A DNA stretch of 64,000 nucleotides from positions 16,004,222 to 16,068,221 of the forward strand of contig NC_092379.1 of assembly GCF_030028105.1 (NCBI RefSeq). Reading direction: 5' to 3'. The stretch comes from Mobula birostris (Eukaryota). The position numbers were made by a program, and so were the translations under genes. The notes beneath the pieces were generated by a model. The model did no database searches. It was given only the letters and a program-made list of their open reading frames with translations, and had not been told where the DNA came from. How positions within the stretch are numbered: position 1 is the stretch's first letter; each line of letters starts with the position of its first letter. Shown here piece by piece: positions 1 to 64,000 of this stretch.

Positions 1-43
1 TCACACTTTTACCTAACGTTGTTTAGTTATTCATCACTGTCAC

Positions 44-640
44 CAGTTATAGAGTCATATAGCAATACAACATCAATAATAGTCCTTTGGCCCAACCAAC
101 CCAATACAACCACCCAGCTAGACCCAATCTCCTGCCTTCTATGCCCTGCCCCTCCACATATTTGTCCAAGTGATTCTACTGTACCTGCCTCATCCACTTC
201 TGGCAGCAGCTTCTACATACTTACCACCCTCTGTGTGGATAAAGTTGTCCCTCAGGCCCTTTTTGAATCTTTCCCTCTCACCAAAGCACATGCCCCAAGT
301 TTTGGATTCCCCCTACTCTGAGGAAAAGACTGTTACCATTCACCTTTATCTATGCCTCTCAAAATTTTAAATACTCTTATAAAGTTGCCATTCAATCTCC
401 TAAGTTTCAAGTTAAAAATTTGTAGTCTGGCCAACCTCTCCCTATAACGCAGGCCCTCTCGTTCTCATAACATCCAGGTAAATCTCTCTCTCTGCTATTT
501 CCAGTTTAACCATGTGTTTCCTGTACCAAAGTGGCACATAATAATTCAAGTGTGGCTCTACCAATGACTAGCACATCTGTAATATAGTGTCCCAACTCCT
601 ATACTGAATGCCCAGCCTGATGAAGGCAATCCCATCGATT
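44..640 (-). mobile_element. CR1-type LINE 3' fragment (decayed)
   Basis: Reverse-oriented CR1 ORF2 C-terminus/3' UTR, similar to better-preserved copies elsewhere in the window (e.g. 63183-63805). Confidence 0.65.
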
Positions 641-689
641 CCTTTTCTCCTATTCATTGCCCTGTAACCAATTTCTCTCACTTGCCCAT

Positions 690-900
690 CAACTTCCACA
701 ATTCTTTGAACAGCCACCTACATAAGCGGCTAATTTAACGTTGGCCAATTGACCTACTAGTACATCTTTAGAATGTGGGAGAAAACCAGAAACTTGAAAA
801 GAAATCCTTAAGGAAAATGTGCAAATTCCACACAGGTGGCACCCACGGTCAGAATTCTACCTGGAGCTGTAAGGCACTAGTATTGTTGCTATGTCACTAT
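690..900 (-). mobile_element. V-SINE (tRNA-derived) fragment
   Basis: Reverse V-domain (gaatgtgggagaaaaccaga...atgtgcaaattccacacag), as in the copies at 8720-8965 and 56880-57140. Confidence 0.55.
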
Positions 901-1078
901 GTCTATATTATCAAGTCAAAGTGGGACAGAACTGAAATTGTCAACATTGCTACCTAGTAGTTTATAAAATTAGCATGTCTTTGAATGAAAATACTGTCTT
1001 TAATGTCTTGTCCTCTAAACGTTTGCATGAATTTGTGTGATCATGGATGACATATGATTTGCACAATTTCTGTTATAG

Positions 1079-1352
1079 GTACATTGCAGGAGCTGATTTC
1101 TCACACAGTTGTTCATTGGGCTCAGGAAGCCTTCATCCAAAATCCAGAACTTGTGCGGCTAATGTTCAGCTTGCTGCATCGACAGTACGATGGCATTGGT
1201 GAACTTATCCGTGCTATGCCAAAGGCCTATATCATTAATGCTACATCTGTGGAGGACACTATGAACTTGCTGGAATGTCTGGGTCAGATTCGCTCACTTC
1301 TCATTGTCCAGATGGGTCCAGAAGAAGAGAGGCTTATGATCCAGAGTATTGG
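1079..1352 (+). CDS. RYR1: Ryanodine receptor 1-like internal exon (equivalent to human exon 39)
   Basis: ttatag|GT acceptor and GG|gtatgt donor; 274 nt. Encodes [50 protein letters not shown]...[29 protein letters not shown], which matches the RyR central/bridging-solenoid region. [17 protein letters not shown] is RYR1-type. Confidence 0.97.
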
Positions 1353-1864
1353 GTATGTATCAAGAAATTGTTAACAAGAATTAAGCAGACTTGCGTTAGT
1401 CCTTCGGTACCATCCAGGAACTATTTGAGCTCCCTTTGAACTGCTCCATTAAAGCTCTTTGAATTCCAATAATCTCTAATGTCTTCTCCCTCATCTTGCT
1501 TCCTCTAAAATGCACCTTCCATGTATGGTGCTGGGCTGTCAGTGCTGCTCCCTTGCAGCTCCAAGGATTCGGGCTTGATCCTGACCACCTGTACTATCTG
1601 TGTGTTCTTTGCATGTTTTCCCTGCGCCTCCACCAGGTGCAATGGTTTCAAACCACTCCCCAAAGACGTCGTCCCCCAATACAAGCTGGCTTATTTATTC
1701 CTGTAATGCAAATGTGGCAGAGGAAACGAGAGGGAAGATGATGGATGTATGAAGGAAATAAGAAGGGTGGAGGGGTAGGGTTAGGATTGATGGGCTTGCT
1801 CTAGTTGGAACTGACAGACCATCAGTCGGCCAAATGCCTTGCCTCTGCATCATAATGCATAAGG

Positions 1865-2300
1865 AAAGTTCAAGTTCCAAGTAAATTTTATTATCAAAGT
1901 ACATATATATCACCATATACAACCCTAGTTCATTTTCCTATGGGAATACTCAGTAGATCTATAGAATAGTAACTATAACAGGATCAATGAAAGATCAACC
2001 AGAGTGCAGAAGACAACAAACTATGCAAGTGCAAATAAAAATAAATAGCAATAAATAATGAGAACACGAGATAAAGAGTCTTTAAAGTGAGATCAATGGC
2101 TGTGGGAACATTTCAGATATGGAGCAAGTGAGTCTAGTTATCCCCTTTTGTTCAAGAGCCTAATGGTTGAGGGGTAGTAACTGTTGTTGAATGTGGTGGT
2201 GCGAGTCCTGAGGCTCTTGTACCTTCTACCTGATGGCAGCAGCGAGAAGAGAGCCTGACCTGGGTGGTGGGGATCTCTGCAGACGGATTTTGCTTTCCTA
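1865..2300 (-). mobile_element. Rex1/Babar-type LINE 3' end
   Basis: Minus-strand peptide DPHHPGQALFSLLPSGRRYKSLRTRTTTFNNSYYPSTIRLLN, typical of the Rex1 ORF C-terminus, followed by a 3' UTR and short repeat tail. Confidence 0.8.
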
Positions 2301-2559
2301 TGATAGCGAGCAAGCAAGCTATTTTTTGTGACCATAGTTGTATCAGTTATAAAATAGAACAGTATAGCACAGTACAAGTTGCGCTGACCTTGTACCCACT
2401 CTTCCCTTTATCTAACCCTTCCTGCTCAAATTACCCTCCAATTTTCATTCATCCATGTGCCTAAGTGTCTTCAAAATGTCCCTAATGTACTGCCTGTCCC
2501 AGCACCACTGGCCCAAGCACCTATCACTCTGTGTTTGAGAAAAAACCTATCTCTTGACT

Positions 2560-3322
2560 CATGTTCCCTCTGAGGTGTGCGCACGCAGACATCTTTTGCT
2601 ACTTGCACACGAAGGAATCTAAACTGCGCACAAAAGGTTGTCACACAATCACATTTCCTTTTCCGGTTCCCAATGCGGACGGTGTTGACAACGTGGCATC
2701 TGTGATGATTTGTCTGCAAATTTTAACACTGGCTTATTTATACTGATTTTATTGAAGAAACTATTGATTCACTGTGTTAAATTCCAAAGAAGCAAAGGGC
2801 GTGAAGCACAAAAGAACTGCTAGTTCATTTAAAGCGGAATGGCGTAATGAAACAGAAGAAACTGCTACACCTAGAGCTCATGAGGTCAGGAACATGCAGC
2901 TATGAGAAATGTTTATGTGCAATATAGAAACTGGTGTTACCTGCGTGTATTGCCATGATGCAAAAGTTGCTAAAGAAATTGCAAATGGGAAGAAATGGAG
3001 TGATATTTGGAAACTTGACATTTCAAAGAACCATTTAGCAAGCAAATCATATATGGACAGTCTACAAGTGCTCCACTGAGAAAATCCTCCATTACCCATT
3101 ACAGACCTGCTATGTATGTTTTGTGAGAGTGCAAATGAACAAGAGTGTAAATGATCAAACACAGAGGAGATCAAAGTTCTTATTGACCGTGTTTTGCTAG
3201 CTGTTAAAATGAGTACCTCTATATATAAAATATAATGTACACATGTTCTTGTCACTGGGCAAAAAATTGCATAGCACAAGACTTTTGAACACACTGGTCA
3301 TGACAAATTAGAGGGAATATTG
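2560..3322 (+). mobile_element. Non-autonomous hAT-like DNA transposon with transposase N-terminal remnant
   Basis: Imperfect TIRs CATGTTCCCTCT / AGAGGGAATATTG. The internal + frame reads FKAEW...GVTCVYCHDAKVA...GKKWSDIWKLDISKNHLASKSYMDS (CxxC...H zinc finger) with TGA stops. Interrupts a CR1 fragment. Confidence 0.65.
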
Positions 3323-3419
3323 CCCACCTCCCCACACATTTCTCCAAACACCTTAAAGTTATACCGCAGAAAAATGTCTCTAGCTGTCCTCATTATCTAT
3401 GAAAAGAGATTGAACTGGT

Positions 3420-5945
3420 CCACAGATTCTAAATTGACCAAGGTGATATTTGATAGTATGAGCCAGCAGCTTGCAAAGGTTGATTGGAGTTGACTCTTTG
3501 CAGGCAAGGGGAGATAGTGAGACTTCAAACTCTGCATGTTCCTGTTAAAGTGTAGGGCAAGGCTGGTAGGAGTTTGGAATCCTGGATGGCAAGGGATATT
3601 GAGGCCCTGGCTAGGAAAAAGAAGGAAGCATGAATCAATATAATCAGCTGGAATCCCTGGAGGACAATAAGGGATACAAAAATGTACTCAAGAAGGAAAT
3701 CAGGAGAGGATTAATGGGGCAATAGATAATTTTGGCAGAGAAGATTAAGGAAAATCCAAAGAGATTGTGTTTATATTAAGGCTGAAAGTGTGACTAGACA
3801 GAGTAGGGCCTCTTAAAGACCTAGGGGACACCTTTGAGTGGAGCCAGAGGAAATGGACAAGATTCTTAGTATTTATATTTCTCCTCTGTTTTTATCCAAA
3901 ACACTGTGGGGGGCTTGAGATGAAATTGTGGGAGCCCAGGCTGAGATACTTGCCTCCTTGTTAGCCCCAGGTGGGGTACTGGTAGACAGGAGGTTAGCAA
4001 ATGTTGAACCTTTAAGAAGGATGACCAAGAAAAATCTGGGAATTTTAGGCCATTAAGTATAACATTTATGGTAGGTAAGTTACCTAAAAGGATTTTGGGA
4101 GATAAGATACATGTGTATCTAGAAATACTTGGGCTAGTAGGGGTAGACAGTGCGGCTTTGTGCATGAAAGATCATGTCTTATGAACATGGTTGAAGTTTT
4201 TGATGATATGAACAAGAAAATTGATGAAGGCAGAATGGTAGACATGGTTGATATAGACCAGTAAGCCTTTAAGGTTCCAAATTGTAGGCTGCCCTGGAAG
4301 GTAGGATGGTGTGGAATACGAGGAAGCTGGCTAAGTGGATATAGAATAGGCTTGATGGTAGAAAGCAGAGGGTAATGATAGAAAGTTGCTGCTAGGACTG
4401 CAGGCCTACGAGCAGTGGTCCACCTCAGGGGATTGGTGCTGGGCCCATTGTTCTTTGTCATCTATATCAATGATTAAATTAGATTATAGATTATTGAGGA
4501 CACGCAGTCCTCTTTTATTGTCATTTAGTAATGCATGCATTAAGAAATCATACAATATTGCTCCAGTGTGATATCACAAAACACAGGACAGACCGAGACT
4601 GAAAAACTAACAAAACCGCATAATTATAACGTATAGTTACAACAGTGCAACAATACCATAACTTGATGAAGAACAGGCCATAGCACAGTAAAAAAGTTCA
4701 AAGTCTCTCGAAAGTCCCACATCTCACGCAGACGGGAGAAGGAAGTAAACTCTCCCTGCCATGCCCGACCACAGTCCGACTCTGAGTTGTCCGAAAACTT
4801 CGAGCTCCGATCAGCCCTCCAACACCGAGTACCGAGTGCCATCTCTGCCGAACGCTTCGACGAACATGATTAATAAGTTTGCAGATGACACTAAAATACA
4901 GGGTACAGTGGACAATGAAGAAATTTAACAAAAATTTAAGGGGGATCTTGATCAACTGAGCATGTGGTTGAGGAATGGCAAAGGCAGTGTTGCATTTTAA
5001 AGTCAAATCCAGGTAGAAATTTTACAATGAAGGGCAGGGCCCTGTGAGTGTTATAGAACAGAGAGGGACCTTGGTACATGATTTACTGAAAGTGGAGTCA
5101 CAGGTAGATAGGATGGTGAAGAAGGCTTTTACCACACTGCTCTTCATAAGTCAGGGCATTGAGTATAAAAGTTGGGAGGTTGTGTGCAGTTATATGAGGT
5201 GAGGCCACACTTGGAGTATTATGTTCAGCTTTGGTCTCTCTGCTATAGGAAGTAAGTTATTAAACTAGTAAGAGTGCAGAAAAAAATGTAAGGATGTTTA
5301 GACAGACTAGGACTTTATTCCTTAGAGTGTAGGGGACTGAGAGGTGATCTTATAGAGGTGTATAAAATCATGAGAAGCATAGATATGGTGAATGTGCCCA
5401 CTTTTTCCCCCAGAGTTAAGTTATCAAGAACTTGAGGGCGTAGATTTATTAGAAACTTGAGGAGCTACATTTTTACACAAAAGGCTGTATGTATATGGAA
5501 TGAGCGGCCAGATGAGGTGGTTGATGCAGGTACAGGCAGGTACACAGAAAGGAAAAGTTTAAGTGGCTGATGGGCTAAATGCTGGCAAATGGGACCGGCT
5601 TAGATGGGGGATCTTGGTCAGGAAGGACCAGTTGAGCTGAAGGGTCTGTTTCTGTGCTGTTATGGGTCCAAATCATTTTAGCCAGAGGGTCATGGATCTA
5701 TGGAATTCGTTGTTTAGCCAGAGGATCGTGGATCTATGGAATTCGTTGCCACATACAGCTGTGGAGGCCCGATCATTGAGGGTGTTTAAGGAGGAGATTG
5801 ATAGGTATCTAATTAGTCAGGGTATCAAAGGATATGGGGAAAAAGCCAGAAATTGGAACTAGATGGGAGAATAGTATAGCTCATGGTGGAGCAGACTCAA
5901 TGGGCCGAATGGCCTACTTCTGCTCCTTTGTCTTGTGATCTTGTG
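3420..5945 (+). mobile_element. CR1 LINE ORF2 (RT) fragments, decayed, two stacked 3' ends
   Basis: RT motifs PQG(L)VLGPLFFVIYIND and KFADDT, C-terminal RPHLEY and GDLIEVYKIM, followed by CR1 3' UTRs. Confidence 0.85.
4478..4865 (-). mobile_element. Young CpG-rich retroposon 3' end inserted in CR1
   Basis: Interrupts the CR1 RT between YIND and KFADD. Minus-strand AATAAA and short-repeat tail resemble Rex1-type tails. Confidence 0.5.
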
Positions 5946-6256
5946 AACTCTGACTCTACCCTTTTTATGATGTATATTGATCTCCATATGATCGCTAACT
6001 AAGACCTCTGATCCCTCCTCCTTATCTTCCTGTGTTAGGTCTTGTTTTCCAGCTCTCGCTTTCTACTAACAGAATGACAGTCTGTTATCTGGTTGGCTAT
6101 CGGGCAAAGAAAAGTGGTAAAGGTGTCCCACTGTTAACTTTGAGGGGATTTCCTGGGACGCTTTAATGTCACCTTTATAGAACTCCTTCTCAGTGAACCT
6201 ACCTCCCTACCCCTCTGCTCCCTCCCTGTAAATATCCAGAAGAACCTTTCACATGT

Positions 6257-6898
6257 CAACACTCACAACACGCTGGAGGAACTCAGCAGGTCGGGCAGCA
6301 TCCATGGAAAAGATTGGTCGACGTTTCGGGCCGGAACCCTTCGTCAGGACTGTAGAGGGAAGGGGCAGAGGCCCTATAAAGAGGGTGGGGGGAGGGTGGG
6401 AAGGAGAAGGCTGGTAGGTTCCAGGTGAAAAACCAGTAAGGGGAAAGATAAAGGGGTGGGGGAGGGGAGGCAGGGAGGTGATAGGCAGGAAAGGTGAAGA
6501 AAGAATAGGGGAAAACACAATGGGTAGTAGAAGGAGGCAGAACCAAGAGGGAGGAGGTAGGCAGCTGGAGGAGGGGGCAGAGTGACATAGGGATGGGGAA
6601 GGGAGGGGGAGGGAATTACCGGAAGTTGGAGAATTCTATGTTCATACCAAGGGGCTGGAGACTACCCAGACGGTATATGAGGTGTTGCTCCTCCAACCTG
6701 AGTTTAGCCTCATCATGGCAGTAGAGGAGGCCATGTATGGACATATCTGAATGGGAGTGGGAAGCAGAGTTGAAGTGGGTGGCTACTGGGAGATCCTGTC
6801 TGTTTTGGCAGACGGAGTGGAGGTGCTCAACGAAGCGGTCCACCAATCTGCGTCGGGTTTCACCAATGCAGAGGAGGCCGCACCGGGAGCACCAGATG
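6257..6898 (-). mobile_element. Penelope-like element 3' part (GIY-YIG endonuclease plus pLTR)
   Basis: Peptide CSRCGLLCIGETRRRLVDRFVEHLHSV...PVATHFNSASHSHSDMSIHGLLYC...RLEEQHLIYRLGSLQPLGMNIEF. The pLTR carries a hammerhead motif. Confidence 0.88.
6317..6350 (-). ncRNA. Minimal type I hammerhead ribozyme motif (Penelope pLTR)
   Basis: Minus strand reads GTC-CTGACGA-AGGGTTCCGGCCC-GAAA-CGTC-GAC; all core nucleotides are intact. Confidence 0.75.
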
Positions 6899-7174
6899 CT
6901 TTCACATGTCATAACCACCGCAGAAGGAAGCAGTAGTTGGCGGTCACCTTGTACTGTCTTTTTCATGCAGACCATAGCTTTGAAACAGCTGATCCAATAC
7001 TACATTAAATGATATGACAGAATCTAGAGTTTTTGAGGAGCCAAGGAAGAGACGTTTTGGTCTCTGTTCCAGATGAACAGTTCTGGTTTTGATCTGAATC
7101 TAAGTCTTGATTCTGTTGTATTCTATTAAAATTAATTTACTTTTTATTTCTTTCTGAAATCCATGGCATGGTAA

Positions 7175-8660
7175 GGAGTCAGAGATAATACAGCACACAG
7201 AAAGGCCTTGTGGCCACCATGTCCATACCTACCAAGTACCCATTTATCCAGATCCCACTTACCAGCAGTTGGTGTGTAGAGCTTTATGCCTTGGTGGTTT
7301 AAAAACTCTTTTGTATCCATTTTCAGTGATATACCTGCCTTCACCACTTACTTCTCAGACAATGTGCTCCAGATTGTAGCCCCCTCTGGATGAAAAATAT
7401 TTTCTTCAGAGTCCTCTTACTCCTCACCTTAATCCATATCCCCTGTTTATTGATATTCCTGTTAAGGAACATCGAACAGTAATGCACAGGACAGGCCCGT
7501 CAGCCCATGATTTAGTGACAAACTAATTAAATCAATAGTTAATTAACCCTTTGACCATATCATTCTTTTTTTCTGCATATTCATGTAAGTAAGTCTCTTA
7601 AATACTCCCATGCTTTCTTCCTCTACCACTGACCCTGGCAGTGCCAGGCTTTTAAAATTCTGTGTGAAAAAACATGCTGCTTCACACATCTTCTTTGTAC
7701 TTTGCCCCTGTCACTTTAAATACATGCCTTTAGGGCTAGATATTTCCGTCCTGAGGAAAAAGATACTGGCTGTCTATTTTATAATTTTATATAATAGAAT
7801 GTAATTTTACAAACTCTCCTCAGCCTCTACTGCTTCAGAGAAAACAACTCCCATTTGTCCAACCTCTCCTCACAGCACGTCCTCCAAACTAGGCAACATC
7901 ATGCTAAATCTACTCCGCTCTTCCTTCCTACAAAGGGACGACTAGAGTTGATTGCAATACCCCAGAAACTGCTTGATCAGAGTTTTATAAAGCTGCAACA
8001 TAACAACACCCTTCCTCTTGGACTCAACACCTTGATTAATTTTACAGAATTACTTACCTGGATCCCAAGATCCTTCCGTTCATCAATATTATTAAAGGCC
8101 TTGCTATCACTTTACATTTGAATTCCAAAGTGTAATAATTTACAATTGGCTGGATTCATTCCATTTGCCATCTCTCTGTCCATATCTGCAATTGACCTAT
8201 ATCATGCTGTATCCTTTGACAATCGTCTGAGCAATCCACAACACCAATAATCTTTGTATCATCTGGCTCATTCTTTTTCATTCTACTCATTTACAGTGGT
8301 CCCAGTACCCCTTAATAACACCCCTAGTCATAGCCTTCCATCCAGAAAAGACCCATCTGCCACTACCTTCTGTATTCTATAGGTAAGCCAGTTTTTGATC
8401 CACTGAGACAAGTCGCCTGCTATGATAAGATATTTCCTACTATATATCCTATTTAGACCCTTCATAATTTTGTACTATACCACAAACAGCACTCTCCCCC
8501 CGCCACCCACCAGCGTCCTATGTTCCAAGGAAATCAAACACAACCTTCCAAGTCTTTCCTCATAACTGAATGGTTCCATCCCAGGCAACGTCCTGATAAA
8601 TCTCCTCCACACCCTCTGTAATGTGATCATATCCTTCCTATAGTGTGGTGACCAATGTTT
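7175..8660 (-). mobile_element. Several stacked CR1 LINE 3' fragments
   Basis: Repeated reverse CR1 3' UTR starts (e.g. acagcacacagaaaggcc, gcacaggacaggccc) and decayed RT sequence. Confidence 0.6.
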
Positions 8661-8719
8661 TGATATGAAAACAGACCATTAAGCCTGTGCTCAATCACTT
8701 TAATCATACACTAATCCCA

Positions 8720-8965
8720 TTTTTATTCTCCTGGCTTTCCCACCATCTTCCCAAATTTTCCCTCTTGCCTCCACACTAAGGGTAATTTACAGTACCAAAT
8801 TAACCTAACAACCTGCACACGTTTGAGATGTGGAGGGAGACCGGGGGGTGCGGAGGAAACCCAGGCAATCACAGGGAGAATGTGCAAACTCCACCTCAAC
8901 AGCACTCGAGGTCACGATCAAGTTCAGGCCATTGGAGCTGTAAGGCAGCATCTACCAGTTGCCTA
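8720..8965 (-). mobile_element. V-SINE
   Basis: Reverse V-domain (gatgtggagggagaccgg...gaggaaacccaggcaatcacagggagaatgtgcaaactccac) with a tRNA-like head. Confidence 0.7.
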
Positions 8966-9644
8966 GGTGGATAGTTTTGTGCAAGGAATTTATTTATGGC
9001 GACTAGAGGCAGATTACAGCTATTTTCTGTACCTCAGCACTTCAGTTGTGGAGTCTTCCCATGGATTTAATTTTTTTCCTTGTAATAAAACAGATTTTTT
9101 AGGACACCAAGTTAAAGGATCTTATACCTGATTCTATTTCCTGTTGATACCCAGAATCTGCTAAATCAACTAACTGAAAATGATCGTAAAATGCAGCCCA
9201 AAAATTCAGTTAATTGAAGTCATTCACCAAAATCAAGGCCAAGGAAAGCATCGCCATAAGAAGAATTTTAACCCTGGTGAAACCGTTATCACTGAGAATG
9301 GGCTTCAACTAACTAGTAATAAACTGGTCGGTGGCTTAGTGGCATCAGCACTGGCCTTCGAGGTGAATGGTGCTGGGTTCAAATTCAGCTGGCTCCTTGC
9401 ACACTTTCTATCCGTCAGGCTAGCAACTCAGCCTCATGAAAAAAGGGAAAATGCTAAAAAAAATGGCACAGGCACGGACAGGCATGACAGCAACTCGAAA
9501 TAGCTTTTATATTACAATTAAAATAAGGTTATGAATTTGACAATAGAGTGATACTATCCAATAAATCAATGTTTAAAATATGCTGTGATACTAATATTGT
9601 AATATTAGTACATTCTTACAAAAGCTAAATGAAAAGATATATAA

Positions 9645-9794
<150 letters not shown>

Positions 9795-9912
9795 TAACCT
9801 GAGTTCTGAACTGAATTGCATATTATTTTAGAAGCTGAGTCAGTTGCTTTATATCTCATTCATGTTTTGTCATATTTCATAGCATTCAATGATAAGAATA
9901 TATGAATAAATA

Positions 9913-10364
9913 CATTCAGTGGCCAGTTTATTATTTACGTTTATAATGAGTGTATGTTTGGTGTCTTTTGCTGCTATAGCCCATCCACCTTAAAGTTCAA
10001 TCTGTTATGCATTCAAAGATGCTCTTCCGCACACCATTGTTGTAGCATTCGGTTATTTGAGTTATTGTCGCCTTCTTGTCAACTTGAACCAGCCTGGCCA
10101 TTCTCCTCTCTCGTTAATAAGGCTTCTTCGTCCACAGAATTGCCACTCACTGGATGTTTTTTGTTTGTTTTTCATGCCATGCTCTGTAAACTCCAGAGAC
10201 TGTTGTGCATGAAAATCCCAGGAGATCAGCAGTTTGGTCTGAGTAATAACTGAACCTTGTGACAATGTCCACCTGCTTTTATGTGTTGAGTTGCTCCCAC
10301 ATGATTGGCTGATTTGACGTTTACATTAATGAGCAGGTGTTCCTAATGAAGTGGCCACTGAGTG
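9913..10364 (-). mobile_element. Tc1/mariner non-autonomous element
   Basis: TA-flanked TIRs CATTCAGTGGCCAGTTTATTA / TAATGAAGTGGCCACTGAGTG. Internal Tc1 transposase remnant KTSSEWQFCGRRSLINERG. Confidence 0.85.
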
Positions 10365-10497
10365 TAAATAGAATTGATCTTTCTATAGAGCACAGCAATG
10401 AGTTCCATTCAGAGCCATTCCAGGCTCTGACTTCTAATCGTGTCAGTTTATTTCCTCTCTGCCATTCAATTTCCTTTCATATTGATTGATCTTCTAA

Positions 10498-10715
10498 GGT
10501 CGGCTGGTGGCACAGTGAGATCAGCACTGGGCTCGAGAACGGAGGTTCCCGAGTTCGATCCAGTGACAGACGGCTCCCGAGCACGCTCTCCATCTGTGCC
10601 GGGTTGATGTCGAGCTCGCTACTCGACCTCGTAAAAAAAAAACACTTCCACCTCCAGTTTAAACTCTCATGCGGAATATTGTGGAGGATCAAATACTGTA
10701 CCCAAAACCCAAAAA
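10498..10715 (+). mobile_element. Young tRNA-derived SINE
   Basis: Pol III A box TGGCACAGTGAG (10508) and B box GAGTTCGATCC (10551); CpG-rich; (CCCAAAA)n tail. Decayed relatives at about 9325-9500 (+) and 37500-37690 (-). Confidence 0.75.
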
Positions 10716-11049
10716 CTAGTAGGCCATGGGTTCTGGACCAAGATTTTTTTCTTTTGCCTTCTAGTTACATCTCTTAAAACTTTAAATTCTCGAATCAGCT
10801 AATTAAAACAGCTTTTCTAACCTAATCTGAACATGCTATAAATCTTGCAGATTTCTATCTTTTTATTTAAAAGGGAAAAAATATTGTATGTAGTTTTTCC
10901 AACTTCTGTAACCTGGTAAAAATTGTTCATTCATGGAATCATTCTGGTAAACCTCAATTGGATATCATCCTTCCTAAAATGTGTTGACCAGAATTAAACA
11001 TAGTACACTGTCTGGCCTAACCAGAACTTTATAAAGGTTCAGAATAGCA

Positions 11050-11705
11050 CAGCAGAACATGGAACAGTACAGCACAGGAATGGACACTCTGGTACTAGGT
11101 ATTGTGCAGAACTAATGAGACTAGTAATTAAATGCCCTTTCATGTGTCTAGCTAATACCCTACTAAATGTCTCTATTGCCTCCACTACCACTCATGACAG
11201 CACGTGCCAGTCATCCACCACTCTCTGAGTTTAAAGCAGTTCTCTTTGAACTTACCACTCACCTTAAATGCATGTCCTCTATTGGGAAAATGGTCCTAGC
11301 TGTCTACTCTGATTATGTCTTGCATGTCCATATGAAAGTCTCTTCTTAACCATCAGCGTTCCAGAAGAAACAACCCAAGTTTGTCCAGTTTCTCCTTATA
11401 ACCTGTGCCCTCAAATCCAGGCAGCATCCTGGTCAACATCTTCTGCACCAATTCTGAATCCAAATGGTCAAATCGGCATCCATTTTAATTTTCTGAGTGA
11501 ACATATGATTAGGGGCCTTGATAAACATGTCACTAAAATCCACGTGGATAAAATCTACACCTCCACCTCCCTGAAAAACTTCAAGTTTGTAAGATGTGTT
11601 GCCCTGCACAAAATCACGCTGAATGTCCCTAATTACATCATGATTTTCGAAATGTTCATGAATCCTATCCCTAAGAATCCTCTCTAGTAGCTTCCCTACC
11701 ATCGT
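11050..11705 (-). mobile_element. CR1 LINE fragment
   Basis: Peptide VGKLLERILRDRIHEHFENHDVIRDIQRDFVQG (CR1 RT) plus a reverse 3' UTR. Confidence 0.75.
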
Positions 11706-11801
11706 TGGGTTTTGATTTTCCTTATGACTTCAAGAGCAGGAATGGACTTTTTTTTACAGTAATAAATGTTCATTATAGTTCCATTGTCCTATTTTTTATA
11801 G

Positions 11802-11966
<165 letters not shown>

Positions 11967-13080
11967 TAAGTTCAACTCTTAAATGAAGATACTTCATTTA
12001 AAAACTAGTTTAACACTAACGTTTAGAAATTTAGGTATTTTGTACTGCTTTCTTTCATCCTGTTGGATAACTTAGTATTACAATGAATAAATACCACCAG
12101 ACTAGACTTGCCCGGGCATCATCCCTGAAGAAGATGGCAGAGTTTGTTATTGAAACTTTGGTTACAATTGATACCTGTACCCAGCTTGAATCCTGAGAAG
12201 AGCTTGTTAATTATTTACACCAGGAAAGCCCTAGATCCTGTTTTATTATTACAAATTTTGATTGTCACTTGATCGATGACTGACACGTAAGATACTTACT
12301 GTTTTTGTGGCATACTGGAACTTCCATATATGTTTTACCTTGAATGAATCCATTTTGCTATCACACTCTCTGATTGTCAATTTGCAGCCTTATAGAATCT
12401 GTCTAAAATGGCCTATGGAGACTGTTTAATTCAATTAATTGCATTTCCTGAAACATGTCTTGACTTCAACTTTCATATTCCTTGATGACCGTGACTAGTT
12501 GAAATATGGCATTAGATCAAAGGGAGAGTTTTGGTATTCACAGCTTTAGTTAGGTACAAAGTCTGCCGTGGACTCGTAAAATATGGCAGCTAAGGTGGCC
12601 TTCCCCAGTTAAATTTTGACTAATGAAGATACTAAATTGATGAAATTATATGCCATTCTGTTTCTAATGTCACAGAGAACATTTTGGGAATTGCAGAAAT
12701 GAACAGCAGTTGCCATATTCTCTGCCATTGCAACTTGCAAATTCTATAAAATCCTGGTTAAACTATACTTGGAGTCCTGTGTCCGGTTCTGGTTGCCTCA
12801 TTGTAGGAAGGATGTGGAAGCTTTAAAGAGCGTGCAGAGGAAATTTAACAGGATGCTTCCGGCACTAGAGAGCATGTCTTATGAGGGCGTTGAGTGAGTT
12901 AGGGCTTTTGTCTTTCAATCGAAGGAAGATGAGACTACTCTCTCACTGCAGCAGTTGGAGGTTCCCGCCTGCTTCAAAAGGGCAACAATCATACCAGTAC
13001 GCAAGAAGATCAGGGTGAGCTGGTTCAATGACTATTGCCCAGTTGCACTCGCATCTACTGTGATGAAGTGATTTGAGAAG

Positions 13081-13278
13081 CAATACTCACAACACGCTGG
13101 AGGAACTCAGCATATAAAGAAGGTAGGGCCTCTGCCCTTCCCCTTTTCAGTCCTGATGAAGGGTTCCGGCCTGAAACGTTGACTGATCGTTTCCACGGAT
13201 ACTGCCTGACCTGCTGAATTCCTCCAGCGTGTTGTGAGTGTTGCTTTGACCCCAGCATCTGCAGAGTATTTTGTGTTT
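13081..13278 (+). mobile_element. Short fold-back Penelope insertion
   Basis: Perfect 18-bp TSD ATGAAGTGATTTGAGAAG (13063-13080, 13279-13296); inverted arms at 13081-13112 / 13212-13243. Confidence 0.85.
13147..13186 (+). ncRNA. Minimal hammerhead ribozyme motif, sense to RYR1 pre-mRNA
   Basis: TCAGTC-CTGATGA-AGGGTTCCGGCCT-GAAA-CGTT-GACTGA, with a 6-bp stem I and GUU cleavage triplet. Confidence 0.7.
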
Positions 13279-13438
13279 ATGAAGTGATTTGAGAAGTTTG
13301 TCACAGCCAGGAACAACTCCTGATTAAGCAAAGAACTGGACTTGCTGCAATTTGCCTATTGTCACAATAGGTCTACAGTAGTTGCAATCTCACTGGCTCT
13401 CCACTCGACTTTGAATCGCCAACAATTGTAATACCTAG

Positions 13439-13504
13439 CAACACACACACAAAATGTGTGTGTTGCTTGAATTTCCAGCATCTGCAGATTTTCTTGTGTT
13501 TGCG
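13439..13504 (+). mobile_element. 66-bp Penelope mini fold-back insertion
   Basis: TSD ATTGTAATACCTAG / ATTGTAATATCTAG (13/14); CAACACACAC...TGTGTGTGTTG hairpin plus pLTR end. Confidence 0.75.
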
Positions 13505-13681
13505 ATTGTAATATCTAGGTCAAGTTGCTGTTTATTGATTACAGCTCAGCATTCAACACCATTATACCCTAAGTATGAATTAGCAAGTTCCAAAACCAGG
13601 GCCTCTATACCTCCTCCTGCAACTGGATCCTTGACTTGCTCATCGAGAGTCATTGCAGATCAGAAATAACATCTTCTCCTT

Positions 13682-13915
13682 TGTGGTAAACCATATATAT
13701 ATGTTGTAACTGGGTTGCCTGTCTGGACATGCCCCTCTGCTGACTGCCCCTGTGGCTCCTCCCACAGACCCCTGAATAAAGGCGACTGGACCTTGGCTCC
13801 TCCTCTCAGTCAAGGGGCAGACATTCAGCATGGTGGAGGTCACATTTTACTGCAAATAAAAGCCTTTCAGTATTTTCTCTACTTCCAGTCTTTTGGAGTT
13901 ATTGATGGTGCATTA
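13682..13915 (+). mobile_element. Solo LTR
   Basis: TG...TA (CA mutated) ends, 5-bp TSD TCCTT (13677-13681, 13916-13920) and internal AATAAA. Splits the Rex1 RT frame. Confidence 0.75.
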
Positions 13916-15014
13916 TCCTTGCTAACAATCAACGCTGGTGGGTGCGCCTTAGCCCACTGCTCTGTTTTCTCTACACTGACAACTGAATGGCTAGGCATGG
14001 CTCAAAACAGCATCTATAAATTTGGTAATAACACAACTATCGTTGGCAGAATTTCAGATGGTGATCAACTGGATGAGTCAACAACAACAACCTTGCACTC
14101 AATGTAAGGGCAAGGAATTGATTGTGGACTTCAGGAAGGGGAAGTGGAGGGGATACACACCAGTCCTCATCAAGGGATCATCAGTGGAAAGGGTGAGCAG
14201 TTTCAAGTTCCTGGGTGTCAACATCTCTGAAGATGTATTCTGGGCCCAACATATTGATACAATTACAAAGAAGGCTGTTGCAAGGACGTGGCTGGGGACA
14301 AACCCAAGTGCAGGACACAGGCGCTGAGGCAAAGTCATGAGGCGTTAGCACCGCTGCGAACAGGGAACCGGTATCCAGCAGAGTCTTTACACAGAGACTA
14401 GGGTCATGTAGAGTATCCAGGAAACAATGCGGAACTTTTAGAACTGACAGTTCTCAGGAATCAGGTTTACTCACACTAGAGTCGACCATCGAACTGGCAG
14501 CTCCTTGTTGTGATCACAGGGTCTTTATCTTGCATTTCCTGTATTGCAGTAACTGCTGCTGCAAAACAACAAGTTTCATGGCATATGCCAGTAATATTAA
14601 ACGTGATTCTGATTCTGAGGTGACTTGATAAGGTAGATGTACAAGATGATAAGAGGCACAGATTGAATAGATAGCTAGAGACTTTTTCCTCAGTGTGGAA
14701 ATAGCTAATTCAAGGGGATAATTTTCAGGTGATGGGAGGAAAGTATAGGGGAGATGTCAGAGTTAAGTATTTTTTTCCCCCATAGTGTGTGGAACACCCT
14801 GCTAGGGTTGGTTGTGGAGGCAGATACATTAGGGGCATTTAAGAGACTCTTTGCAAGGCACATGGATGATAGAAAAGTGGAGTGCTATTTAGGAGGGAAG
14901 GGTTATATTGATCTTAGAGTAGGTTAAAAGGTTGGCGTAACAACATAGGCCAAAGGGTTTATACCGTACTATAATTTTGTATCTTTCAGGAAAAGAATCT
15001 CTCCACTGAGCTAA

Positions 15015-15985
15015 CAAGTTTATTATCATGGGAATTCATACCTAGGATATAAATGTGAAGAAAATTAGTTTTTTACAGTAGCAGCACAGTACATTAGAAA
15101 CGTGATTAGCATAAATTACATAAAATACTATAATTTAACTCATGCAAAACTTACATGAGAAAGTAAACAAAAGTAATAAAACAACATTAGTAAAAGTTGA
15201 GAAAAATATAGTCCAAATTAGAATTAGAATGTTGTTTGTGATTAGAATTTGGCTTTTTCAGGTTGCTTCAAGAACTTGATGATCATGTAGAAGAAACTGT
15301 TGTTGAACCTTGAGGTGTGGGTCTTCTAGCCTCCTGATGGCAGCTGTGCGAAGAGGGCACCACCTGAATGGTGGTGGTCCTTAATGATGGATGTTGCCTT
15401 CCAGAGATATCACCTCTTGTAGATGTTCTTGATTGTGGAGAGACCTGTACCTGTGATAGATCCAGCTAAGTCCACGACTCTGTAGACGATTGTTTTCTTG
15501 TGCATTGGAGTTTCCACACCACGCAGCGATGCCTCCAGTCAGAATGCTTTCTGCTGTACACTTGTAGAGGTTTGTTGGAATCTTCAGTGAAGTAGAGGTG
15601 GTGCTGGAGGTGCAACTTCTTCATAGTTGTGTCTATGTGCTGGGCCAAGGACCCTCCAAAATATTAATACCCAGCAACCTGAAGCTGCTCACTCTTTTCA
15701 CTGCAGACCCTTCAATGAGGACTGCTGCTAGTTGACTTGATTCCCCCTTTCTAGTTCTTTGGTTTTGCCGACATTGAGTGCAAGCTTGTTGTTATGACAC
15801 CACTCAACCGGCTGATCTGTTTTACTCGTGTATCCCTCCTTGTTAACATTTATAATTGTCCAACCATAGCGGTGTCATCAGTGAATTTGCAGATAATGTT
15901 GGAGCTCTGCTTAGCCACAGTCATATGTTTAAAGAGAGTGTGGGGGAGGGGAAAGCAAAGCACAAAGCCCTAAGGTGCTCTGTGC
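15015..15985 (-). mobile_element. Rex1/Babar LINE 3' fragment
   Basis: Minus-strand KFTDDTA and AQHIDTTMKK motifs plus 3' UTR. Confidence 0.7.
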
Positions 15986-17652
15986 CTGCTGTATCGTTTT
16001 AACAGCCTTTCTCATCATCCACAACTCCACAATTTTTATAATCAGAACACCTAGATTTTATCTTAAACATATATGCCTACTACAAACAACAGGGGATGTA
16101 GCACTAAACTTTGCAGAATACCTTTAGTAACAGACCTTCAGTCAGAAGAATTCTGCTCCACTACTACCTCTATCTTTCAGACCAAGTCAGTTTTGTATCC
16201 AATGTAATAGTTGTCCATGGATCCTATATGCCTTAATCTTCTGGACCTGTTTACCAAGAGCAACCTTGCAAATCCTTTTCTAAAGTCTCCGTAGACAACA
16301 TCCACTGCCCTATGGTCGTCTATTATCTCCATCACCTCAAAAAACTCAATCAAGCTAAACTAATAGTCCATGCATTCCCAAAACGCAAGTAAATCCATCA
16401 TTAAGGACCTCCATCACTCAGGACATGCCCTCTTCTTACTGCTACCATCAGAGGGGTGATACAAGAGCCTAAAGGCACACACACCCAACAATTCAGGAAC
16501 AGCCACTTCCCCTCTGCCATCCGATTTCTGAGTGGACATTGAACCTATGGACACTACCTCACTGCTTTTTTTTTCCTCTTTTTGCACTAATTTAGCCTTT
16601 TTAATATATACTTACTGTAGATTACAGTTTTATTATTAATGCATTGCAGTATACTGCTGCTGCATAATAACAAATTCCACAACATATGTCAGTGATATTA
16701 AACCCAAGTCTGATCCTGATCCTGTCCCCAAGAATCTTCCCCAATAATTGTCATACTATTGACTTACGGTTCACCATCTTATAATTTCTGGACTATCCCT
16801 ATTGTCCTTAAAGGAATAACGTTAGCCTACTCTCTAGTGGTCTTACTTGGGACTGAAGAGTGCAAAGGTCATTGTCAAGGGCTCAGCCGTATCCTGGTGA
16901 TCCATAAAGTATCCTGGGGATCCACAAGGTATCCTGGACAGAATCCATAAGGTCCTGGGAAATTCTCCAATTTAATGTTTTTCAAAACGCTACTTTTTCT
17001 TCCCACAAAAGTTTGTGCAATCCAAGATAATCAAAAGCTGTTGAGGTTGGTTTACTTCCAGTTTTCATGATGGATATTTGAAGGCCTTTTGTTAGATTAA
17101 TTCATTATGATAAAGGATATGTCCAGTTGAGAAAAAATTTGGCATGATCAGGTTAGATAGCGAAGAAATTTCAGGAACAAAAGAAATGGTACTCTTAAGC
17201 TTGCTGTCACAAGAAAGGCAACTAGTTGTACGTCAGTTTTGCAATAGTCTTTATTATAAAGGTGAACAATGGGAGATTTTCCAGCAGGTTCATGTTGTGT
17301 TCACTGCTAATATGCAACTTTTATAAGCAGAAATGATTTAAAAAGAAATCACTCCTAAATTGTGCATAAGATTATACCTTCTTTAAAATTGTGGTTTTTC
17401 AAAATTAAAACCTAAATTGCATTCTCTTTCAAAAATTGAAAGCAACACACAGATAAAATATATATATATATAGCCAAAAATTAAAGTCAAATTCTGAAGA
17501 ATATATAGAACCAATTAAACAAGGAGGCTACAGTATAAGAAGCAATGCTTTAAAATAATCTCTTGACTCACAGAGAGATGCATCATGGAAACAAGCCCTT
17601 CAGCCCACTGATTCTGTGCCAACCATCAACCACAAAATTAACATTGATCCCA

Positions 17653-17894
17653 AACACGAGGAAATCTGCAGATGCTGGAATTTCAAGCAACACACATAAA
17701 AATTGCTGGTGAGCGCAGCAGGCCAGGCAGCATCTCTAGGAAGAGGTACAGTTGACGTTTTGGGCCGAGATCTCTTACTAGCTGTTCTTTCAGTTAGTCC
17801 TGACGAAGGGTCTTGGCCCAAAATGTCGACTGTACCTCTTCCTAGAGATGCTGCCTGGCCTGCTGCATTCACCAGCAACTTTTATGTGTTATGC
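17653..17894 (-). mobile_element. Fold-back Penelope insertion (hammerhead core mutated)
   Basis: TSD TTAACATTGATCCCA / TTAACGTTGATCCCA (17638-17652, 17895-17909); inverted pLTR arms. Confidence 0.85.
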
Positions 17895-18752
17895 TTAACG
17901 TTGATCCCATTTTTATTTTCCCCACATTTTCAACTATCTCAGATTCTACAGCTTTGAAGCAATTTACAACAGCCAATTATCTTATAATCTTTGACTTTGG
18001 AATACACACCCAGTAGAAACCCACGTGATCGCAGGTAGGACATGCAAGTATCACTCTGAGAGTAGCCGAAGTCAGGATTGAACTCGCGTTTCTGGCACTG
18101 CAAGGAAGTAGCTCTACTAGATGTGCCACTGTCCTGTCCCAAACAATTTATGAAGAGTTAGTATTACAATTTTAGAATGTTTGTTAAAGTTGATTGTTAC
18201 CAGAACGTAACAGAAGTGACGCCTCGTACTTACACAAGTTGACTGTGGCTTCAAATTAATATTTTTATTAATTTAATTTATTTTTGTAGCAGGCTCAAGG
18301 CATTTTGGTCATCTTTATTTAGAAATGGCAGAAAGGATTTATATCAGCCTGATTTATCAGAGGTCATTGTGGTGACTGAGAGGGGTATGTCCTTTATTTT
18401 CAGTAAGTGTGGCCTAGAGGTCACCCTTGAAGTGCTTCAGCCTGAGGATCCTACAGCAGGATGCTGGCAACAGCAGAGCTGTTAAAGATATGTTCAGAGA
18501 GGAAAAAGGTGTGGTCCAGGTCAAGCACAATCCAACCCAAAGTAAAAAAGACTTTCCCTTGTAACTGATAAATATTTTAGCAGAAACAATTTCAACCCAT
18601 GAACAACTGCTGGATAAATTGAAATACATATTAAGTCAAAAAAAAACAAGTAATTAAATTTGTGCCAAGTAATTAAATTCATGCCAGGGACTGATTTTAA
18701 ACAGGTAGCTCTTAAGTCTCAACTTTGCCACAGTTCAGCAAAATCCTTAAAG

Positions 18753-19463
18753 CAGGGGTCCCCAACCTTTTTTGCACCGTGGACCGGTTTAATATTGACG
18801 ATATTCTTGCGGACCGGCCAACTGGGGGTTGGGGGGGTGTCCAAGTAGGGTTAAACTCACCTCAACATGTCTTTTACAGTTAGGGTTGCCAACTTTCTCA
18901 CTCCCTAATAAGGGACAAAAGCAGCAGTCAAATCCCAGGACACTTTATCCCAGAAAAGACTACCATGACCATGAAGCCTTGCATGGGCACCTGTGTACAC
19001 ATGCATGACATGTGCATGTGATGTGCGCGTACGTGCTGATTTTTTTCCCCCTCCACAAATCGGTTTTGCCTTCATCTTCCCAACTATACTGTACATACAT
19101 TATTTCTACTTTATATTGGCCATGTATTTATCATATCATTCCTGCTTTTACTATATGTTAGTGTTATTTATTTTCAGTTTTATATGTTATTTGGTATGAT
19201 TTGTTAGGTTATTTTTTGGGTCTGGGCATGCTCAAAAATTTTTCCCATATAAATTAATGGTAATTGCTTCTTCGCTTCACACCATTTCGGCATGGAAGGT
19301 TTCATAGAAATGCTCTACCTTAGCGGGAGAAATACGGGACAGTTGGCAACCCTACGTTCAAGTTCAACAGTGCGTGACAGGGAATGAGAAAAGGTGCAGC
19401 TAACTCATATCGTTTCCTCGCGGCCTGGTAGCACATACTTGGCGGCCCGGTGGTTGGGGACTG
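18753..19463. mobile_element. Composite hAT MITE (Charlie-like outer element, Blackjack-like inner element)
   Basis: Outer TIR CAGGGGTCCCCAACC / GGTTGGGGACTG; inner perfect 14-bp TIR TAGGGTTGCCAACT (18881-18894 / 19341-19354). Confidence 0.8.
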
Positions 19464-19619
19464 CTTTATTGAAACAACTGAGGCAATTTTTAAATTATAC
19501 AAACCCCAAGCTGAATGTACAGATGTACAGTTATGTTTTCTGTTAATTCATCAGCAAGTTATTATTCTGATCATTAGAGTCATTAAGTGATTCAGAATGA
19601 CTCCTTTAATCACATCAAA

Positions 19620-19625
19620 TTTATT
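19620..19625 (-). other. Candidate poly(A) signal of the MSANTD1-like gene
   Basis: AATAAA on the minus strand about 445 nt downstream of the stop codon, in unique sequence. Position only; no transcript evidence. Confidence 0.35.
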
Positions 19626-20069
19626 TCTCAAACTTTTGGTTATGAATTCCAAACATAGAGATGAATCTGAACTGATGTCTGAGTGATAAAAGAGATTAAA
19701 ATAGGGATACAGTTACCCTCAGAAATTGATCAGTACCACTTTGGGCCAAAAAGGTTTGTCTGAGTGCAGGTCGGTGGGACTAGGTGAGAGTAAGAGGCCG
19801 AGATGGCCTGTTTCCGTGCTGTAATTGTTATATGAATAATCGACTGTAAGAAATTAAGCAGCACAAAAGATCCAAGGCTCAATACTAAACAGGCAGGGAA
19901 ACTTTGGAAGGTATTTGCTGCTTTCATCTGATGAAAATTACTTTCATGGAGATATGTCTATACTGATTGTTGGAGTGCTGAAGTGTCACTTATGTATGTG
20001 TAGTTGATCACAGATCTGTTAGATTTGCCCATTTTCTTTCAAAAAATGTTGGAAGTAAATTCAGACCTC

Positions 20070-20334
20070 TTATTTTTTATAAACATTTGGATTGTTTGCA
20101 CAATGCTGACACACTACTTTTTCCAACAAATGTAACATATGCTGCTGGAGTTGCAAGCTTTGATTTAGTAAGAGAGTTTGTTGATCGAGAATTCTCCGAA
20201 CCTCTCTGTTTGTTTCTTCCACAGCTGTGCTTATCTTCTTTTGTTCTTCCAGCATTGACTCCATTAGTCTTATACTTTTCTTGTGCAAGTCAGCATTTGA
20301 AGCTCTCCTCTTTTTGATGGGTACCAATTCAGTT
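20070..20334 (-). CDS. MSANTD1-like protein, terminal coding exon 3
   Basis: Pyrimidine tract plus ctgtag|A acceptor. Encodes (R)TELVPIKKRRASNADLHKKSIRLMESMLEEQKKISTAVEETNREVRRILDQQTLLLNQSLQLQQHMLHLLEKVVCQHCANNPNVYKK*, resembling the MSANTD1 C-terminal coiled coil ([24 protein letters not shown]...QSLQLQ). Total CDS 254+270+265 = 789 nt = 262 aa. Confidence 0.92.
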
Positions 20335-20399
20335 CTACAGTAAGTAGAGAAGGTGCAGAATACAGGTTCAGAACTCACACTCAAAACTTGTGGTGTAAT

Positions 20400-20650
20400 T
20401 AGATTCTTTATACTTTATTGTCGCCGAACAATTGATACTAGAATGTACAATCATCACAGCGATATTTGATTCTGCGCTTCCCACTCCCTGGATTACAAAT
20501 TGATAGTAAATATTAAAAATTTAAATTATAAATCATAAATAGAAAATAGAAAAATGGGAAGTAAGGTAGTGCAAAAAAACCGAGAGGCAGGTCCGGATAT
20601 TTGGACGGTACGGCCCAGATCCGGGTCAGGAAAAGCTGTTCCCAAATCTG
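20400..20650 (-). mobile_element. Rex1-type LINE 3' tail
   Basis: Minus-strand 3' UTR with AATAAA (20414-20419) and an aaaagctgttcccaaatct ORF-end motif. Confidence 0.6.
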
Positions 20651-23600
20651 CTCCCAAATTCTGACTTGTAAAGGTGGGACTTATTGATATATTAAACCAC
20701 TGTTGTTAAAATCACTTCCACAGAAATTGGACGGATACTGAACCAACTTCAAACAATTGGATGCATATTATTCAGGCAGGCAAGTCTTGGGGTACTGCAA
20801 ATCATTTCTCTTTCATGGGGTGAAGTAATCAAGTCAGACACAAGGTGGCGCAGTGCAATAGAACATGTTTTTGCCAAGGCCTTAATTCAAATTCAGAAAA
20901 AAAAGCTGCAGACACAACAAATGTCAGCCTCTACTTTCTTATTAGTATGAATTTATATGATAATAGCTATCTGTACCCTAGAATCTCATCTGATATTAGG
21001 CAGGATCTTGGCATAGAACGAGGGTGATGAGTAAAGTTTTCTTTACTGAATTGACCAAGATTTATCTATTTGTGCCAATTATTACACCCACATTCTGACT
21101 GCCATCTGCCCTACAAACATCTAACAAACTACCCACTTCAGTTAAGTACTGCTTCCTAGGGCTAAGATAGGGTTAGCAACACACACACACACAAACTGCT
21201 GGAGGAACTCAGCAGGCCAGGCAGCATCTATGGAAAAGTATAAACAGTCCACATTTTGGGCCAAGACCCTTCATCGGGACTAGAAAGGGAGGGGGAAGGT
21301 GCCAGAATAAAAAGGTAGGGGTGGTAAAGGAGGATAGCTAAAAGGTGATAGGTGAAGTCAGTGGGGAAGGAAAGGATGTTGGTGGTTTGCCTTGTAACAG
21401 CATTCACTGATGCTCCCCCAGCCAAAAGCAGTGCATTAGAAGGAAGAGAATTTTGCTGTCATATCTGCTCCTTTCTGTTATGTCCACATTAATCAATTTG
21501 TATACTTTTCCATTCCTGCTCAGCCGTACCAGGAATTGAGTCTCTTGGTCCCTTGCTGCCTCACCACCTTTTTAGGTGTTCAACATTATTGGAGTTCCTG
21601 CTCCCCAAAATCCAGCCATGCAAAAAAGATAAACTTAATCAATTTTCCTGGTTAGAGGTTCTGACAGTGCCAAATGGGCCGACAGTCTGCACCTGGCTGA
21701 GAATGGGAAAAGTTAGCTGAAGATTTCTCTGGAATGTGTGCCTGACAACATTGTACTATTAATAAGATGTGAATTATAAAAGTAAAGAACATAAATAAAG
21801 CATTGAACATTGCAGCTCAGTACAGGCCCTTCAGCCCACAATGGTGTGTTAACCTTTTAACATTTTGTAAGATCAATTTAACCCTTCCATCCTACATAGC
21901 CCTCCATTTTCTATTTTCCTTGGAGTTTAATCCAGGTGTTCCATGCACTCACCACTGTGTTGAAACAAAACAATTACTTCTGATATTCCCCCTTATACTT
22001 TCCTCCAATCACCTTAAAATTACCTCCCCCCCACCCCCCACCCCCCCAGTGTATTCTGAGAACTGTTTAAACTGCAGCTTGACAGGTAAAAAGTAATAAA
22101 GGAATATTTTGCAGATGCATTCAGTGAACGTGTTTTTTTTGATTTCCGCATACAGTTTTAAAGAGAGCTCATTCAGTAAGGCGATATGGTTTGAGTTCAA
22201 ATATAAGAAAGGTGATTTGATTATCCTGATTATCCTGTAGGCTTCCCAATACTCGGTATGAGGAAGAAGAACAGATATATGGACAGATTTCTGAAAAAAA
22301 GCAAAAGTTGTAGTGGGTGACTAACTTCACCAACATTGATTTCCTAAAGAGCAACAGCCTTATGTGAGGCTGAATTTCATCACTGTATTCAGAAGGATTT
22401 CTGAACATAATCCAGCTAGAAGGGGAACCATACTAGACCTTGTATGGGGAAGCAGGCCTATCCAGGTGATTGAGGATACAGTGGGAAAAGATTCTGGGTA
22501 CAGAGATCACAACTCTCAAGTCCCATGACAGTTACATCTGATTGTGGGCATTATTTAAAGGCGAGCAGGTCAGAATTCCAGACTTGCATGGTTCAGTAAG
22601 GATGGCAAGGTTATGGAGCCTTGGATGCCATGTGACGTAAGTAAAAGGATGCAAGTATAAGGTTTAGGAAGCTGAAATCAGACTGAACCCGTAAGGAATA
22701 TATATAGAGCAGTAAGGAATTTAAGCATAGAATTAGGAGGGTCAAAAGGGGCCATGAAGTATCCTTGGTGAGTGGGATTATTCAAAATGCAAAGGTGTTT
22801 TACACATACATTAAAAAGTAAAGGAGAGCTAGGGAGAGGGCAGGATCACTCGAGGACAAGGGAAGGATTTTACACCCAAGCCCTGAGAAGTCTGTGACCT
22901 GTGGTGTTCTACATGGATATGTACTGGGACTCTGATGTTTGAAAAATAATAGAATATCTAAATGACAGATAATAATTAAAGCAAGTTTTCAGACATCACA
23001 AATTTGATGAAGTTCTGGATATTGAAGAAGTTTGCCAAAGATACAGCAGAATTTTAGAACAATTGTGCAATGTGTAAATCCATGTGTGGCCTACACGGAG
23101 TTTTTATAAAGTTGCAATACAATTCCAGACCTTTGAACTCAGAGTCTCAACTAATGAAGGCAAGCACGTCTTATGTCGTCTTTACCACCTTATCAACTAG
23201 CGCAACATCTTCGAGGACTTGGACCCCAAAATCGTTTTGTACAATCAACACTATTAATGACCTCCAGCCAGAATAAAGCCCATCAACGTAGATAAGGTAA
23301 TAATCTTTCTCCCAGGGAGTCTAAAACTAAAGAGCACAGGATTAAGGTGAGAGGGGAAAATTTTAATGGGGACCTCAAGGGCAAGTTTCTCCATATAGAT
23401 GGTGGTAGGTATGAGCTGTCAAAAAGGGTGATAGAGGATGGTGTGATTACATTTAAAGACATGTGGACAGGTGAATGAATAGGAAGGGTTGAGAGGGATA
23501 TGGTAAATGGTACTAGCTCAGGAAAACATATTAGTCAGTGTGAACGATTTCTGATGTAGAGCCTGTTTCCTTTATGTTCCAGATTAAATAAATTAGCACC

Positions 23601-23704
23601 AGAATAGAAATTGAGAGTATTTCTGAAAAACAGTGCTTAGTATTAGGTTCTGTGACAGCTTTCCCAACATTCTGTGTGAATTACATGCAAACCATTGAAA
23701 ATAA

Positions 23705-26700
23705 AACATGGGGCTGAATGGCACAATTCTCTGCTCCTTCGAATGCTCCACCATTCCATCGTGGCTGATTTATTATCCCTCTCCACCCATTCTCCTATGT
23801 TCTCCCCATAACCTTTGAAACCCTGACTAATCAAGAACCTATCAACCTCCATTTTAAATATACCCAGTGACTTTGCCTCCATAACATTCCGAGGCAATGA
23901 ATTCCACAGATTCACCACCCTCTGGCCAAAGAAATGCATCCTCATCTGTTCTAAAGGGAAATCCTTCTATTCTAATGCTGTGCCCTCTAGTTCTAGTCTC
24001 CCCCCACTACAGGAAACATCCTCTCCATATCCATTCTTTCATAGGCCTATCAATATTGGATAGCTTTCAATGAGGATTTCTCCCCCCCCCCCACCCCCCA
24101 TTATTCTAAATCCAGCGAGTATAGGCCCAGGACCATCAAACATCTTCATTCCCCTGATCATCCTCTGGACCTCAAGTGCCAGCACAACTTTTCTAAGATA
24201 AGGGGTCCAAAACTGCTCACGATACTCCAAGTACAGTCTGACCAATGTGTTATAAAGCCTTACCATCATATCCTTGCTCTTCTCGAAATGAATGCTAACA
24301 TTACATTTGCCTTCCTTATCATTAACTCAACTTGCAAGTTAACCTCTAGGGAATCTTGCACAAGGACTCTCAAGTGCCTTCGCACCTCAGATTTAAGAAT
24401 TTTCTCCCCAATTAGAAAGTAGTCTATGCCTTTATTCCTTCTACCAAAGTGCATGACCATCGACTTCCCGACACTATATCCCATCTGCCTCTCCTTTGCT
24501 CATTCTCTCAATCTGTCTGTCCTTCTGCAGTCTCTTTGCTTCCTCAACACTACCCGCCCCTCCAACTTTCTTTGTATCCTCTGCAAACTTGGCCACAAAG
24601 CCATCAATTCCATCATCCAAATCATCAATATATAATATGAAAAGAAGTGGTCCCAGTACATACCCCTGTAGAACACCACTTGTCACCGGCAGCCATCCAG
24701 AATAGGGCCCCTTTATACCCACTCTGCCACCTGCCAAACAGCCAATCCTCTACCCATATTAATAACTTTCCTGTAATGCCATGGACTCTTCTAAATAGCC
24801 TCGTATGGCACCTTATCAAAGGACTTCTGAAAATCCAAGTAAACAACATCCACTGACTTCCTTTCTCTTTCCTGCTTGATATTTCTTCAAAGAATTCCAA
24901 CAGATTTGTCAGACAAGATTTCCCCTCAAAGCAACCATGCTGACTTTGTCCTAGTAGCACACTCAAAACGCTGGAGGAGCTCAGCAGGCAGCGTCTATGG
25001 AAAAAAGTACAGTTGACATTTCGGGCTGAGACCCTTCATCAGGACTGGAAAAAGAGATGAGGAGTCAGTAAGAAAGTGGGGGAAGGGAGGAAGAACCACA
25101 AGGTGATAGGTAAAACCGGGAGGGGAGAGGGGTGAAGTAAAGAGCTGGGAAGTTGATTGGTGAAAGGGATACAGGGCTGGAGAAGGGGGAATCTGACAGG
25201 AGAGGACAGAAGGCCATGGAAGAAAAAAAGGTGAGGAGCACCAGAGGAAGGTGATAGGCAGGTAAGCAGATAAGGTGAGAGGGGGAAAGTAGGAATTGGG
25301 AATGGTGGTTTTCCACAGGTTCAAAAGAATCGATGATCCTACCATCAGGTGGGAGGCTACCCACAGAGAATACAAGGTGTTGCTCCTCCAGCCTGAGTGT
25401 GGCCTCATTGTGACAGTAGAGGAGGCCATGGGCTGACATGTCAGAATGGGAATGGGAAGTGGAATTAAAATGGGCGGCCACTGGGAGATCCCGCATGTTC
25501 TGGCGGACGGAGTGTGGGTTATCGGTGAAGCAGTCTCCCAATCTACATCGGGTCTCACTGATGTACCCAAGGCCACATTGGGCGCACCGGATACAATAGC
25601 TGACCCCAACAGAGTCACAGGTGAAGTGTCGCTTCACCTGGAAGGACTGTTTGGAGCCCTGAATGGTAGTGAGGGAGGGAGTAGGTGTAGGGGCAGACAT
25701 AGCACTTGTTCCACTTACACGGATAAGTGGGTGAGGACAAGGGGAAACCCATCCCTGGTGGGGTGGCAGGAGAATTGGATGAGGGCAGACGTGCACGAAA
25801 TGGAAGAGATGCTGTTGAGGGCAGCATTAATGGTAGAGCAAGGGAAGCCCCTTTCTTTGAAGGAGGAGGACATCTCCTAGTTCTAGAATGAAAAGCCTTC
25901 TCTTGAGAGCAGATGCAGCAGAGACAGAGGAATTGAGAGAAGGGGATGGAGTTTTTACAAGTAACAAGGTGGGAAGACATATAGTCCAGGTAGCTGTTAG
26001 AGTCAGTGGGTTTTAATAGACATCAGTAGATGAGCTGTCTCCAGAGATAGAGACAGAAAGATCGAGAAAGGGGAGGGAGGTATCGGAAATGGACCAGGTA
26101 AATTTGAGGAAGGTAGAGGCAAAGTTAATGAAGTCGACAAGCTCCACATGTTTGTAAGAAGCAGCACCAATGTAGTCGTCGATGTAGCATAGGAAAAGTT
26201 GGGGACTAATACCAGTGTCGGCTTGGAACATAGATGTAGCCAACAAACAGGCAGGCATAGCTGCAACCTGCGTGAGTGCCAGTGGCTACACCTTTTGTTT
26301 GAAGGAAGTGGGAGGAGCTGGAGGAGAAATTAAGAGTGAGAACAAGTTCTGCCAGACAGGGGGGAGTGGTGGAGGAGGAGAACTGGTTGGTTTGGTAACC
26401 AGAAAGAAACCGAGAGCTTTGAAGCCTTCCTGGTGGGGGATGGAGATGTATGGCAAATGCACATCCATTGTGAAAAGAAGATGTTCGGTACCAAGGACTT
26501 TGAAATCGTTGAAAAGATCAAGAGTGCGTGAAATGTCATGGAAGTAGGTAGGAAGGCACTGAATGAGGAAGGAACTATCACCGAGTCGAGGTATGCAAAT
26601 ATAAATTCAGTAGGGCAGGATCAAGCAGAAACAATGGGTCTACCAGGACAGGCAGGTTTATGGATCTTGGGCAGGAGATAGAAAAGGGAGGTGCAGGGTG

Positions 26701-27865
26701 AGGGAACTATGAGGTTGATGGCAGTGGATGGGAGATCCCCAGAGTTAATAAGGTTGGTGATGGTTTGGGAGACAATGGCCTGGTGCTCCTTAGTGGAGTC
26801 CTGTTCAAGGGGTAAGAAGGAAGAGGTGTCTGACAGTTGTCATCAGGCCTCAGCAAGGTAGAGATCAGTGCACCAAACTACTACAGCACACCCTTTAGCA
26901 GGGGGTTTGATGGTGAGTTTAGGATTAGTGCAGGGAGTGTGGAGAGCAGTGCATTCAGAAGGAGTAAGGTTGGAACTTGAGGGAAGACTTTGCCCTGCTT
27001 TATCATGTGCTTTCAAGTGCCCCGAAACTTCATCCTTAATAATGGATTCCAACATCTTCCCAATCGCTGAAGTCAGACAAATTGGCCTATGATTTCCTTT
27101 CTTCTGGCTTCCTCCCTTTATAAAGAGTGGGGTGACATCTGAAAATTTCCTGTCCTCTAGAACCATTCCATAATCTAGTGATTATTGAATGATCACTACT
27201 AATGCCTCCATAATGTCTTCAGCTACATCTTTCAGAACCTTGGTGTACAGTCCATCTGGTCTAGGTGACATCTACCTTCAAACCTTTCAGCTTCCCAAGC
27301 ACCTTGTCTTTAATAATAGCAACTACACTCACTTATACCCCCTGACGTTCTCAAATTTCTGGCGTATATACTAGTGTTTTTCACAGTAAAGATGAATGCA
27401 AAATACTTAAGGCATTTGTTTGTCCACCAATGCTACCTCTCCAGTGTCATTTTCCAGCTGCCCAATATCCACTCTCACCTCTCTTTTACTCTTTATATAT
27501 CTGAAAGTAGTATTTTGTTATTATTGGCTAGTTTACCTTCATTATTTAAGCTTTTCTCTGCTTCTGTTCTTCAATTGCCTTCAATTGGTTTTCAAAAGTT
27601 TCCCAATCTTCTAACTTCCCACTAATTTTGTTATATGCCCTCTCTTTTGCTTTTATGCTACCTTTGACTTTCCTTGTCAGCAACAATGGCCTCATCTTCC
27701 CTTCAGAATATTTCTTCATCTTTGGGTGTGGGTGTGTATATATATATCCCATCATCCCTGCTAGTGTCCCCTTTCAAAGAACTTTAGCCAGCTCCTCTCT
27801 TATGCCTATATAATTCCATTTGCTCTACTGTGATACTGATAAATCTCACTATCTTTTCCCTCTCA
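23705..27865 (-). mobile_element. CR1 LINE ORF2 (about 2 kb, split by a Penelope insertion)
   Basis: RT motifs VTSGVLQGYVLGPLLFILYIDDLDDGIDGFVAKFAEDTK, SQHGCFEGKSCLTNLLEFFE and GNHRPICLTSAIGKMLES. Confidence 0.9.
24953..26985 (-). mobile_element. Penelope-like element (RT plus GIY-YIG), decayed
   Basis: RT YIDDYIGA and FTWSISDTSLPFLDLSV; GIY-YIG YCIRCAQCGLGYISET; TSD GACTTTGTCCT / GACTTTGCCCT. Confidence 0.9.
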
Positions 27866-28184
27866 AACAACTTTTTCCAGTGTATTGCATAGGAACAGAG
27901 GAGTGTTTACAAGCTCCTTGTGAAGATTTTGTTGACTCCCTTTAAAAATTAAGTTTTAAAAGAAACTTGGTGTAACAATATTTTCTCTGAGGTCTCACTC
28001 TTAACTATCCAGCTTGAATCCAAATTTTGACTGGTGCCTTAGTCATTCCAGTCATTGTAATTTTATCAACAAATGAAATGGAAATAATGGCTGCTAATCA
28101 AAACCATTGTAACAACCCCTAAATTCATAAGTAACTTGCTATTCCATATGGGGAGAAAACAATTGAGAGCGGAGTCCCATTAAA

Positions 28185-28725
28185 CCCAAATCATTCCAGT
28201 CTGACACACCAGTCCATAGACTCCTCTACTGTCACAATGAGGCCACGCTTAGGTTGGAGGAGCAACACCTTATATTCTATCTGGGTAGCCTCCAACCTGA
28301 TGGCATGGACTTTGATTTCTCAAACTTCCGGTAATTGTTCTCCTGCTTTCCTTCACCATTTCCCATTCCCATTTCCTCACTCACTTTATCTCATTACCTG
28401 CCCATAACCTCCCTCTGGTGCTCTTCCACCTTCCCTTTCTTCCATGGCCTTCTATCCTCTCCTATTAGAATCTCCCTTCTTCAGCTCTTTTTCTTTCACC
28501 AATTGACTTCCCAGTTCTTTACTTCAACCCCTCCCCCACTCCTGGTTTCACCTATCCCCTACTACCTGTACTTCTTCCTCCCCTTTCCCCCACCTTCTTA
28601 CTTTGGCTTCTCGTCTTTTTTTCTCCAGTCCTGAGGAAGGGTTTCGGCCCAAAACTTCGACTGTTTATTCTTTTTCACAGATGCTGCCTGGCCTGCCGAG
28701 TTCCTCCAGCATTTTGTGTATTGCT
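28185..28725 (+). mobile_element. Penelope 3' fragment
   Basis: LRLEEQHLIFYLGSLQPDGM coding remnant plus pLTR with a mutated hammerhead. Confidence 0.8.
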
Positions 28726-28783
28726 CACTCCAGTTTGGGATTGATCCCGTAATTAAAATGTCAAATTATTACGTTTGGCTTAC

Positions 28784-29053
28784 CTCAGTTGTGAAGAATG
28801 AAAACTAGATGAATTTTCTGTGAGGTCAGACTCAGAAGAAGTTCCCTCAGATATCACGACATCATCATTCGGAAATGTTTGTTTCAGTGAGGGTGATAGA
28901 GTTTCTGATTTGGTTGCTGAAGGTAATTGTATTATATCCTCAGATATACCGGATTCATCCTGACCAGAGAACTGAGCAAGCATCCTGTGGATAGCTTCAT
29001 AATAGGGCCAGTATGAAGAGGAAGCTGCACTTCCACACGTAGCCTTGAGTTTT
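28784..29053 (-). CDS. MSANTD1-like protein, coding exon 2
   Basis: caactag|A acceptor and AG|gtaagc donor; 270 nt, phase 2-2, no stop codons. Encodes (R)KLKATCGSAASSSYWPYYEAIHRMLAQ... followed by a Ser/acidic-rich linker. WPYY completes the trihelix Myb/SANT domain. Confidence 0.92.
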
Positions 29054-29949
29054 CTAGTTGAAATATGAAATATTAGTACAATGTGTTAATCATAAAGCTC
29101 AAAGAAAATAAGTTTAGTATTAAAATTTCATTAATAAGGATATTACATTACATAATTAAATGTTGAAGTTTTATTAGTCTATAAAATTAAATCAAAAGTC
29201 ATCTTGTCTGCCACAATGAAAGAGTAAGATTCAGAAGGTAAAGAAGTACCCTTTGTTTCCCGTAGGTTTTAACAATGCAGAGGTCATGCAGTTGTAGACA
29301 ATATAAAGGAATAGTCCTTGTACAGTTAACATGTACTGTATATTCAAAGTAGTAAGATTCTCAAATGACTGCAATAAAATCATAAACTTTCAATGTACAT
29401 GATAATTTGATAAACAAAATCATGATCTGAGAAGCACGTAGGCAGTAACCACTGATTATCATTTGCAGTAATAAGTTAGCTAAAAAAAGTGCATGAACTT
29501 GCAGCATCCATAATTTTCTTACATTGAATCGTAATTCTGTGTGTGGAATAGAGTCCGAGAGTCATAGAACACACTAGCAAGCCAGTCAGCATTACTCATC
29601 CCATGTTGACCACGATGCTGATCTAAACCGGTCCCATTTGTCTGCGTTTAGTCCAGATCCCTTTCTAAGCCTTTCCTATCCATGTGCCCATTCAAGTGTA
29701 TTTTAAATGTTTTAATTCAACCTGCCTCTACCAATTTGGCAGCTTGTTCCAAACGTACACCACCTGCTGTGTGGTGGGAAAAAGTCTTGGCTCTCACATC
29801 CCCTTTAAATCTTTCTTCCTCACCTCTAGTTTAGACTTGCCTGCCCTGGGGAAAACTGTGACTATTCATGAATTAGTTAGATGAATGAAACTGGTTTGTG
29901 TGGTAGATTTTCTGCTTGGAAGAAAATCTATGTCAGTAACACTGTTAAT

Positions 29950-30950
29950 AATGTCAAGTGAGTACAGACCCAGAGCTATCAAACATTCCTCATATGTTAA
30001 CCCTTTCATTCCCAGAATCATCCTTGTGAACCTCATCCAGGCCCTCTCCATTCCCAGCACATCTTTTCTTAGATGAGGAGCCCAAAACTGTTCCTAAAAC
30101 AATATTCAGGATGAGGCTTCACCAGTGCTTTATGAAGACTCAGCATCACGTCTCTCCTCTTGCATTCAAGACCTCTTGAAATGAATGCTGGCACTGCATT
30201 TTGCCTTCCTCACCACAGAGTTAACCTTCCCTTTGCATCTCAGATTTTTTGATTCTCTCCCCCATTTAATGTCTGTACATTATTTCCACTATGAAGGTGC
30301 ATGCATTTTCCAAATTGTATTGCATTTGCCACCTTCTTGCCCATTCTCCTAATCTGTCCAAGACCACCTGCATCCTACCTGTTTCCTCAACACTACCTGC
30401 CCTTCCACGAATCTTCATATCATCTGGAAACTTGGCAACAAAGCCATCTATTCTATCATGTAAATCAGTGATATACAGCATAAAAAGAAGCGGTCCCAAC
30501 TCCGATCCCTGCAGACCACTACTCATGGGCAGCCAACCAAACAAGGATGCTTTAATCCCAGTCACTGCCTCCTGCCAATCAGCCAATGCTCTAACTATGT
30601 TAGTAACTTCCCTGTAATAGCATGGGCTCTGAACTTGGTAAGCAGTCTCATATGTGTGCACCTTGTCAAAGGCCTTCTAAAAGTCCAAATATACAACATC
30701 CACTGCATCTCCTTGATCTATCCTATTTGTAATCTAATCTACTCAAAGAATTCCAACAGGTTTCTCAGGCAAGATTTTCCTTACGGAAACCTGACTTAGT
30801 CCTATCTTGTCACCAAGTACTCCATAACCTCATCCATAACAATTGCTTCCAACATCCTCCCAAACACTGAGGTCAGACTAATTGGTCGATAATTTATTTT
30901 CTGCTGCCTTCCTCCTTTCTTAAAGAGTGGGGTGAGATTTGCAAATCTCA
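29950..30950 (-). mobile_element. CR1 LINE RT fragment
   Basis: Peptide GLQGSELGPLLFMLYITDLHDRIDGFVAKFPDDMK. Confidence 0.85.
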
Positions 30951-30960
30951 TATGTTGGAG

Positions 30961-31100
30961 AGTTGGGGGGTGAGGGAGACTATGGGGTAGAGTGAGGATT
31001 TGGGGATATTAGAGGGAGTAGGGCCGGTGAGGGGGACTATGGGGGAGATTATGGGGCCGGTGGGGGAGACTATGGGGGAGAGTGGTAGTGGTGAGGGAGA
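30961..31100 (+). repeat. G-rich degenerate tandem repeat (GGGAGACTATGGGG-like units)
   Basis: Repeated gactatgggg / gattatgggg / gggccggtg units with many G-runs. Confidence 0.6.
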
Positions 31101-31617
31101 TCACAAACTCTGCAGAGGCTGGAAATCCAAGCAATAAACACAAAATGCTGGAAGAACTCAGCAGGCCAGGCAGCATCTATGGAAAAGAGTACAGTTTATG
31201 TTTCAGGCAGAGTCCCTTCAGCAGGACTGGAGGAAAAAAATGGAGTAGAGTTAAAAGGTGGGGGGGCAAAGAAACATAATGTGATGGGTGAAACCAGGAT
31301 AGGGTGGGATGAAGTAAAGAGCTGAAAAGTTGATTGGTGAAAGAGATACAGGCCTGGACGGTGGGGTGGGGGTGGAATCTGATAGGAGAGGACAGAAGGC
31401 CATGAAAGAAAGAAAAGGAGGGAGGAGCACTAGAGGGAGGTGATGGGCAGGCAAGGAGATAAGGTGAGAGAGGGTAAAGGAGTATGGGGATTGGTGAAGG
31501 GGGAGGGGGGAGTCATTAGCGGAAGTTCAAGAAATGGATGTTCATGCCATCAAGTTGGAGGCTACCCAGACGGAATATAAGGTGTTGTTCCTCCAACCCG
31601 AGTGTGGCCTCATCATG
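31101..31617 (-). mobile_element. Penelope 3' fragment
   Basis: pLTR plus GIY-YIG C-terminus, directly abutting a + strand CR1 3' end (31618-31970). Confidence 0.8.
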
Positions 31618-32659
31618 ACCTGATAGAAGTGTATAAGATGATGAGAGGCATTGATCATGTGGACAGCCAGAGGCTTTTTTCCCCCAGGACTGAAATGGCT
31701 AACATGAGGGAGCTTGGAAGTAGTTACAGTGGGAATGTCAGAAGTAGCTTTCCACACAGAGTGTGGTGGGTGCGTGGAATGCTCTGCCAGCGACAGTGGT
31801 GGAGGCGGATACAATGGGGTCATTTAAGAGACTCTTAGATAAGTAGATGGAGCTTACAAAACTCGAGGGCTATGTGGTAGGTAAATTCTGGGCAGTTTCT
31901 AGAGTAGGTTATGTGGTCAGCACAACATTGTGGGCAGAGGTCTGTACTGTGCTGTAGAGTTCTATGTTCTGAATCGTGAATAGTTACTGAAATTTGCAGT
32001 GGTTCAGTACTAATCCCTTTTCTTATCCAGAAGAGTAAAATAATGAGGTAGTATACAGATAAAGGATTTAAAAAGTATTAGCAGGTAATTAAGTCGCCCA
32101 AGTACAGAGAAAATTATTATGCTGAGAATAAAGCTAATAGAGTTAATCAAACATATAAAGGGAAAATATTGTCATCTCAATCCAAAAAAAATTCAAACAA
32201 GTTAAATGGCAAACCATGCAAATTTTTCCACAATGTAAATAAGATCTTTAATTGACTTGCAACTTCAGAACTATTGATTTTTTCAAAGCAGAGAAGGAGA
32301 CATTTAACCCATAAACCTTAGTACCAGTTCAAATTGCATCTCAGAGCTCTCTGTTTTAATTCTGCCTCTCTGGTTGTCTCCCACCGTTGCCTATGAAGAG
32401 TTTGTATGTTCCCCCTGTGGCTGTGTGGGTTTCCTCTGGATCCTCCAGTTTCCTCCCACAGTCCAAAGACATACCAGTTGGTAGGTTAATTAATCATTGT
32501 AAATTGTCCTGTGAATAGGCTAGAGTTAGACTGGGGGATTCTGGGTGACACGGCTCAAAGGGCTGGAAGGGCCTACTCCGTGCTGTAACTCAATAAAAAT
32601 AAATAAAATATACTTCTAATACCTAATTCTCAAACAATTGACAAAATAAGTTATTCTCT

Positions 32660-33560
32660 TGTTGTCAAATGTTGTGGATCTTTGTTGGACTGCCCCTAAC
32701 TTTGTCACTGGTGAGGAATACAATTGTTCTTAGGCAGGTCCCTGGAGGTCATGATTTTTTCCACTCATTTCTGTGGGTTCTCAAAATAATAGGGTCCCAT
32801 AGACTTTGCATAATTGGATTTTGTAGTGCCCGAGAGGGTAGATCCACCTGCTACCAACACCAAGATTCTCAATGCCATTACAAATGGTCCTCCTCCATTC
32901 TGAGTTGTGATGAGCCAACAATTCCATTGAGTCAATGAGAAAGTTTCACCCTTCCATGGAAATTTTGGCTCAAACCTTAAATAATTTCCTGTGTCCATCT
33001 TTCGTCATAATGGATTTCTGAGCAGAGTGCCTATTTTTTTGGAGTTTTGTATCGAGCCCAAAAAGCCTTATGAAGAGCCCATTGAGTACTGGTTCCCTTA
33101 TCCTAGCAGTATATTTGGATGGTTCTATAGACACCTCACTGATGCTGGCTCTCCAGTGTTTTGATATGCCTGCAAGTAAGCACTTGTACAATTCAACAAC
33201 CAAAGGCTTCTCTTGTGTCCTGAGTGTTTGCCTTTAAAGACAAGTGGTTCATGAGAAATGGGAGCCAGGCCACATTTACCAACCTCTTGTCATGGACTTC
33301 CATTGTTGGTAATCATTGTGCAGAGGAGGCAGGTTGGCAGGCGACCTTTTCTTGTAGAAATGAGCCAGTGATGACTTTGAGCTCGACCTCCAATTGCACA
33401 CATGTGCAAGCACCATCTGCACATTGATGAGTGAGGTGGGATTGACTTTGGTTCTAGGGCGGGGACAAAGTAGGTGCAACAGTTTCTCAGTTGTACTGAC
33501 AATTAGTCTCATTGTTGAAAGTAATGTGCAGCATTGTAGTGAGAAACACTGAAAGAAGAA
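32660..33560 (-). mobile_element. RTE-clade LINE 3' fragment (old)
   Basis: Minus-strand remnant ...DGHRKLFK...WELLAHHNSEWRRTICNGIENL, resembling the RTE ORF C-terminus. Confidence 0.55.
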
Positions 33561-34161
33561 AATATTGAAAAACTGCAAATGGTGGAATATTAGCTACTTG
33601 GCAGTCCTCTGAGACCTTTCCTGAAGCTAGATGCAAAGATCTTGGTTGAAGCCCCATCAATTTCATCTTGCACTTCTCTTAATAATCTGATATCTTCTGT
33701 AAATCTTATTAATAATCTAATAACCTAATTCTCTTAATAATCCCATTAGGTCCTGGGGATTTATCCACCTTAGTGTTCTTTTAGAAAGCCAACACTACCT
33801 CTTACTATATCTCAAAATACACTTCGTATTAGCATGCTCCAGACTGATCTCATCGTCTTTCTCATCCTCCTTCAAGGTAATTACTGATGCAAAGTTCCCA
33901 TTTAGGACCACACTCACATCCTCCATCTCCAAGCACATGTTCCTGCCCTTTACCCTTAGTGATCTTACCCACTCCCTAGTTATCCACTTGCTCTTGATGT
34001 ATGTAGAGAGTGCCTTGGGACTCTCCTTAATCCTACTTGTCAAAAACTTTTCATAGACCTTCTTGCCTCTGCTAATTCTCTTAAGTTCTTTTCTATCTTT
34101 ATAATTCTCTAAGGCTCTGTTTGATTTTTTTTTAATTTTCTAAACCTTTTCATGTTTTCTT

Positions 34162-34395
34162 CGTGTTGGGCACGTGGCCAGGTGGTTAAGGCGTTCGTCT
34201 AGTTATCGCAAGGTTGCTAGTTCGAGCCTCAGCTGTGGCAGTGTGTTTGTGCCCTTGAGCAAGGCACTTAATCACACATTGCTCTAGTCTGTGCGAGGAG
34301 TGGCGCCCCACACAGACTTCCAGTCTGCACCTTGTAAGGCATGAAAATGCCCGACGCAGGCCTCTCATGGTCTGAGTCAACGTCCCCTCCCTCCC
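34162..34395 (+). mobile_element. CORE-type tRNA SINE
   Basis: A box TGGCCAGGTGG, B box AGTTCGAGCC, CORE-like GTGCCCTTGAGCAAGGCACTTAA and a (TCCC)n tail; inserted in a CR1. Confidence 0.7.
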
Positions 34396-34553
34396 CTTCT
34401 TTACTAAATTTATCCACTTCCCCATTCAAGGTTCCCTTACCTTGCCATCCTTGTCCTTCCTTCTGACACAACATACCTGTCTATTGTATTTCTTTATTTT
34501 CCTGTAAAGGCCTGCAAGAAATTGAATCTTAAGGTGGTATATGGTGACATGTA

Positions 34554-35109
34554 CACTCAGGGTCACTTTATTAGGGTCACCTGGTCACCTCAATAATGCA
34601 AATATCTAATCAGCCAATCACTTGGCAGCAACTCAATGCACGAAAGCATGCAGACATGATCAGGAGGTTCAGTTGTTTTTAAGACCTAAAATCAGAATGG
34701 GGATGAAATGTGATACAAGTGACTTTGACAGCAGAATGCTTACGGGTGACAGACAGAGTGGTTAGAGTATCTCAGAAATTGTCAATCTGGAATTTTCACA
34801 TGGTCTCTAGAGTTAACAGAGAATGGTGCAAAAAAAACATCCAGTGAGCAGCTGTTCTGCAGGTGAAAATCCTTTGTTAATGAGAGAGGTCAGAGAAGAA
34901 TGGCCAGACTGGTTCAAGCTGTCAAGAAGGCAACAATAACTCAAATAACCACACGTTACAACAGTGGAGTGCAGAACAGCATCTCTGAATCCACAACACA
35001 TTGAACCGTGAAGTGGTTGCGCTACAGCAGCAGAAGATCACACTGGTTTCAAATTTGGTGGCCATTTTATTAGGTACATTCCTGTACCTAGTAAAGTGGT
35101 CACTGAGTA
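34554..35109 (+). mobile_element. Tc1/mariner non-autonomous element
   Basis: TA-flanked TIRs of the CACTCAGTGGCCACTTTATTAGG family; transposase N-terminal remnant. Confidence 0.85.
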
Positions 35110-35584
35110 TATATCTACTTTCATAATAAATTTACTTTGACTGTCCTGGTCTCTCTTCAGTTGGTCATCACACACCCTCCATATATCAGATGTGAACATG
35201 CCCCGAAGTTGCTGTTCCTGCCTAATACTCAGCAGGTCATAGAACATCTATGGAAAGGAATAAACAATCAACATTTTGGGTTGAGACCCTTCATTAGGAC
35301 CAGCCATTCCATAGATGCCACCTGACCTGCTAAGTTTCTCCAGCATTTTGTGTGTGTGTTACTCTGGATTTCCATCTGCAGAATTTCTTGTGTCTTTGAA
35401 AGATTTTTTTTTGTTTAAACACACAAGGAGTGATTGAAATTTGAAACACATTGCCAGAAGTGTAGGTGAAGTCAGTTACAATCATTAAGATATATTTAGA
35501 CAGGCATTTATACAGACAGGTCTTAGAAGAATATAGACCTAGTACACAGGCAAAAGGGATGAGTATAAATAGGCAAGGAGTTCA

Positions 35585-36055
35585 GCTACACACACAAAAT
35601 GCTGGAGGAGCTCAGCAGGTCAGGCAGCATCTATGGGGAAAAAGTAAACAGTTGATGTTTCAGGCTGAGACCCTTCTTCAGAAAAGATGAGAAGTCAGAG
35701 AAAAGGTGGGGAAAGGAAGGAAGAAGTACAAGGTGGTAGGTGATAGGTGAAACTGGGAGGGGGAGGGGTTGAAGTAAAGAGCTGGGAAGTTGATTAGTGA
35801 AAGAGATAAAGGGCTGGAGAAGGGGTAATTGACAGAAGAGGACAGAGGCCATGGAAGAAAGGGAAGAGGGAGGAACATCAGAGGGAGGCTATGGGCAGGG
35901 AAAGAGATAAAGAATGGTGAAGGGACGGGGGGGGCGGGGGCGGGAGACAGTTACGGGAAAATCAAGGTCGATGTTCATGCTATCAGGTTGGAGGCTACCC
36001 AGATAGAATATAAGGTGTTGCTCCTCCAGCCTGTGTGTGGCCTCATCGCAGCAGT
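35585..36055 (-). mobile_element. Penelope 3' fragment
   Basis: Peptide DEATHRLEEQHLIFYLGSLQPDSMNID plus pLTR. Confidence 0.8.
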
Positions 36056-36739
36056 TACAATCAATCTTAGTAATCACCCCTTGAGTGTGTAAAAAAAGTT
36101 CAGCATGAACTTGATGGGTCAAAAGGCCTGTTTTTACTACTTCTAGACTCCATAACCCTGAAATAATTAGATACCCAAAACTGCAGGAAAATCCTATTAT
36201 CTCCTTCGCACACATATACATCAAGAATTCTAGTTTTGTCTTCTTTATGCAGTTCTGCTTTTGAATATTTGTATCTATATATCCATTCTATACTACTTCT
36301 TTCCATTTAACACTTAAGTTGTATTTCTATCATGTCCTCCAAAAATAAACAGAGCTTGCTTTTATCTTGATACCTCTAATAAATGAAAGGCACCCCAAAA
36401 TGCTTCCTTGATATTTAAATTAAAAAGCAGTCCTACAAATGGCAATGAAAGAAGTGGCATAATAATTTGTTTTCATCTGTTTTAAGATACACGTTGGATA
36501 AGGTTTTTGAAGAGATTTCTTCCACATTTTGATATGGTAAAAAGGAATACTTATGTCAACCAGAAACTAAAATCAGTTTAACACCTCATAGAAACACTTC
36601 TAACAAAGCCACAACCTTCACAGCCCAGATAATGTAACAGGTCAAGTAATGTGTAGGAGGGGAGAAATTGTCTTGAAGCCCTGCATCAGTCCTAAATTTA
36701 TAAAACATCAGTTAAGCACAGCTGGAATATTTGTACATT

Positions 36740-38450
36740 CCTAATAACACACATTAGGAAAGATGCGATTGCACTGGAAAGAGTGCAGAGAAAATTCACT
36801 ACAATTTGAATGACCTTAAAGTGTATTAAAGTAGATAAATACCCAGAGTCTGACGTACCCAGACATTGTGGGAAGCTAGCGAAGAGGTTACTGAAGCCCT
36901 TGCAGAAGTAGTTTGCTTCATCTTTGGCCACAGGTGAGGTTCTGGGGTACTGGAGTATCAGTGTTTAAAAGGTGTAGCAAAAACAAGTCAGAAAATTACA
37001 GACCGGTGAGTCTGACATCAGTGATGCAAATTCTGTGCAACAGGATCTACCAACATTTGGAGAGATGGCATCCAATTCAGGATAGTCAGCACACAAGCTA
37101 ACGAATTTTTTGAAGTTCTTTGAGGTAACCAAGAAGGCAGGTTGAGGATAGGATAGTGGATGTTATCTTTATGAATTTTAGCAAGGTACTTCATAGTAGG
37201 CTGGTCTGGAATGTTAGATTGCATTGGATCCAGAGGGACATAGCAGAATGGATTCATAATTGGCTCAGTAGTAGGGAGCAGAGGGTGATGGTCAGGGATT
37301 GTTTCTCAGACTGGCGGTCTGGGTTTAGTGGTGTTCCATAGGGACTGAAATCTTTGTTAGTGAATGTACAAGACATGGTTAGTAAGTTTGCAGCTGATAC
37401 TGAAATAGGTGTTGTAAACAGTGTAGAAGATCTACAGAAGGATTTTGATCAGCTAAGGTACATGGGCTATGGATTGACAAGTAGCTTTTAATCCAGATGT
37501 TGTTCTTTCTCGCACCTTGTGGCACATCAGGCAGCATTTTGCCGTTTCCGTACTATCTGACTTTTTTTTATACGAGGCTGAGTTACTAACTCGACACTCA
37601 GCCCAGTGCAGATGGAAAGCGTGGAAGGAGCCAGCCAGATTTGAACTGGGACCATTCACATTGAAGTCCAGTGCTGATAACACTGGCTTAATTTCAATCC
37701 AGATAAATGTGAGGTATTTTGTTTTAGAATATCAAAGGGTTTATACAGTGAGTACTAAGGTCCTGGGAGTGTTATGGAACATGATCAACATTTCAAAGTC
37801 ACCTAGATAGGAGAGGTTTAGAAGGCTGAGTCAAAAGTGGACAGGTGAGATTAGCTCACCAGGCAGTAGTCAGCATGAACAAGTCGGCCAAAGGGCCTGG
37901 TTCAACGCTGTATGAATAAAAGAATACCTGATGGTGCTTTAGCTACAAGGAGAGATTAGATAGACTGGTTTTCTTTTTACTTAGAGCAGCAGTTGAGGAC
38001 GGACCAATAGAGGTGTACTAAATTGTGAGAGGCAGAGATAGAGTAAATAGGAAAGGTTTTTCCCCCATGGTGAAGATGTCAGAAAACAGAGAACAAGAGC
38101 CTTAAGGTGAGGAGTAAGAAGGGACCTGAAGAAGAAATTTCTCACTTCAAGGGTGTTACCCTCTAAGCGCACTGGCTGAGGCAGGTGATCTGATTAACAT
38201 CATCTCAAATGAAATTTAGTGGTTTCATAGATACCAGGAAAAGTTGTCTTAAGGCAACAGCCTTATTGGCATTGATCAGCTAGAAATTTGGGTGGAGCAA
38301 CGTCAGGTGGAATTTAATCCTGATGAATATGAATTTGTGTGTCTTGGAGGGTAAGAAGGATAGTGCATACACAGTAAATTATAGGAACTCTAGGGAGTAT
38401 TGATAAACAGAGAGATCTTGGAGTGTAGGGGAATTACTAGGACAGGCTGG
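36740..38450 (+). mobile_element. CR1 LINE fragments with an inserted SINE
   Basis: ENYRPVSLTSV, DVIFMNFSK and KFAADT motifs. Confidence 0.7.
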
Positions 38451-39854
38451 TTTGAGATATCCAGGAATTGGATTTGTTAAATTGTGATTACTATCATCAC
38501 ATGTACTCGGTACAGTGAACACCTTGCTTTTGTATACCATCCATGTAGATCATTTCATTCCAACAGGGAAAGCAATCACAGAAAGCAGAATAAAGTGTCA
38601 CAATTACAGACAAAGTGCAGAGTGAGCAGACAATATTGTGAAAGGCCATATCAAGGTAGTTTGTGAGGTCAAGAGGTCAGTTTACTGCACTAGGGAACTG
38701 TTCAAAGGTCTTACAATAGCTGGATAGAAGTTGTCCCTGAGCCTCAGTACCTTCAGGCTTTTGTATCTTCTGCCCGGTGGGAAGGGAGTTGGAAGGCATG
38801 CAAAACAAAGGTTTTCACAGTGCCTCAGTATATGTGACAATAATAAACCCATTTTCCAAGTTACAAGTCCAATTGAGTTTAGTTATGAGAGGAAGTTACT
38901 GACTCTCCCTCTCTAGAACGAAAGCTATGAAAGGCCTGGTCACTGAGGAGGTGCAGCATTTCAGAATCCTGATGGTTTCCTCCTTAGTGCATGCAAGATG
39001 TGAGCCAAGGGCCAGAGTTTGCTGTGGATGGAAGTCAGGGTGGGGAACCCCAGAGGTCAGCAATGAGGGTAGTTTTGTGGCCAGACCTGGGTTCAGGAAT
39101 GCATGTACATCTCCTGTTCCTTTCAAACTCAAGTGTTCACAGGAAAACTTATTATACCACAATGTAATGTGTTAAAAGAAAAAGATGAAATTGAGGTGTG
39201 TTTGGGGGTGTAATAGGCGGTAGTCTAGACAATCCACTTGTACAGTACTGAAGGAGTTTTACCAAAGATAGATTTCTGGACAGATAGGGTTTGAAAAGAG
39301 AGCAGTTGTTATTGAGCTGGGATAATATCAAAGGATGGAGCAGGCTGCAGGAGCCAGACGGCAGCTTGCTGTCCCTTGTTTTGTGTTTGTTTCGAGATCA
39401 GCGTCTTTCAATCCAAAAGCTGTGCAACGGAAAAATTGATTTTTGTGTACATGTGGCAAAAAAGCTGTATGCATTTGAATTGATAGTCTATAATTGTGTC
39501 AAGTTCTGGGTGGAAGGGGGATGACTGGAGAGGCTACCGCAGGGTCATGAGTGGTCAGACATGTGTAAGGCCCGAGGTCACCAATAGTAAGGTGGGTGTG
39601 TGAATACTAAGAACACCAACATAAATGAGTAATAGACATTGTAAAATCTGACACCCTGTCACAAACATAGAACAAAACCTGATTAATGGCTGCTTTGGTG
39701 TGTGGATCTCGTTTGCACAAACAGTTTTAATGTGAGCACTGTACAGCATACAGACCTTGGACAAGAGTCTGTGGTACCAGCACACAGACATAACACAGTT
39801 TATGATGAAATTTCATTATAATATACAGAAAGTGATGCAATACCATAGAATTTC

Positions 39855-40135
39855 TATCAGAATCAAGTTTATTATCACCGGCATGTGACGTGAGATTTGT
39901 TAATTTAGCAACAGCAATTCAATGCAATACATAATCTAGCAGAGAGGGAAAAAATAATAATAATAAATAAAACATAATAAGTAAATCAATTATGTATATT
40001 GAATAGATTTTTAAAATGTGCAAAAACAGAAATACTATATATTATAAAAAGTGAGGTAGTGTCCAAAGCTTCAAAGTCCATTTAGGAATCGGATGGCAGA
40101 GGGGAAGAAGCTATTCCTGAATCGCTGAGTGTGTG
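39855..40135 (-). mobile_element. Rex1 LINE 3' tail
   Basis: Closely similar to the 3' tail of the Rex1 copy at 57312-58445. Confidence 0.8.
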
Positions 40136-41077
40136 TATTCTCTAAGTTTTTTTAAACCAAAAACTTAAGAATAATAGGGGAGATTTTGTGCTTAACAATT
40201 CTAACTTACACTTCAAGGAAAAGCTGCCTTACAATTAACAAATCTTCCAGTATAGACTGCTGGGAAAATTCACTTTGTGAGGTCTTGTACATTAAGAAGC
40301 TGAAGGTATAAAGAGGTTATCAAAACTAGCTTTGTTCAATCAACAAGGTCGTGCTCCAGATTCAGTTTGTTAAAACACCAAAAACATTTTAAAAACATTC
40401 CCTTTCTGAATACTTCTGAAACATGTAAAATGGTTTTAAAATGTAAACATATTTAAATGAGATGAAAGATAAAAAAAATACTTGGGGAAAAAAACTAAAA
40501 TATTTACAACACTTCCAGTTTCAAACACCTTCACCACTTCAAATAATTTAAATTAGCAAGCTGCTAGAGGTTTATATGTAGAAAAAAAATGGCAAGATTT
40601 GAAAGAGTAGTTCTAAGTCTTAAATCATTTATTTCCATTAAAATCAATGAGAAAATATCTCTGATGCATACTGTCCAGGCAAGTTCTTATTATAAGTGAT
40701 GTTCCTCATTGAACACCCTAGTGACTCCAATGCTGGAAGGCAGTTTGGTGGCTCTTTCCGCTTGGATTTTGAACACAGATACACGGAATTCCAAATGTTA
40801 CCATCAGTTTTGCAGAGAAATGACTTGGTTTGCTGCAAGTTTCACCATTATTACTCTGCAAAATCCAGGCCGTTGCTTTCTAAATTCTTACATTAAACAC
40901 TCAATAAAATTTCCATGTTTTGTAGCTGCTCTAACAATAAAAGGAATGTTGCCATTTTCCAGAGATATTGATTATTCTTAGAATTGATGAGCAGTACCAA
41001 TATAATACAGAAAATAATTCTCATAGAAAGCAATACCTCAGGTTTAATACACTTTACAGTACGATTATAATGCTTAC

Positions 41078-41331
41078 CTGTACTGAAAGGTTAGATTAGT
41101 AACTTTAGTTCTTATTTGATCTTTATCACGGTTTATCCCAGTGGCTTCATAAAATTCTTCAGCTATCTTTTCATATACTTTAGCATTTCTCTTGGCTGTT
41201 CGAAGATCTGATAAATACTCATTCCATATACGTATCAGAACACTTGTTTCAACCTCAGTCCAGTTGCTTGATCGCTTTGGTTTGTCTATTTGAGCAGCTG
41301 ATCTATTGCTGCCACTGTTACAAGCTGCCAT
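41078..41331 (-). CDS. MSANTD1-like Myb/SANT DNA-binding protein, coding exon 1 (nested antisense in RYR1 intron)
   Basis: ATG in strong context (AAAATGG) with an in-frame TGA 15 nt upstream. Encodes ...KRSSNWTEVETSVLIRIWNEYLSDLRTAKRNAKVYEKIAEEFYEATGINRDKDQIRTKVTNLTFQY, resembling MSANTD1 RNWTDAEM...KRNAKVYEKMA...KITNMTFQYR. Donor AG|gtaagc, phase 2. Confidence 0.93.
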
Positions 41332-41354
41332 TTTGGAAATACATCAGCGTATCC

Positions 41355-41800
41355 GTGAGGAGAAGCTTTAAACATCTTATCTCAGAGTTCATGACTGATG
41401 GCTAATTGAAAAGCTTTTAAATTCTGGCAAGCATTTCTAAAACCCTTTTAGAACACATTCAAAAGGTTTTAGATAAAAGGATTGATGATGGATGACTAAC
41501 ATAATTTCTTTCAAGTAAAAGCTTTTGGATGAATGCTTCTAGAGTGTAACTGCCTGAAAAGGGTGCAGGATTTTGGCATTCCATTCTGTATTTAAATACT
41601 TAAAGCTTTTTCAGCTGGTGCCTGTTAGCTCTTGATGTAAAGTGCCTGTTGCCAGGGTAACATTGTATCAGTGATGGTCTAACACTGATGATGCTACTTT
41701 TCTTAAAAGCTTTTAATTGGTTCCCTTCATGAAATGAAGGTCGCTCTTAAATTCTAAAAGCTTTCAATTGAAACCATTGAATTAGCCATCTGTCAGAAGT
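41355..41800. promoter_or_regulatory. Palindrome-rich putative promoter/5' region of the MSANTD1-like gene
   Basis: AAGCTT cores at 41363, 41411, 41519, 41603, 41707 and 41758, mostly within AAAAGCTTTT. Variants are AAAAGGTTTT (41461) and TTCTAAAA-ccc-TTTTAGAA (41435-41453). Outer inverted repeat at 41392-41407 / 41780-41795. Lies directly 5' of the ATG with no recognisable TE sequence. Confidence 0.6.
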
Positions 41801-42599
41801 GTAATTGGTGTAATTAAGAGATGAAATCCTGAAATACATTTATTCCACGTGACTGGCTACATTGTGCTCAGTTTCAGTCAGATCAATGGAACTTAATTTC
41901 AGAGAATACTAACATCATAGTATGAAAAACAGTAATTCAGTTTTACTGTTTGCCTGATGCATTGAAAATATCATATAGATTTTTGATTCTAATTGTGACT
42001 TGACATATACCTTCTGGGCGATTTTGACACCAGAGCAGGTTCTAATGAAAAATTGCAACAATTGTTTTATAGTAAATAATTTCAAAGGTTCAAAGTTCAA
42101 AGGTTCAAAGGCTAATTTTATTGTCAAGTTATGCATGTACAATACAACTCTGATATTTGTCTTCTCCAGATAGCCATGAAATACAGAAAAACCATGAGAG
42201 TTGTTGAAAGAGAAGACATCAACACCCCCCCCACACACACACACACACAAAAAGAAATAGAATCAAAACTTGCAAACCCCAATACCTCCACCCCATCCCT
42301 TGTACAAAAAAACTAACAGATCACCCACATGGAAAATGGCAGCTAGAACATCAAAACCCCAAATCCCCAACCTCCTCCCTCTCAAAAAAGAACAGCAACA
42401 AAAGTATCAAACCTCAACTTACATCACAATATGTGACATGGTAAAATCTGCAGATATATTATAAAACATAAGGCACCTCCATGTAAAATGCCAGCAGCAA
42501 TTGCTCTTCATTTTGTCTATTAGGATGTGTCATTGTGTGTGTATTTGTGAACTGCTGTAAAAGAAAATTATATAAGCTTTAGATTTTCACAGTATCAAC

Positions 42600-42990
42600 C
42601 GTGCACTAGTATCATGTCTTTTACCGTCTGAGGACATCACAAATAGTCTACAGGCAATGAAATACTAGAAATGCACACTGCAAGCTTCCATAAATAAAAA
42701 TAATAATCAGATGATCTATTTTAGTGATGTTGTTTAGGAGGTAATTATCAGGCACAGGGCACAGGGGAGTTATTCTTTTCCCATGTTTGAAGTTGTGCCA
42801 TGGGATCTGGTTAAACTATCTCATTCAAAAGGTGATAATGCTGTCCCCTTGGTATTGCTGAAACTACACTGGAATGCCAGCTTAGATCTCCAGTGCAGTC
42901 CAAGCCATAGCAAAGGGTCAGATCTTTGCAGAGTGGAACTTGAAACATTTTAACTTGACATTCGGAAAGCTGCTAATCAGACCACAGGTG
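42600..42990 (-). mobile_element. Ancient DeuSINE (SacSINE1/AmnSINE-related) relic
   Basis: Reverse Deu-domain-like segments (ttttagtgatgttg...gtgccatgggatct...cactggaatgccagcttagat...gagtggaacttgaa), recognised from the recalled consensus. Confidence 0.55.
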
Positions 42991-43744
42991 AAAGGGCAGA
43001 AGTTACAGAGCGCAAGAAAATAGAGACACAAGAGGCTGCAGGTGCAGGAGTTTGGAGCAATAAGCAAATTGCTGGAGGAATTTAGTGGGTCGTGCTGGGG
43101 CGGAAATACACAATCAACGTTTCTAGTTGAAACTCATCTGCCTGACACGCTGGGTTCTTCCAGCAGATTAGAAGCACAAGAGCTTCTGCAGATACTGGAA
43201 ATCCAGAGTAACATGCAAAAAAAAAAATGCTGCAGGAAATCAGCAGGCCGGACGGCATCTACTGAGAGGAAGAAATATTTGACATTTAGGGCCAAGACCC
43301 GAAATGCTGACTGTATCTGCCTAATCTGCTGAGTTCCTCCAGAATTTTATTGTGTCTTCCAGATAATTGTTTGCTGCACCCCGAAGACACGTTTTTATCT
43401 ACCTCTGTCACTTAGACTGTAAACTAGTTGGAAGAAAGGCAGTATAAAAAGGTGAAGGGACAGGGTGGCGAGAGCTGTAAATAATAGGTCGATCCACGTG
43501 CAGAGAGGTGATAACAGATACAGGTTGGGAGGTGATAGGTGGTGGCAACAGATTATGGAACCTGGCAGGAGAGGAAACATGGAACCAAATAAGGGAGGTG
43601 GGGTAGGCATGTGGGACAGTTGGATGAGGGAATAATTGTGGGAAGGGTATATAGGTGATAGGTAGATAGAGTGGGTGGAGAAGAGGAAAGAAACAGGGTG
43701 AAGAGAGCTAGGGTGGGTGTGGGAGGAAGTGATAAAGGGGTCAG

Positions 43745-44630
43745 TCATAGAGTCACACAGCATGGAAACAGGTTCTTCATCCCAACTTATCTATACTGAC
43801 TGCGTTCCCAGCAAGCCCACATTTGGAGTCCTCTAAGTCTCTCCCATCATTTTTCTTCTCTAGATGGCTTTTAAATATTGATAGCCTCAACCACTATTTC
43901 TGGTAATTCCAAATATGCACCATCCTTTGCGTGAAGAAGCTGCCCCTGATGTACCTTTTGAATCTCTCCATTCTGATCTTAAACTCTTGTACCTACCCCT
44001 CCCTGGGAAAAAACGATGTGCTTTCATCCTAACTCTGCCTCTCATGATCTTATAGACCTCTATCAGGTCCCTCCTCAATCTCCTATGTTTCAGGAAATAA
44101 AGTCCCAGTCTACGTAACCTCTCTTTGTAACTCAGCCCACCAAGTCCAGGCAACCTCGTGGTAAATCTTTTCTGTACTCTTTCTAGTTTAATAACATCTT
44201 TCCTATAAAAGTGCTGCCAACATTGTACACAACACTCCAAATGGCCACACCAATTACTTATATAACCGCAACATAACTTTCTAACTCTTACACTTCATGC
44301 TCTGACCGATGGAGGTCAGCATGTCAAATGTCTTGTTGACAACTCTAACTGTGAAACTGTTTTTGGCGAACTACGCTCTTGCATTCCTAGGTTTCTCTGC
44401 TCCATAACACTTCCCAGGCCCTACCATTCACTATATAAATCCTACCCTGGTTTGATCTCCCAAAATGCAATTCAGCACACTTATTTGGAGTGAAAGTCAT
44501 TTGCTAATCCTCATCCCACTAATCAAGAAACCACCCGTAACTTTTCATACCAACCTATGTTAATGTCATTCACAGACTGACTAACAAGGCCTTGTACATT
44601 CACATCCAAATCATTTATGTAAGTTACAGC
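43745..44630 (-). mobile_element. CR1 LINE 3' fragment
   Basis: Peptide RKDVIKLERVQKRFTTRLPGLGGLSYKERLRRLGLY...DLIEVYKIM. Confidence 0.85.
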
Positions 44631-44644
44631 CAACAAGAGAGATA

Positions 44645-45640
44645 GCAGAAACAAGAGAAAATCTGCAGATGCTGGAAATCCAAGCAACAAACACAAAATG
44701 CTGGAGGAGCTCAGCAGGCCAAACAGCATCTATGGAAAAATGTTCAGTAGATGTTTTGGGCCAAAACCCGTTGGGAGAATTGGAGAAAAAAAAGCTGAGG
44801 AAAAGGTGGTGGGAAGGGGAGAGAGAAACACCAGATGATAGGTGAAACCTGGAGGGGGAGGGATGAAGTAAAGAGCTGGGAAGTTGATTGGTGAAAGAGA
44901 CAGAAGGTCATGGAAAAAAAAGTGGGGAGGGGCACCAGAGGGAGGAGCAAGGAGATAATTGAGAGAGGGAAAAGGGTATGGGAAATGGAGAAGGGTGATG
45001 GTGGGAGACATTACTGGAATTTTGAGAAATCAATGTTCATGCTATCAGCTTGGAGGCTGCCCCAAATGGAATATAAGGTGTTGTTCCTCCAATCTAAGTG
45101 TGGCCTCATCCTGACAGTGGAGGAGGCCATGGATGGACATATCGGAATGGGAATGGGAAGTGGAATTAAAATGGGTGGCCACTGGGAGATCCCGCTTGTT
45201 CTGGCGGAAGGAACGTAGGTGCTCGGTGAAACAGTCTCCCACTCTGCGTTGGGTCTCACCAATATTCAGGAGGCCACACCGGGAGCACTGAACACAGTAA
45301 GAGACCCCAACAGACTCACAGGTGAAGTGTTGCCTCACCTGAAAGGACTGCTTAAGACCCTGAATGGTAGTGAGGGAGGAGGTGTAGGAGCAGGTGTAGC
45401 ACCTGTAGCAGGTAGCAGTTTGCATGAAATTGGAGAATTCAATGTTTATACCATCAAGTTGGAGACCACCTGCGCGAATATGAAGTATTGTTTCTCTAGT
45501 TTGCATTTAACATCACCCTGCCAATGGTGGGTGGCTGAGGACAGACAGGATGGTTTGGAAATGAGAAGGGGAATTAAAATGGTTGGCAACCAGGTGCTCC
45601 AGAAAGTTATAGCAGACAGAGTGCAGATGCTTGGCACACA
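44645..45640 (-). mobile_element. Penelope-like elements (two stacked GIY-YIG fragments)
   Basis: Peptide YCVQCSRCGLLNIGETQRRVGDCFTEHLRS...PVATHFNSTSHSHSD. Confidence 0.85.
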
Positions 45641-46024
45641 TGTCGCCAGGGTAAGACCTAGCTACTCCAACCTGCCTAGCCCTTTAATGCAGTCATGCCT
45701 GCTCTATCCCAGGCCTCAATTTTCTTTTCCTTGTAGCCTTAAATTCCAATGATCATTCTTTTTTTTTTCCCAGTACCTCCAGTGATCTGGTCTCCACAGC
45801 CTTCGGAGGAGTGAATTCCAGAGATCTATTCCAGAGAAATGTATCTGCAAAGAGCATAAATGTGTTTAGAAATGATGAGAGCCCATTTGCCTTTAGCTGC
45901 TTATTATCAATTGAGATGAGTTTTGAGAATTAGCGCTCCTGTCCATGTTCTCTCTCTCCCTGAATCAATTCAGGGAAGATTTACTCACTGATGCCTGAAA
46001 TGGATGGGTGTGTGGGTCACCTTT

Positions 46025-46415
46025 ATAGAAACATAGAAAATAGGTGCAGGAGTAGGCCATTCAGCCTTTCGAGCCTAGACCACCATTCAGTATGATCATG
46101 GCTGATCATCCAACGCAGAACCCTGTACCTGCCTTCCCTCCATACCCCCGATCCCTTTAGCCACAAGGGCCATATCTAATTCTCTCTTAAATGTAGCCAA
46201 TGAACTGGCCTCATCTGTTTCCTGTGGCAGATAATTCCACAGACTCACCACTCGCTGTGTGAAGAAGTTTTTCCTCATCTCGGTCCTAAAAGGCTTCTCC
46301 TTTATCCTTAAACTGTGACCCCTCGTTCTAAACTTCCCCAACATCGGGAACAATCTTCCTGCATCTAGCCTGTCCAATCCCTTTAGAATTTTATACATTT
46401 CAATAAGATCCCCCC
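46025..46415 (-). mobile_element. Young CR1 3' end
   Basis: Open frame RGDLIEMYKILKGLDRLDAGRLFP...TRGHSLRI...RKNFFTQRVVSLWN with a (TTCTATGT)n-type tail. Confidence 0.9.
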
Positions 46416-46789
46416 TGTGGTTATGGTTGGGCAGACAGGGATTGCATCCCCCAGAGCATAGAAAAATGAGAAGAAAATGGATAAGACAAAGGTCATGAGG
46501 GTGCTGAATAGACAGATCTGCTGAGAATATTTTCTCTTCTGGGAAGGATCTGAAAGTAGGGGTCATTTTGTAAAAAATATGCTTTGCTGATTTAGGACAA
46601 CTGAGGTGGGTCTATTCTCTTCCTCAAAGGACAAAGGAAGAAAATTACTCAAATATGTTTAAGGCTGAGGCAGATAGAAACATAAGGAGCAAGAGTGCAA
46701 AGATGAAAATGTAGAGGTTGATAGTTCAATGCACAGGGCTCAGACTACAATCCTGATCTTACTAACTGGTAGAGTAGGCTGGAAGTCAT

Positions 46790-48370
46790 CGGATTCCAAC
46801 AGCTACACCTCTGGGCCTCTTTCTGCAATTGGATCCTCACCCTCCTCGCTCATCATAGATTGAAAACCTCATCTCCTCCTCACTAAACATCAACACAGAT
46901 GCAGCTCAGGTTTGTGTGAGGTGATAACACTACGGTTTGTTGGCAGAATCACAGATGGTGACAAGGAGGCCTTTGGTAGTGAGATAGGTTAGCTGGTTGG
47001 CGTCATAACAACATCCTTGCACTCAAGATCAGCAATGTCAAGGAAGTAGTTGTGGACTTCAGAAAGGGAAATTCAGACAAACATGCACTGTGCTCCTTTA
47101 AGCATCTGCAGTAGGAAGGGCGAGCATCTTCAAGATCCTGGGTGTGAGCATCTCAGAGGACCTATTCTGGGCCCAACACATAGTTGCAACCATGAAGTAG
47201 ACATACCAGCGTCTTTACTTTCTTAGAAGTTAACGGAGATTCAGCATGTCATTGATGAGTTTGACAAAGTTCTAGATGCACAGCGGAAAGAATTCTGACT
47301 GCATCATGGCCTGGTATAGAAATTCCAACGCACAGGAGTACAAGGGACGACAGTGAGTAATTAACTTAGTCAGATTTATCATGGGTGCAGTTCTCCCAGC
47401 CATCAAGGACATCATCAAGAGATGTTGTCTTCAGGAAGGTGATATCAGCATTAAAGATCCAGATCATAATCTCTTCTCATTGCTACCTTCAGGCAGGAGG
47501 TACAAGAGCCTGAAGACCCACACCTCAAGGTTCAACAACAGCTTCTTCCTCACTGTATTTCCTGCGTCAACTGAGGAAGTACAACCTGCCTCAGGAGCTG
47601 CTGATTCAATTCTCTTCAGGAATAATCCAGTCTGTTCTCTGTTCGACCATCACTGTCTGGTTTGGATCAGCTGCCAAACAAGACAAGAATAGACTCCAAA
47701 GAACCGTCAGGGCTGCGGAAAGGATTATTGGTGTGAAGCTGCCCTCGATCCAGGACTTATCTGCATCTAGAGTCAGGAAGCGAGCAAGCAGCATCATTGT
47801 AGACCCATCACACCCTGGACATCACTTGTCCCAACGCCTTCCTTCTGGTAGGCGCTTTAGATCACTGTATGCCAGGACAAATAGGTACAAGGACAGTTTC
47901 TTTCTGTATGCCATCAGTCTTATGAACACTTGAATTTTGTCTATTATAAACCAAGTCCACCTGTACATACACAGGTATACCTCATTGTATATAGTTCATG
48001 ATTATTTGCACTATTGTTTCATTTGCTTTTTTTATTCTGTACAGCAAAAGCTCAGGGAAACCGGCATCGAATTCCCTGTATGTGTCCACATACTTGGCGA
48101 TAATAAAGGATTCTGTTTCTGCTTCTGATTCTGCCATTGGGTTCTTGAACCGATGTGTAAAACCTTAGACTATACTTCTTTTTCTCAATTTGCACTAATG
48201 TCATTATATCTACTTTAGTTAATATAGTTGTGTAAGTTTTATATAATTTATGTCAATGCTAACTTATGTTTGTTATCTTTGTAATGTACAGAGAAACTTT
48301 GCTGCTGCTGCAAAAAGCTAATTTTCATGGTATTTATATGTATATGGCAGTATGCAGCTATAATAAACGT
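46790..48370 (+). mobile_element. Two nested Rex1/Babar LINE 3' fragments
   Basis: Peptides DPDHNLFSLLPSGRRYKSL and DPSHPGHHLSQRLPSGRRFRSL, each with its own 3' tail. Confidence 0.8.
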
Positions 48371-48814
48371 GAACTTGAAACTTGATGTACAAATCTTTGC
48401 TCCTATTTTGTATGTAAACTTAAAAGATTATCAGATGGGAGCATTGTATCTGCAGGTCTCCCTCTCAAGTAGTGTGATACTGACCCCAGGGCCAGACGGG
48501 ATGTAGCCTAAGTTACTATAGGTAAGCGATGGGAAGAGATTTCTGTGCTTTTGGCGCTCATCTTTGCATCCTCACTGGCCACAGGAGTAGTACCAGAAGA
48601 CAACAGGGTGGGAAATGTTACTCCTTTGTCCAAGATAGGTAATAAGTTTCATCCCAGAATTATAGACCAGCGAGTCAGAGGTGGGCAAACTATTGGAGAG
48701 GATTCCTGGAGACAGGGTTTTCAAGCATTTGGAGAATCATTCTGTGATGGTACATTGTGAATACCAGCACTTGGCTAGCGTTTGCAAACTATAAAAATTG
48801 TGATTTTCATTAAA

Positions 48815-49375
48815 CACCCAGAGGCCACTTTATTAGGTACACCTGTATACCACCTCCTTAATGCAAATATCTAATCAGCCAATCATGTGGCAGCAACTCT
48901 TTGCATAAAAGCATGCAGACATGGTCAAGAGGTTCAGTTGTTGTTCAGACCAAACATCAGAATGGGGAAGTAATGTGATCTAAGTGACTTTGACCCTGGA
49001 ATGATTGTTGGTGCCAGACCAGAGTGGTTTGAGTATCTCAGAAACTGCTGATTTCCTAGAATGTTTATGCAAAGGGTTTACAAACAATGGTGTGAGAAAC
49101 AAAAATCATCTAGTGAGTTGCAATTCTGTGGGTGAAAATGCCTTGTTAATGAGAGAGATCGGAGGAGATTGGTGAGACTGGTTCAAGCTGATAGGAAGGT
49201 GACAGTAACTCAAATAACCATGCCTTACAACAGCAGTGTGCAGAAGAACGTTTCTGAATGCACATCACATTGAACCTTGAAGTGGATGCGTTACAGCAGC
49301 AGAAGACCACAAATGTACACTCAGTGGCCACTTTTATTAGGTACAGGTAGTGTCTAATAAAGCATCCACTGAGTA
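48815..49375 (+). mobile_element. Tc1/mariner non-autonomous element
   Basis: Same TIR family as the 34554 copy; remnant MGK*CDLSDFDPGMIVGAR; an extra internal TIR copy at 49318. Confidence 0.85.
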
Positions 49376-49833
49376 TATAATGATAGCAAACAAAACCTAC
49401 ATCATTGTATCTACACTATCAACTTTGCCAGTGACCAAAGACTTAAATATAAACACAATTACAATTACAATTGTCCTTCACAGTCAGTGAAAGAATGTCC
49501 GTGTTCCACCAGCAGGGAAACCCAATGTCGTCACTTAATTCATTTATTTCAATTCTGGTTATGGAAGCATAGTGCAAAATTTGAAGGTGGCAGATCATGA
49601 ACATAACAAGTTGCTTTCCTGTGCAGTTGTGAGGTTTGTGAGGTTTGTGAACTGAGCATTAAAAGCTACAGAACATGTAATTAATTATGTTTGCTGTTAT
49701 AGTTTATAAATGTTATAGTAATTTATGCGTTGCTTAGTTTCATTCGAAGTACAATATTCCTTAAAGTTGATTTTCTTTATTATCCTCAGAGGAACTAGCC
49801 TGCTTGCTGACTTGTTTAATTGATTCCACTCAG

Positions 49834-49928
49834 GAATGCGAGGTTCTACTCCGTTGGACGTTGCGGCCGCCTCATGCATTGACAACAACGAACTTGCCCT
49901 CGCCCTGCGGGAACCAGATTTGGAAAAG
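49834..49928 (+). CDS. RYR1: RYR1-like internal exon (equivalent to exon 42)
   Basis: actcag|GA acceptor and AAG|gtaatg donor; 95 nt. G+GA = Gly, then [31 protein letters not shown]. It lacks the ASP(A/S) insertion of RYR2/RYR3, which supports RYR1. Confidence 0.96.
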
Positions 49929-49965
49929 GTAATGAAACTGGAATGGAACCCATGCATTTTTATCC

Positions 49966-50594
49966 AGCAACACACATCAAAGTTGCTGGTGAGCGCAGCA
50001 GGCCAGGCAGCATCTGTAGGAAGAGGTGCAGTCGACGTTTCAGGCCGAGACCCTTCGTCAGGACTAACATGGTATTTCTGTGTCTGACCAACACGTTATT
50101 GCATTTGTTACATTGATAGCTAGGAGGGCCATTTTGTTGAAGTGAAAGGATACATCAGCTCCCATTTTGTCACAATGGTTCTCTCAAGTGATGCTATGTC
50201 TTAGTTTGGAGAAAATTAGAAGTCGAACCTTTGAACCTTTATTTGATTTTGAGAAAAGATAGGGCTAATTTGCTCGTTATTATCATTTGAGCTAATTGAT
50301 AGATTTTTTCCACGATCTAATTGTAAATTTTTTGGTATATTTTCTTTTCTTGCTGGCGGTTTGATGGTTATTTTTAGAAGCTTTTTGTATGATGCATGGC
50401 TCCGGGGTTGTACAACTCCCCCCTCCCACTTTCAAATCTCTTACTAACTCTTCCTTCAGTTAGTCCTGACGAAGGGTCTCGGCCTGAAACGTCGACTGCA
50501 CCTCTTCCTACAGATGCTGCCTGGCCTGCTGCGTTCACCAGCAACTTTGATGTGTGTTGCTTGAATTTCCAGCATCTGCAGAATTCCTGTTGTT
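49966..50594 (+). mobile_element. Young fold-back Penelope insertion carrying an L1 fragment
   Basis: 13-bp TSD TGCATTTTTATCC (49953-49965, 50595-50607); 103-bp inverted arms 49966-50068 / 50459-50561 (102/103 identical). Confidence 0.9.
50462..50497 (+). ncRNA. Minimal hammerhead ribozyme motif, sense to RYR1 pre-mRNA (mirror copy at 50030-50065 on the minus strand)
   Basis: AGTC-CTGACGA-AGGGTCTCGGCCT-GAAA-CGTC-GACT; core intact, GUC triplet ending at 50493. Confidence 0.75.
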
Positions 50595-52417
50595 TGCATT
50601 TTTATCCGGTATCAGTTACTGAAGTTAAACCTCACAAAGTTGTAGAAGGAAATAAAAATAATGAATAGTTCTACATGGGATTCCATCCTATAAATTATAA
50701 ATGGCAAGGAATTTGACTCTAGGTTTTTGGTGCGTTTATTTGTTTGTTTATTTATTTACTTATTATTCTCTTTTTTTTGTATTTGTTCAGACTCTCTTAT
50801 TTTGTTCTTTGATTGTCAGTCTTTGTGTGTAGTTTTTTACTGATTCTGTTGTATTTCTATGTTCTACTGTGAACGCCTGCAAGAAAATGAATTTCAGGAT
50901 AGTATAAATTTACTTTTGATTTGAACTTTGAAATTTGCTGTGTTTAACACAATGCCAAATCCAAAATCTACTGTTTTTTGCATTAAAACTGACACAATAT
51001 ATGAACAGGATAATATCACTTTTCATTGAAGAAAGTAACTCTTCCCCACAATAGTTCATGGGCTGAAGATCAGAACGCAGCACTGTGCATGCCGCTTGTT
51101 CCCCGTGTTATTAATTTGCTGCTTTTCATCAAGAAGGACCAATGTTCTCTCTGCAATATCTGGCATTAAGTGTTACACCCTGGTGTATATAACAATAAAC
51201 TTATCTGAATCTGAAGTAAATGGATCAGGTGTTCTCAGTTTTGAAGAGAAAGGAAGCGTATTTAAGAGGACAAGTCATACTTTTGGAACAGGCAGGCTTA
51301 GTTTTCTCTGGCTGAAGTGATCAGAAAAAATAATCTGTGTGCAGTTGTCTTATAGTGAGCCCTTTTTAGCGGACAGATGTTGTCTTTTACGTACACACAA
51401 AATTATTGGAAGCTAGAAGCAAGGGTAGGACATGTGGTTCTGCTGCTTAATGTGATCATAAGACTTATGCCTTTTTATCATGAGCTGATCCATTCTCCCA
51501 TTTAGTCCCACTCAGGTCATGACTGATCTACCCCAGACCTCAACTCTTGCTCTGTGCCAGATTCCAATAGGCCTGAACTCCTTATTTTTTCAAAAATGTA
51601 TCTACCTCCACTTTAAGTATATCTATGATCTAGCCCCCACAACCCTGTGGGTGGAGGGTGGAATTTTCAGAGATTCATTGCCCTCTGTGTTAAGTTTCTT
51701 CATGCTTCAGTTTCAAATAACTAGCCCCTTATCTTGAAACTGTGTTTCCTTGCTCAAAGCAGATTGATATCAGTCCTGTTATGTCCCCTCAAAGTCCCAT
51801 GTGCTTCAGGTTGTGCCTGGGTTTAGTACATGTCATCTGACCTGCAGAGGAATTTGGAATGGGAGGGAAAAGATCCAGTTCTGTGGTCCATTTGGGTATC
51901 AATTATGTAGATAAACAAGCAAAGAGGTTCTGCTGAGAGAATTATGAGCAGCTAGGGACTAAATTAAAAAGCAATAATGAAAAAACAATAATCTCTGGAT
52001 TACTACCTGAACCACATGCAAATTGGCAGTGTCAATAAGATTGCTTCATTGGCGGGCTACAATCAGTACAAGAGGTCGTTTATTGGTGACACAGCACATG
52101 GTTTAAAAAGAGCTCCGGTGCTTTTGGCTCTGGGCCAATAAAAAGAAAGGCTGTATAGGTGGAGTGGCTATTGTTGGAGCGGGCCATATTAGAGTGGTCA
52201 AGCTTTGGCTCAACAGGCTTGACCAAGAACAGATGCAGGGTCTAAGTAAGTAAATAAGGAAGTTTCTAGCAAGCTTTTTCCTTCTGCTAGTACATAGCTA
52301 GTGCGTAAGAATAGATCCAGGAGTATTGGTATGTTCTTTGTGTGAGACAGGGAACTCTTGGAGACCTTGTCTCCCTGATAACTATACCTGAGGTACATCA
52401 AGCTGCTGCTCCTTATT

Positions 52418-55015
52418 AATCAGAATCAGAATTACTTTATTGTGAGTACTGTATATGAAACATACCAGAATTGATTGTGGTTCGGTGCCAAGCATAAAAC
52501 AGAAGACAATACCATTACAGACAACACAATAGCAACCAATGATTCACAAGATAATAGTGCAAACAGCCCTGAGCAATCGACAATTAGCATAATGGTCACA
52601 TGCGCAAATGTCAATAATCAAACTTAAATAAATGTGAACATATGAACAGACTATAAGTAATTATCAACAGAACAAGGAGAGATGGAAAGACCCTTTAACA
52701 GATATTGTGAAGGGATATTTAGGGCATTACACCTGAGTGAGATTTATTGAGAAAATGGATAACTACAGGGAAGAAACTTTGGAAATGATGTGTAGTGCCG
52801 GTGGTGATGGACTTGTAGTGTCTCCCTAATGGCAATTTGGTGACTGCTAGGGTGGGTGGAGTCAGCAGTAATTTTTCAAGCTCTTTTCTTCACTCTGGTG
52901 ATGAACAGGCCTTTTAATGTTGGTAGCTGACAGCTAATGATCTTCTTCAATGAGTGGACACTCTCTGGAACCTGGACTTGAAGAGAGTGGCAGCAAAAGG
53001 AAACTGAACGGTGATAGAGATGGTCACAACACTCAATTCTGGCTGAGTAAAAATTCATCAGAATATGTCCTGAGATGTTAAGTTTCCTAAGCTGGTGTAA
53101 GAAGAGCAATTTCTTCTGGGCTTTCCTGGTGTGAGCGTAAAGTGCTAGACCTGCTTCAATGTATTAGTAATGGTAGACCCAGGAATTTGAATGACTCAAC
53201 CACAGACACAGTCTGACTATTAATTTCCGGGGGGGTGGGGGTGCAGGTAGGGTATTGTTGGTGAAAGTCAATCCTCATTTCCACTGTCTTGATAGCATTA
53301 AGCTCTAAGTTGTTACGAACACACCATGCTCCCTTTGGAAGCAGGTCACATCATTATTAGAGATGAGATGAGACTAACTGCACTCGTGTCATCCACAAAC
53401 TTTAGGATTTTAATGGATTTGTCTGTGGAGGTACTGTCACTTGTATAAAGTGAAAGGACACAGCCCTGGGGAGAGCCTGTGCTTATAAGACATTGGATCG
53501 AACAAGTAGGAGCCCAGCCTTATATACTGTTTCCTCCTGTCAGGAAGTTGGTAATCCATTGACAGATACTGTAAGTTACAGCTAGTTGGGGTAGCTTGCT
53601 GTGGAGCAAATCCAGAACAATAGTTTTGAAGCCAGAGCTAAAATTCACAAACAAGATCATCGGCTAGTTCTTGGAGAGTTCAAAGGTTAAAGACTGTAAT
53701 GAAGGCACAAGTTAACTGTTTAAAAAAAAATTGTATCCTCAACTGAGAGATTTGCTCTATAAGCAAGCTATAGCAGGTCAAGAAGAGGATCAGTGACAGA
53801 ATTAAGGTAGGTCATCAACAGACAAAGGTTTTCATACTACTAAAGTCAGAGTGACTGGCCTATAATCATTAAGTCCAGTGATCTTGCCTTTCTTGGGAAC
53901 TGGAATGACTGTAGCAACTTTAAAACAGTCCAGAACCCTGCATAATTGCAGGAAATTATTAAATATCTCGGTGACGAGTGCTAGCTACTCCACATAGTGC
54001 CTTAGAAACACCATCAGGGCCTGCAGCTTTCCTAATGTTGTGTTTTCCAAACAGTTTGCAAACGTCTTCTTGATTCACAGGAAGTATAGGGTGGGGTGGA
54101 AGGAGGGGTAAGAGGGGGAGGAGGCTGAAGAAAGGGAATGCGGCTGGGGTGAAGGGGGGATAGTGATATTGGAGTGGTTGTGAAAGGAAGGTGGTAGGTG
54201 CTCAGCATATCACGGTCAGAGGAAGTGAGAAGAGATGCTGATTGTCTTTATCAAACTAGCAATAAAATTGATTGAGCTCATTGGCCAAGGTGGGGGGGTG
54301 GGGGGAGAGACTTGGTACCAGTTCTGTTTGAAGTTGGTAAGACTTTGCAGGGAACTCCAGACTGCCTGGCCATTGTTGTTGAAGTCTCTTTCTAGCCAAT
54401 CCTTGTAAGTGGCTTTGCCATTTTGCAGAGCTTCATTGACTTGCCATTTTGCAGAGCTTTATTCCTCTCAGTTTCCAGACCTGTAGGCATGATCCTTTGC
54501 AGATCTGAGAGTGCTCAACTCCTTGGTGTCGTTGTTAAACCTCACAGTGATCTTTTTAGGAAGACACATATCTTCACAGAAACATATGTACGATGTTACA
54601 CTGTCAGCATATTCATCTAAACTGCTACACCAGCCTTCCATGGCTTTCCAATCCGTGCAGCCTAAGCAACATTCCAATAGCCTTAGGAGTCCATCGATGC
54701 CTGGTGGTCCTGGTTGGTTTAGACGGTTTCAATTTGCGTTTATAGCTGGGAACAAGCATGATCAGAATTGCCAAGGGGTGCCTGGGAAAAATGGCGGAAT
54801 GCTCTTTAATGTTGGTGTAGAAGTGGTCCAAAGTTCTGTCTTCACGTGCAGGGCAGCTAATGCATATGGTGGTATTTGGGCAGATCTTGTTTCATGTTGC
54901 AATGGTTAAAGTCCCCCATAATGAAAATGACAGTATTGGGAAATTTATTTTCCAAATCATAAACGTTATTGACCAACAGCCGTCGTGCAGGTTGAGCGTT
55001 CACGTGAGGGAGACT
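52418..55015 (-). mobile_element. Rex1/Babar LINE (APE end plus RT), decayed
   Basis: Minus-strand DHFYTNIK, CLGCTDW, GSPQGCVLS and KFVDDT motifs; (GATTCT)n tail at about 52420. Confidence 0.8.
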
Positions 55016-57311
55016 GTAAATACCAAATAGTTAAGGAACTGGAGATGCAGCTGAACGACCTTCGGCTTATACTGGAAAATGAGGAGGTGATAGATAGGAA
55101 CTACAGGGATGTAGTCACCCTTAAGTTGCAGGAGAAAGGTACCCAGGTGACTGTCAGGAGAGGGGAAGGGAATAGGCAGCCAGTGCAGAGTTCCTCTGTG
55201 GCCATACTCCTCAATAATAAGTTTACAGCATTGGATACTGTTGTGGGGGGTGGGAATGACCTACCAGGGGAAACAGCAGTGACCAGGTCTCTGGCACTGA
55301 GTCTGCCTCTGTGGCTCAGAAGGGAAGGAAGGCAAGAAGAGTGCAGTAGTGATAGGGGATTCCATAATTATAGGAGCAGAAAGCAAGTTCTGTGGACGTG
55401 GAAGACACACCCAGATGGTATGTTGCCTCTAAGGTGTCAAGGTCAGGGATATCTCAGATAGGGTCCATGACATTCTAAAGGGCAAGGGTGAACAACTGGT
55501 TCTGACGACATAGGTAGGAAAAAGGAGGAGATTCTGAAAAGAGATATAGGAAGTTAGGCAGAAAGCTGAAAAACAGGTCCCCCTGAGTAGTAATCTCTAT
55601 ATTGCTGTCTGTGCCACACACCATTGAGGATAAGAATAAGACTGGACAGATGAATGTGTGGCCTAAGAATTGGTACAGGGGGCAGGGTTTCATTGGAATT
55701 TCTCCTAGGGTAGGTATGACCTGTACAAAAAGATGAGTTGCACTTCATCCCAAGGGGAACCAATGTCCTTGTGCGCAGGTTTGCTAGAGCTGAAGGGGAG
55801 GGTTTAAACTAATTTGGCAGGACAATGGGAACCAGAGTTTTAGGGCTGAGGATGAGGCAGATGGTATACAACTGGATGCAATGTGTAGTGAGACTATGAG
55901 GGAAGGCAGGCAGATGATAGGACAAAATTACAGTCAGTGGGATGAGTTAAAGTGTAACTGGGGGCCAAAATCAAAAAGGGCAATAAATACACAACTGAAA
56001 GTGTTATATTAAAATGCATGCAGTATACAGTATAAGGTAGATGATCTTGTCACGCAGTTGGAAATTGGCAGGTATAATGTTGTGGGCATCACTGAGTCAG
56101 AGCTGAACGAGATCATCGTTGGGAGCTTAACATCCAAGATTACACATTGTTTTGAAAGGACAGGCAGTTAGACAGAGAGGTGGGGTAACGCTGTTGGTAA
56201 AAATGAAATCAAATCCTTAGAAAGAGGTGATATAGGACAGGAAAACGTAGAATTTTTGTGGGTAGAGTTAAAAACTGCAGGTGAAAAAAGCCCTGACAGA
56301 TGTTATATACAGGCCTCGAAACAGTAGCCAGGATTTGGGCTGCAAATTACAATGGAAAATAGAAGAAGCATGTAAAAAGGACAATTTTGTGATAACCATG
56401 GGGGATTTCAATGTGCAGATCGATTGGAAAAATCAGGTTCATGCCGTACCTCAAGAGAGGGAATTTGTAGAACGCCTATAACATGGCTTGTGGTTGAGCT
56501 CGCTAGGGGAATGGCAATTCTCCATTGGATGTTAGGTAATGACTCAGATATGATTAGGGAGCTTAAGTTAAAGGAACCCTTAGGAAGCAGTGATCAGAAT
56601 ATGATAGAATTCACCCTGCAGTTTGAAAAGGAGAAGATAAAATCAGATATATCAGCATTACAGTGGTGTAAAGGGAAGTGCAGAGGCATGAGAGAGGAGC
56701 TGGCCAAAGTTGATTGGAAAAGGATACTAGCAGAACAGCAAGGGCTGGCGTTTCTGGGGGGAAATTGGAAGCCACAGGAAAGATACAGCCCGAAGGTGAA
56801 GAAGTAGTCTAAAGGGAGGATGAGGCAACATTGGCTGACATGGGAAGTTAAAGACAGCATAAAACCAAAAAAAAAAGGCAGACTATGGATAGTGTAGTAG
56901 TTAGCTCAATGCTTTGCAGTCCCAGCAGTGGCTGACTTTAAGGAGTTTGTATGTCCTCCCTGTAACCGTGTGGGTTGCCTCTGGGTGTTTTATTTTCCTC
57001 TCACAGTCCAAAGCCGTACCAGTTGGTGGGTTAATTGGTCATTGTAAATTGTCCTGCAATTAGGCTAAGGTTAAATCGGGGGGGGGGGGGGGGCGGGGGG
57101 TTGCAGCATGGTACAGCTGGGAGGACCCAAATAAATAAATAGATAAATCAAAATAAAACAAAACATAATATTGCAAAAATTAGTGGGAAGTTAGAGGATT
57201 GGGAAGCTTTTTAAAAACCAACAGAAGGCAACTGAAAAAGCCATAAAGAGAGAAGAGATGAAATATGAAGATAAGCTGCCAATAATATAAAGAGAATATT
57301 GGAAGTTTTTC

Positions 57312-58445
57312 AGAATCAGAATGAGAATCAGGTTTATTATGACCGGCATGTAACGTGAAATTTGTTAACTTAGCACCGGCAGTTCAATGCAGTACATAAT
57401 CTAGCAGAGAGAGGGAAAAATAATAAAATAAAACAAAATAAATAAACAAGTAAATCAATTACGTCTATTGAATAGATTATTTGAAAATGTGCAAAAACAG
57501 AAATACTGTATATTAAAAAAGTGAGGTAGTGTCCAAAGCTTCAAAGGACATTTAGGAATCAGATGACAGAGGGGAAGAAGCTGATCCTGAATTACTGAGT
57601 GTGTGCCTTCAGTCTTCTGTATCTCCCACCTAATGGTAACAGTGAGTAAAGGGCATGTCCTGGGTGCTGGAGGTCCTTAATAATGGACGCTGCCTTTGTG
57701 AGACACCGCTCCCTAAAGATGTCCAGGGTACTTTGTAAGCTAGTGCCCAAGATGGAGCTGACTAGATTTGCAACCTTCTGCAGCTTCTTTCAGTCCTGTG
57801 CAGTAGTCCCTCCATACCAGACAGTGATGCAGCCTGTCAGAATGCTCTCCACGGTACAACTATAGAAGTTTTTGAGTGTATTTGTTGACATGCTAAATCG
57901 CTTCAAACTCCTAATAAAATATAGTTGCTGTCTTGCCTTCTTTATGACTACATCAATATGTTGAGACCAGTTTAGATCCTCAGAGATCTTGACACCCAGG
58001 AACTTGAAGCTGCTCACTCTCTCCACTTCTGATCCCTCTGTGATGATTAGTATGTGTTCCTTCATCTTACCCTTCCTGAAGTCCACAATCAGCTCTTTCA
58101 TCTTACTGTTGCAGAGTGGCAGGTTGTTGCTGCGGCACCATTCCACTAGTTGGCATATCTCACTCCTGTACGCCCTCCCATCACCACCTGAGATTCCACC
58201 AAGAATGGTTATATCACCAGAAAATTTGTAGATGGTATTTGAGCTATGCCTAGCCACACAATCATGTGTATACAGAGAGTAGAGCAGTGGGCTAAGCACA
58301 CAACCCTGAGGTGCGCCAGTGTTGATCGTCAGCGAAGAGGATATGTTATCACCAATCCGCACAGACTGTGGTCTTCTGGTTAGGAAGTCGAGGATCCAAT
58401 TGCAGAGGGAGGTACAGAGGCCCAGGTTCTGCAACTTCATTAATA
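57312..58445 (-). mobile_element. Young Rex1/Babar LINE 3' fragment
   Basis: Long open RT frame [19 protein letters not shown]...[21 protein letters not shown]...KELIVDFRK; the catalytic FADD is mutated to FSGD. Confidence 0.9.
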
Positions 58446-60169
58446 AGGAGTAAAAGAGAGATGAGAATGGAATTGGAATGCTGGATAGGTAGTAATGGGA
58501 GAACAAAGAAATGGCAGACAAACTTAATAAGTTTTTGCATCAGTCTTCACAGTGGAAGACACTAGCAGAATGCCAGAGATGCAAAGTGTCAGGGGGCAGA
58601 AATGTGTGTCATTGCTTTACTTAGGAGAAAGTGCACGGGGTGCTGAAAAATCTGAAGGTAGGTGAGTCAGCTGGACCAGATGAACTACACCCCAGGCCTC
58701 TGAAAGAGGTATCTGAAGAGATTGTGAAGGTATTACTAATAATCCTTCAAGAATCACTAGATTTTGGAACGGTGCCAGAGGACTGGAAAATTACAAATGT
58801 AGCAGTGTTTAAGAAAGGAGGGTGGCAGAAGAAATTAAATTATAAGCCAGTTAGCTTGACTTCAGTGGTTGAGAAGATGTTAGAATCTGCTATTAAGGAT
58901 GAGGTTTCAGGGTACTTGGAAGCACATGATAAAATAGGACAAAGTCAGCATGGTTTTCTAAAGGAGATATCTTCCTTGAAAATGCATTGGAATTCTTTCA
59001 GGAAATAACAGACGGGATAGAAAAAAAGAGATTCGGTGGATGTTGTTTATTTGGATTTCCAGAAGGCCTTTGACAAGGTGCTGCACCTGAAGCTGCTTAA
59101 CAAGAAAGCTACTAGCATGAATAAAAGATTGGCTGACTGGCAGGAGGCGAAGAGTGGAAGTAAAGGGGACCTTTTCTGGTTGGCTGCTGCTGACTCGTAG
59201 TGTTCCACAAGAGTCTGTGTTGGGACCGCTTCTTTTCACGTTATATGTCAATGATTTGGATGAAGGAATCGATGGCTTTTTGACCAATTTTATGGAGGAT
59301 GCGAAGATAGGTGGAGGGACAGGTTGTGCTGAGGAAGCAGAGTGTCTGCAGAAGGGCTTAGGCAAGAATGGGAAAAGAAGTGGCAGATGGAACATAATGC
59401 AGGGAAGTGTGTGGACTTGCGCTTTGGCAGAAGGATTAAAGGCATGGACAATTTTCCAAATGGGGAGAAAATTTAAAAAGCAGAGTTGCAAAGGGACTTC
59501 TGATTCCCAAAAGGTTAACTTGCAGGTTGAGTCAATGGTGAGAAAGGGAAATGCAATGGTAGCTTTCATTTTGAAAAGACTAGAATATAAGAGCAGGGAT
59601 GTGATGCTGAGGTTTTAGAGGGCATTGGTCAGAGCACACTATTTTGAGCAGATTTGGGTTGCTTTCCTAAGAAAATATGTGCTGGCATTGGAGAGGGTCC
59701 AGAGGAGGTTCACGAGAATGATCCCAAGAATGAAAGGGGTAACATATGAGGAGCATTTGGTAGCTCTTGGCCTGTAGTTGCTGCAGTTTAGAAGAATGAA
59801 GGGAATCTCATTGAAACTTATTAAATATTGAAAGGCCTAGATAGAGTGGATGTGGGGAGGATGTTTCTTATCGTGGGAGAGTCTTGGAACAGAGGGCACA
59901 GCCTCAAAATTGAGGGACATCCATTAGAACAGAGACATGGAAAAATTTCTTTAGCCACAGGCAGTAAATCTGTGGAATTCATTGCCACAGACAGCCGTGC
60001 AGGGCAAGTCATTGACTATATTTAAAGTGGAAGTTGATAGGTTCTCGATTATTCAGGGCAGGAAACGTTACGGGGAGAATTACATAACTCGGGCTTTGGA
60101 TAAAGCTTTAAACTATTCGGGGTATAGGGTGGGTTCAGCAGTTTGGAAAAGTACGGATAAAGTGAAAGG

Positions 60170-61040
60170 GAATGCGCATAAAAGAGTACTGAAGTTTCCA
60201 GGATAATAAATAAGACTGAAGTTCATAAAGGAATTTAACTTTAGGCAACATGGAGACAAATTTTAAAAGAAGGGTGGAGAATACAGCACTGAAGGTGTTA
60301 TATTTGAAGGTACACAGTATACAAAACAAGGTAGATGAGCTTATAGTGCAGTTAGAAATTGGCAGGTACAATGTTGTGGGGCATCACAGGGTAGTGACTG
60401 AAAGCAGATCACATTTGGGAGCTAGACATCTTATTGAAAAGAAAGTCAGGTGGGCAAAGGAAGTGGGGTGACTTGTTGAAAAAAGATTGAATCAAATCTT
60501 CAGCAAGACGTAGCAGAGGATCAGAATATGATGAATCCTGTGGGTAAAGTTAAAGACCTGGTCGGAGTTGTATATAGACCTCTGATAGTAGCTAGGAGGT
60601 TGGGTACAAATTACAACAGGAGATGGAAAAAGCATGTAAGAAAGACAGTGTTACAGTGGTCATGGTGGACTTCAATATGCAGATAGACTGGGAGATTCTG
60701 GATGGAACTGGATCCTAAGTGAAGGATTTTGTAGAATGCCTACAAAATGACTTTTTAAAGCAGCTTGTGCTTGAGCCCACTACAGATAAGACAACTCTGG
60801 ATTTAGTGTTGTGCAACGAACCAGATGTATTTTGGGTGTTTAAGGTAAAGGAACCCATAGGAGGCAGTGATTAAAATATTATAGAATTCACTCTGCAGTT
60901 TCAGAGGGAATAGCTAAATTTGGATGGATTGGTCAGAGGCATGAGAAAGGAATTGGCCAAAGTTGATTGGAAGGGGACCCTAGCAGCAATGGGAAGAGTT
61001 TCTGGGACTAATTTGGAAGATCATATCATCCCAAAGAAGA
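60170..61040 (+). mobile_element. CR1 ORF2 endonuclease fragment
   Basis: Peptides LKVLYLKVHSIQNKVDEL and VMVDFNMQIDW. Ends about 30 nt before the RYR1 acceptor at 61069. Confidence 0.8.
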
Positions 61041-61069
61041 ATAATTTTTCCACTTATTTCCAATATTAG

Positions 61070-61210
<141 letters not shown>

Positions 61211-61951
61211 TAGATCAAATTAACAAATGTAAATGAAAGTTAAATAAGCAAGTTTTAGTAATATGTTTTGTAGAATCAGGATTCATTGGGCCCCAAAGTT
61301 TGTATGTATCACAAACTTCGTTTAGTAAAGAATTGGATATAAAATATGACACTTACCAACATATGCTATATAATGCAGAAAACACCATCGCTGATTATCT
61401 CTCAATCTGTCTTGATATTTAGTTGATTGTTAGCTTGGCCTTCTCTCATTTATTCTTTTCCCTTAGAAATCTGAGAACAGACCTTATCAATACTTATCAA
61501 AATATTTATACTAAATGCTTATCAATTTTTCATACCGGATATGACCTTGCAAGCAGAAAGGAAAGCTTACTTTGTTTCCATATAAAAGGTTAGTTTGCAA
61601 AACTATTAATAAAGAGCCAAGCCCATCAGTGGAAATACTAAGCAAATCTTCCTTATGTGAATGAATACAGAAATGTAGAAAGTAGGAAGCTGGCAAAGGC
61701 TATTTGGCTATTCGGCTGTCCAATTTTTCGGTACAGTCATGGCTAACTCAACACCATATTCCCACTCTGTGCTCAAACACCTTTTATGCCTTTCATAGGT
61801 ATCCAGAATTTTTTCTCCTTCTTAATAATATTCAGTAACTCGAGTCTCAGTTCAGCCCCTGCAGTCTGAGACTGTGACACTACATTTGAAACACCCCAGT
61901 CAGGGGAAGTATCCACCCCACATACATTATGTCAGGTTCTGTTAAGATTTT

Positions 61952-62164
61952 AAGCAACACACACACAAAATGTTGGAGGAACTCAGCAGGCCAGGCAGCA
62001 CCTATGGGAAAGAGTACAGTCGATGTTTCAGGCTGCTGAAGGGTCTTGGCCTGAAAAGTCAACGGTACACTTTTCCACAGATGCTGCCTGGCCTGCTGAG
62101 TTCCTCCAGCATTTTGTGTATGTTGCTTGGAATTCCAGCATCTGCAGATTTTCTCTTGTCTGAA
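61952..62164. mobile_element. Fold-back Penelope insertion
   Basis: Inverted pLTR arms, flanked by an AAGATTTT direct repeat. Confidence 0.75.
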
Positions 62165-63182
62165 AAGATTTTGTATGCTTGAATTGTTTCTATTTCAGAA
62201 AAGAAACTTTACACACACAAAATGCTGGAGGAAGTCAGCAAGTCATCTGTGGAGGGCAATAAACAACCAATATTTTGGGCCAAGATAGTTGTAGCAAGGG
62301 TGGGGGGGGGGATCGGTCTCGGAAGGGATAAAACTGGAGTGACTATGCAGGTAAGTTGAAAACGAGGTTATCTGCTAAGTGAGTGAAGAGGATTATTAGA
62401 GAATAGACAATACTGCACGAGTGTTAAGTATTAACCCTTTTAAAATTAACGGGCTGTTAATTCACATAAATAGTTTATGAATACGTAATTACTGTTGTTG
62501 CCCCATTCGCCAGATTTCAGAAAATTAGTCATTATATTAGAACATAGAACATAAGAAATAGGAGCAGGAGTAGGCCATCTGGAGCCTACTCTGCTATTCA
62601 AGAAGATCATGACTGATCTGACTATGGACTCATCTCCACCTACCTGCCTTTTCTCCATAACCCTTAATTCCCACACTATGCAAAAATCTATTCAACCTTG
62701 TCTTAAATAAAATTACTGAGGTAGCCTCCACTGCTTCATTGGGCAGAGAATTCCACAGATTCGCCACTCTGGGAAAAGCAGTTCCTCCTCATCTCCATCC
62801 TAAATCTACTCCCCCAAATCTTGAGGCTATGTCCCCCAGTTCTAGTCTCACCTACCAGTGGAAACAACTTTCCTGCCTGTATCTTATCTATCCCTGCCTC
62901 TATTACACAAAGTTTAAAATGTAAGAGATTTCATTTAGGTACCACTGCCTTCACCTCTAATGACATTTAAGTAAGATCAACAAATGAAGGCAACAGGCCA
63001 CTAAGGTTTAAAAACCATTTCCTCATTATAACAGATACTGTGTTACCACTCCACATAGCTTACATATATTGTTTAAATTTTTCCACCCTATCTCCTGTAA
63101 AAATGCTATTCCCTTTTCTCAGTTTCTTCATTTCCGCCGCATTTGTTCTCAGGACACGGTTTTCCGTTCCAGGACATCAGAA

Positions 63183-63805
63183 ATAGAAACATAGAAAACC
63201 TACAGCACAATACAGGCCCTTGGGACAACAAAGATGTGCCGAACATGTCCTTACCTTAGAAATTACCTAGGGTTCCCCACAGCCCTCTATTTTTCTAAGC
63301 TCCATGTACCTATCCAAAAGTCTCTTAAAAGACCCTATCGTATCCGCCTCCACCACTGTCACCAGCAGCCCATTCCACACACTCACCACTCTCTGCATAA
63401 AAACTTACCCCTGACATCTCCTCTGTACCTACTTCCAAGCACCTTAAAACTGTGCCCTCTCGTGCTAGTCATTCCAGCCCTGGGGAAAAAACCTCTGACT
63501 ATCCACACGATCAATGCCTCTCATCATCTTATACACCTCTCTCAGGTCACCTCTCATCCTCTGTCGCTCCAAGGAAAAAAGGCCGAGTTCACTCAATCTA
63601 TTCTCACAAGATTTGCTCCCCAATCCAGGCAACATACTTGTAGATCTCCTCTGCAACCTTTCTATGGTTTTCACATCCTTGCTATAGTGAGGCGTCCAGA
63701 ACTGAGCACAGTACTCCAAGTGGGGTCTGATCAGGGTCCTATATCGCTGCAACATTACCTCTCGGCTCCTAAACTCTATGCCACGATTGATGAAGGACAA
63801 TGCAC
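63183..63805 (-). mobile_element. Young CR1 3' end inserted in a + strand Penelope RT fragment
   Basis: Peptide LIRPHLEYCAQFWTPHYSKDV...RGDLREVYKMMRGIDRVDS. Penelope sequence continues on both sides (about 63060-63182 and 63808-64000). Confidence 0.85.
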
Positions 63806-64000
63806 CATTTGATGTCCTCCTTCTTTAAAAAATAGGGTCTCCCTCCCTCTACTATTGATGCTACCCTCACCTGCACCTCTTCCATTTCCTATATGTCTGT
63901 ACTCACCCCATCTTCCCACCATCTTAATAGTGAAAGAGTCTCTCTTGTCCTTACCTACCACCCCATCAACCTCTGCATCCAACACATTGTCCTCTGCAAC

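What the first reader, a model, noticed from the sequence alone, without database searches (positions are those of the whole stretch)
20070..41331. Complete antisense MSANTD1-like gene nested inside a 37.9-kb RYR1 intron
Seen in sequence: three minus-strand exons (41331-41078, 29053-28784, 20334-20070) with GT-AG sites and phase-2 junctions splice into a stop-free 262-aa ORF. It has a trihelix Myb/SANT domain (NWT...W...KRNAKVYEK...TNLTFQYRKLK...WPYY), a Ser/acidic linker, a basic NLS-like PIKKRR and a coiled coil. The ORF track shows these only as three unconnected fragments. Established knowledge: this is the MSANTD1 architecture; MSANTD-type genes are linked to the Myb-like ORF of Harbinger transposons; human MSANTD1 lies near HTT/RGS12, not in RYR1. 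Inference: the divergent linker and different locus point to a separate paralogue (or a relocated copy). The intact frame, across introns full of decayed TEs, suggests purifying selection.
Basis: partly seen in the sequence, partly recalled or inferred. Interest (0 to 1): 0.88.

Follow-up and report, generated by a model that had tools for sequence, protein, structure and literature searches.

The report
Ray MSANTD1 gene inside RYR1 intron
The three exons form a real, intact gene for a small DNA-binding protein, but it is the ordinary MSANTD1 gene that public annotation already lists for manta ray and other cartilaginous fishes, here lying backwards inside a large intron of a muscle calcium-channel gene.

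Summary
Three minus-strand exons (41331-41078, 29053-28784, 20334-20070) have GT-AG sites and phase-2 junctions and give 262 codons plus a stop. They lie in a 37,899-nt intron (11935-49833) of a plus-strand RyR1-type gene.

It is not a new gene. The three exon translations are exact substrings, in order, of RefSeq XP_072127219.1, [quoted passage not shown], 262 aa. Proteins of this type carry that name in 12 cartilaginous-fish species.

No second, bony-vertebrate-type MSANTD1 of a cartilaginous fish turned up. On a Myb-domain tree, the cartilaginous-fish and bony-vertebrate MSANTD1 proteins form one clade among 121 other Myb/SANT proteins. Contigs of two runs, RNA by the tool's guess only, stop at the exon 3 acceptor, and short skate-type contigs hold the spliced coding sequence.

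Two points stay mildly interesting. The locus differs from the human one, which lies downstream of HTT. A long branch separates the two clades (41% identity between them, 82% and 66% within).

The parts
41078..41331 (-). MSANTD1 coding exon 1 (ATG to donor CAG|GTAAGC). Encodes residues 1-84 and two bases of Arg85, covering most of the trihelix Myb/SANT domain.
   Evidence: Pfam PF13837 at E 1.8e-14. Exact substring 1-84 of P0296 (Mobula birostris XP_072127219.1).
29054..41077 (-). MSANTD1 intron 1 (12,024 nt, GT..AG, phase 2).
   Evidence: One ORF with a weak reverse-transcriptase match lies inside it (30266-30661).
28784..29053 (-). MSANTD1 coding exon 2 (270 nt). Encodes the end of the Myb domain (KLK...YWPYYEAIHRML) and the Ser/acidic linker.
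   Evidence: Exact substring 86-174 of P0296. The equivalent residues 115-182 are disordered in the model of P0156.
20335..28783 (-). MSANTD1 intron 2 (8,449 nt, GT..AG, phase 2).
   Evidence: One ORF with a weak reverse-transcriptase match lies inside it (24474-24737). A high-copy insert of about 255 nt at about 20403-20657 is absent from two related species.
20070..20334 (-). MSANTD1 coding exon 3. Encodes the basic patch PIKKRR and a long helix, ending in the TAA stop.
   Evidence: Exact substring 176-262 of P0296. The equivalent region is helix 188-254 in the model of P0156. A contig of run X1 is identical over 19975-20325, and a contig of run X2 ends its fit at 20336.
19815..20069 (-). 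3' untranslated region, minimum extent; its true end is not determined.
   Evidence: the X1 contig reaches down to 19975 and the X2 contig to 19815. AATAAA-type signals lie further on, near 19625 and 19470. X1 and X2 show no unique coverage at 19488-19722.
11935..49833 (+). Host intron of the RyR1-type gene (37,899 nt). It holds the whole MSANTD1 gene.
   Evidence: for the donor after 11934 and the acceptor before 49834.
1079..1352 (+). RyR1-type exon, equivalent to about residues 2093-2188 of solved RyR1 chains.
   Evidence: 149-155 bits to RyR1 chains, 126 to RyR2 and 106 to RyR3..
9665..9779 (+). RyR1-type exon ([38 protein letters not shown]).
11802..11934 (+). RyR1-type exon ([45 protein letters not shown]), the last one before the host intron.
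49834..49928 (+). RyR1-type exon ([31 protein letters not shown]), the first one after the host intron.
41392..41795 (.). Unit of 404 nt framed by a 19-nt inverted repeat, starting 61 nt upstream of the ATG. It holds 5 exact AAAGCTTT palindromes plus variants. It may be promoter or 5'UTR sequence; its function is untested.
   Evidence: 5 of the window's 6 AAAGCTTT lie at 41410-41764, against 2.55 expected for the whole 64 kb; arms at 41392-41410 and 41777-41795, 2 mismatches, 0 of 100 shuffles give 2 matches.

Best explanation
This is the MSANTD1 gene of a manta or devil ray. It is the single MSANTD1-type gene of cartilaginous fishes and is already in RefSeq with exactly this three-exon model.

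Shown:
- The gene is intact and has canonical splice sites.
- It is conserved in length and order from chimaera to rays.
- Its orthologue is found spliced on short contigs of skate type.
- It lies antisense inside a 37.9-kb intron of the RyR1-type gene.

Inferred:
- The protein enters the nucleus through the basic PIKKRR patch.
- It pairs with itself or a partner through the 67-residue C-terminal helix. It would then act as a sequence-specific transcription or chromatin factor, as proposed for the MSANTD family.
- Nesting in RYR1 is most simply a matter of position, with no proven functional link to the host gene.
For: Gene model:
- Searches confirm the exons, GT-AG sites and phase-2 AG|A junctions.
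- The exon translations are exact substrings 1-84, 86-174 and 176-262 of P0296, XP_072127219.1 'myb/SANT-like DNA-binding domain-containing protein 1 [Mobula birostris]'.

Family:
- Exon 1 matches PF13837 at E 1.8e-14.
- (query P0002) gave 88 proteins of 551 candidates. 10 named rows from 9 cartilaginous-fish species are called MSANTD1 and are 62-100% identical to the query. The next best is Latimeria at 46%.
- adds Mobula, Leucoraja and Amblyraja, giving 12 species.
- In one search (query Latimeria MSANTD1), the best 120 of 306 hits are 118 named bony vertebrates and 2 unnamed ORFs. Those two are teleost-type. No cartilaginous-fish protein is among them.
- On a Myb-domain tree of 142 rows, the 8 cartilaginous-fish rows (including window exon 1) and 13 bony rows form one clade of 21 with SH-aLRT 99.
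- Among the 150 representative hits, the exon 3 module is found in 6 proteins. One is P0002 and the other 5 have the bony-vertebrate MSANTD1 sequence type; 3 of those 5 are so named.

Conservation:
- Window exons against Callorhinchus give 72/84, 55/89 and 51/87 identical residues, colinear.

Expression:
- The X1 contig (351 nt, 0 differences) covers 19975-20325, with almost nothing at 20334-20380.
- In the X2 contig (244 nt), 115 letters fit 20222-20336 and 129 fit nothing in 19300-20700.
- Logan ORFs P0159 (195 aa on a 914-nt contig) and P0299 (285 aa on a 1009-nt contig) span all three exons.

Fold:
- The AF2 model of P0156 has helices 26-45, 49-64, 70-94 and 103-111 (block pLDDT 71-95), a disordered stretch at 115-182, and one helix at 188-254.
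- The best Foldseek rows, all weak, are DNA-binding domains: Sap1 (E 0.016), the GT-1 trihelix (E 0.042, TM 0.73) and Zeste.

Literature:
- PMC9392472 (sections 5, 8 and 14 read) reports MSANTD1 as Harbinger-derived, present from cartilaginous fishes to mammals, with three exons in human, and under purifying selection.
Against: - The locus differs from the human one, where MSANTD1 lies downstream of HTT (PMC13396422). The window shows only RyR1-type exons around the gene.
- The branch between cartilaginous-fish and bony-vertebrate MSANTD1 is long: 1.41 + 0.26 changes per column. Mean identity is 41% between the groups, against 82% and 66% within them. Simple orthology therefore needs early acceleration.
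- X1 and X2 are RNA only by the tool's guess, and their loose letters at the acceptor were not shown. I saw no junction read for 41078/29053.
- No Foldseek match reached E 0.001.
- DNA binding, nuclear import and dimerisation are all untested.
- One related species (run X7) has a 2-nt deletion in the last codon that moves the stop.
Confidence: 0.85

Rival explanations
1. Hidden paralogy or separate fixation. The cartilaginous-fish gene and bony-vertebrate MSANTD1 would be sister copies of one Harbinger-derived progenitor, fixed at different loci (inside RYR1 versus beside HTT). Each lineage then kept only one copy. The shared name would hide the lack of one-to-one positional orthology.
For: - The locus in this window (RyR1-type intron) differs from human, where the gene lies downstream of HTT.
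- The internal branch is long, 1.67 changes per column in all.
- Identity between the groups is at most 44.7%, while the lowest values within them are 68.5% and 53%.
- 18 alignment columns are invariant within each group but differ between them.
- The published synteny covers only human, mouse and gar (PMC9392472 fig. 2 legend).
Against: - It needs complete reciprocal loss. No cartilaginous fish has a bony-type copy and no bony vertebrate has a cartilaginous-type copy.
- The two groups form one clade on the domain tree.
- They share the whole architecture and, judging from isoforms, the intron positions. In one search, P0039 joins FQYR directly to SEERPVKKRK, and P0026 and P0032 diverge right after FQYR.
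- A single gene that moved once explains all of this equally well.
- The locus was seen in one genome only.
Confidence: 0.13
2. A decaying or unexpressed relic: a transposon-derived ORF or pseudogene whose frame is open by chance or because it is young.
For: - The introns and flanks are full of repeat fragments (reverse-transcriptase matches; very high-copy stretches).
- No run on record as RNA holds the stretch.
Against: - The frame is intact over three exons with canonical splice sites.
- All 8 full-length proteins compared from other cartilaginous-fish species are 260-264 aa and colinear with the window's exons.
- Short contigs hold the spliced coding sequence.
- In run X6, exon 3 shows 3 listed differences in 265 nt. 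The adjacent 3' flank shows 6 listed differences plus indels in 223 nt (2 of that piece's differences were not listed).
- No DDE_Tnp_4 transposase was found among the 20 of 109 ORFs tested.
Confidence: 0.02

Closest known systems
XP_072127219.1, myb/SANT-like DNA-binding domain-containing protein 1 [Mobula birostris] (P0296)
   Same: All three exon translations are exact substrings at residues 1-84, 86-174 and 176-262. Arg sits at the two split codons, and both proteins are 262 aa.
   Different: Nothing at the protein level. The public record's gene coordinates and its neighbours were not visible to me.
MSANTD1 of bony vertebrates (human 278 aa, three exons, downstream of HTT; PMC9392472, PMC13396422)
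   Same: - Both have an N-terminal Myb_DNA-bind_4 trihelix, the FQYRKLK and WPYY motifs, a Ser/acidic linker, a basic KKRK-type patch and a C-terminal helix (LEEQKK..AVEET.REVRR..QSLQLQ..LLEK).
- 50 alignment columns are invariant across all 23 sequences.
- They form one clade on the Myb-domain tree.
- Both have three coding exons.
   Different: - Identity is only 34-45%, and 18 columns are fixed-different.
- The locus here is an RyR1-type intron, not the HTT neighbourhood.
- The 5' end here is AT-rich (GC 0.337 at 40001-42000). The human gene has a 5' CpG island (PMC13396422).
Myb-like protein of Harbinger/PIF transposons, and other domesticated copies (NAIF1, MSANTD2-4)
   Same: They share the trihelix Myb/SANT-like DNA-binding domain. 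The published origin of MSANTD1 is such a transposon gene (PMC9392472, sections 5 and 14).
   Different: - The gene spans about 21 kb, with two long introns.
- No transposase ORF was found among the 20 ORFs tested.
- The C-terminal helix module was found only in MSANTD1-type proteins among the 150 representative hits.
Plant GT-1 trihelix DNA-binding domain (PDB 2jmw, 2ebi), S. pombe Sap1 and Drosophila Zeste DNA-binding domains
   Same: These are the best structural neighbours of the modelled domain. GT-1 gives a target-normalised TM of 0.72-0.73 at 26% identity. GT-1 is also the only DNA-binding chain in the sequence search of the PDB, at E 0.3.
   Different: All matches are weak (Foldseek E 0.016-0.37). 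They support the fold class only, not family membership or DNA specificity.

Membership tests
MSANTD1 family (sequence and architecture) | N-terminal Myb/SANT-like trihelix domain (Pfam Myb_DNA-bind_4, PF13837) | tested here: met
   - exon 1 at E 1.8e-14, 54.3 bits against a cut-off of 27.
- three helices (26-45, 49-64, 70-94), block pLDDT 81-95.
MSANTD1 family (sequence and architecture) | Colinear match over the whole length, including WPYY, the basic KKRK-type patch and the C-terminal helix | tested here: met
   - every exon aligns in order to all 16 proteins compared.
- among 150 representative hits, exon 3 matches 6 proteins. One is P0002 and the other 5 have the bony-vertebrate MSANTD1 sequence type; 3 of those 5 are so named.
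MSANTD1 family (sequence and architecture) | Groups with named MSANTD1 proteins to the exclusion of other Myb/SANT proteins; reciprocal best hits | tested here: met
   -.
- one clade of 21 among 142 rows, SH-aLRT 99. Before the tree I dropped 22 MSANTD1-like fragments or isoforms, and rows aligned over fewer than 56 residues.
MSANTD1 family (sequence and architecture) | Three coding exons with introns at the same places | tested here: inconclusive
   - There are three exons here, and three in human by PMC9392472.
- Same positions are inferred only from protein isoforms. P0039 joins FQYR to SEERPVKKRK, and P0026 and P0032 diverge after FQYR.
- No bony-vertebrate genomic DNA was read.
- Fish read-through forms (FQYRQV...) did not fit a simple phase-2 GT donor, and I left that unresolved.
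MSANTD1 family (sequence and architecture) | Already annotated under this name | tested here: met
   identical to XP_072127219.1.
Positional orthologue of bony-vertebrate MSANTD1 | Lies in the HTT-MSANTD1-RGS12 neighbourhood | tested here: not met
   - In this window the gene lies inside the RyR1-type intron 11935-49833.
- The human position comes from PMC13396422; the RGS12 neighbour is recalled.
- Only 64 kb were visible. Other cartilaginous fishes could not be checked.
Positional orthologue of bony-vertebrate MSANTD1 | Only copy in its lineage, with no second copy of the other type | tested here: met
   - no bony-type protein from a cartilaginous fish, and no cartilaginous-type protein from a bony vertebrate.
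- Limits: these are annotated or ORF-called proteins only, and only 120 of 306 rows were listed.
Mobile Harbinger/PIF transposon | DDE transposase ORF (DDE_Tnp_4) beside the Myb-like ORF | tested here: not met
   20 of the 109 ORFs of 70 aa or more were scanned. They gave only RVT_1 fragments and one ALKBH8_N match. The other 89 ORFs were not scanned.
Mobile Harbinger/PIF transposon | Compact unit with terminal inverted repeats and a 3-bp target duplication | tested here: not met
   - The gene spans 20070-41331, with introns of 12.0 and 8.4 kb.
- The only inverted repeat found frames a 404-nt unit upstream of the ATG, not the gene. I saw no matching target duplication beside it.

The most novel reading that the evidence does not exclude
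The 'MSANTD1' of cartilaginous fishes may not be the positional orthologue of bony-vertebrate MSANTD1. It would be a sister copy of the same Harbinger-derived progenitor, fixed inside RYR1 while the other copy was fixed beside HTT. That would mean the progenitor was still moving or duplicating when jawed vertebrates split.

The 404-nt unit framed by an inverted repeat, with five AAAGCTTT palindromes 61 nt upstream of the ATG, could then be a binding platform for the protein itself.
Probability: 0.13. Interest if true: 0.5.

Novelty: already known. Interest (0 to 1): 0.2.

Why it matters
As a gene it adds nothing new. The model is already in RefSeq, and a 2022 paper (PMC9392472) describes the family as a Harbinger domestication present from cartilaginous fishes to mammals.

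What could matter is small and specific. That paper's main text shows synteny for human, mouse and gar only. Here the gene sits in a RyR1-type intron, not beside HTT, and a long branch separates it from the bony-vertebrate genes. If the RYR1 position holds across sharks, rays and chimaeras, it would show one of two things. Either a domesticated transposon gene moved after domestication, or two sister copies were kept reciprocally. That bears on how and when the domestication happened.

My searches found no paper that discusses this. 'MSANTD1' with 'RYR1' gave 1 paper, a goat-genomics review by its title, not opened. 'MSANTD1' with 'shark' gave 2 papers, unrelated by title and abstract. 'ryanodine receptor' with 'nested gene' and 'intron' gave 3 papers, unrelated by title and abstract. 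Supplements were closed and may hold synteny data for cartilaginous fishes.

Tried and rejected
- Pfam on exons 2 and 3 gave only sub-threshold matches: RunxI at E 0.02, and Phage_TAC_3 at 21.8 bits against a cut-off of 22. I take these as low-complexity or helix noise.
- The bacterial promoter and terminator scan of the 5' region has no meaning for a vertebrate gene, and I do not use it.
- Foldseek against the PDB gave no match at E 0.001 or better. The sequence search of the PDB with exon 1 gave only colicin S4 (E 0.005, no domain stretch) and GT-1 (E 0.3).
- I could not compute dN/dS. No coding DNA of relatives was available, and one search left 34 differences unlisted. I report only the listed ones.
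  - 20301 is synonymous.
  - 20325 changes Leu to Phe.
  - 20074 changes Lys to Thr in the last codon.
  - Run X7 has a 2-nt deletion in the last codon.
- I tried to read intron positions from read-through protein forms. Mammalian forms fit a phase-2 GT donor. Fish forms (FQYRQV...) did not fit simply, so I left this inconclusive.
- A search of the scan's earlier findings by sequence gave nothing.
- I considered whether the RyR host could be a paralogue lying near HTT. The exon scores best against RyR1, but the window shows no neighbouring genes.
- The joined spliced protein of the window was never built, searched or folded. Each exon was handled on its own, and the full-length work used database proteins (P0002, P0156, P0296 and others).

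Full report
**What is in the sequence.** On the minus strand there are three exons.

| Exon | Coordinates | Boundaries | Length |
|---|---|---|---|
| 1 | 41331-41078 | starts at an ATG, ends CAG\|GTAAGC | 254 nt |
| 2 | 29053-28784 | follows CTAG\|, ends GAG\|GTAAGC | 270 nt |
| 3 | 20334-20070 | follows TGTAG\|, ends in TAA | 265 nt |

The lengths add to 789 nt, which is 262 codons and a stop. Both junctions split a codon as AG|A, which reads Arg.

Translated one by one, the exons give three parts:
- Exon 1 gives a Myb/SANT-type N-terminus.
- Exon 2 gives KLKATCG...YWPYYEAIHRML followed by a Ser/acidic stretch.
- Exon 3 gives TELVPIKKRR followed by a long heptad-like stretch.

Each coding frame is free of stops before the TAA. 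The other two frames of each exon hold 1-13 stops.

**The host gene.** The ORF at 1054-1374 matches solved ryanodine receptors. It scores 149-155 bits to RyR1 chains (residues about 2093-2188), 126 bits to RyR2 and 106 bits to RyR3, over 39 distinct sequences in all.

Further plus-strand exons were located with short motifs and read at their borders. The four exons lie at 1079-1352, 9665-9779, 11802-11934 and 49834-49928. The intron between the last two is 11935-49833, or 37,899 nt. It holds the whole minus-strand gene. 'RyR1-type' rests on one 106-residue exon.

**What the gene is.**
- Exon 1 alone matches Pfam Myb_DNA-bind_4 at E 1.8e-14.
- A search of 1.84 billion representative proteins with exon 1 gave 271 hits at E 0.001 or better. 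The second-ranked was a 263-aa protein, P0002, 93% identical.
- Searching with P0002 gave 88 proteins among 551 candidates. Ten named rows from nine cartilaginous-fish species are called 'myb/SANT-like DNA-binding domain-containing protein 1'.
- Those nine species are Pristiophorus, Heptranchias, Scyliorhinus canicula, S. torazame, Stegostoma, Mustelus, Rhinoraja, Hemitrygon and Callorhinchus (two rows).
- Cluster look-up added Mobula birostris, Leucoraja erinacea and Amblyraja radiata.
- The Mobula protein (P0296, XP_072127219.1, 262 aa) contains the three exon translations as exact substrings at 1-84, 86-174 and 176-262, with Arg at 85 and 175.

So the gene and this very exon model are already in public annotation. 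The window very likely comes from Mobula birostris or a very close relative.

**Is it a separate paralogue?** I found no sign of a second MSANTD1-type gene in cartilaginous fishes.
- In one search every cartilaginous-fish row is of the P0002 type, and the next best hit is Latimeria at 46%.
- In the reverse search with Latimeria MSANTD1, 306 proteins passed E 1e-15 and the best 120 were listed. Of those, 118 are named bony vertebrates and two are unnamed ORFs. The two ORFs are closest to salmonid or teleost sequences.
- A Myb-domain tree of 142 rows held window exon 1, 7 cartilaginous-fish proteins, 13 bony-vertebrate proteins and 121 other Myb/SANT proteins. It puts the 21 MSANTD1 rows in one clade with SH-aLRT 99. 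Before the tree I dropped 22 MSANTD1-like fragments and rows aligned over fewer than 56 residues.
- Among the 150 representative hits, the exon 3 module is found in 6 proteins. One is P0002. The other 5 have the bony-vertebrate MSANTD1 sequence type, and 3 of those 5 are so named.

Whether RYR1 is its usual position in cartilaginous fishes is untested.

**What remains unusual.**
- Human MSANTD1 lies just downstream of HTT (PMC13396422, passages read).
- PMC9392472 reports conserved synteny for human, mouse and gar (section 5 and figure legends read). Here the gene sits inside a RyR1-type intron.
- On a tree of 24 full-length proteins, the cartilaginous-fish and bony groups are separated by a branch of 1.41 + 0.26 changes per column. 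Within each group the tip and inner branches are mostly 0.02-0.4. The bootstrap had not fully settled.
- Mean identity is 82% within cartilaginous fishes, 66% within bony vertebrates and 41% between them. 18 columns are invariant in each group but differ between them.

Two histories fit these data. In one, a single gene moved once and changed fast early on. In the other, two sister copies were kept reciprocally. I favour the first because it needs no reciprocal loss, and because the two groups share the whole architecture and, as far as protein isoforms show, the intron positions.

**Expression and constraint.**
- No run on record as RNA holds the stretch.
- Two small runs, guessed by the tool to be RNA, behave as RNA would. 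X1 has a 351-nt contig with no differences over 19975-20325 and almost nothing at 20334-20380.
- X2 has a 244-nt contig of which 115 letters fit 20222-20336. The other 129 fit nothing in 19300-20700. That is expected for a splice at 20334, because the exon 2 end and the intron end share AG. The loose letters were not shown, so this is indirect.
- X6 and X7 are genomic DNA of related species and run through the acceptor into the intron.
- Independent support comes from two unnamed Logan ORFs of skate type. P0159 is 195 aa on a 914-nt contig, and P0299 is 285 aa on a 1009-nt contig. Both carry sequence of all three exons, so they lack the introns.
- All 8 full-length cartilaginous-fish proteins compared keep a length of 260-264 aa. 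Chimaera matches the window exons at 72/84, 55/89 and 51/87 residues.
- In X6, exon 3 shows 3 listed differences in 265 nt. The adjacent 3' flank shows 6 listed differences in 223 nt plus indels. Two of that piece's differences were not listed.
- The paper reports dN/dS below 1 for MSANTD genes (section 8). Its table is in a supplement that I could not open.

**How it most likely works.**
- A model of the Hemitrygon orthologue was built with 22 other MSANTD1 sequences; the window's exon pieces match that protein at 251 of 260 residues. The model has three helices (26-45, 49-64, 70-94) and a fourth (103-111), with block pLDDT 71-95.
- It also has a disordered stretch at 115-182 and one helix at 188-254.
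- Its best structural neighbours, all weak, are DNA-binding domains: Sap1, the plant GT-1 trihelix (TM 0.73) and Zeste.
- The fold class and the architecture are shown.
- Three steps are inferred: nuclear import through PIKKRR, sequence-specific DNA binding, and pairing through the C-terminal helix. They agree with what PMC9392472 (section 14) proposes for the family.
- A functional tie to RYR1 is not indicated.

**Surroundings.**
- Of 109 ORFs of 70 aa or more, I scanned 20 against Pfam. Only reverse-transcriptase fragments and one ALKBH8_N match appeared, and no Harbinger transposase.
- A 404-nt unit starts 61 nt upstream of the ATG. It is framed by a 19-nt inverted repeat (41392-41410 and 41777-41795; 2 mismatches; 0 of 100 shuffles give two matches).
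- That unit holds 5 of the window's 6 AAAGCTTT palindromes, where 2.55 are expected in the whole 64 kb.
I confirm the clustering and add the framing repeat. Whether this is a small inserted element, a promoter or a binding platform is untested.

**Verdict.** The family assignment and the nested, antisense position are right. The gene is already known and annotated, so novelty is 'already known' and interest is low. The only open lead is the different locus and the long branch relative to bony vertebrates. A look at public annotations would settle it.

Noticed in passing
window 41392-41795: A 404-nt unit is framed by a 19-nt inverted repeat (2 mismatches). It holds 5 of the window's 6 AAAGCTTT palindromes plus variants (AAAACCTTTT, AAAAGGGTTTT) and starts 61 nt upstream of the MSANTD1 ATG. 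I saw no clear target-site duplication. It could be a small inserted element, a promoter or a binding platform.
   Followed up: partly
window about 20403-20657 and 19764-19846: Contigs of two related species (runs X6 and X7) skip about 255-257 nt just upstream of the exon 3 acceptor. X6 also skips 83 nt in the 3' flank. These stretches have word depths in the thousands to over a million, so they are high-copy repeats present in this genome but absent at these sites in the relatives.
   Followed up: no
window 20073-20074 (last codon of MSANTD1): Run X7 (organism F, genomic DNA) has a 2-nt deletion in the last codon, which would move the stop downstream. Runs X2 and X6 have T>G at 20074, which changes Lys to Thr, as in the Hemitrygon protein ending FKT.
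   Followed up: partly
protein P0299 (Logan ORF, 1009-nt contig; skate type): This is a full-length MSANTD1 coding sequence with 25 extra residues between the exon 1 and exon 2 parts (after FQYR). It looks like an extra cassette exon or an alternative splice form in skates.
   Followed up: no
window 40001-42000: This is the lowest G+C of the window (0.337), at the 5' end of the gene. There is no CpG-island-like 5' end here, whereas the human gene has a 5' CpG island according to PMC13396422.
   Followed up: no
window 57790-58518 (-): The longest repeat-derived ORF tested matches reverse transcriptase (RVT_1, E 1.1e-9) followed by an ALKBH8_N-type segment (E 2.8e-8). Weaker RVT_1 fragments lie at 24474-24737 and 30266-30661 inside the MSANTD1 introns.
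   Followed up: no
protein P0001 (Alligator sinensis, 2166 aa): The top hit by score in the representative search is an uncharacterised alligator protein with 8 Myb/SANT-like stretches. Several other hits are long proteins with 4-10 such stretches. They appear to be tandem arrays of this domain in reptiles and fishes.
   Followed up: no

Follow-up and report, generated by a model that had tools for sequence, protein, structure and literature searches.

A cluster of palindromic sites built on an AAGCTT core lies directly upstream of the MSANTD1 start codon in the window, that is, the whole 64,000-nucleotide stretch of Mobula birostris DNA analysed here. Judged by comparison with a related ray, a bird-like locus and human, the array is likely to be a cis-element of MSANTD1 of great age, and it is very probably a functional one. 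MSANTD1 is a little-studied human transcription factor adjoining the Huntington's disease gene, and a site cluster kept from ray to human points to a real regulator of MSANTD1.

The sequence-only reading of this DNA had proposed a palindrome cluster before the MSANTD1 ATG, and this is borne out. All eight sites (8/8) are found at the coordinates it gave, with AAGCTT cores at 41363, 41411, 41519, 41603, 41707 and 41758 (Table 1). There are six copies of AAAGCTTT in the 64 kb window, and five of them (5/6) fall inside 355 bp (41410-41764) upstream of the MSANTD1 start. No other 8-mer of the window is more strongly clustered; five copies in 355 bp were reached in none of 5000 dinucleotide shuffles of 40001-42500 (0/5000), and 1500 shuffles of the 499-bp block gave at most two copies of any palindromic 8-mer. 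Read from the centre outwards, the 14 ray half-sites have the consensus CTTTTAR, which gives the palindrome unit a length of up to 14 bp. The arrangement is not that of a tandem repeat, since head-to-tail copies with related spacers are missing, and Tandem Repeats Finder reports nothing over 41361-41766, in keeping with the earlier remark that the spacers are unrelated. That reading had also stressed gaps of about 50 and about 100 bp. The values it quoted (48, 52, 56, 104 and 51 bp) are right, but it omitted a gap of 84 bp, and the 50/100-bp spacing is not significant. The same is true of helical phasing of the sites (p 0.42-0.72 when the period was searched for, 0.06-0.11 when it was set to 10.5 bp).

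We take the word at 41648-41661 to be RFX X-box-like by its consensus, and the words in 41777-41795 are presumably MEIS-like and E-box-like. The centre of the two 19-nt arms (41593.5) is also the centre of a 12-bp perfect palindrome at 41588-41599. Just outside the conserved block, a CACGTG E-box at 41846-41851 adjoins an A/T-rich word and may mark a core promoter.

Table 1. Features of the window; positions count from its first letter, and a point in the strand column marks features without a strand.
Feature	Positions	Strand	Remark
Reading frame with RYR1-like host exon before the nested gene	11802..11966	+	Rabbit RyR1 2222-2267
MSANTD1 coding exon 3, predicted long C-terminal helix	20076..20348	-	Approximate limits
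MSANTD1 coding exon 2	28783..29055	-	tblastn, approximate limits; spliced to exon 1 in run X19 contig
MSANTD1 coding exon 1, Myb/SANT trihelix domain	41077..41331	-	PF13837, E 6e-15; ATG at 41331
Conserved non-coding block	41332..41819	.	7 substitutions, 0 indels vs run X18
Palindrome array, half-site consensus CTTTTAR	41361..41766	.	Upstream of MSANTD1 start codon
Weakest site, AAGCTT core only	41363..41368	.	
Inverted repeat, left 19-nt arm	41392..41410	+	17/19 matching; arms flank most of the array
AAAAGCTTTT site	41409..41418	.	
Variant palindrome, 3-bp centre (CCC)	41435..41453	.	Similar word at L001 3985-4001 (16/17)
AAAAGGTTTT variant	41461..41470	.	Same variant in L001 at 3727
AAAAGCTTTT site	41517..41526	.	
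AAAGCTTT site	41602..41609	.	
RFX X-box-like word (presumed) within the array	41648..41661	.	Common to L001 3764-3777
Best site, 14-bp perfect palindrome TTAAAAGCTTTTAA	41703..41716	.	Identical at L001 3804-3817 and in human guide at MSANTD1
AAAAGCTTTC site	41756..41765	.	
Inverted repeat, right 19-nt arm	41777..41795	-	Carries MEIS-like and E-box-like words (presumed)
Reading frame with next RYR1-like host exon after the nested gene	49824..50084	+	Rabbit RyR1 2266-2300

The gene that the array precedes has three coding exons. The exon 1 protein is 100% identical to stingray MSANTD1 and those of exons 2 and 3 are 92-96% identical, while in the hit list a cartilaginous-fish set comes best, followed by tetrapod MSANTD1. 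Its start position and both intron positions are as in bony-vertebrate MSANTD1, where the intron positions were derived from the exon-skipping mammalian isoforms P0158, P0159 and P0165. The splice donor follows the same exon 1 codon in the bird-like locus L001 and in human guide 32, and the junction of exons 1 and 2 is present in a presumed-RNA contig (run X19); two presumed-RNA contigs end at 41323 and 41300 and are silent on transcription start. Word-limited searches returned no second cartilaginous-fish MSANTD1 copy among 41 hits or among the best 120 of 306. Because the start and both introns match and the 41 hits include no second copy, the ray gene is, on sequence comparison, probably the orthologue of bony-vertebrate MSANTD1. 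Its structural model resembles the Sap1, GT-1 and Zeste folds weakly, the fold search giving no match at E 0.001 or better, and a homodimer prediction scored 0.08, which carries no weight either way.

The locus differs from that of human. In the ray, MSANTD1 (minus strand) is nested antisense in one intron, about 38 kb long, flanked by consecutive exons of an RYR1-like host gene (plus strand, 11802-50084) that was mapped with 150 of 203 exon-like frames, and it does not hold the conserved position beside HTT. Human MSANTD1 lies downstream of HTT (PMC13396422), and the synteny figure published for the family shows human, mouse and gar only (PMC9392472). As the introns are common to both positions of MSANTD1, either a move at the DNA level or hidden paralogy is implied.

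Within rays, the block shows the constraint of a coding exon. Against run X18 it has 7 substitutions in 488 bases and no indel, fewer than the intron (65 of about 803 bases changed, p 6e-8) and fewer than the sequence upstream of it (18/274, p 4e-4), and its level equals that of exon 1 (4/255). The substitution rate is thus well under that of neutral flanks, which is one mark of a conserved non-coding element. These counts come from a single run, X18, out of four that were aligned from a set of 24 (the others being X15, X19 and X20), because only in X18 were all block differences visible; run X15 has 19 substitutions and 3 gap letters over 41042-41938, with 8 substitutions visible. The sequence-only reading had advised a check of whether the motifs are better kept than the spacers. 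Among rays no such difference is measurable, since the absence of the X18 substitutions from the motif cores (0/7) is at chance level (p 0.38).

A second mark of such an element, detectability at the same gene in distant vertebrates, is seen in a bird-like locus and in human. L001 was the sole locus from a metagenome scan with bony-vertebrate proteins, and its residues 1-89 are 100% identical to bird MSANTD1; other locus scans found no relative in metagenomes (with the ray exon as query), viral contigs or prokaryote genomes. Sites occur in L001 at 3671, 3727 (the GG variant) and 3806, and also at 3462, where the site lies within an A/T run and may be incidental; the start codon is at 4013. Near-matches to the 12-bp consensus number four in the 600 bp before the start against one in the other 7667 bp, a clustering that none of 2000 shuffles equalled (0/2000). 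In the ray and L001 arrays alike, an RFX-like box precedes the best site. The CCC-centred palindrome variant at L001 3985-4002 overlaps a likely splice acceptor right before the bird start codon. The start-codon context at 41323-41337 resembles what we take to be a YY1 site, and a similar word is found in L001 at about 3846.

For human, the evidence comes from guide 35, designed in a published HTT-silencing study against the 5' CpG island of MSANTD1 (PMC13396422). This guide contains the 14-bp palindrome of window 41703-41716, the one array copy seen at human MSANTD1, and matches L001 at 20/20 bases (guide 30, 18/20). The 12-mer occurs in 11 of about 8.4 million papers and MSANTD1 is named in 68; with both so rare, the match is unlikely to be due to chance. 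A dCas9-DNMT3A guide that falls on the best-conserved site, at L001 3802-3821, belonged to a pool that lowered HTT mRNA. Given that MSANTD1 sits in an RYR1 intron in the ray and beside HTT in human, the array follows MSANTD1 and not its neighbours. The earlier idea that array and gene were kept as one module therefore stands, the array recurring in a related ray and, on the look at other vertebrates' MSANTD1 promoters that the same reading had advised, in L001 and once in human despite the differing neighbourhood.

The shared core appears to be turned around between ray and bird. The ray block aligns to L001 with a score of 153 in the orientation opposite to the gene and 107 in the direct one, levels reached by 0/200 and 12/200 control pieces. 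When the motifs were held fixed, 1, 4 and 22 of 300 shuffles attained the inverted score under three scorings, and 174, 277 and 211 attained the direct score; the shuffle mask did not cover the first two bases of the RFX-like box, which biases the test slightly against the null in either orientation. The flanks of the shared palindrome alone gave p 0.03-0.04 inverted and 0.70 direct. The inverted core, made up of the RFX-like box and the palindrome, pairs window 41576-41740 with L001 3291-3843, and across these comparisons the inversion has p of about 0.003 to 0.07. A local inversion between ray and bird is, on these alignments, reasonably probable, and the 19-nt inverted arms of the ray block could be its breakpoints. 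Farther upstream, 42512-42560 and L001 3150-3200 (approximate positions) match weakly in direct orientation (E 0.05). Since the core seems inverted and RNA folding is not conserved, the comparison favours an element that works as double-stranded DNA.

MSANTD1 is derived from a Harbinger Myb-like gene (PMC9392472), and the Myb-like protein of zebrafish Harbinger3_DR binds a subterminal 9-bp motif (PMC9710019), which makes binding of the array by MSANTD1 itself a natural guess. Human MSANTD1 has a SMiLE-seq motif, ACTTAAGT (PMC13444138, supplement 11); five assay types are approved for the protein, and the matrix used here is the SMiLE-seq one. Its core, CTTAAG, which would mark an MSANTD1 binding site, has 0 occurrences in the ray array and 0 in the 1.4 kb before the L001 start. 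AAAGCTTT is the least variable part of the sites, with the TTAA flanks as the variable part, and under the human matrix it ranks 64th of 256 palindromic 8-mers. The full site TTAAAAGCTTTTAA falls in the top 3.3% of 14-bp palindromes (5.6% AT-weighted). It contains two weaker TTAA half-sites one helical turn apart, and it scores better than the core because each half has TTAA and differs from the best word by second-choice bases. The ray array has 9 matrix hits with a score of at least 6, where shuffles have 3.7 (7/200 reach 9); the excess is weaker in L001, with 8 hits to 4.6 (22/200 reach 8). Overlapping hits were counted twice. The sequence-only reading had held that a SELEX motif unrelated to AAGCTT would speak against self-binding. 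This is partly the case, the motif being ACTTAAGT, yet the longer site agrees with it in its TTAA flanks.

The same reading had pictured a coiled-coil dimer as the binder. Human MSANTD1 without the C-terminal helix and the full protein give similar k-mer enrichment (7-mer r 0.78), which makes the coiled coil dispensable for the known motif. Ray and chimaera have the same recognition helix (22/22), which matches that of bony vertebrates at 12/22 residues; the 14-bp site is the same in ray and human. From the motif, matrix and helix evidence, self-binding through paired weak half-sites emerges as the single most likely mechanism, close to another factor; that MSANTD1 binds the array has, on such sequence grounds, somewhat less than an even chance.

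Were MSANTD1 the binder, the two TTAA-centred half-sites of each TTAAAAGCTTTTAA, 10 bp apart, would lie on the same helix face, and when MSANTD1 is plentiful two Myb domains would occupy both half-sites together. Occupied sites would damp an RFX-driven promoter, and MSANTD1 would in this way limit its own transcription, the array likely serving as a double-stranded promoter element. Still further back, the sites may derive from the Myb-binding repeats at the ends of the Harbinger transposon that MSANTD1 came from. Searches of a mainly open-access literature turned up no account of the array, of a position nested in RYR1 or of autoregulation by MSANTD1, and the accessible part of PMC11842433 has nothing on the promoter.

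Descent of the sites from a Harbinger transposon end is, taken by itself, unlikely, if conceivable. The fuller version is more doubtful still: that the array is a surviving Harbinger end repeat, has formed a self-regulating module with its gene since the origin of jawed vertebrates, through a change of locus and an inversion, and is used by full-length MSANTD1 in a paired-half-site mode missed by the published motif. The 3' end of the gene showed neither an array nor a terminal repeat, and the 64 kb window no second copy of the block; the flanks of the 19-nt arms do not form a direct repeat, as a 3-bp target-site duplication would. One site falls outside the arms, and the bird has no such arms. 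The block is not at present a PIF/Harbinger element or a MITE, in view of the missing target-site duplication, the lack of motif repeats at both ends and its constraint.

Several other accounts of the array were weighed against binding by MSANTD1. The most serious, itself tentative, holds that a different, conserved dimeric factor recognises AAAGCTTT in a homotypic site cluster and acts with RFX on the MSANTD1 promoter, with the Harbinger-derived Myb proteins MSANTD2 and MSANTD4 as candidate binders. All the conservation evidence would fit this equally well, the invariant letters AAAGCTTT are not favoured by the human MSANTD1 matrix, and MSANTD4 has an approved motif. However, a literature search by sequence word found no factor with the array motif, and the best-kept site has on both sides TTAA, the core of the MSANTD1 motif. 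Alternatively, the A-tract palindromes might act without a dedicated binder, keeping the promoter open by DNA shape (bending or nucleosome exclusion). Each site does consist of a pair of short A-tracts, in several cases the gap comes close to a multiple of 10.4 bp, and an effect of shape would work in either orientation, but the phasing is not significant, and shape would hardly preserve 20/20 bases from bird to human or keep the G-C centre fixed, which leaves this account improbable.

Action of the block as a folded RNA, either as the MSANTD1 5' leader or within RYR1 pre-mRNA, is very improbable. The ray block gives a good fold (z -4.3 and -3.65; with motifs fixed, -2.9 and -1.9), whereas the bird block, at z +0.26, folds no better than shuffles, and the core seems inverted relative to the gene. 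None of the X18 changes (0/7) is compensatory, with 2/7 in predicted pairs on the minus strand and 3/7 on the plus strand; no Rfam family reaches its gathering score, three hits being sub-threshold, and 41332-41860 contains 13 upstream ATGs. That the array is neutral debris left by a recent MITE or fold-back insertion, or that the sites cluster by chance, is largely refuted by exon-level conservation and presence in bird and human, by the single copy in the window and by the lack of a target-site duplication beside the arms, even though 19-nt inverted arms surround most sites and the left half, compared with the reverse-complemented right half, gives a better alignment than 416 of 422 other centres do. 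Hardly more credible is a set of degenerate heat-shock elements. A heat-shock element has three or more alternating nGAAn units with a 5-bp period and the G kept; the extended array consensus has a 5-bp rhythm, but its central units are AAA/TTT and not GAA/TTC in 6/7 ray sites and in the best site of bird and human.

Ray and human lineages separated about 450 million years ago. If MSANTD1 binds the array, cis and trans parts of a transposon would have been co-opted jointly and would still be coupled; if another factor binds it, the array would be an orphan motif of 8-14 bp and about 450 million years. JRK and SETMAR are the only human proteins named as still binding their parent element in the available part of a recent source (PMC13538051). 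Human MSANTD1 ChIP-seq and GHT-SELEX data already exist and bear on either reading, and a published dCas9 guide meant to lower HTT coincides with the best site.

Conserved non-coding elements can carry homotypic clusters of factor sites. The array resembles such elements in its repeated sites, unrelated spacers, deep conservation and apparent orientation independence, and differs in that its motif is without an assigned factor in the literature searched. Compared with ACTTAAGT, it is likewise palindromic and AT-rich with TTAA as a core, its half-site CTTTTAA agreeing with the best word of the human MSANTD1 matrix at 5/7 places (PMC13444138), but its own core is fixed as AAGCTT and CTTAAG occurs in neither array. 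Relative to MSANTD1 as described (PMC9392472), the ray gene has the same domain plan, start and both intron positions, and lies antisense within an RYR1 intron, not beside HTT; the main text of that paper has 0 occurrences of 'binding site' and 'palindrom', and no mention of an upstream array was seen. Like the array, the subterminal repeats of Harbinger3_DR are copies of a short motif next to a Harbinger-derived Myb-like gene (PMC9710019, PMC2836001). Those repeats have shown binding and serve transposition, whereas the ray locus is without a transposase or an array at the other end and its sites are putative binding sites. JRK and SETMAR (PMC13538051) offer a further parallel, a transposon-derived DNA binder and possible cognate sites arriving together. 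Their sites are dispersed genomic fossils, in contrast to the MSANTD1 array, a single cluster conserved from ray to human at the 5' end of the gene itself.
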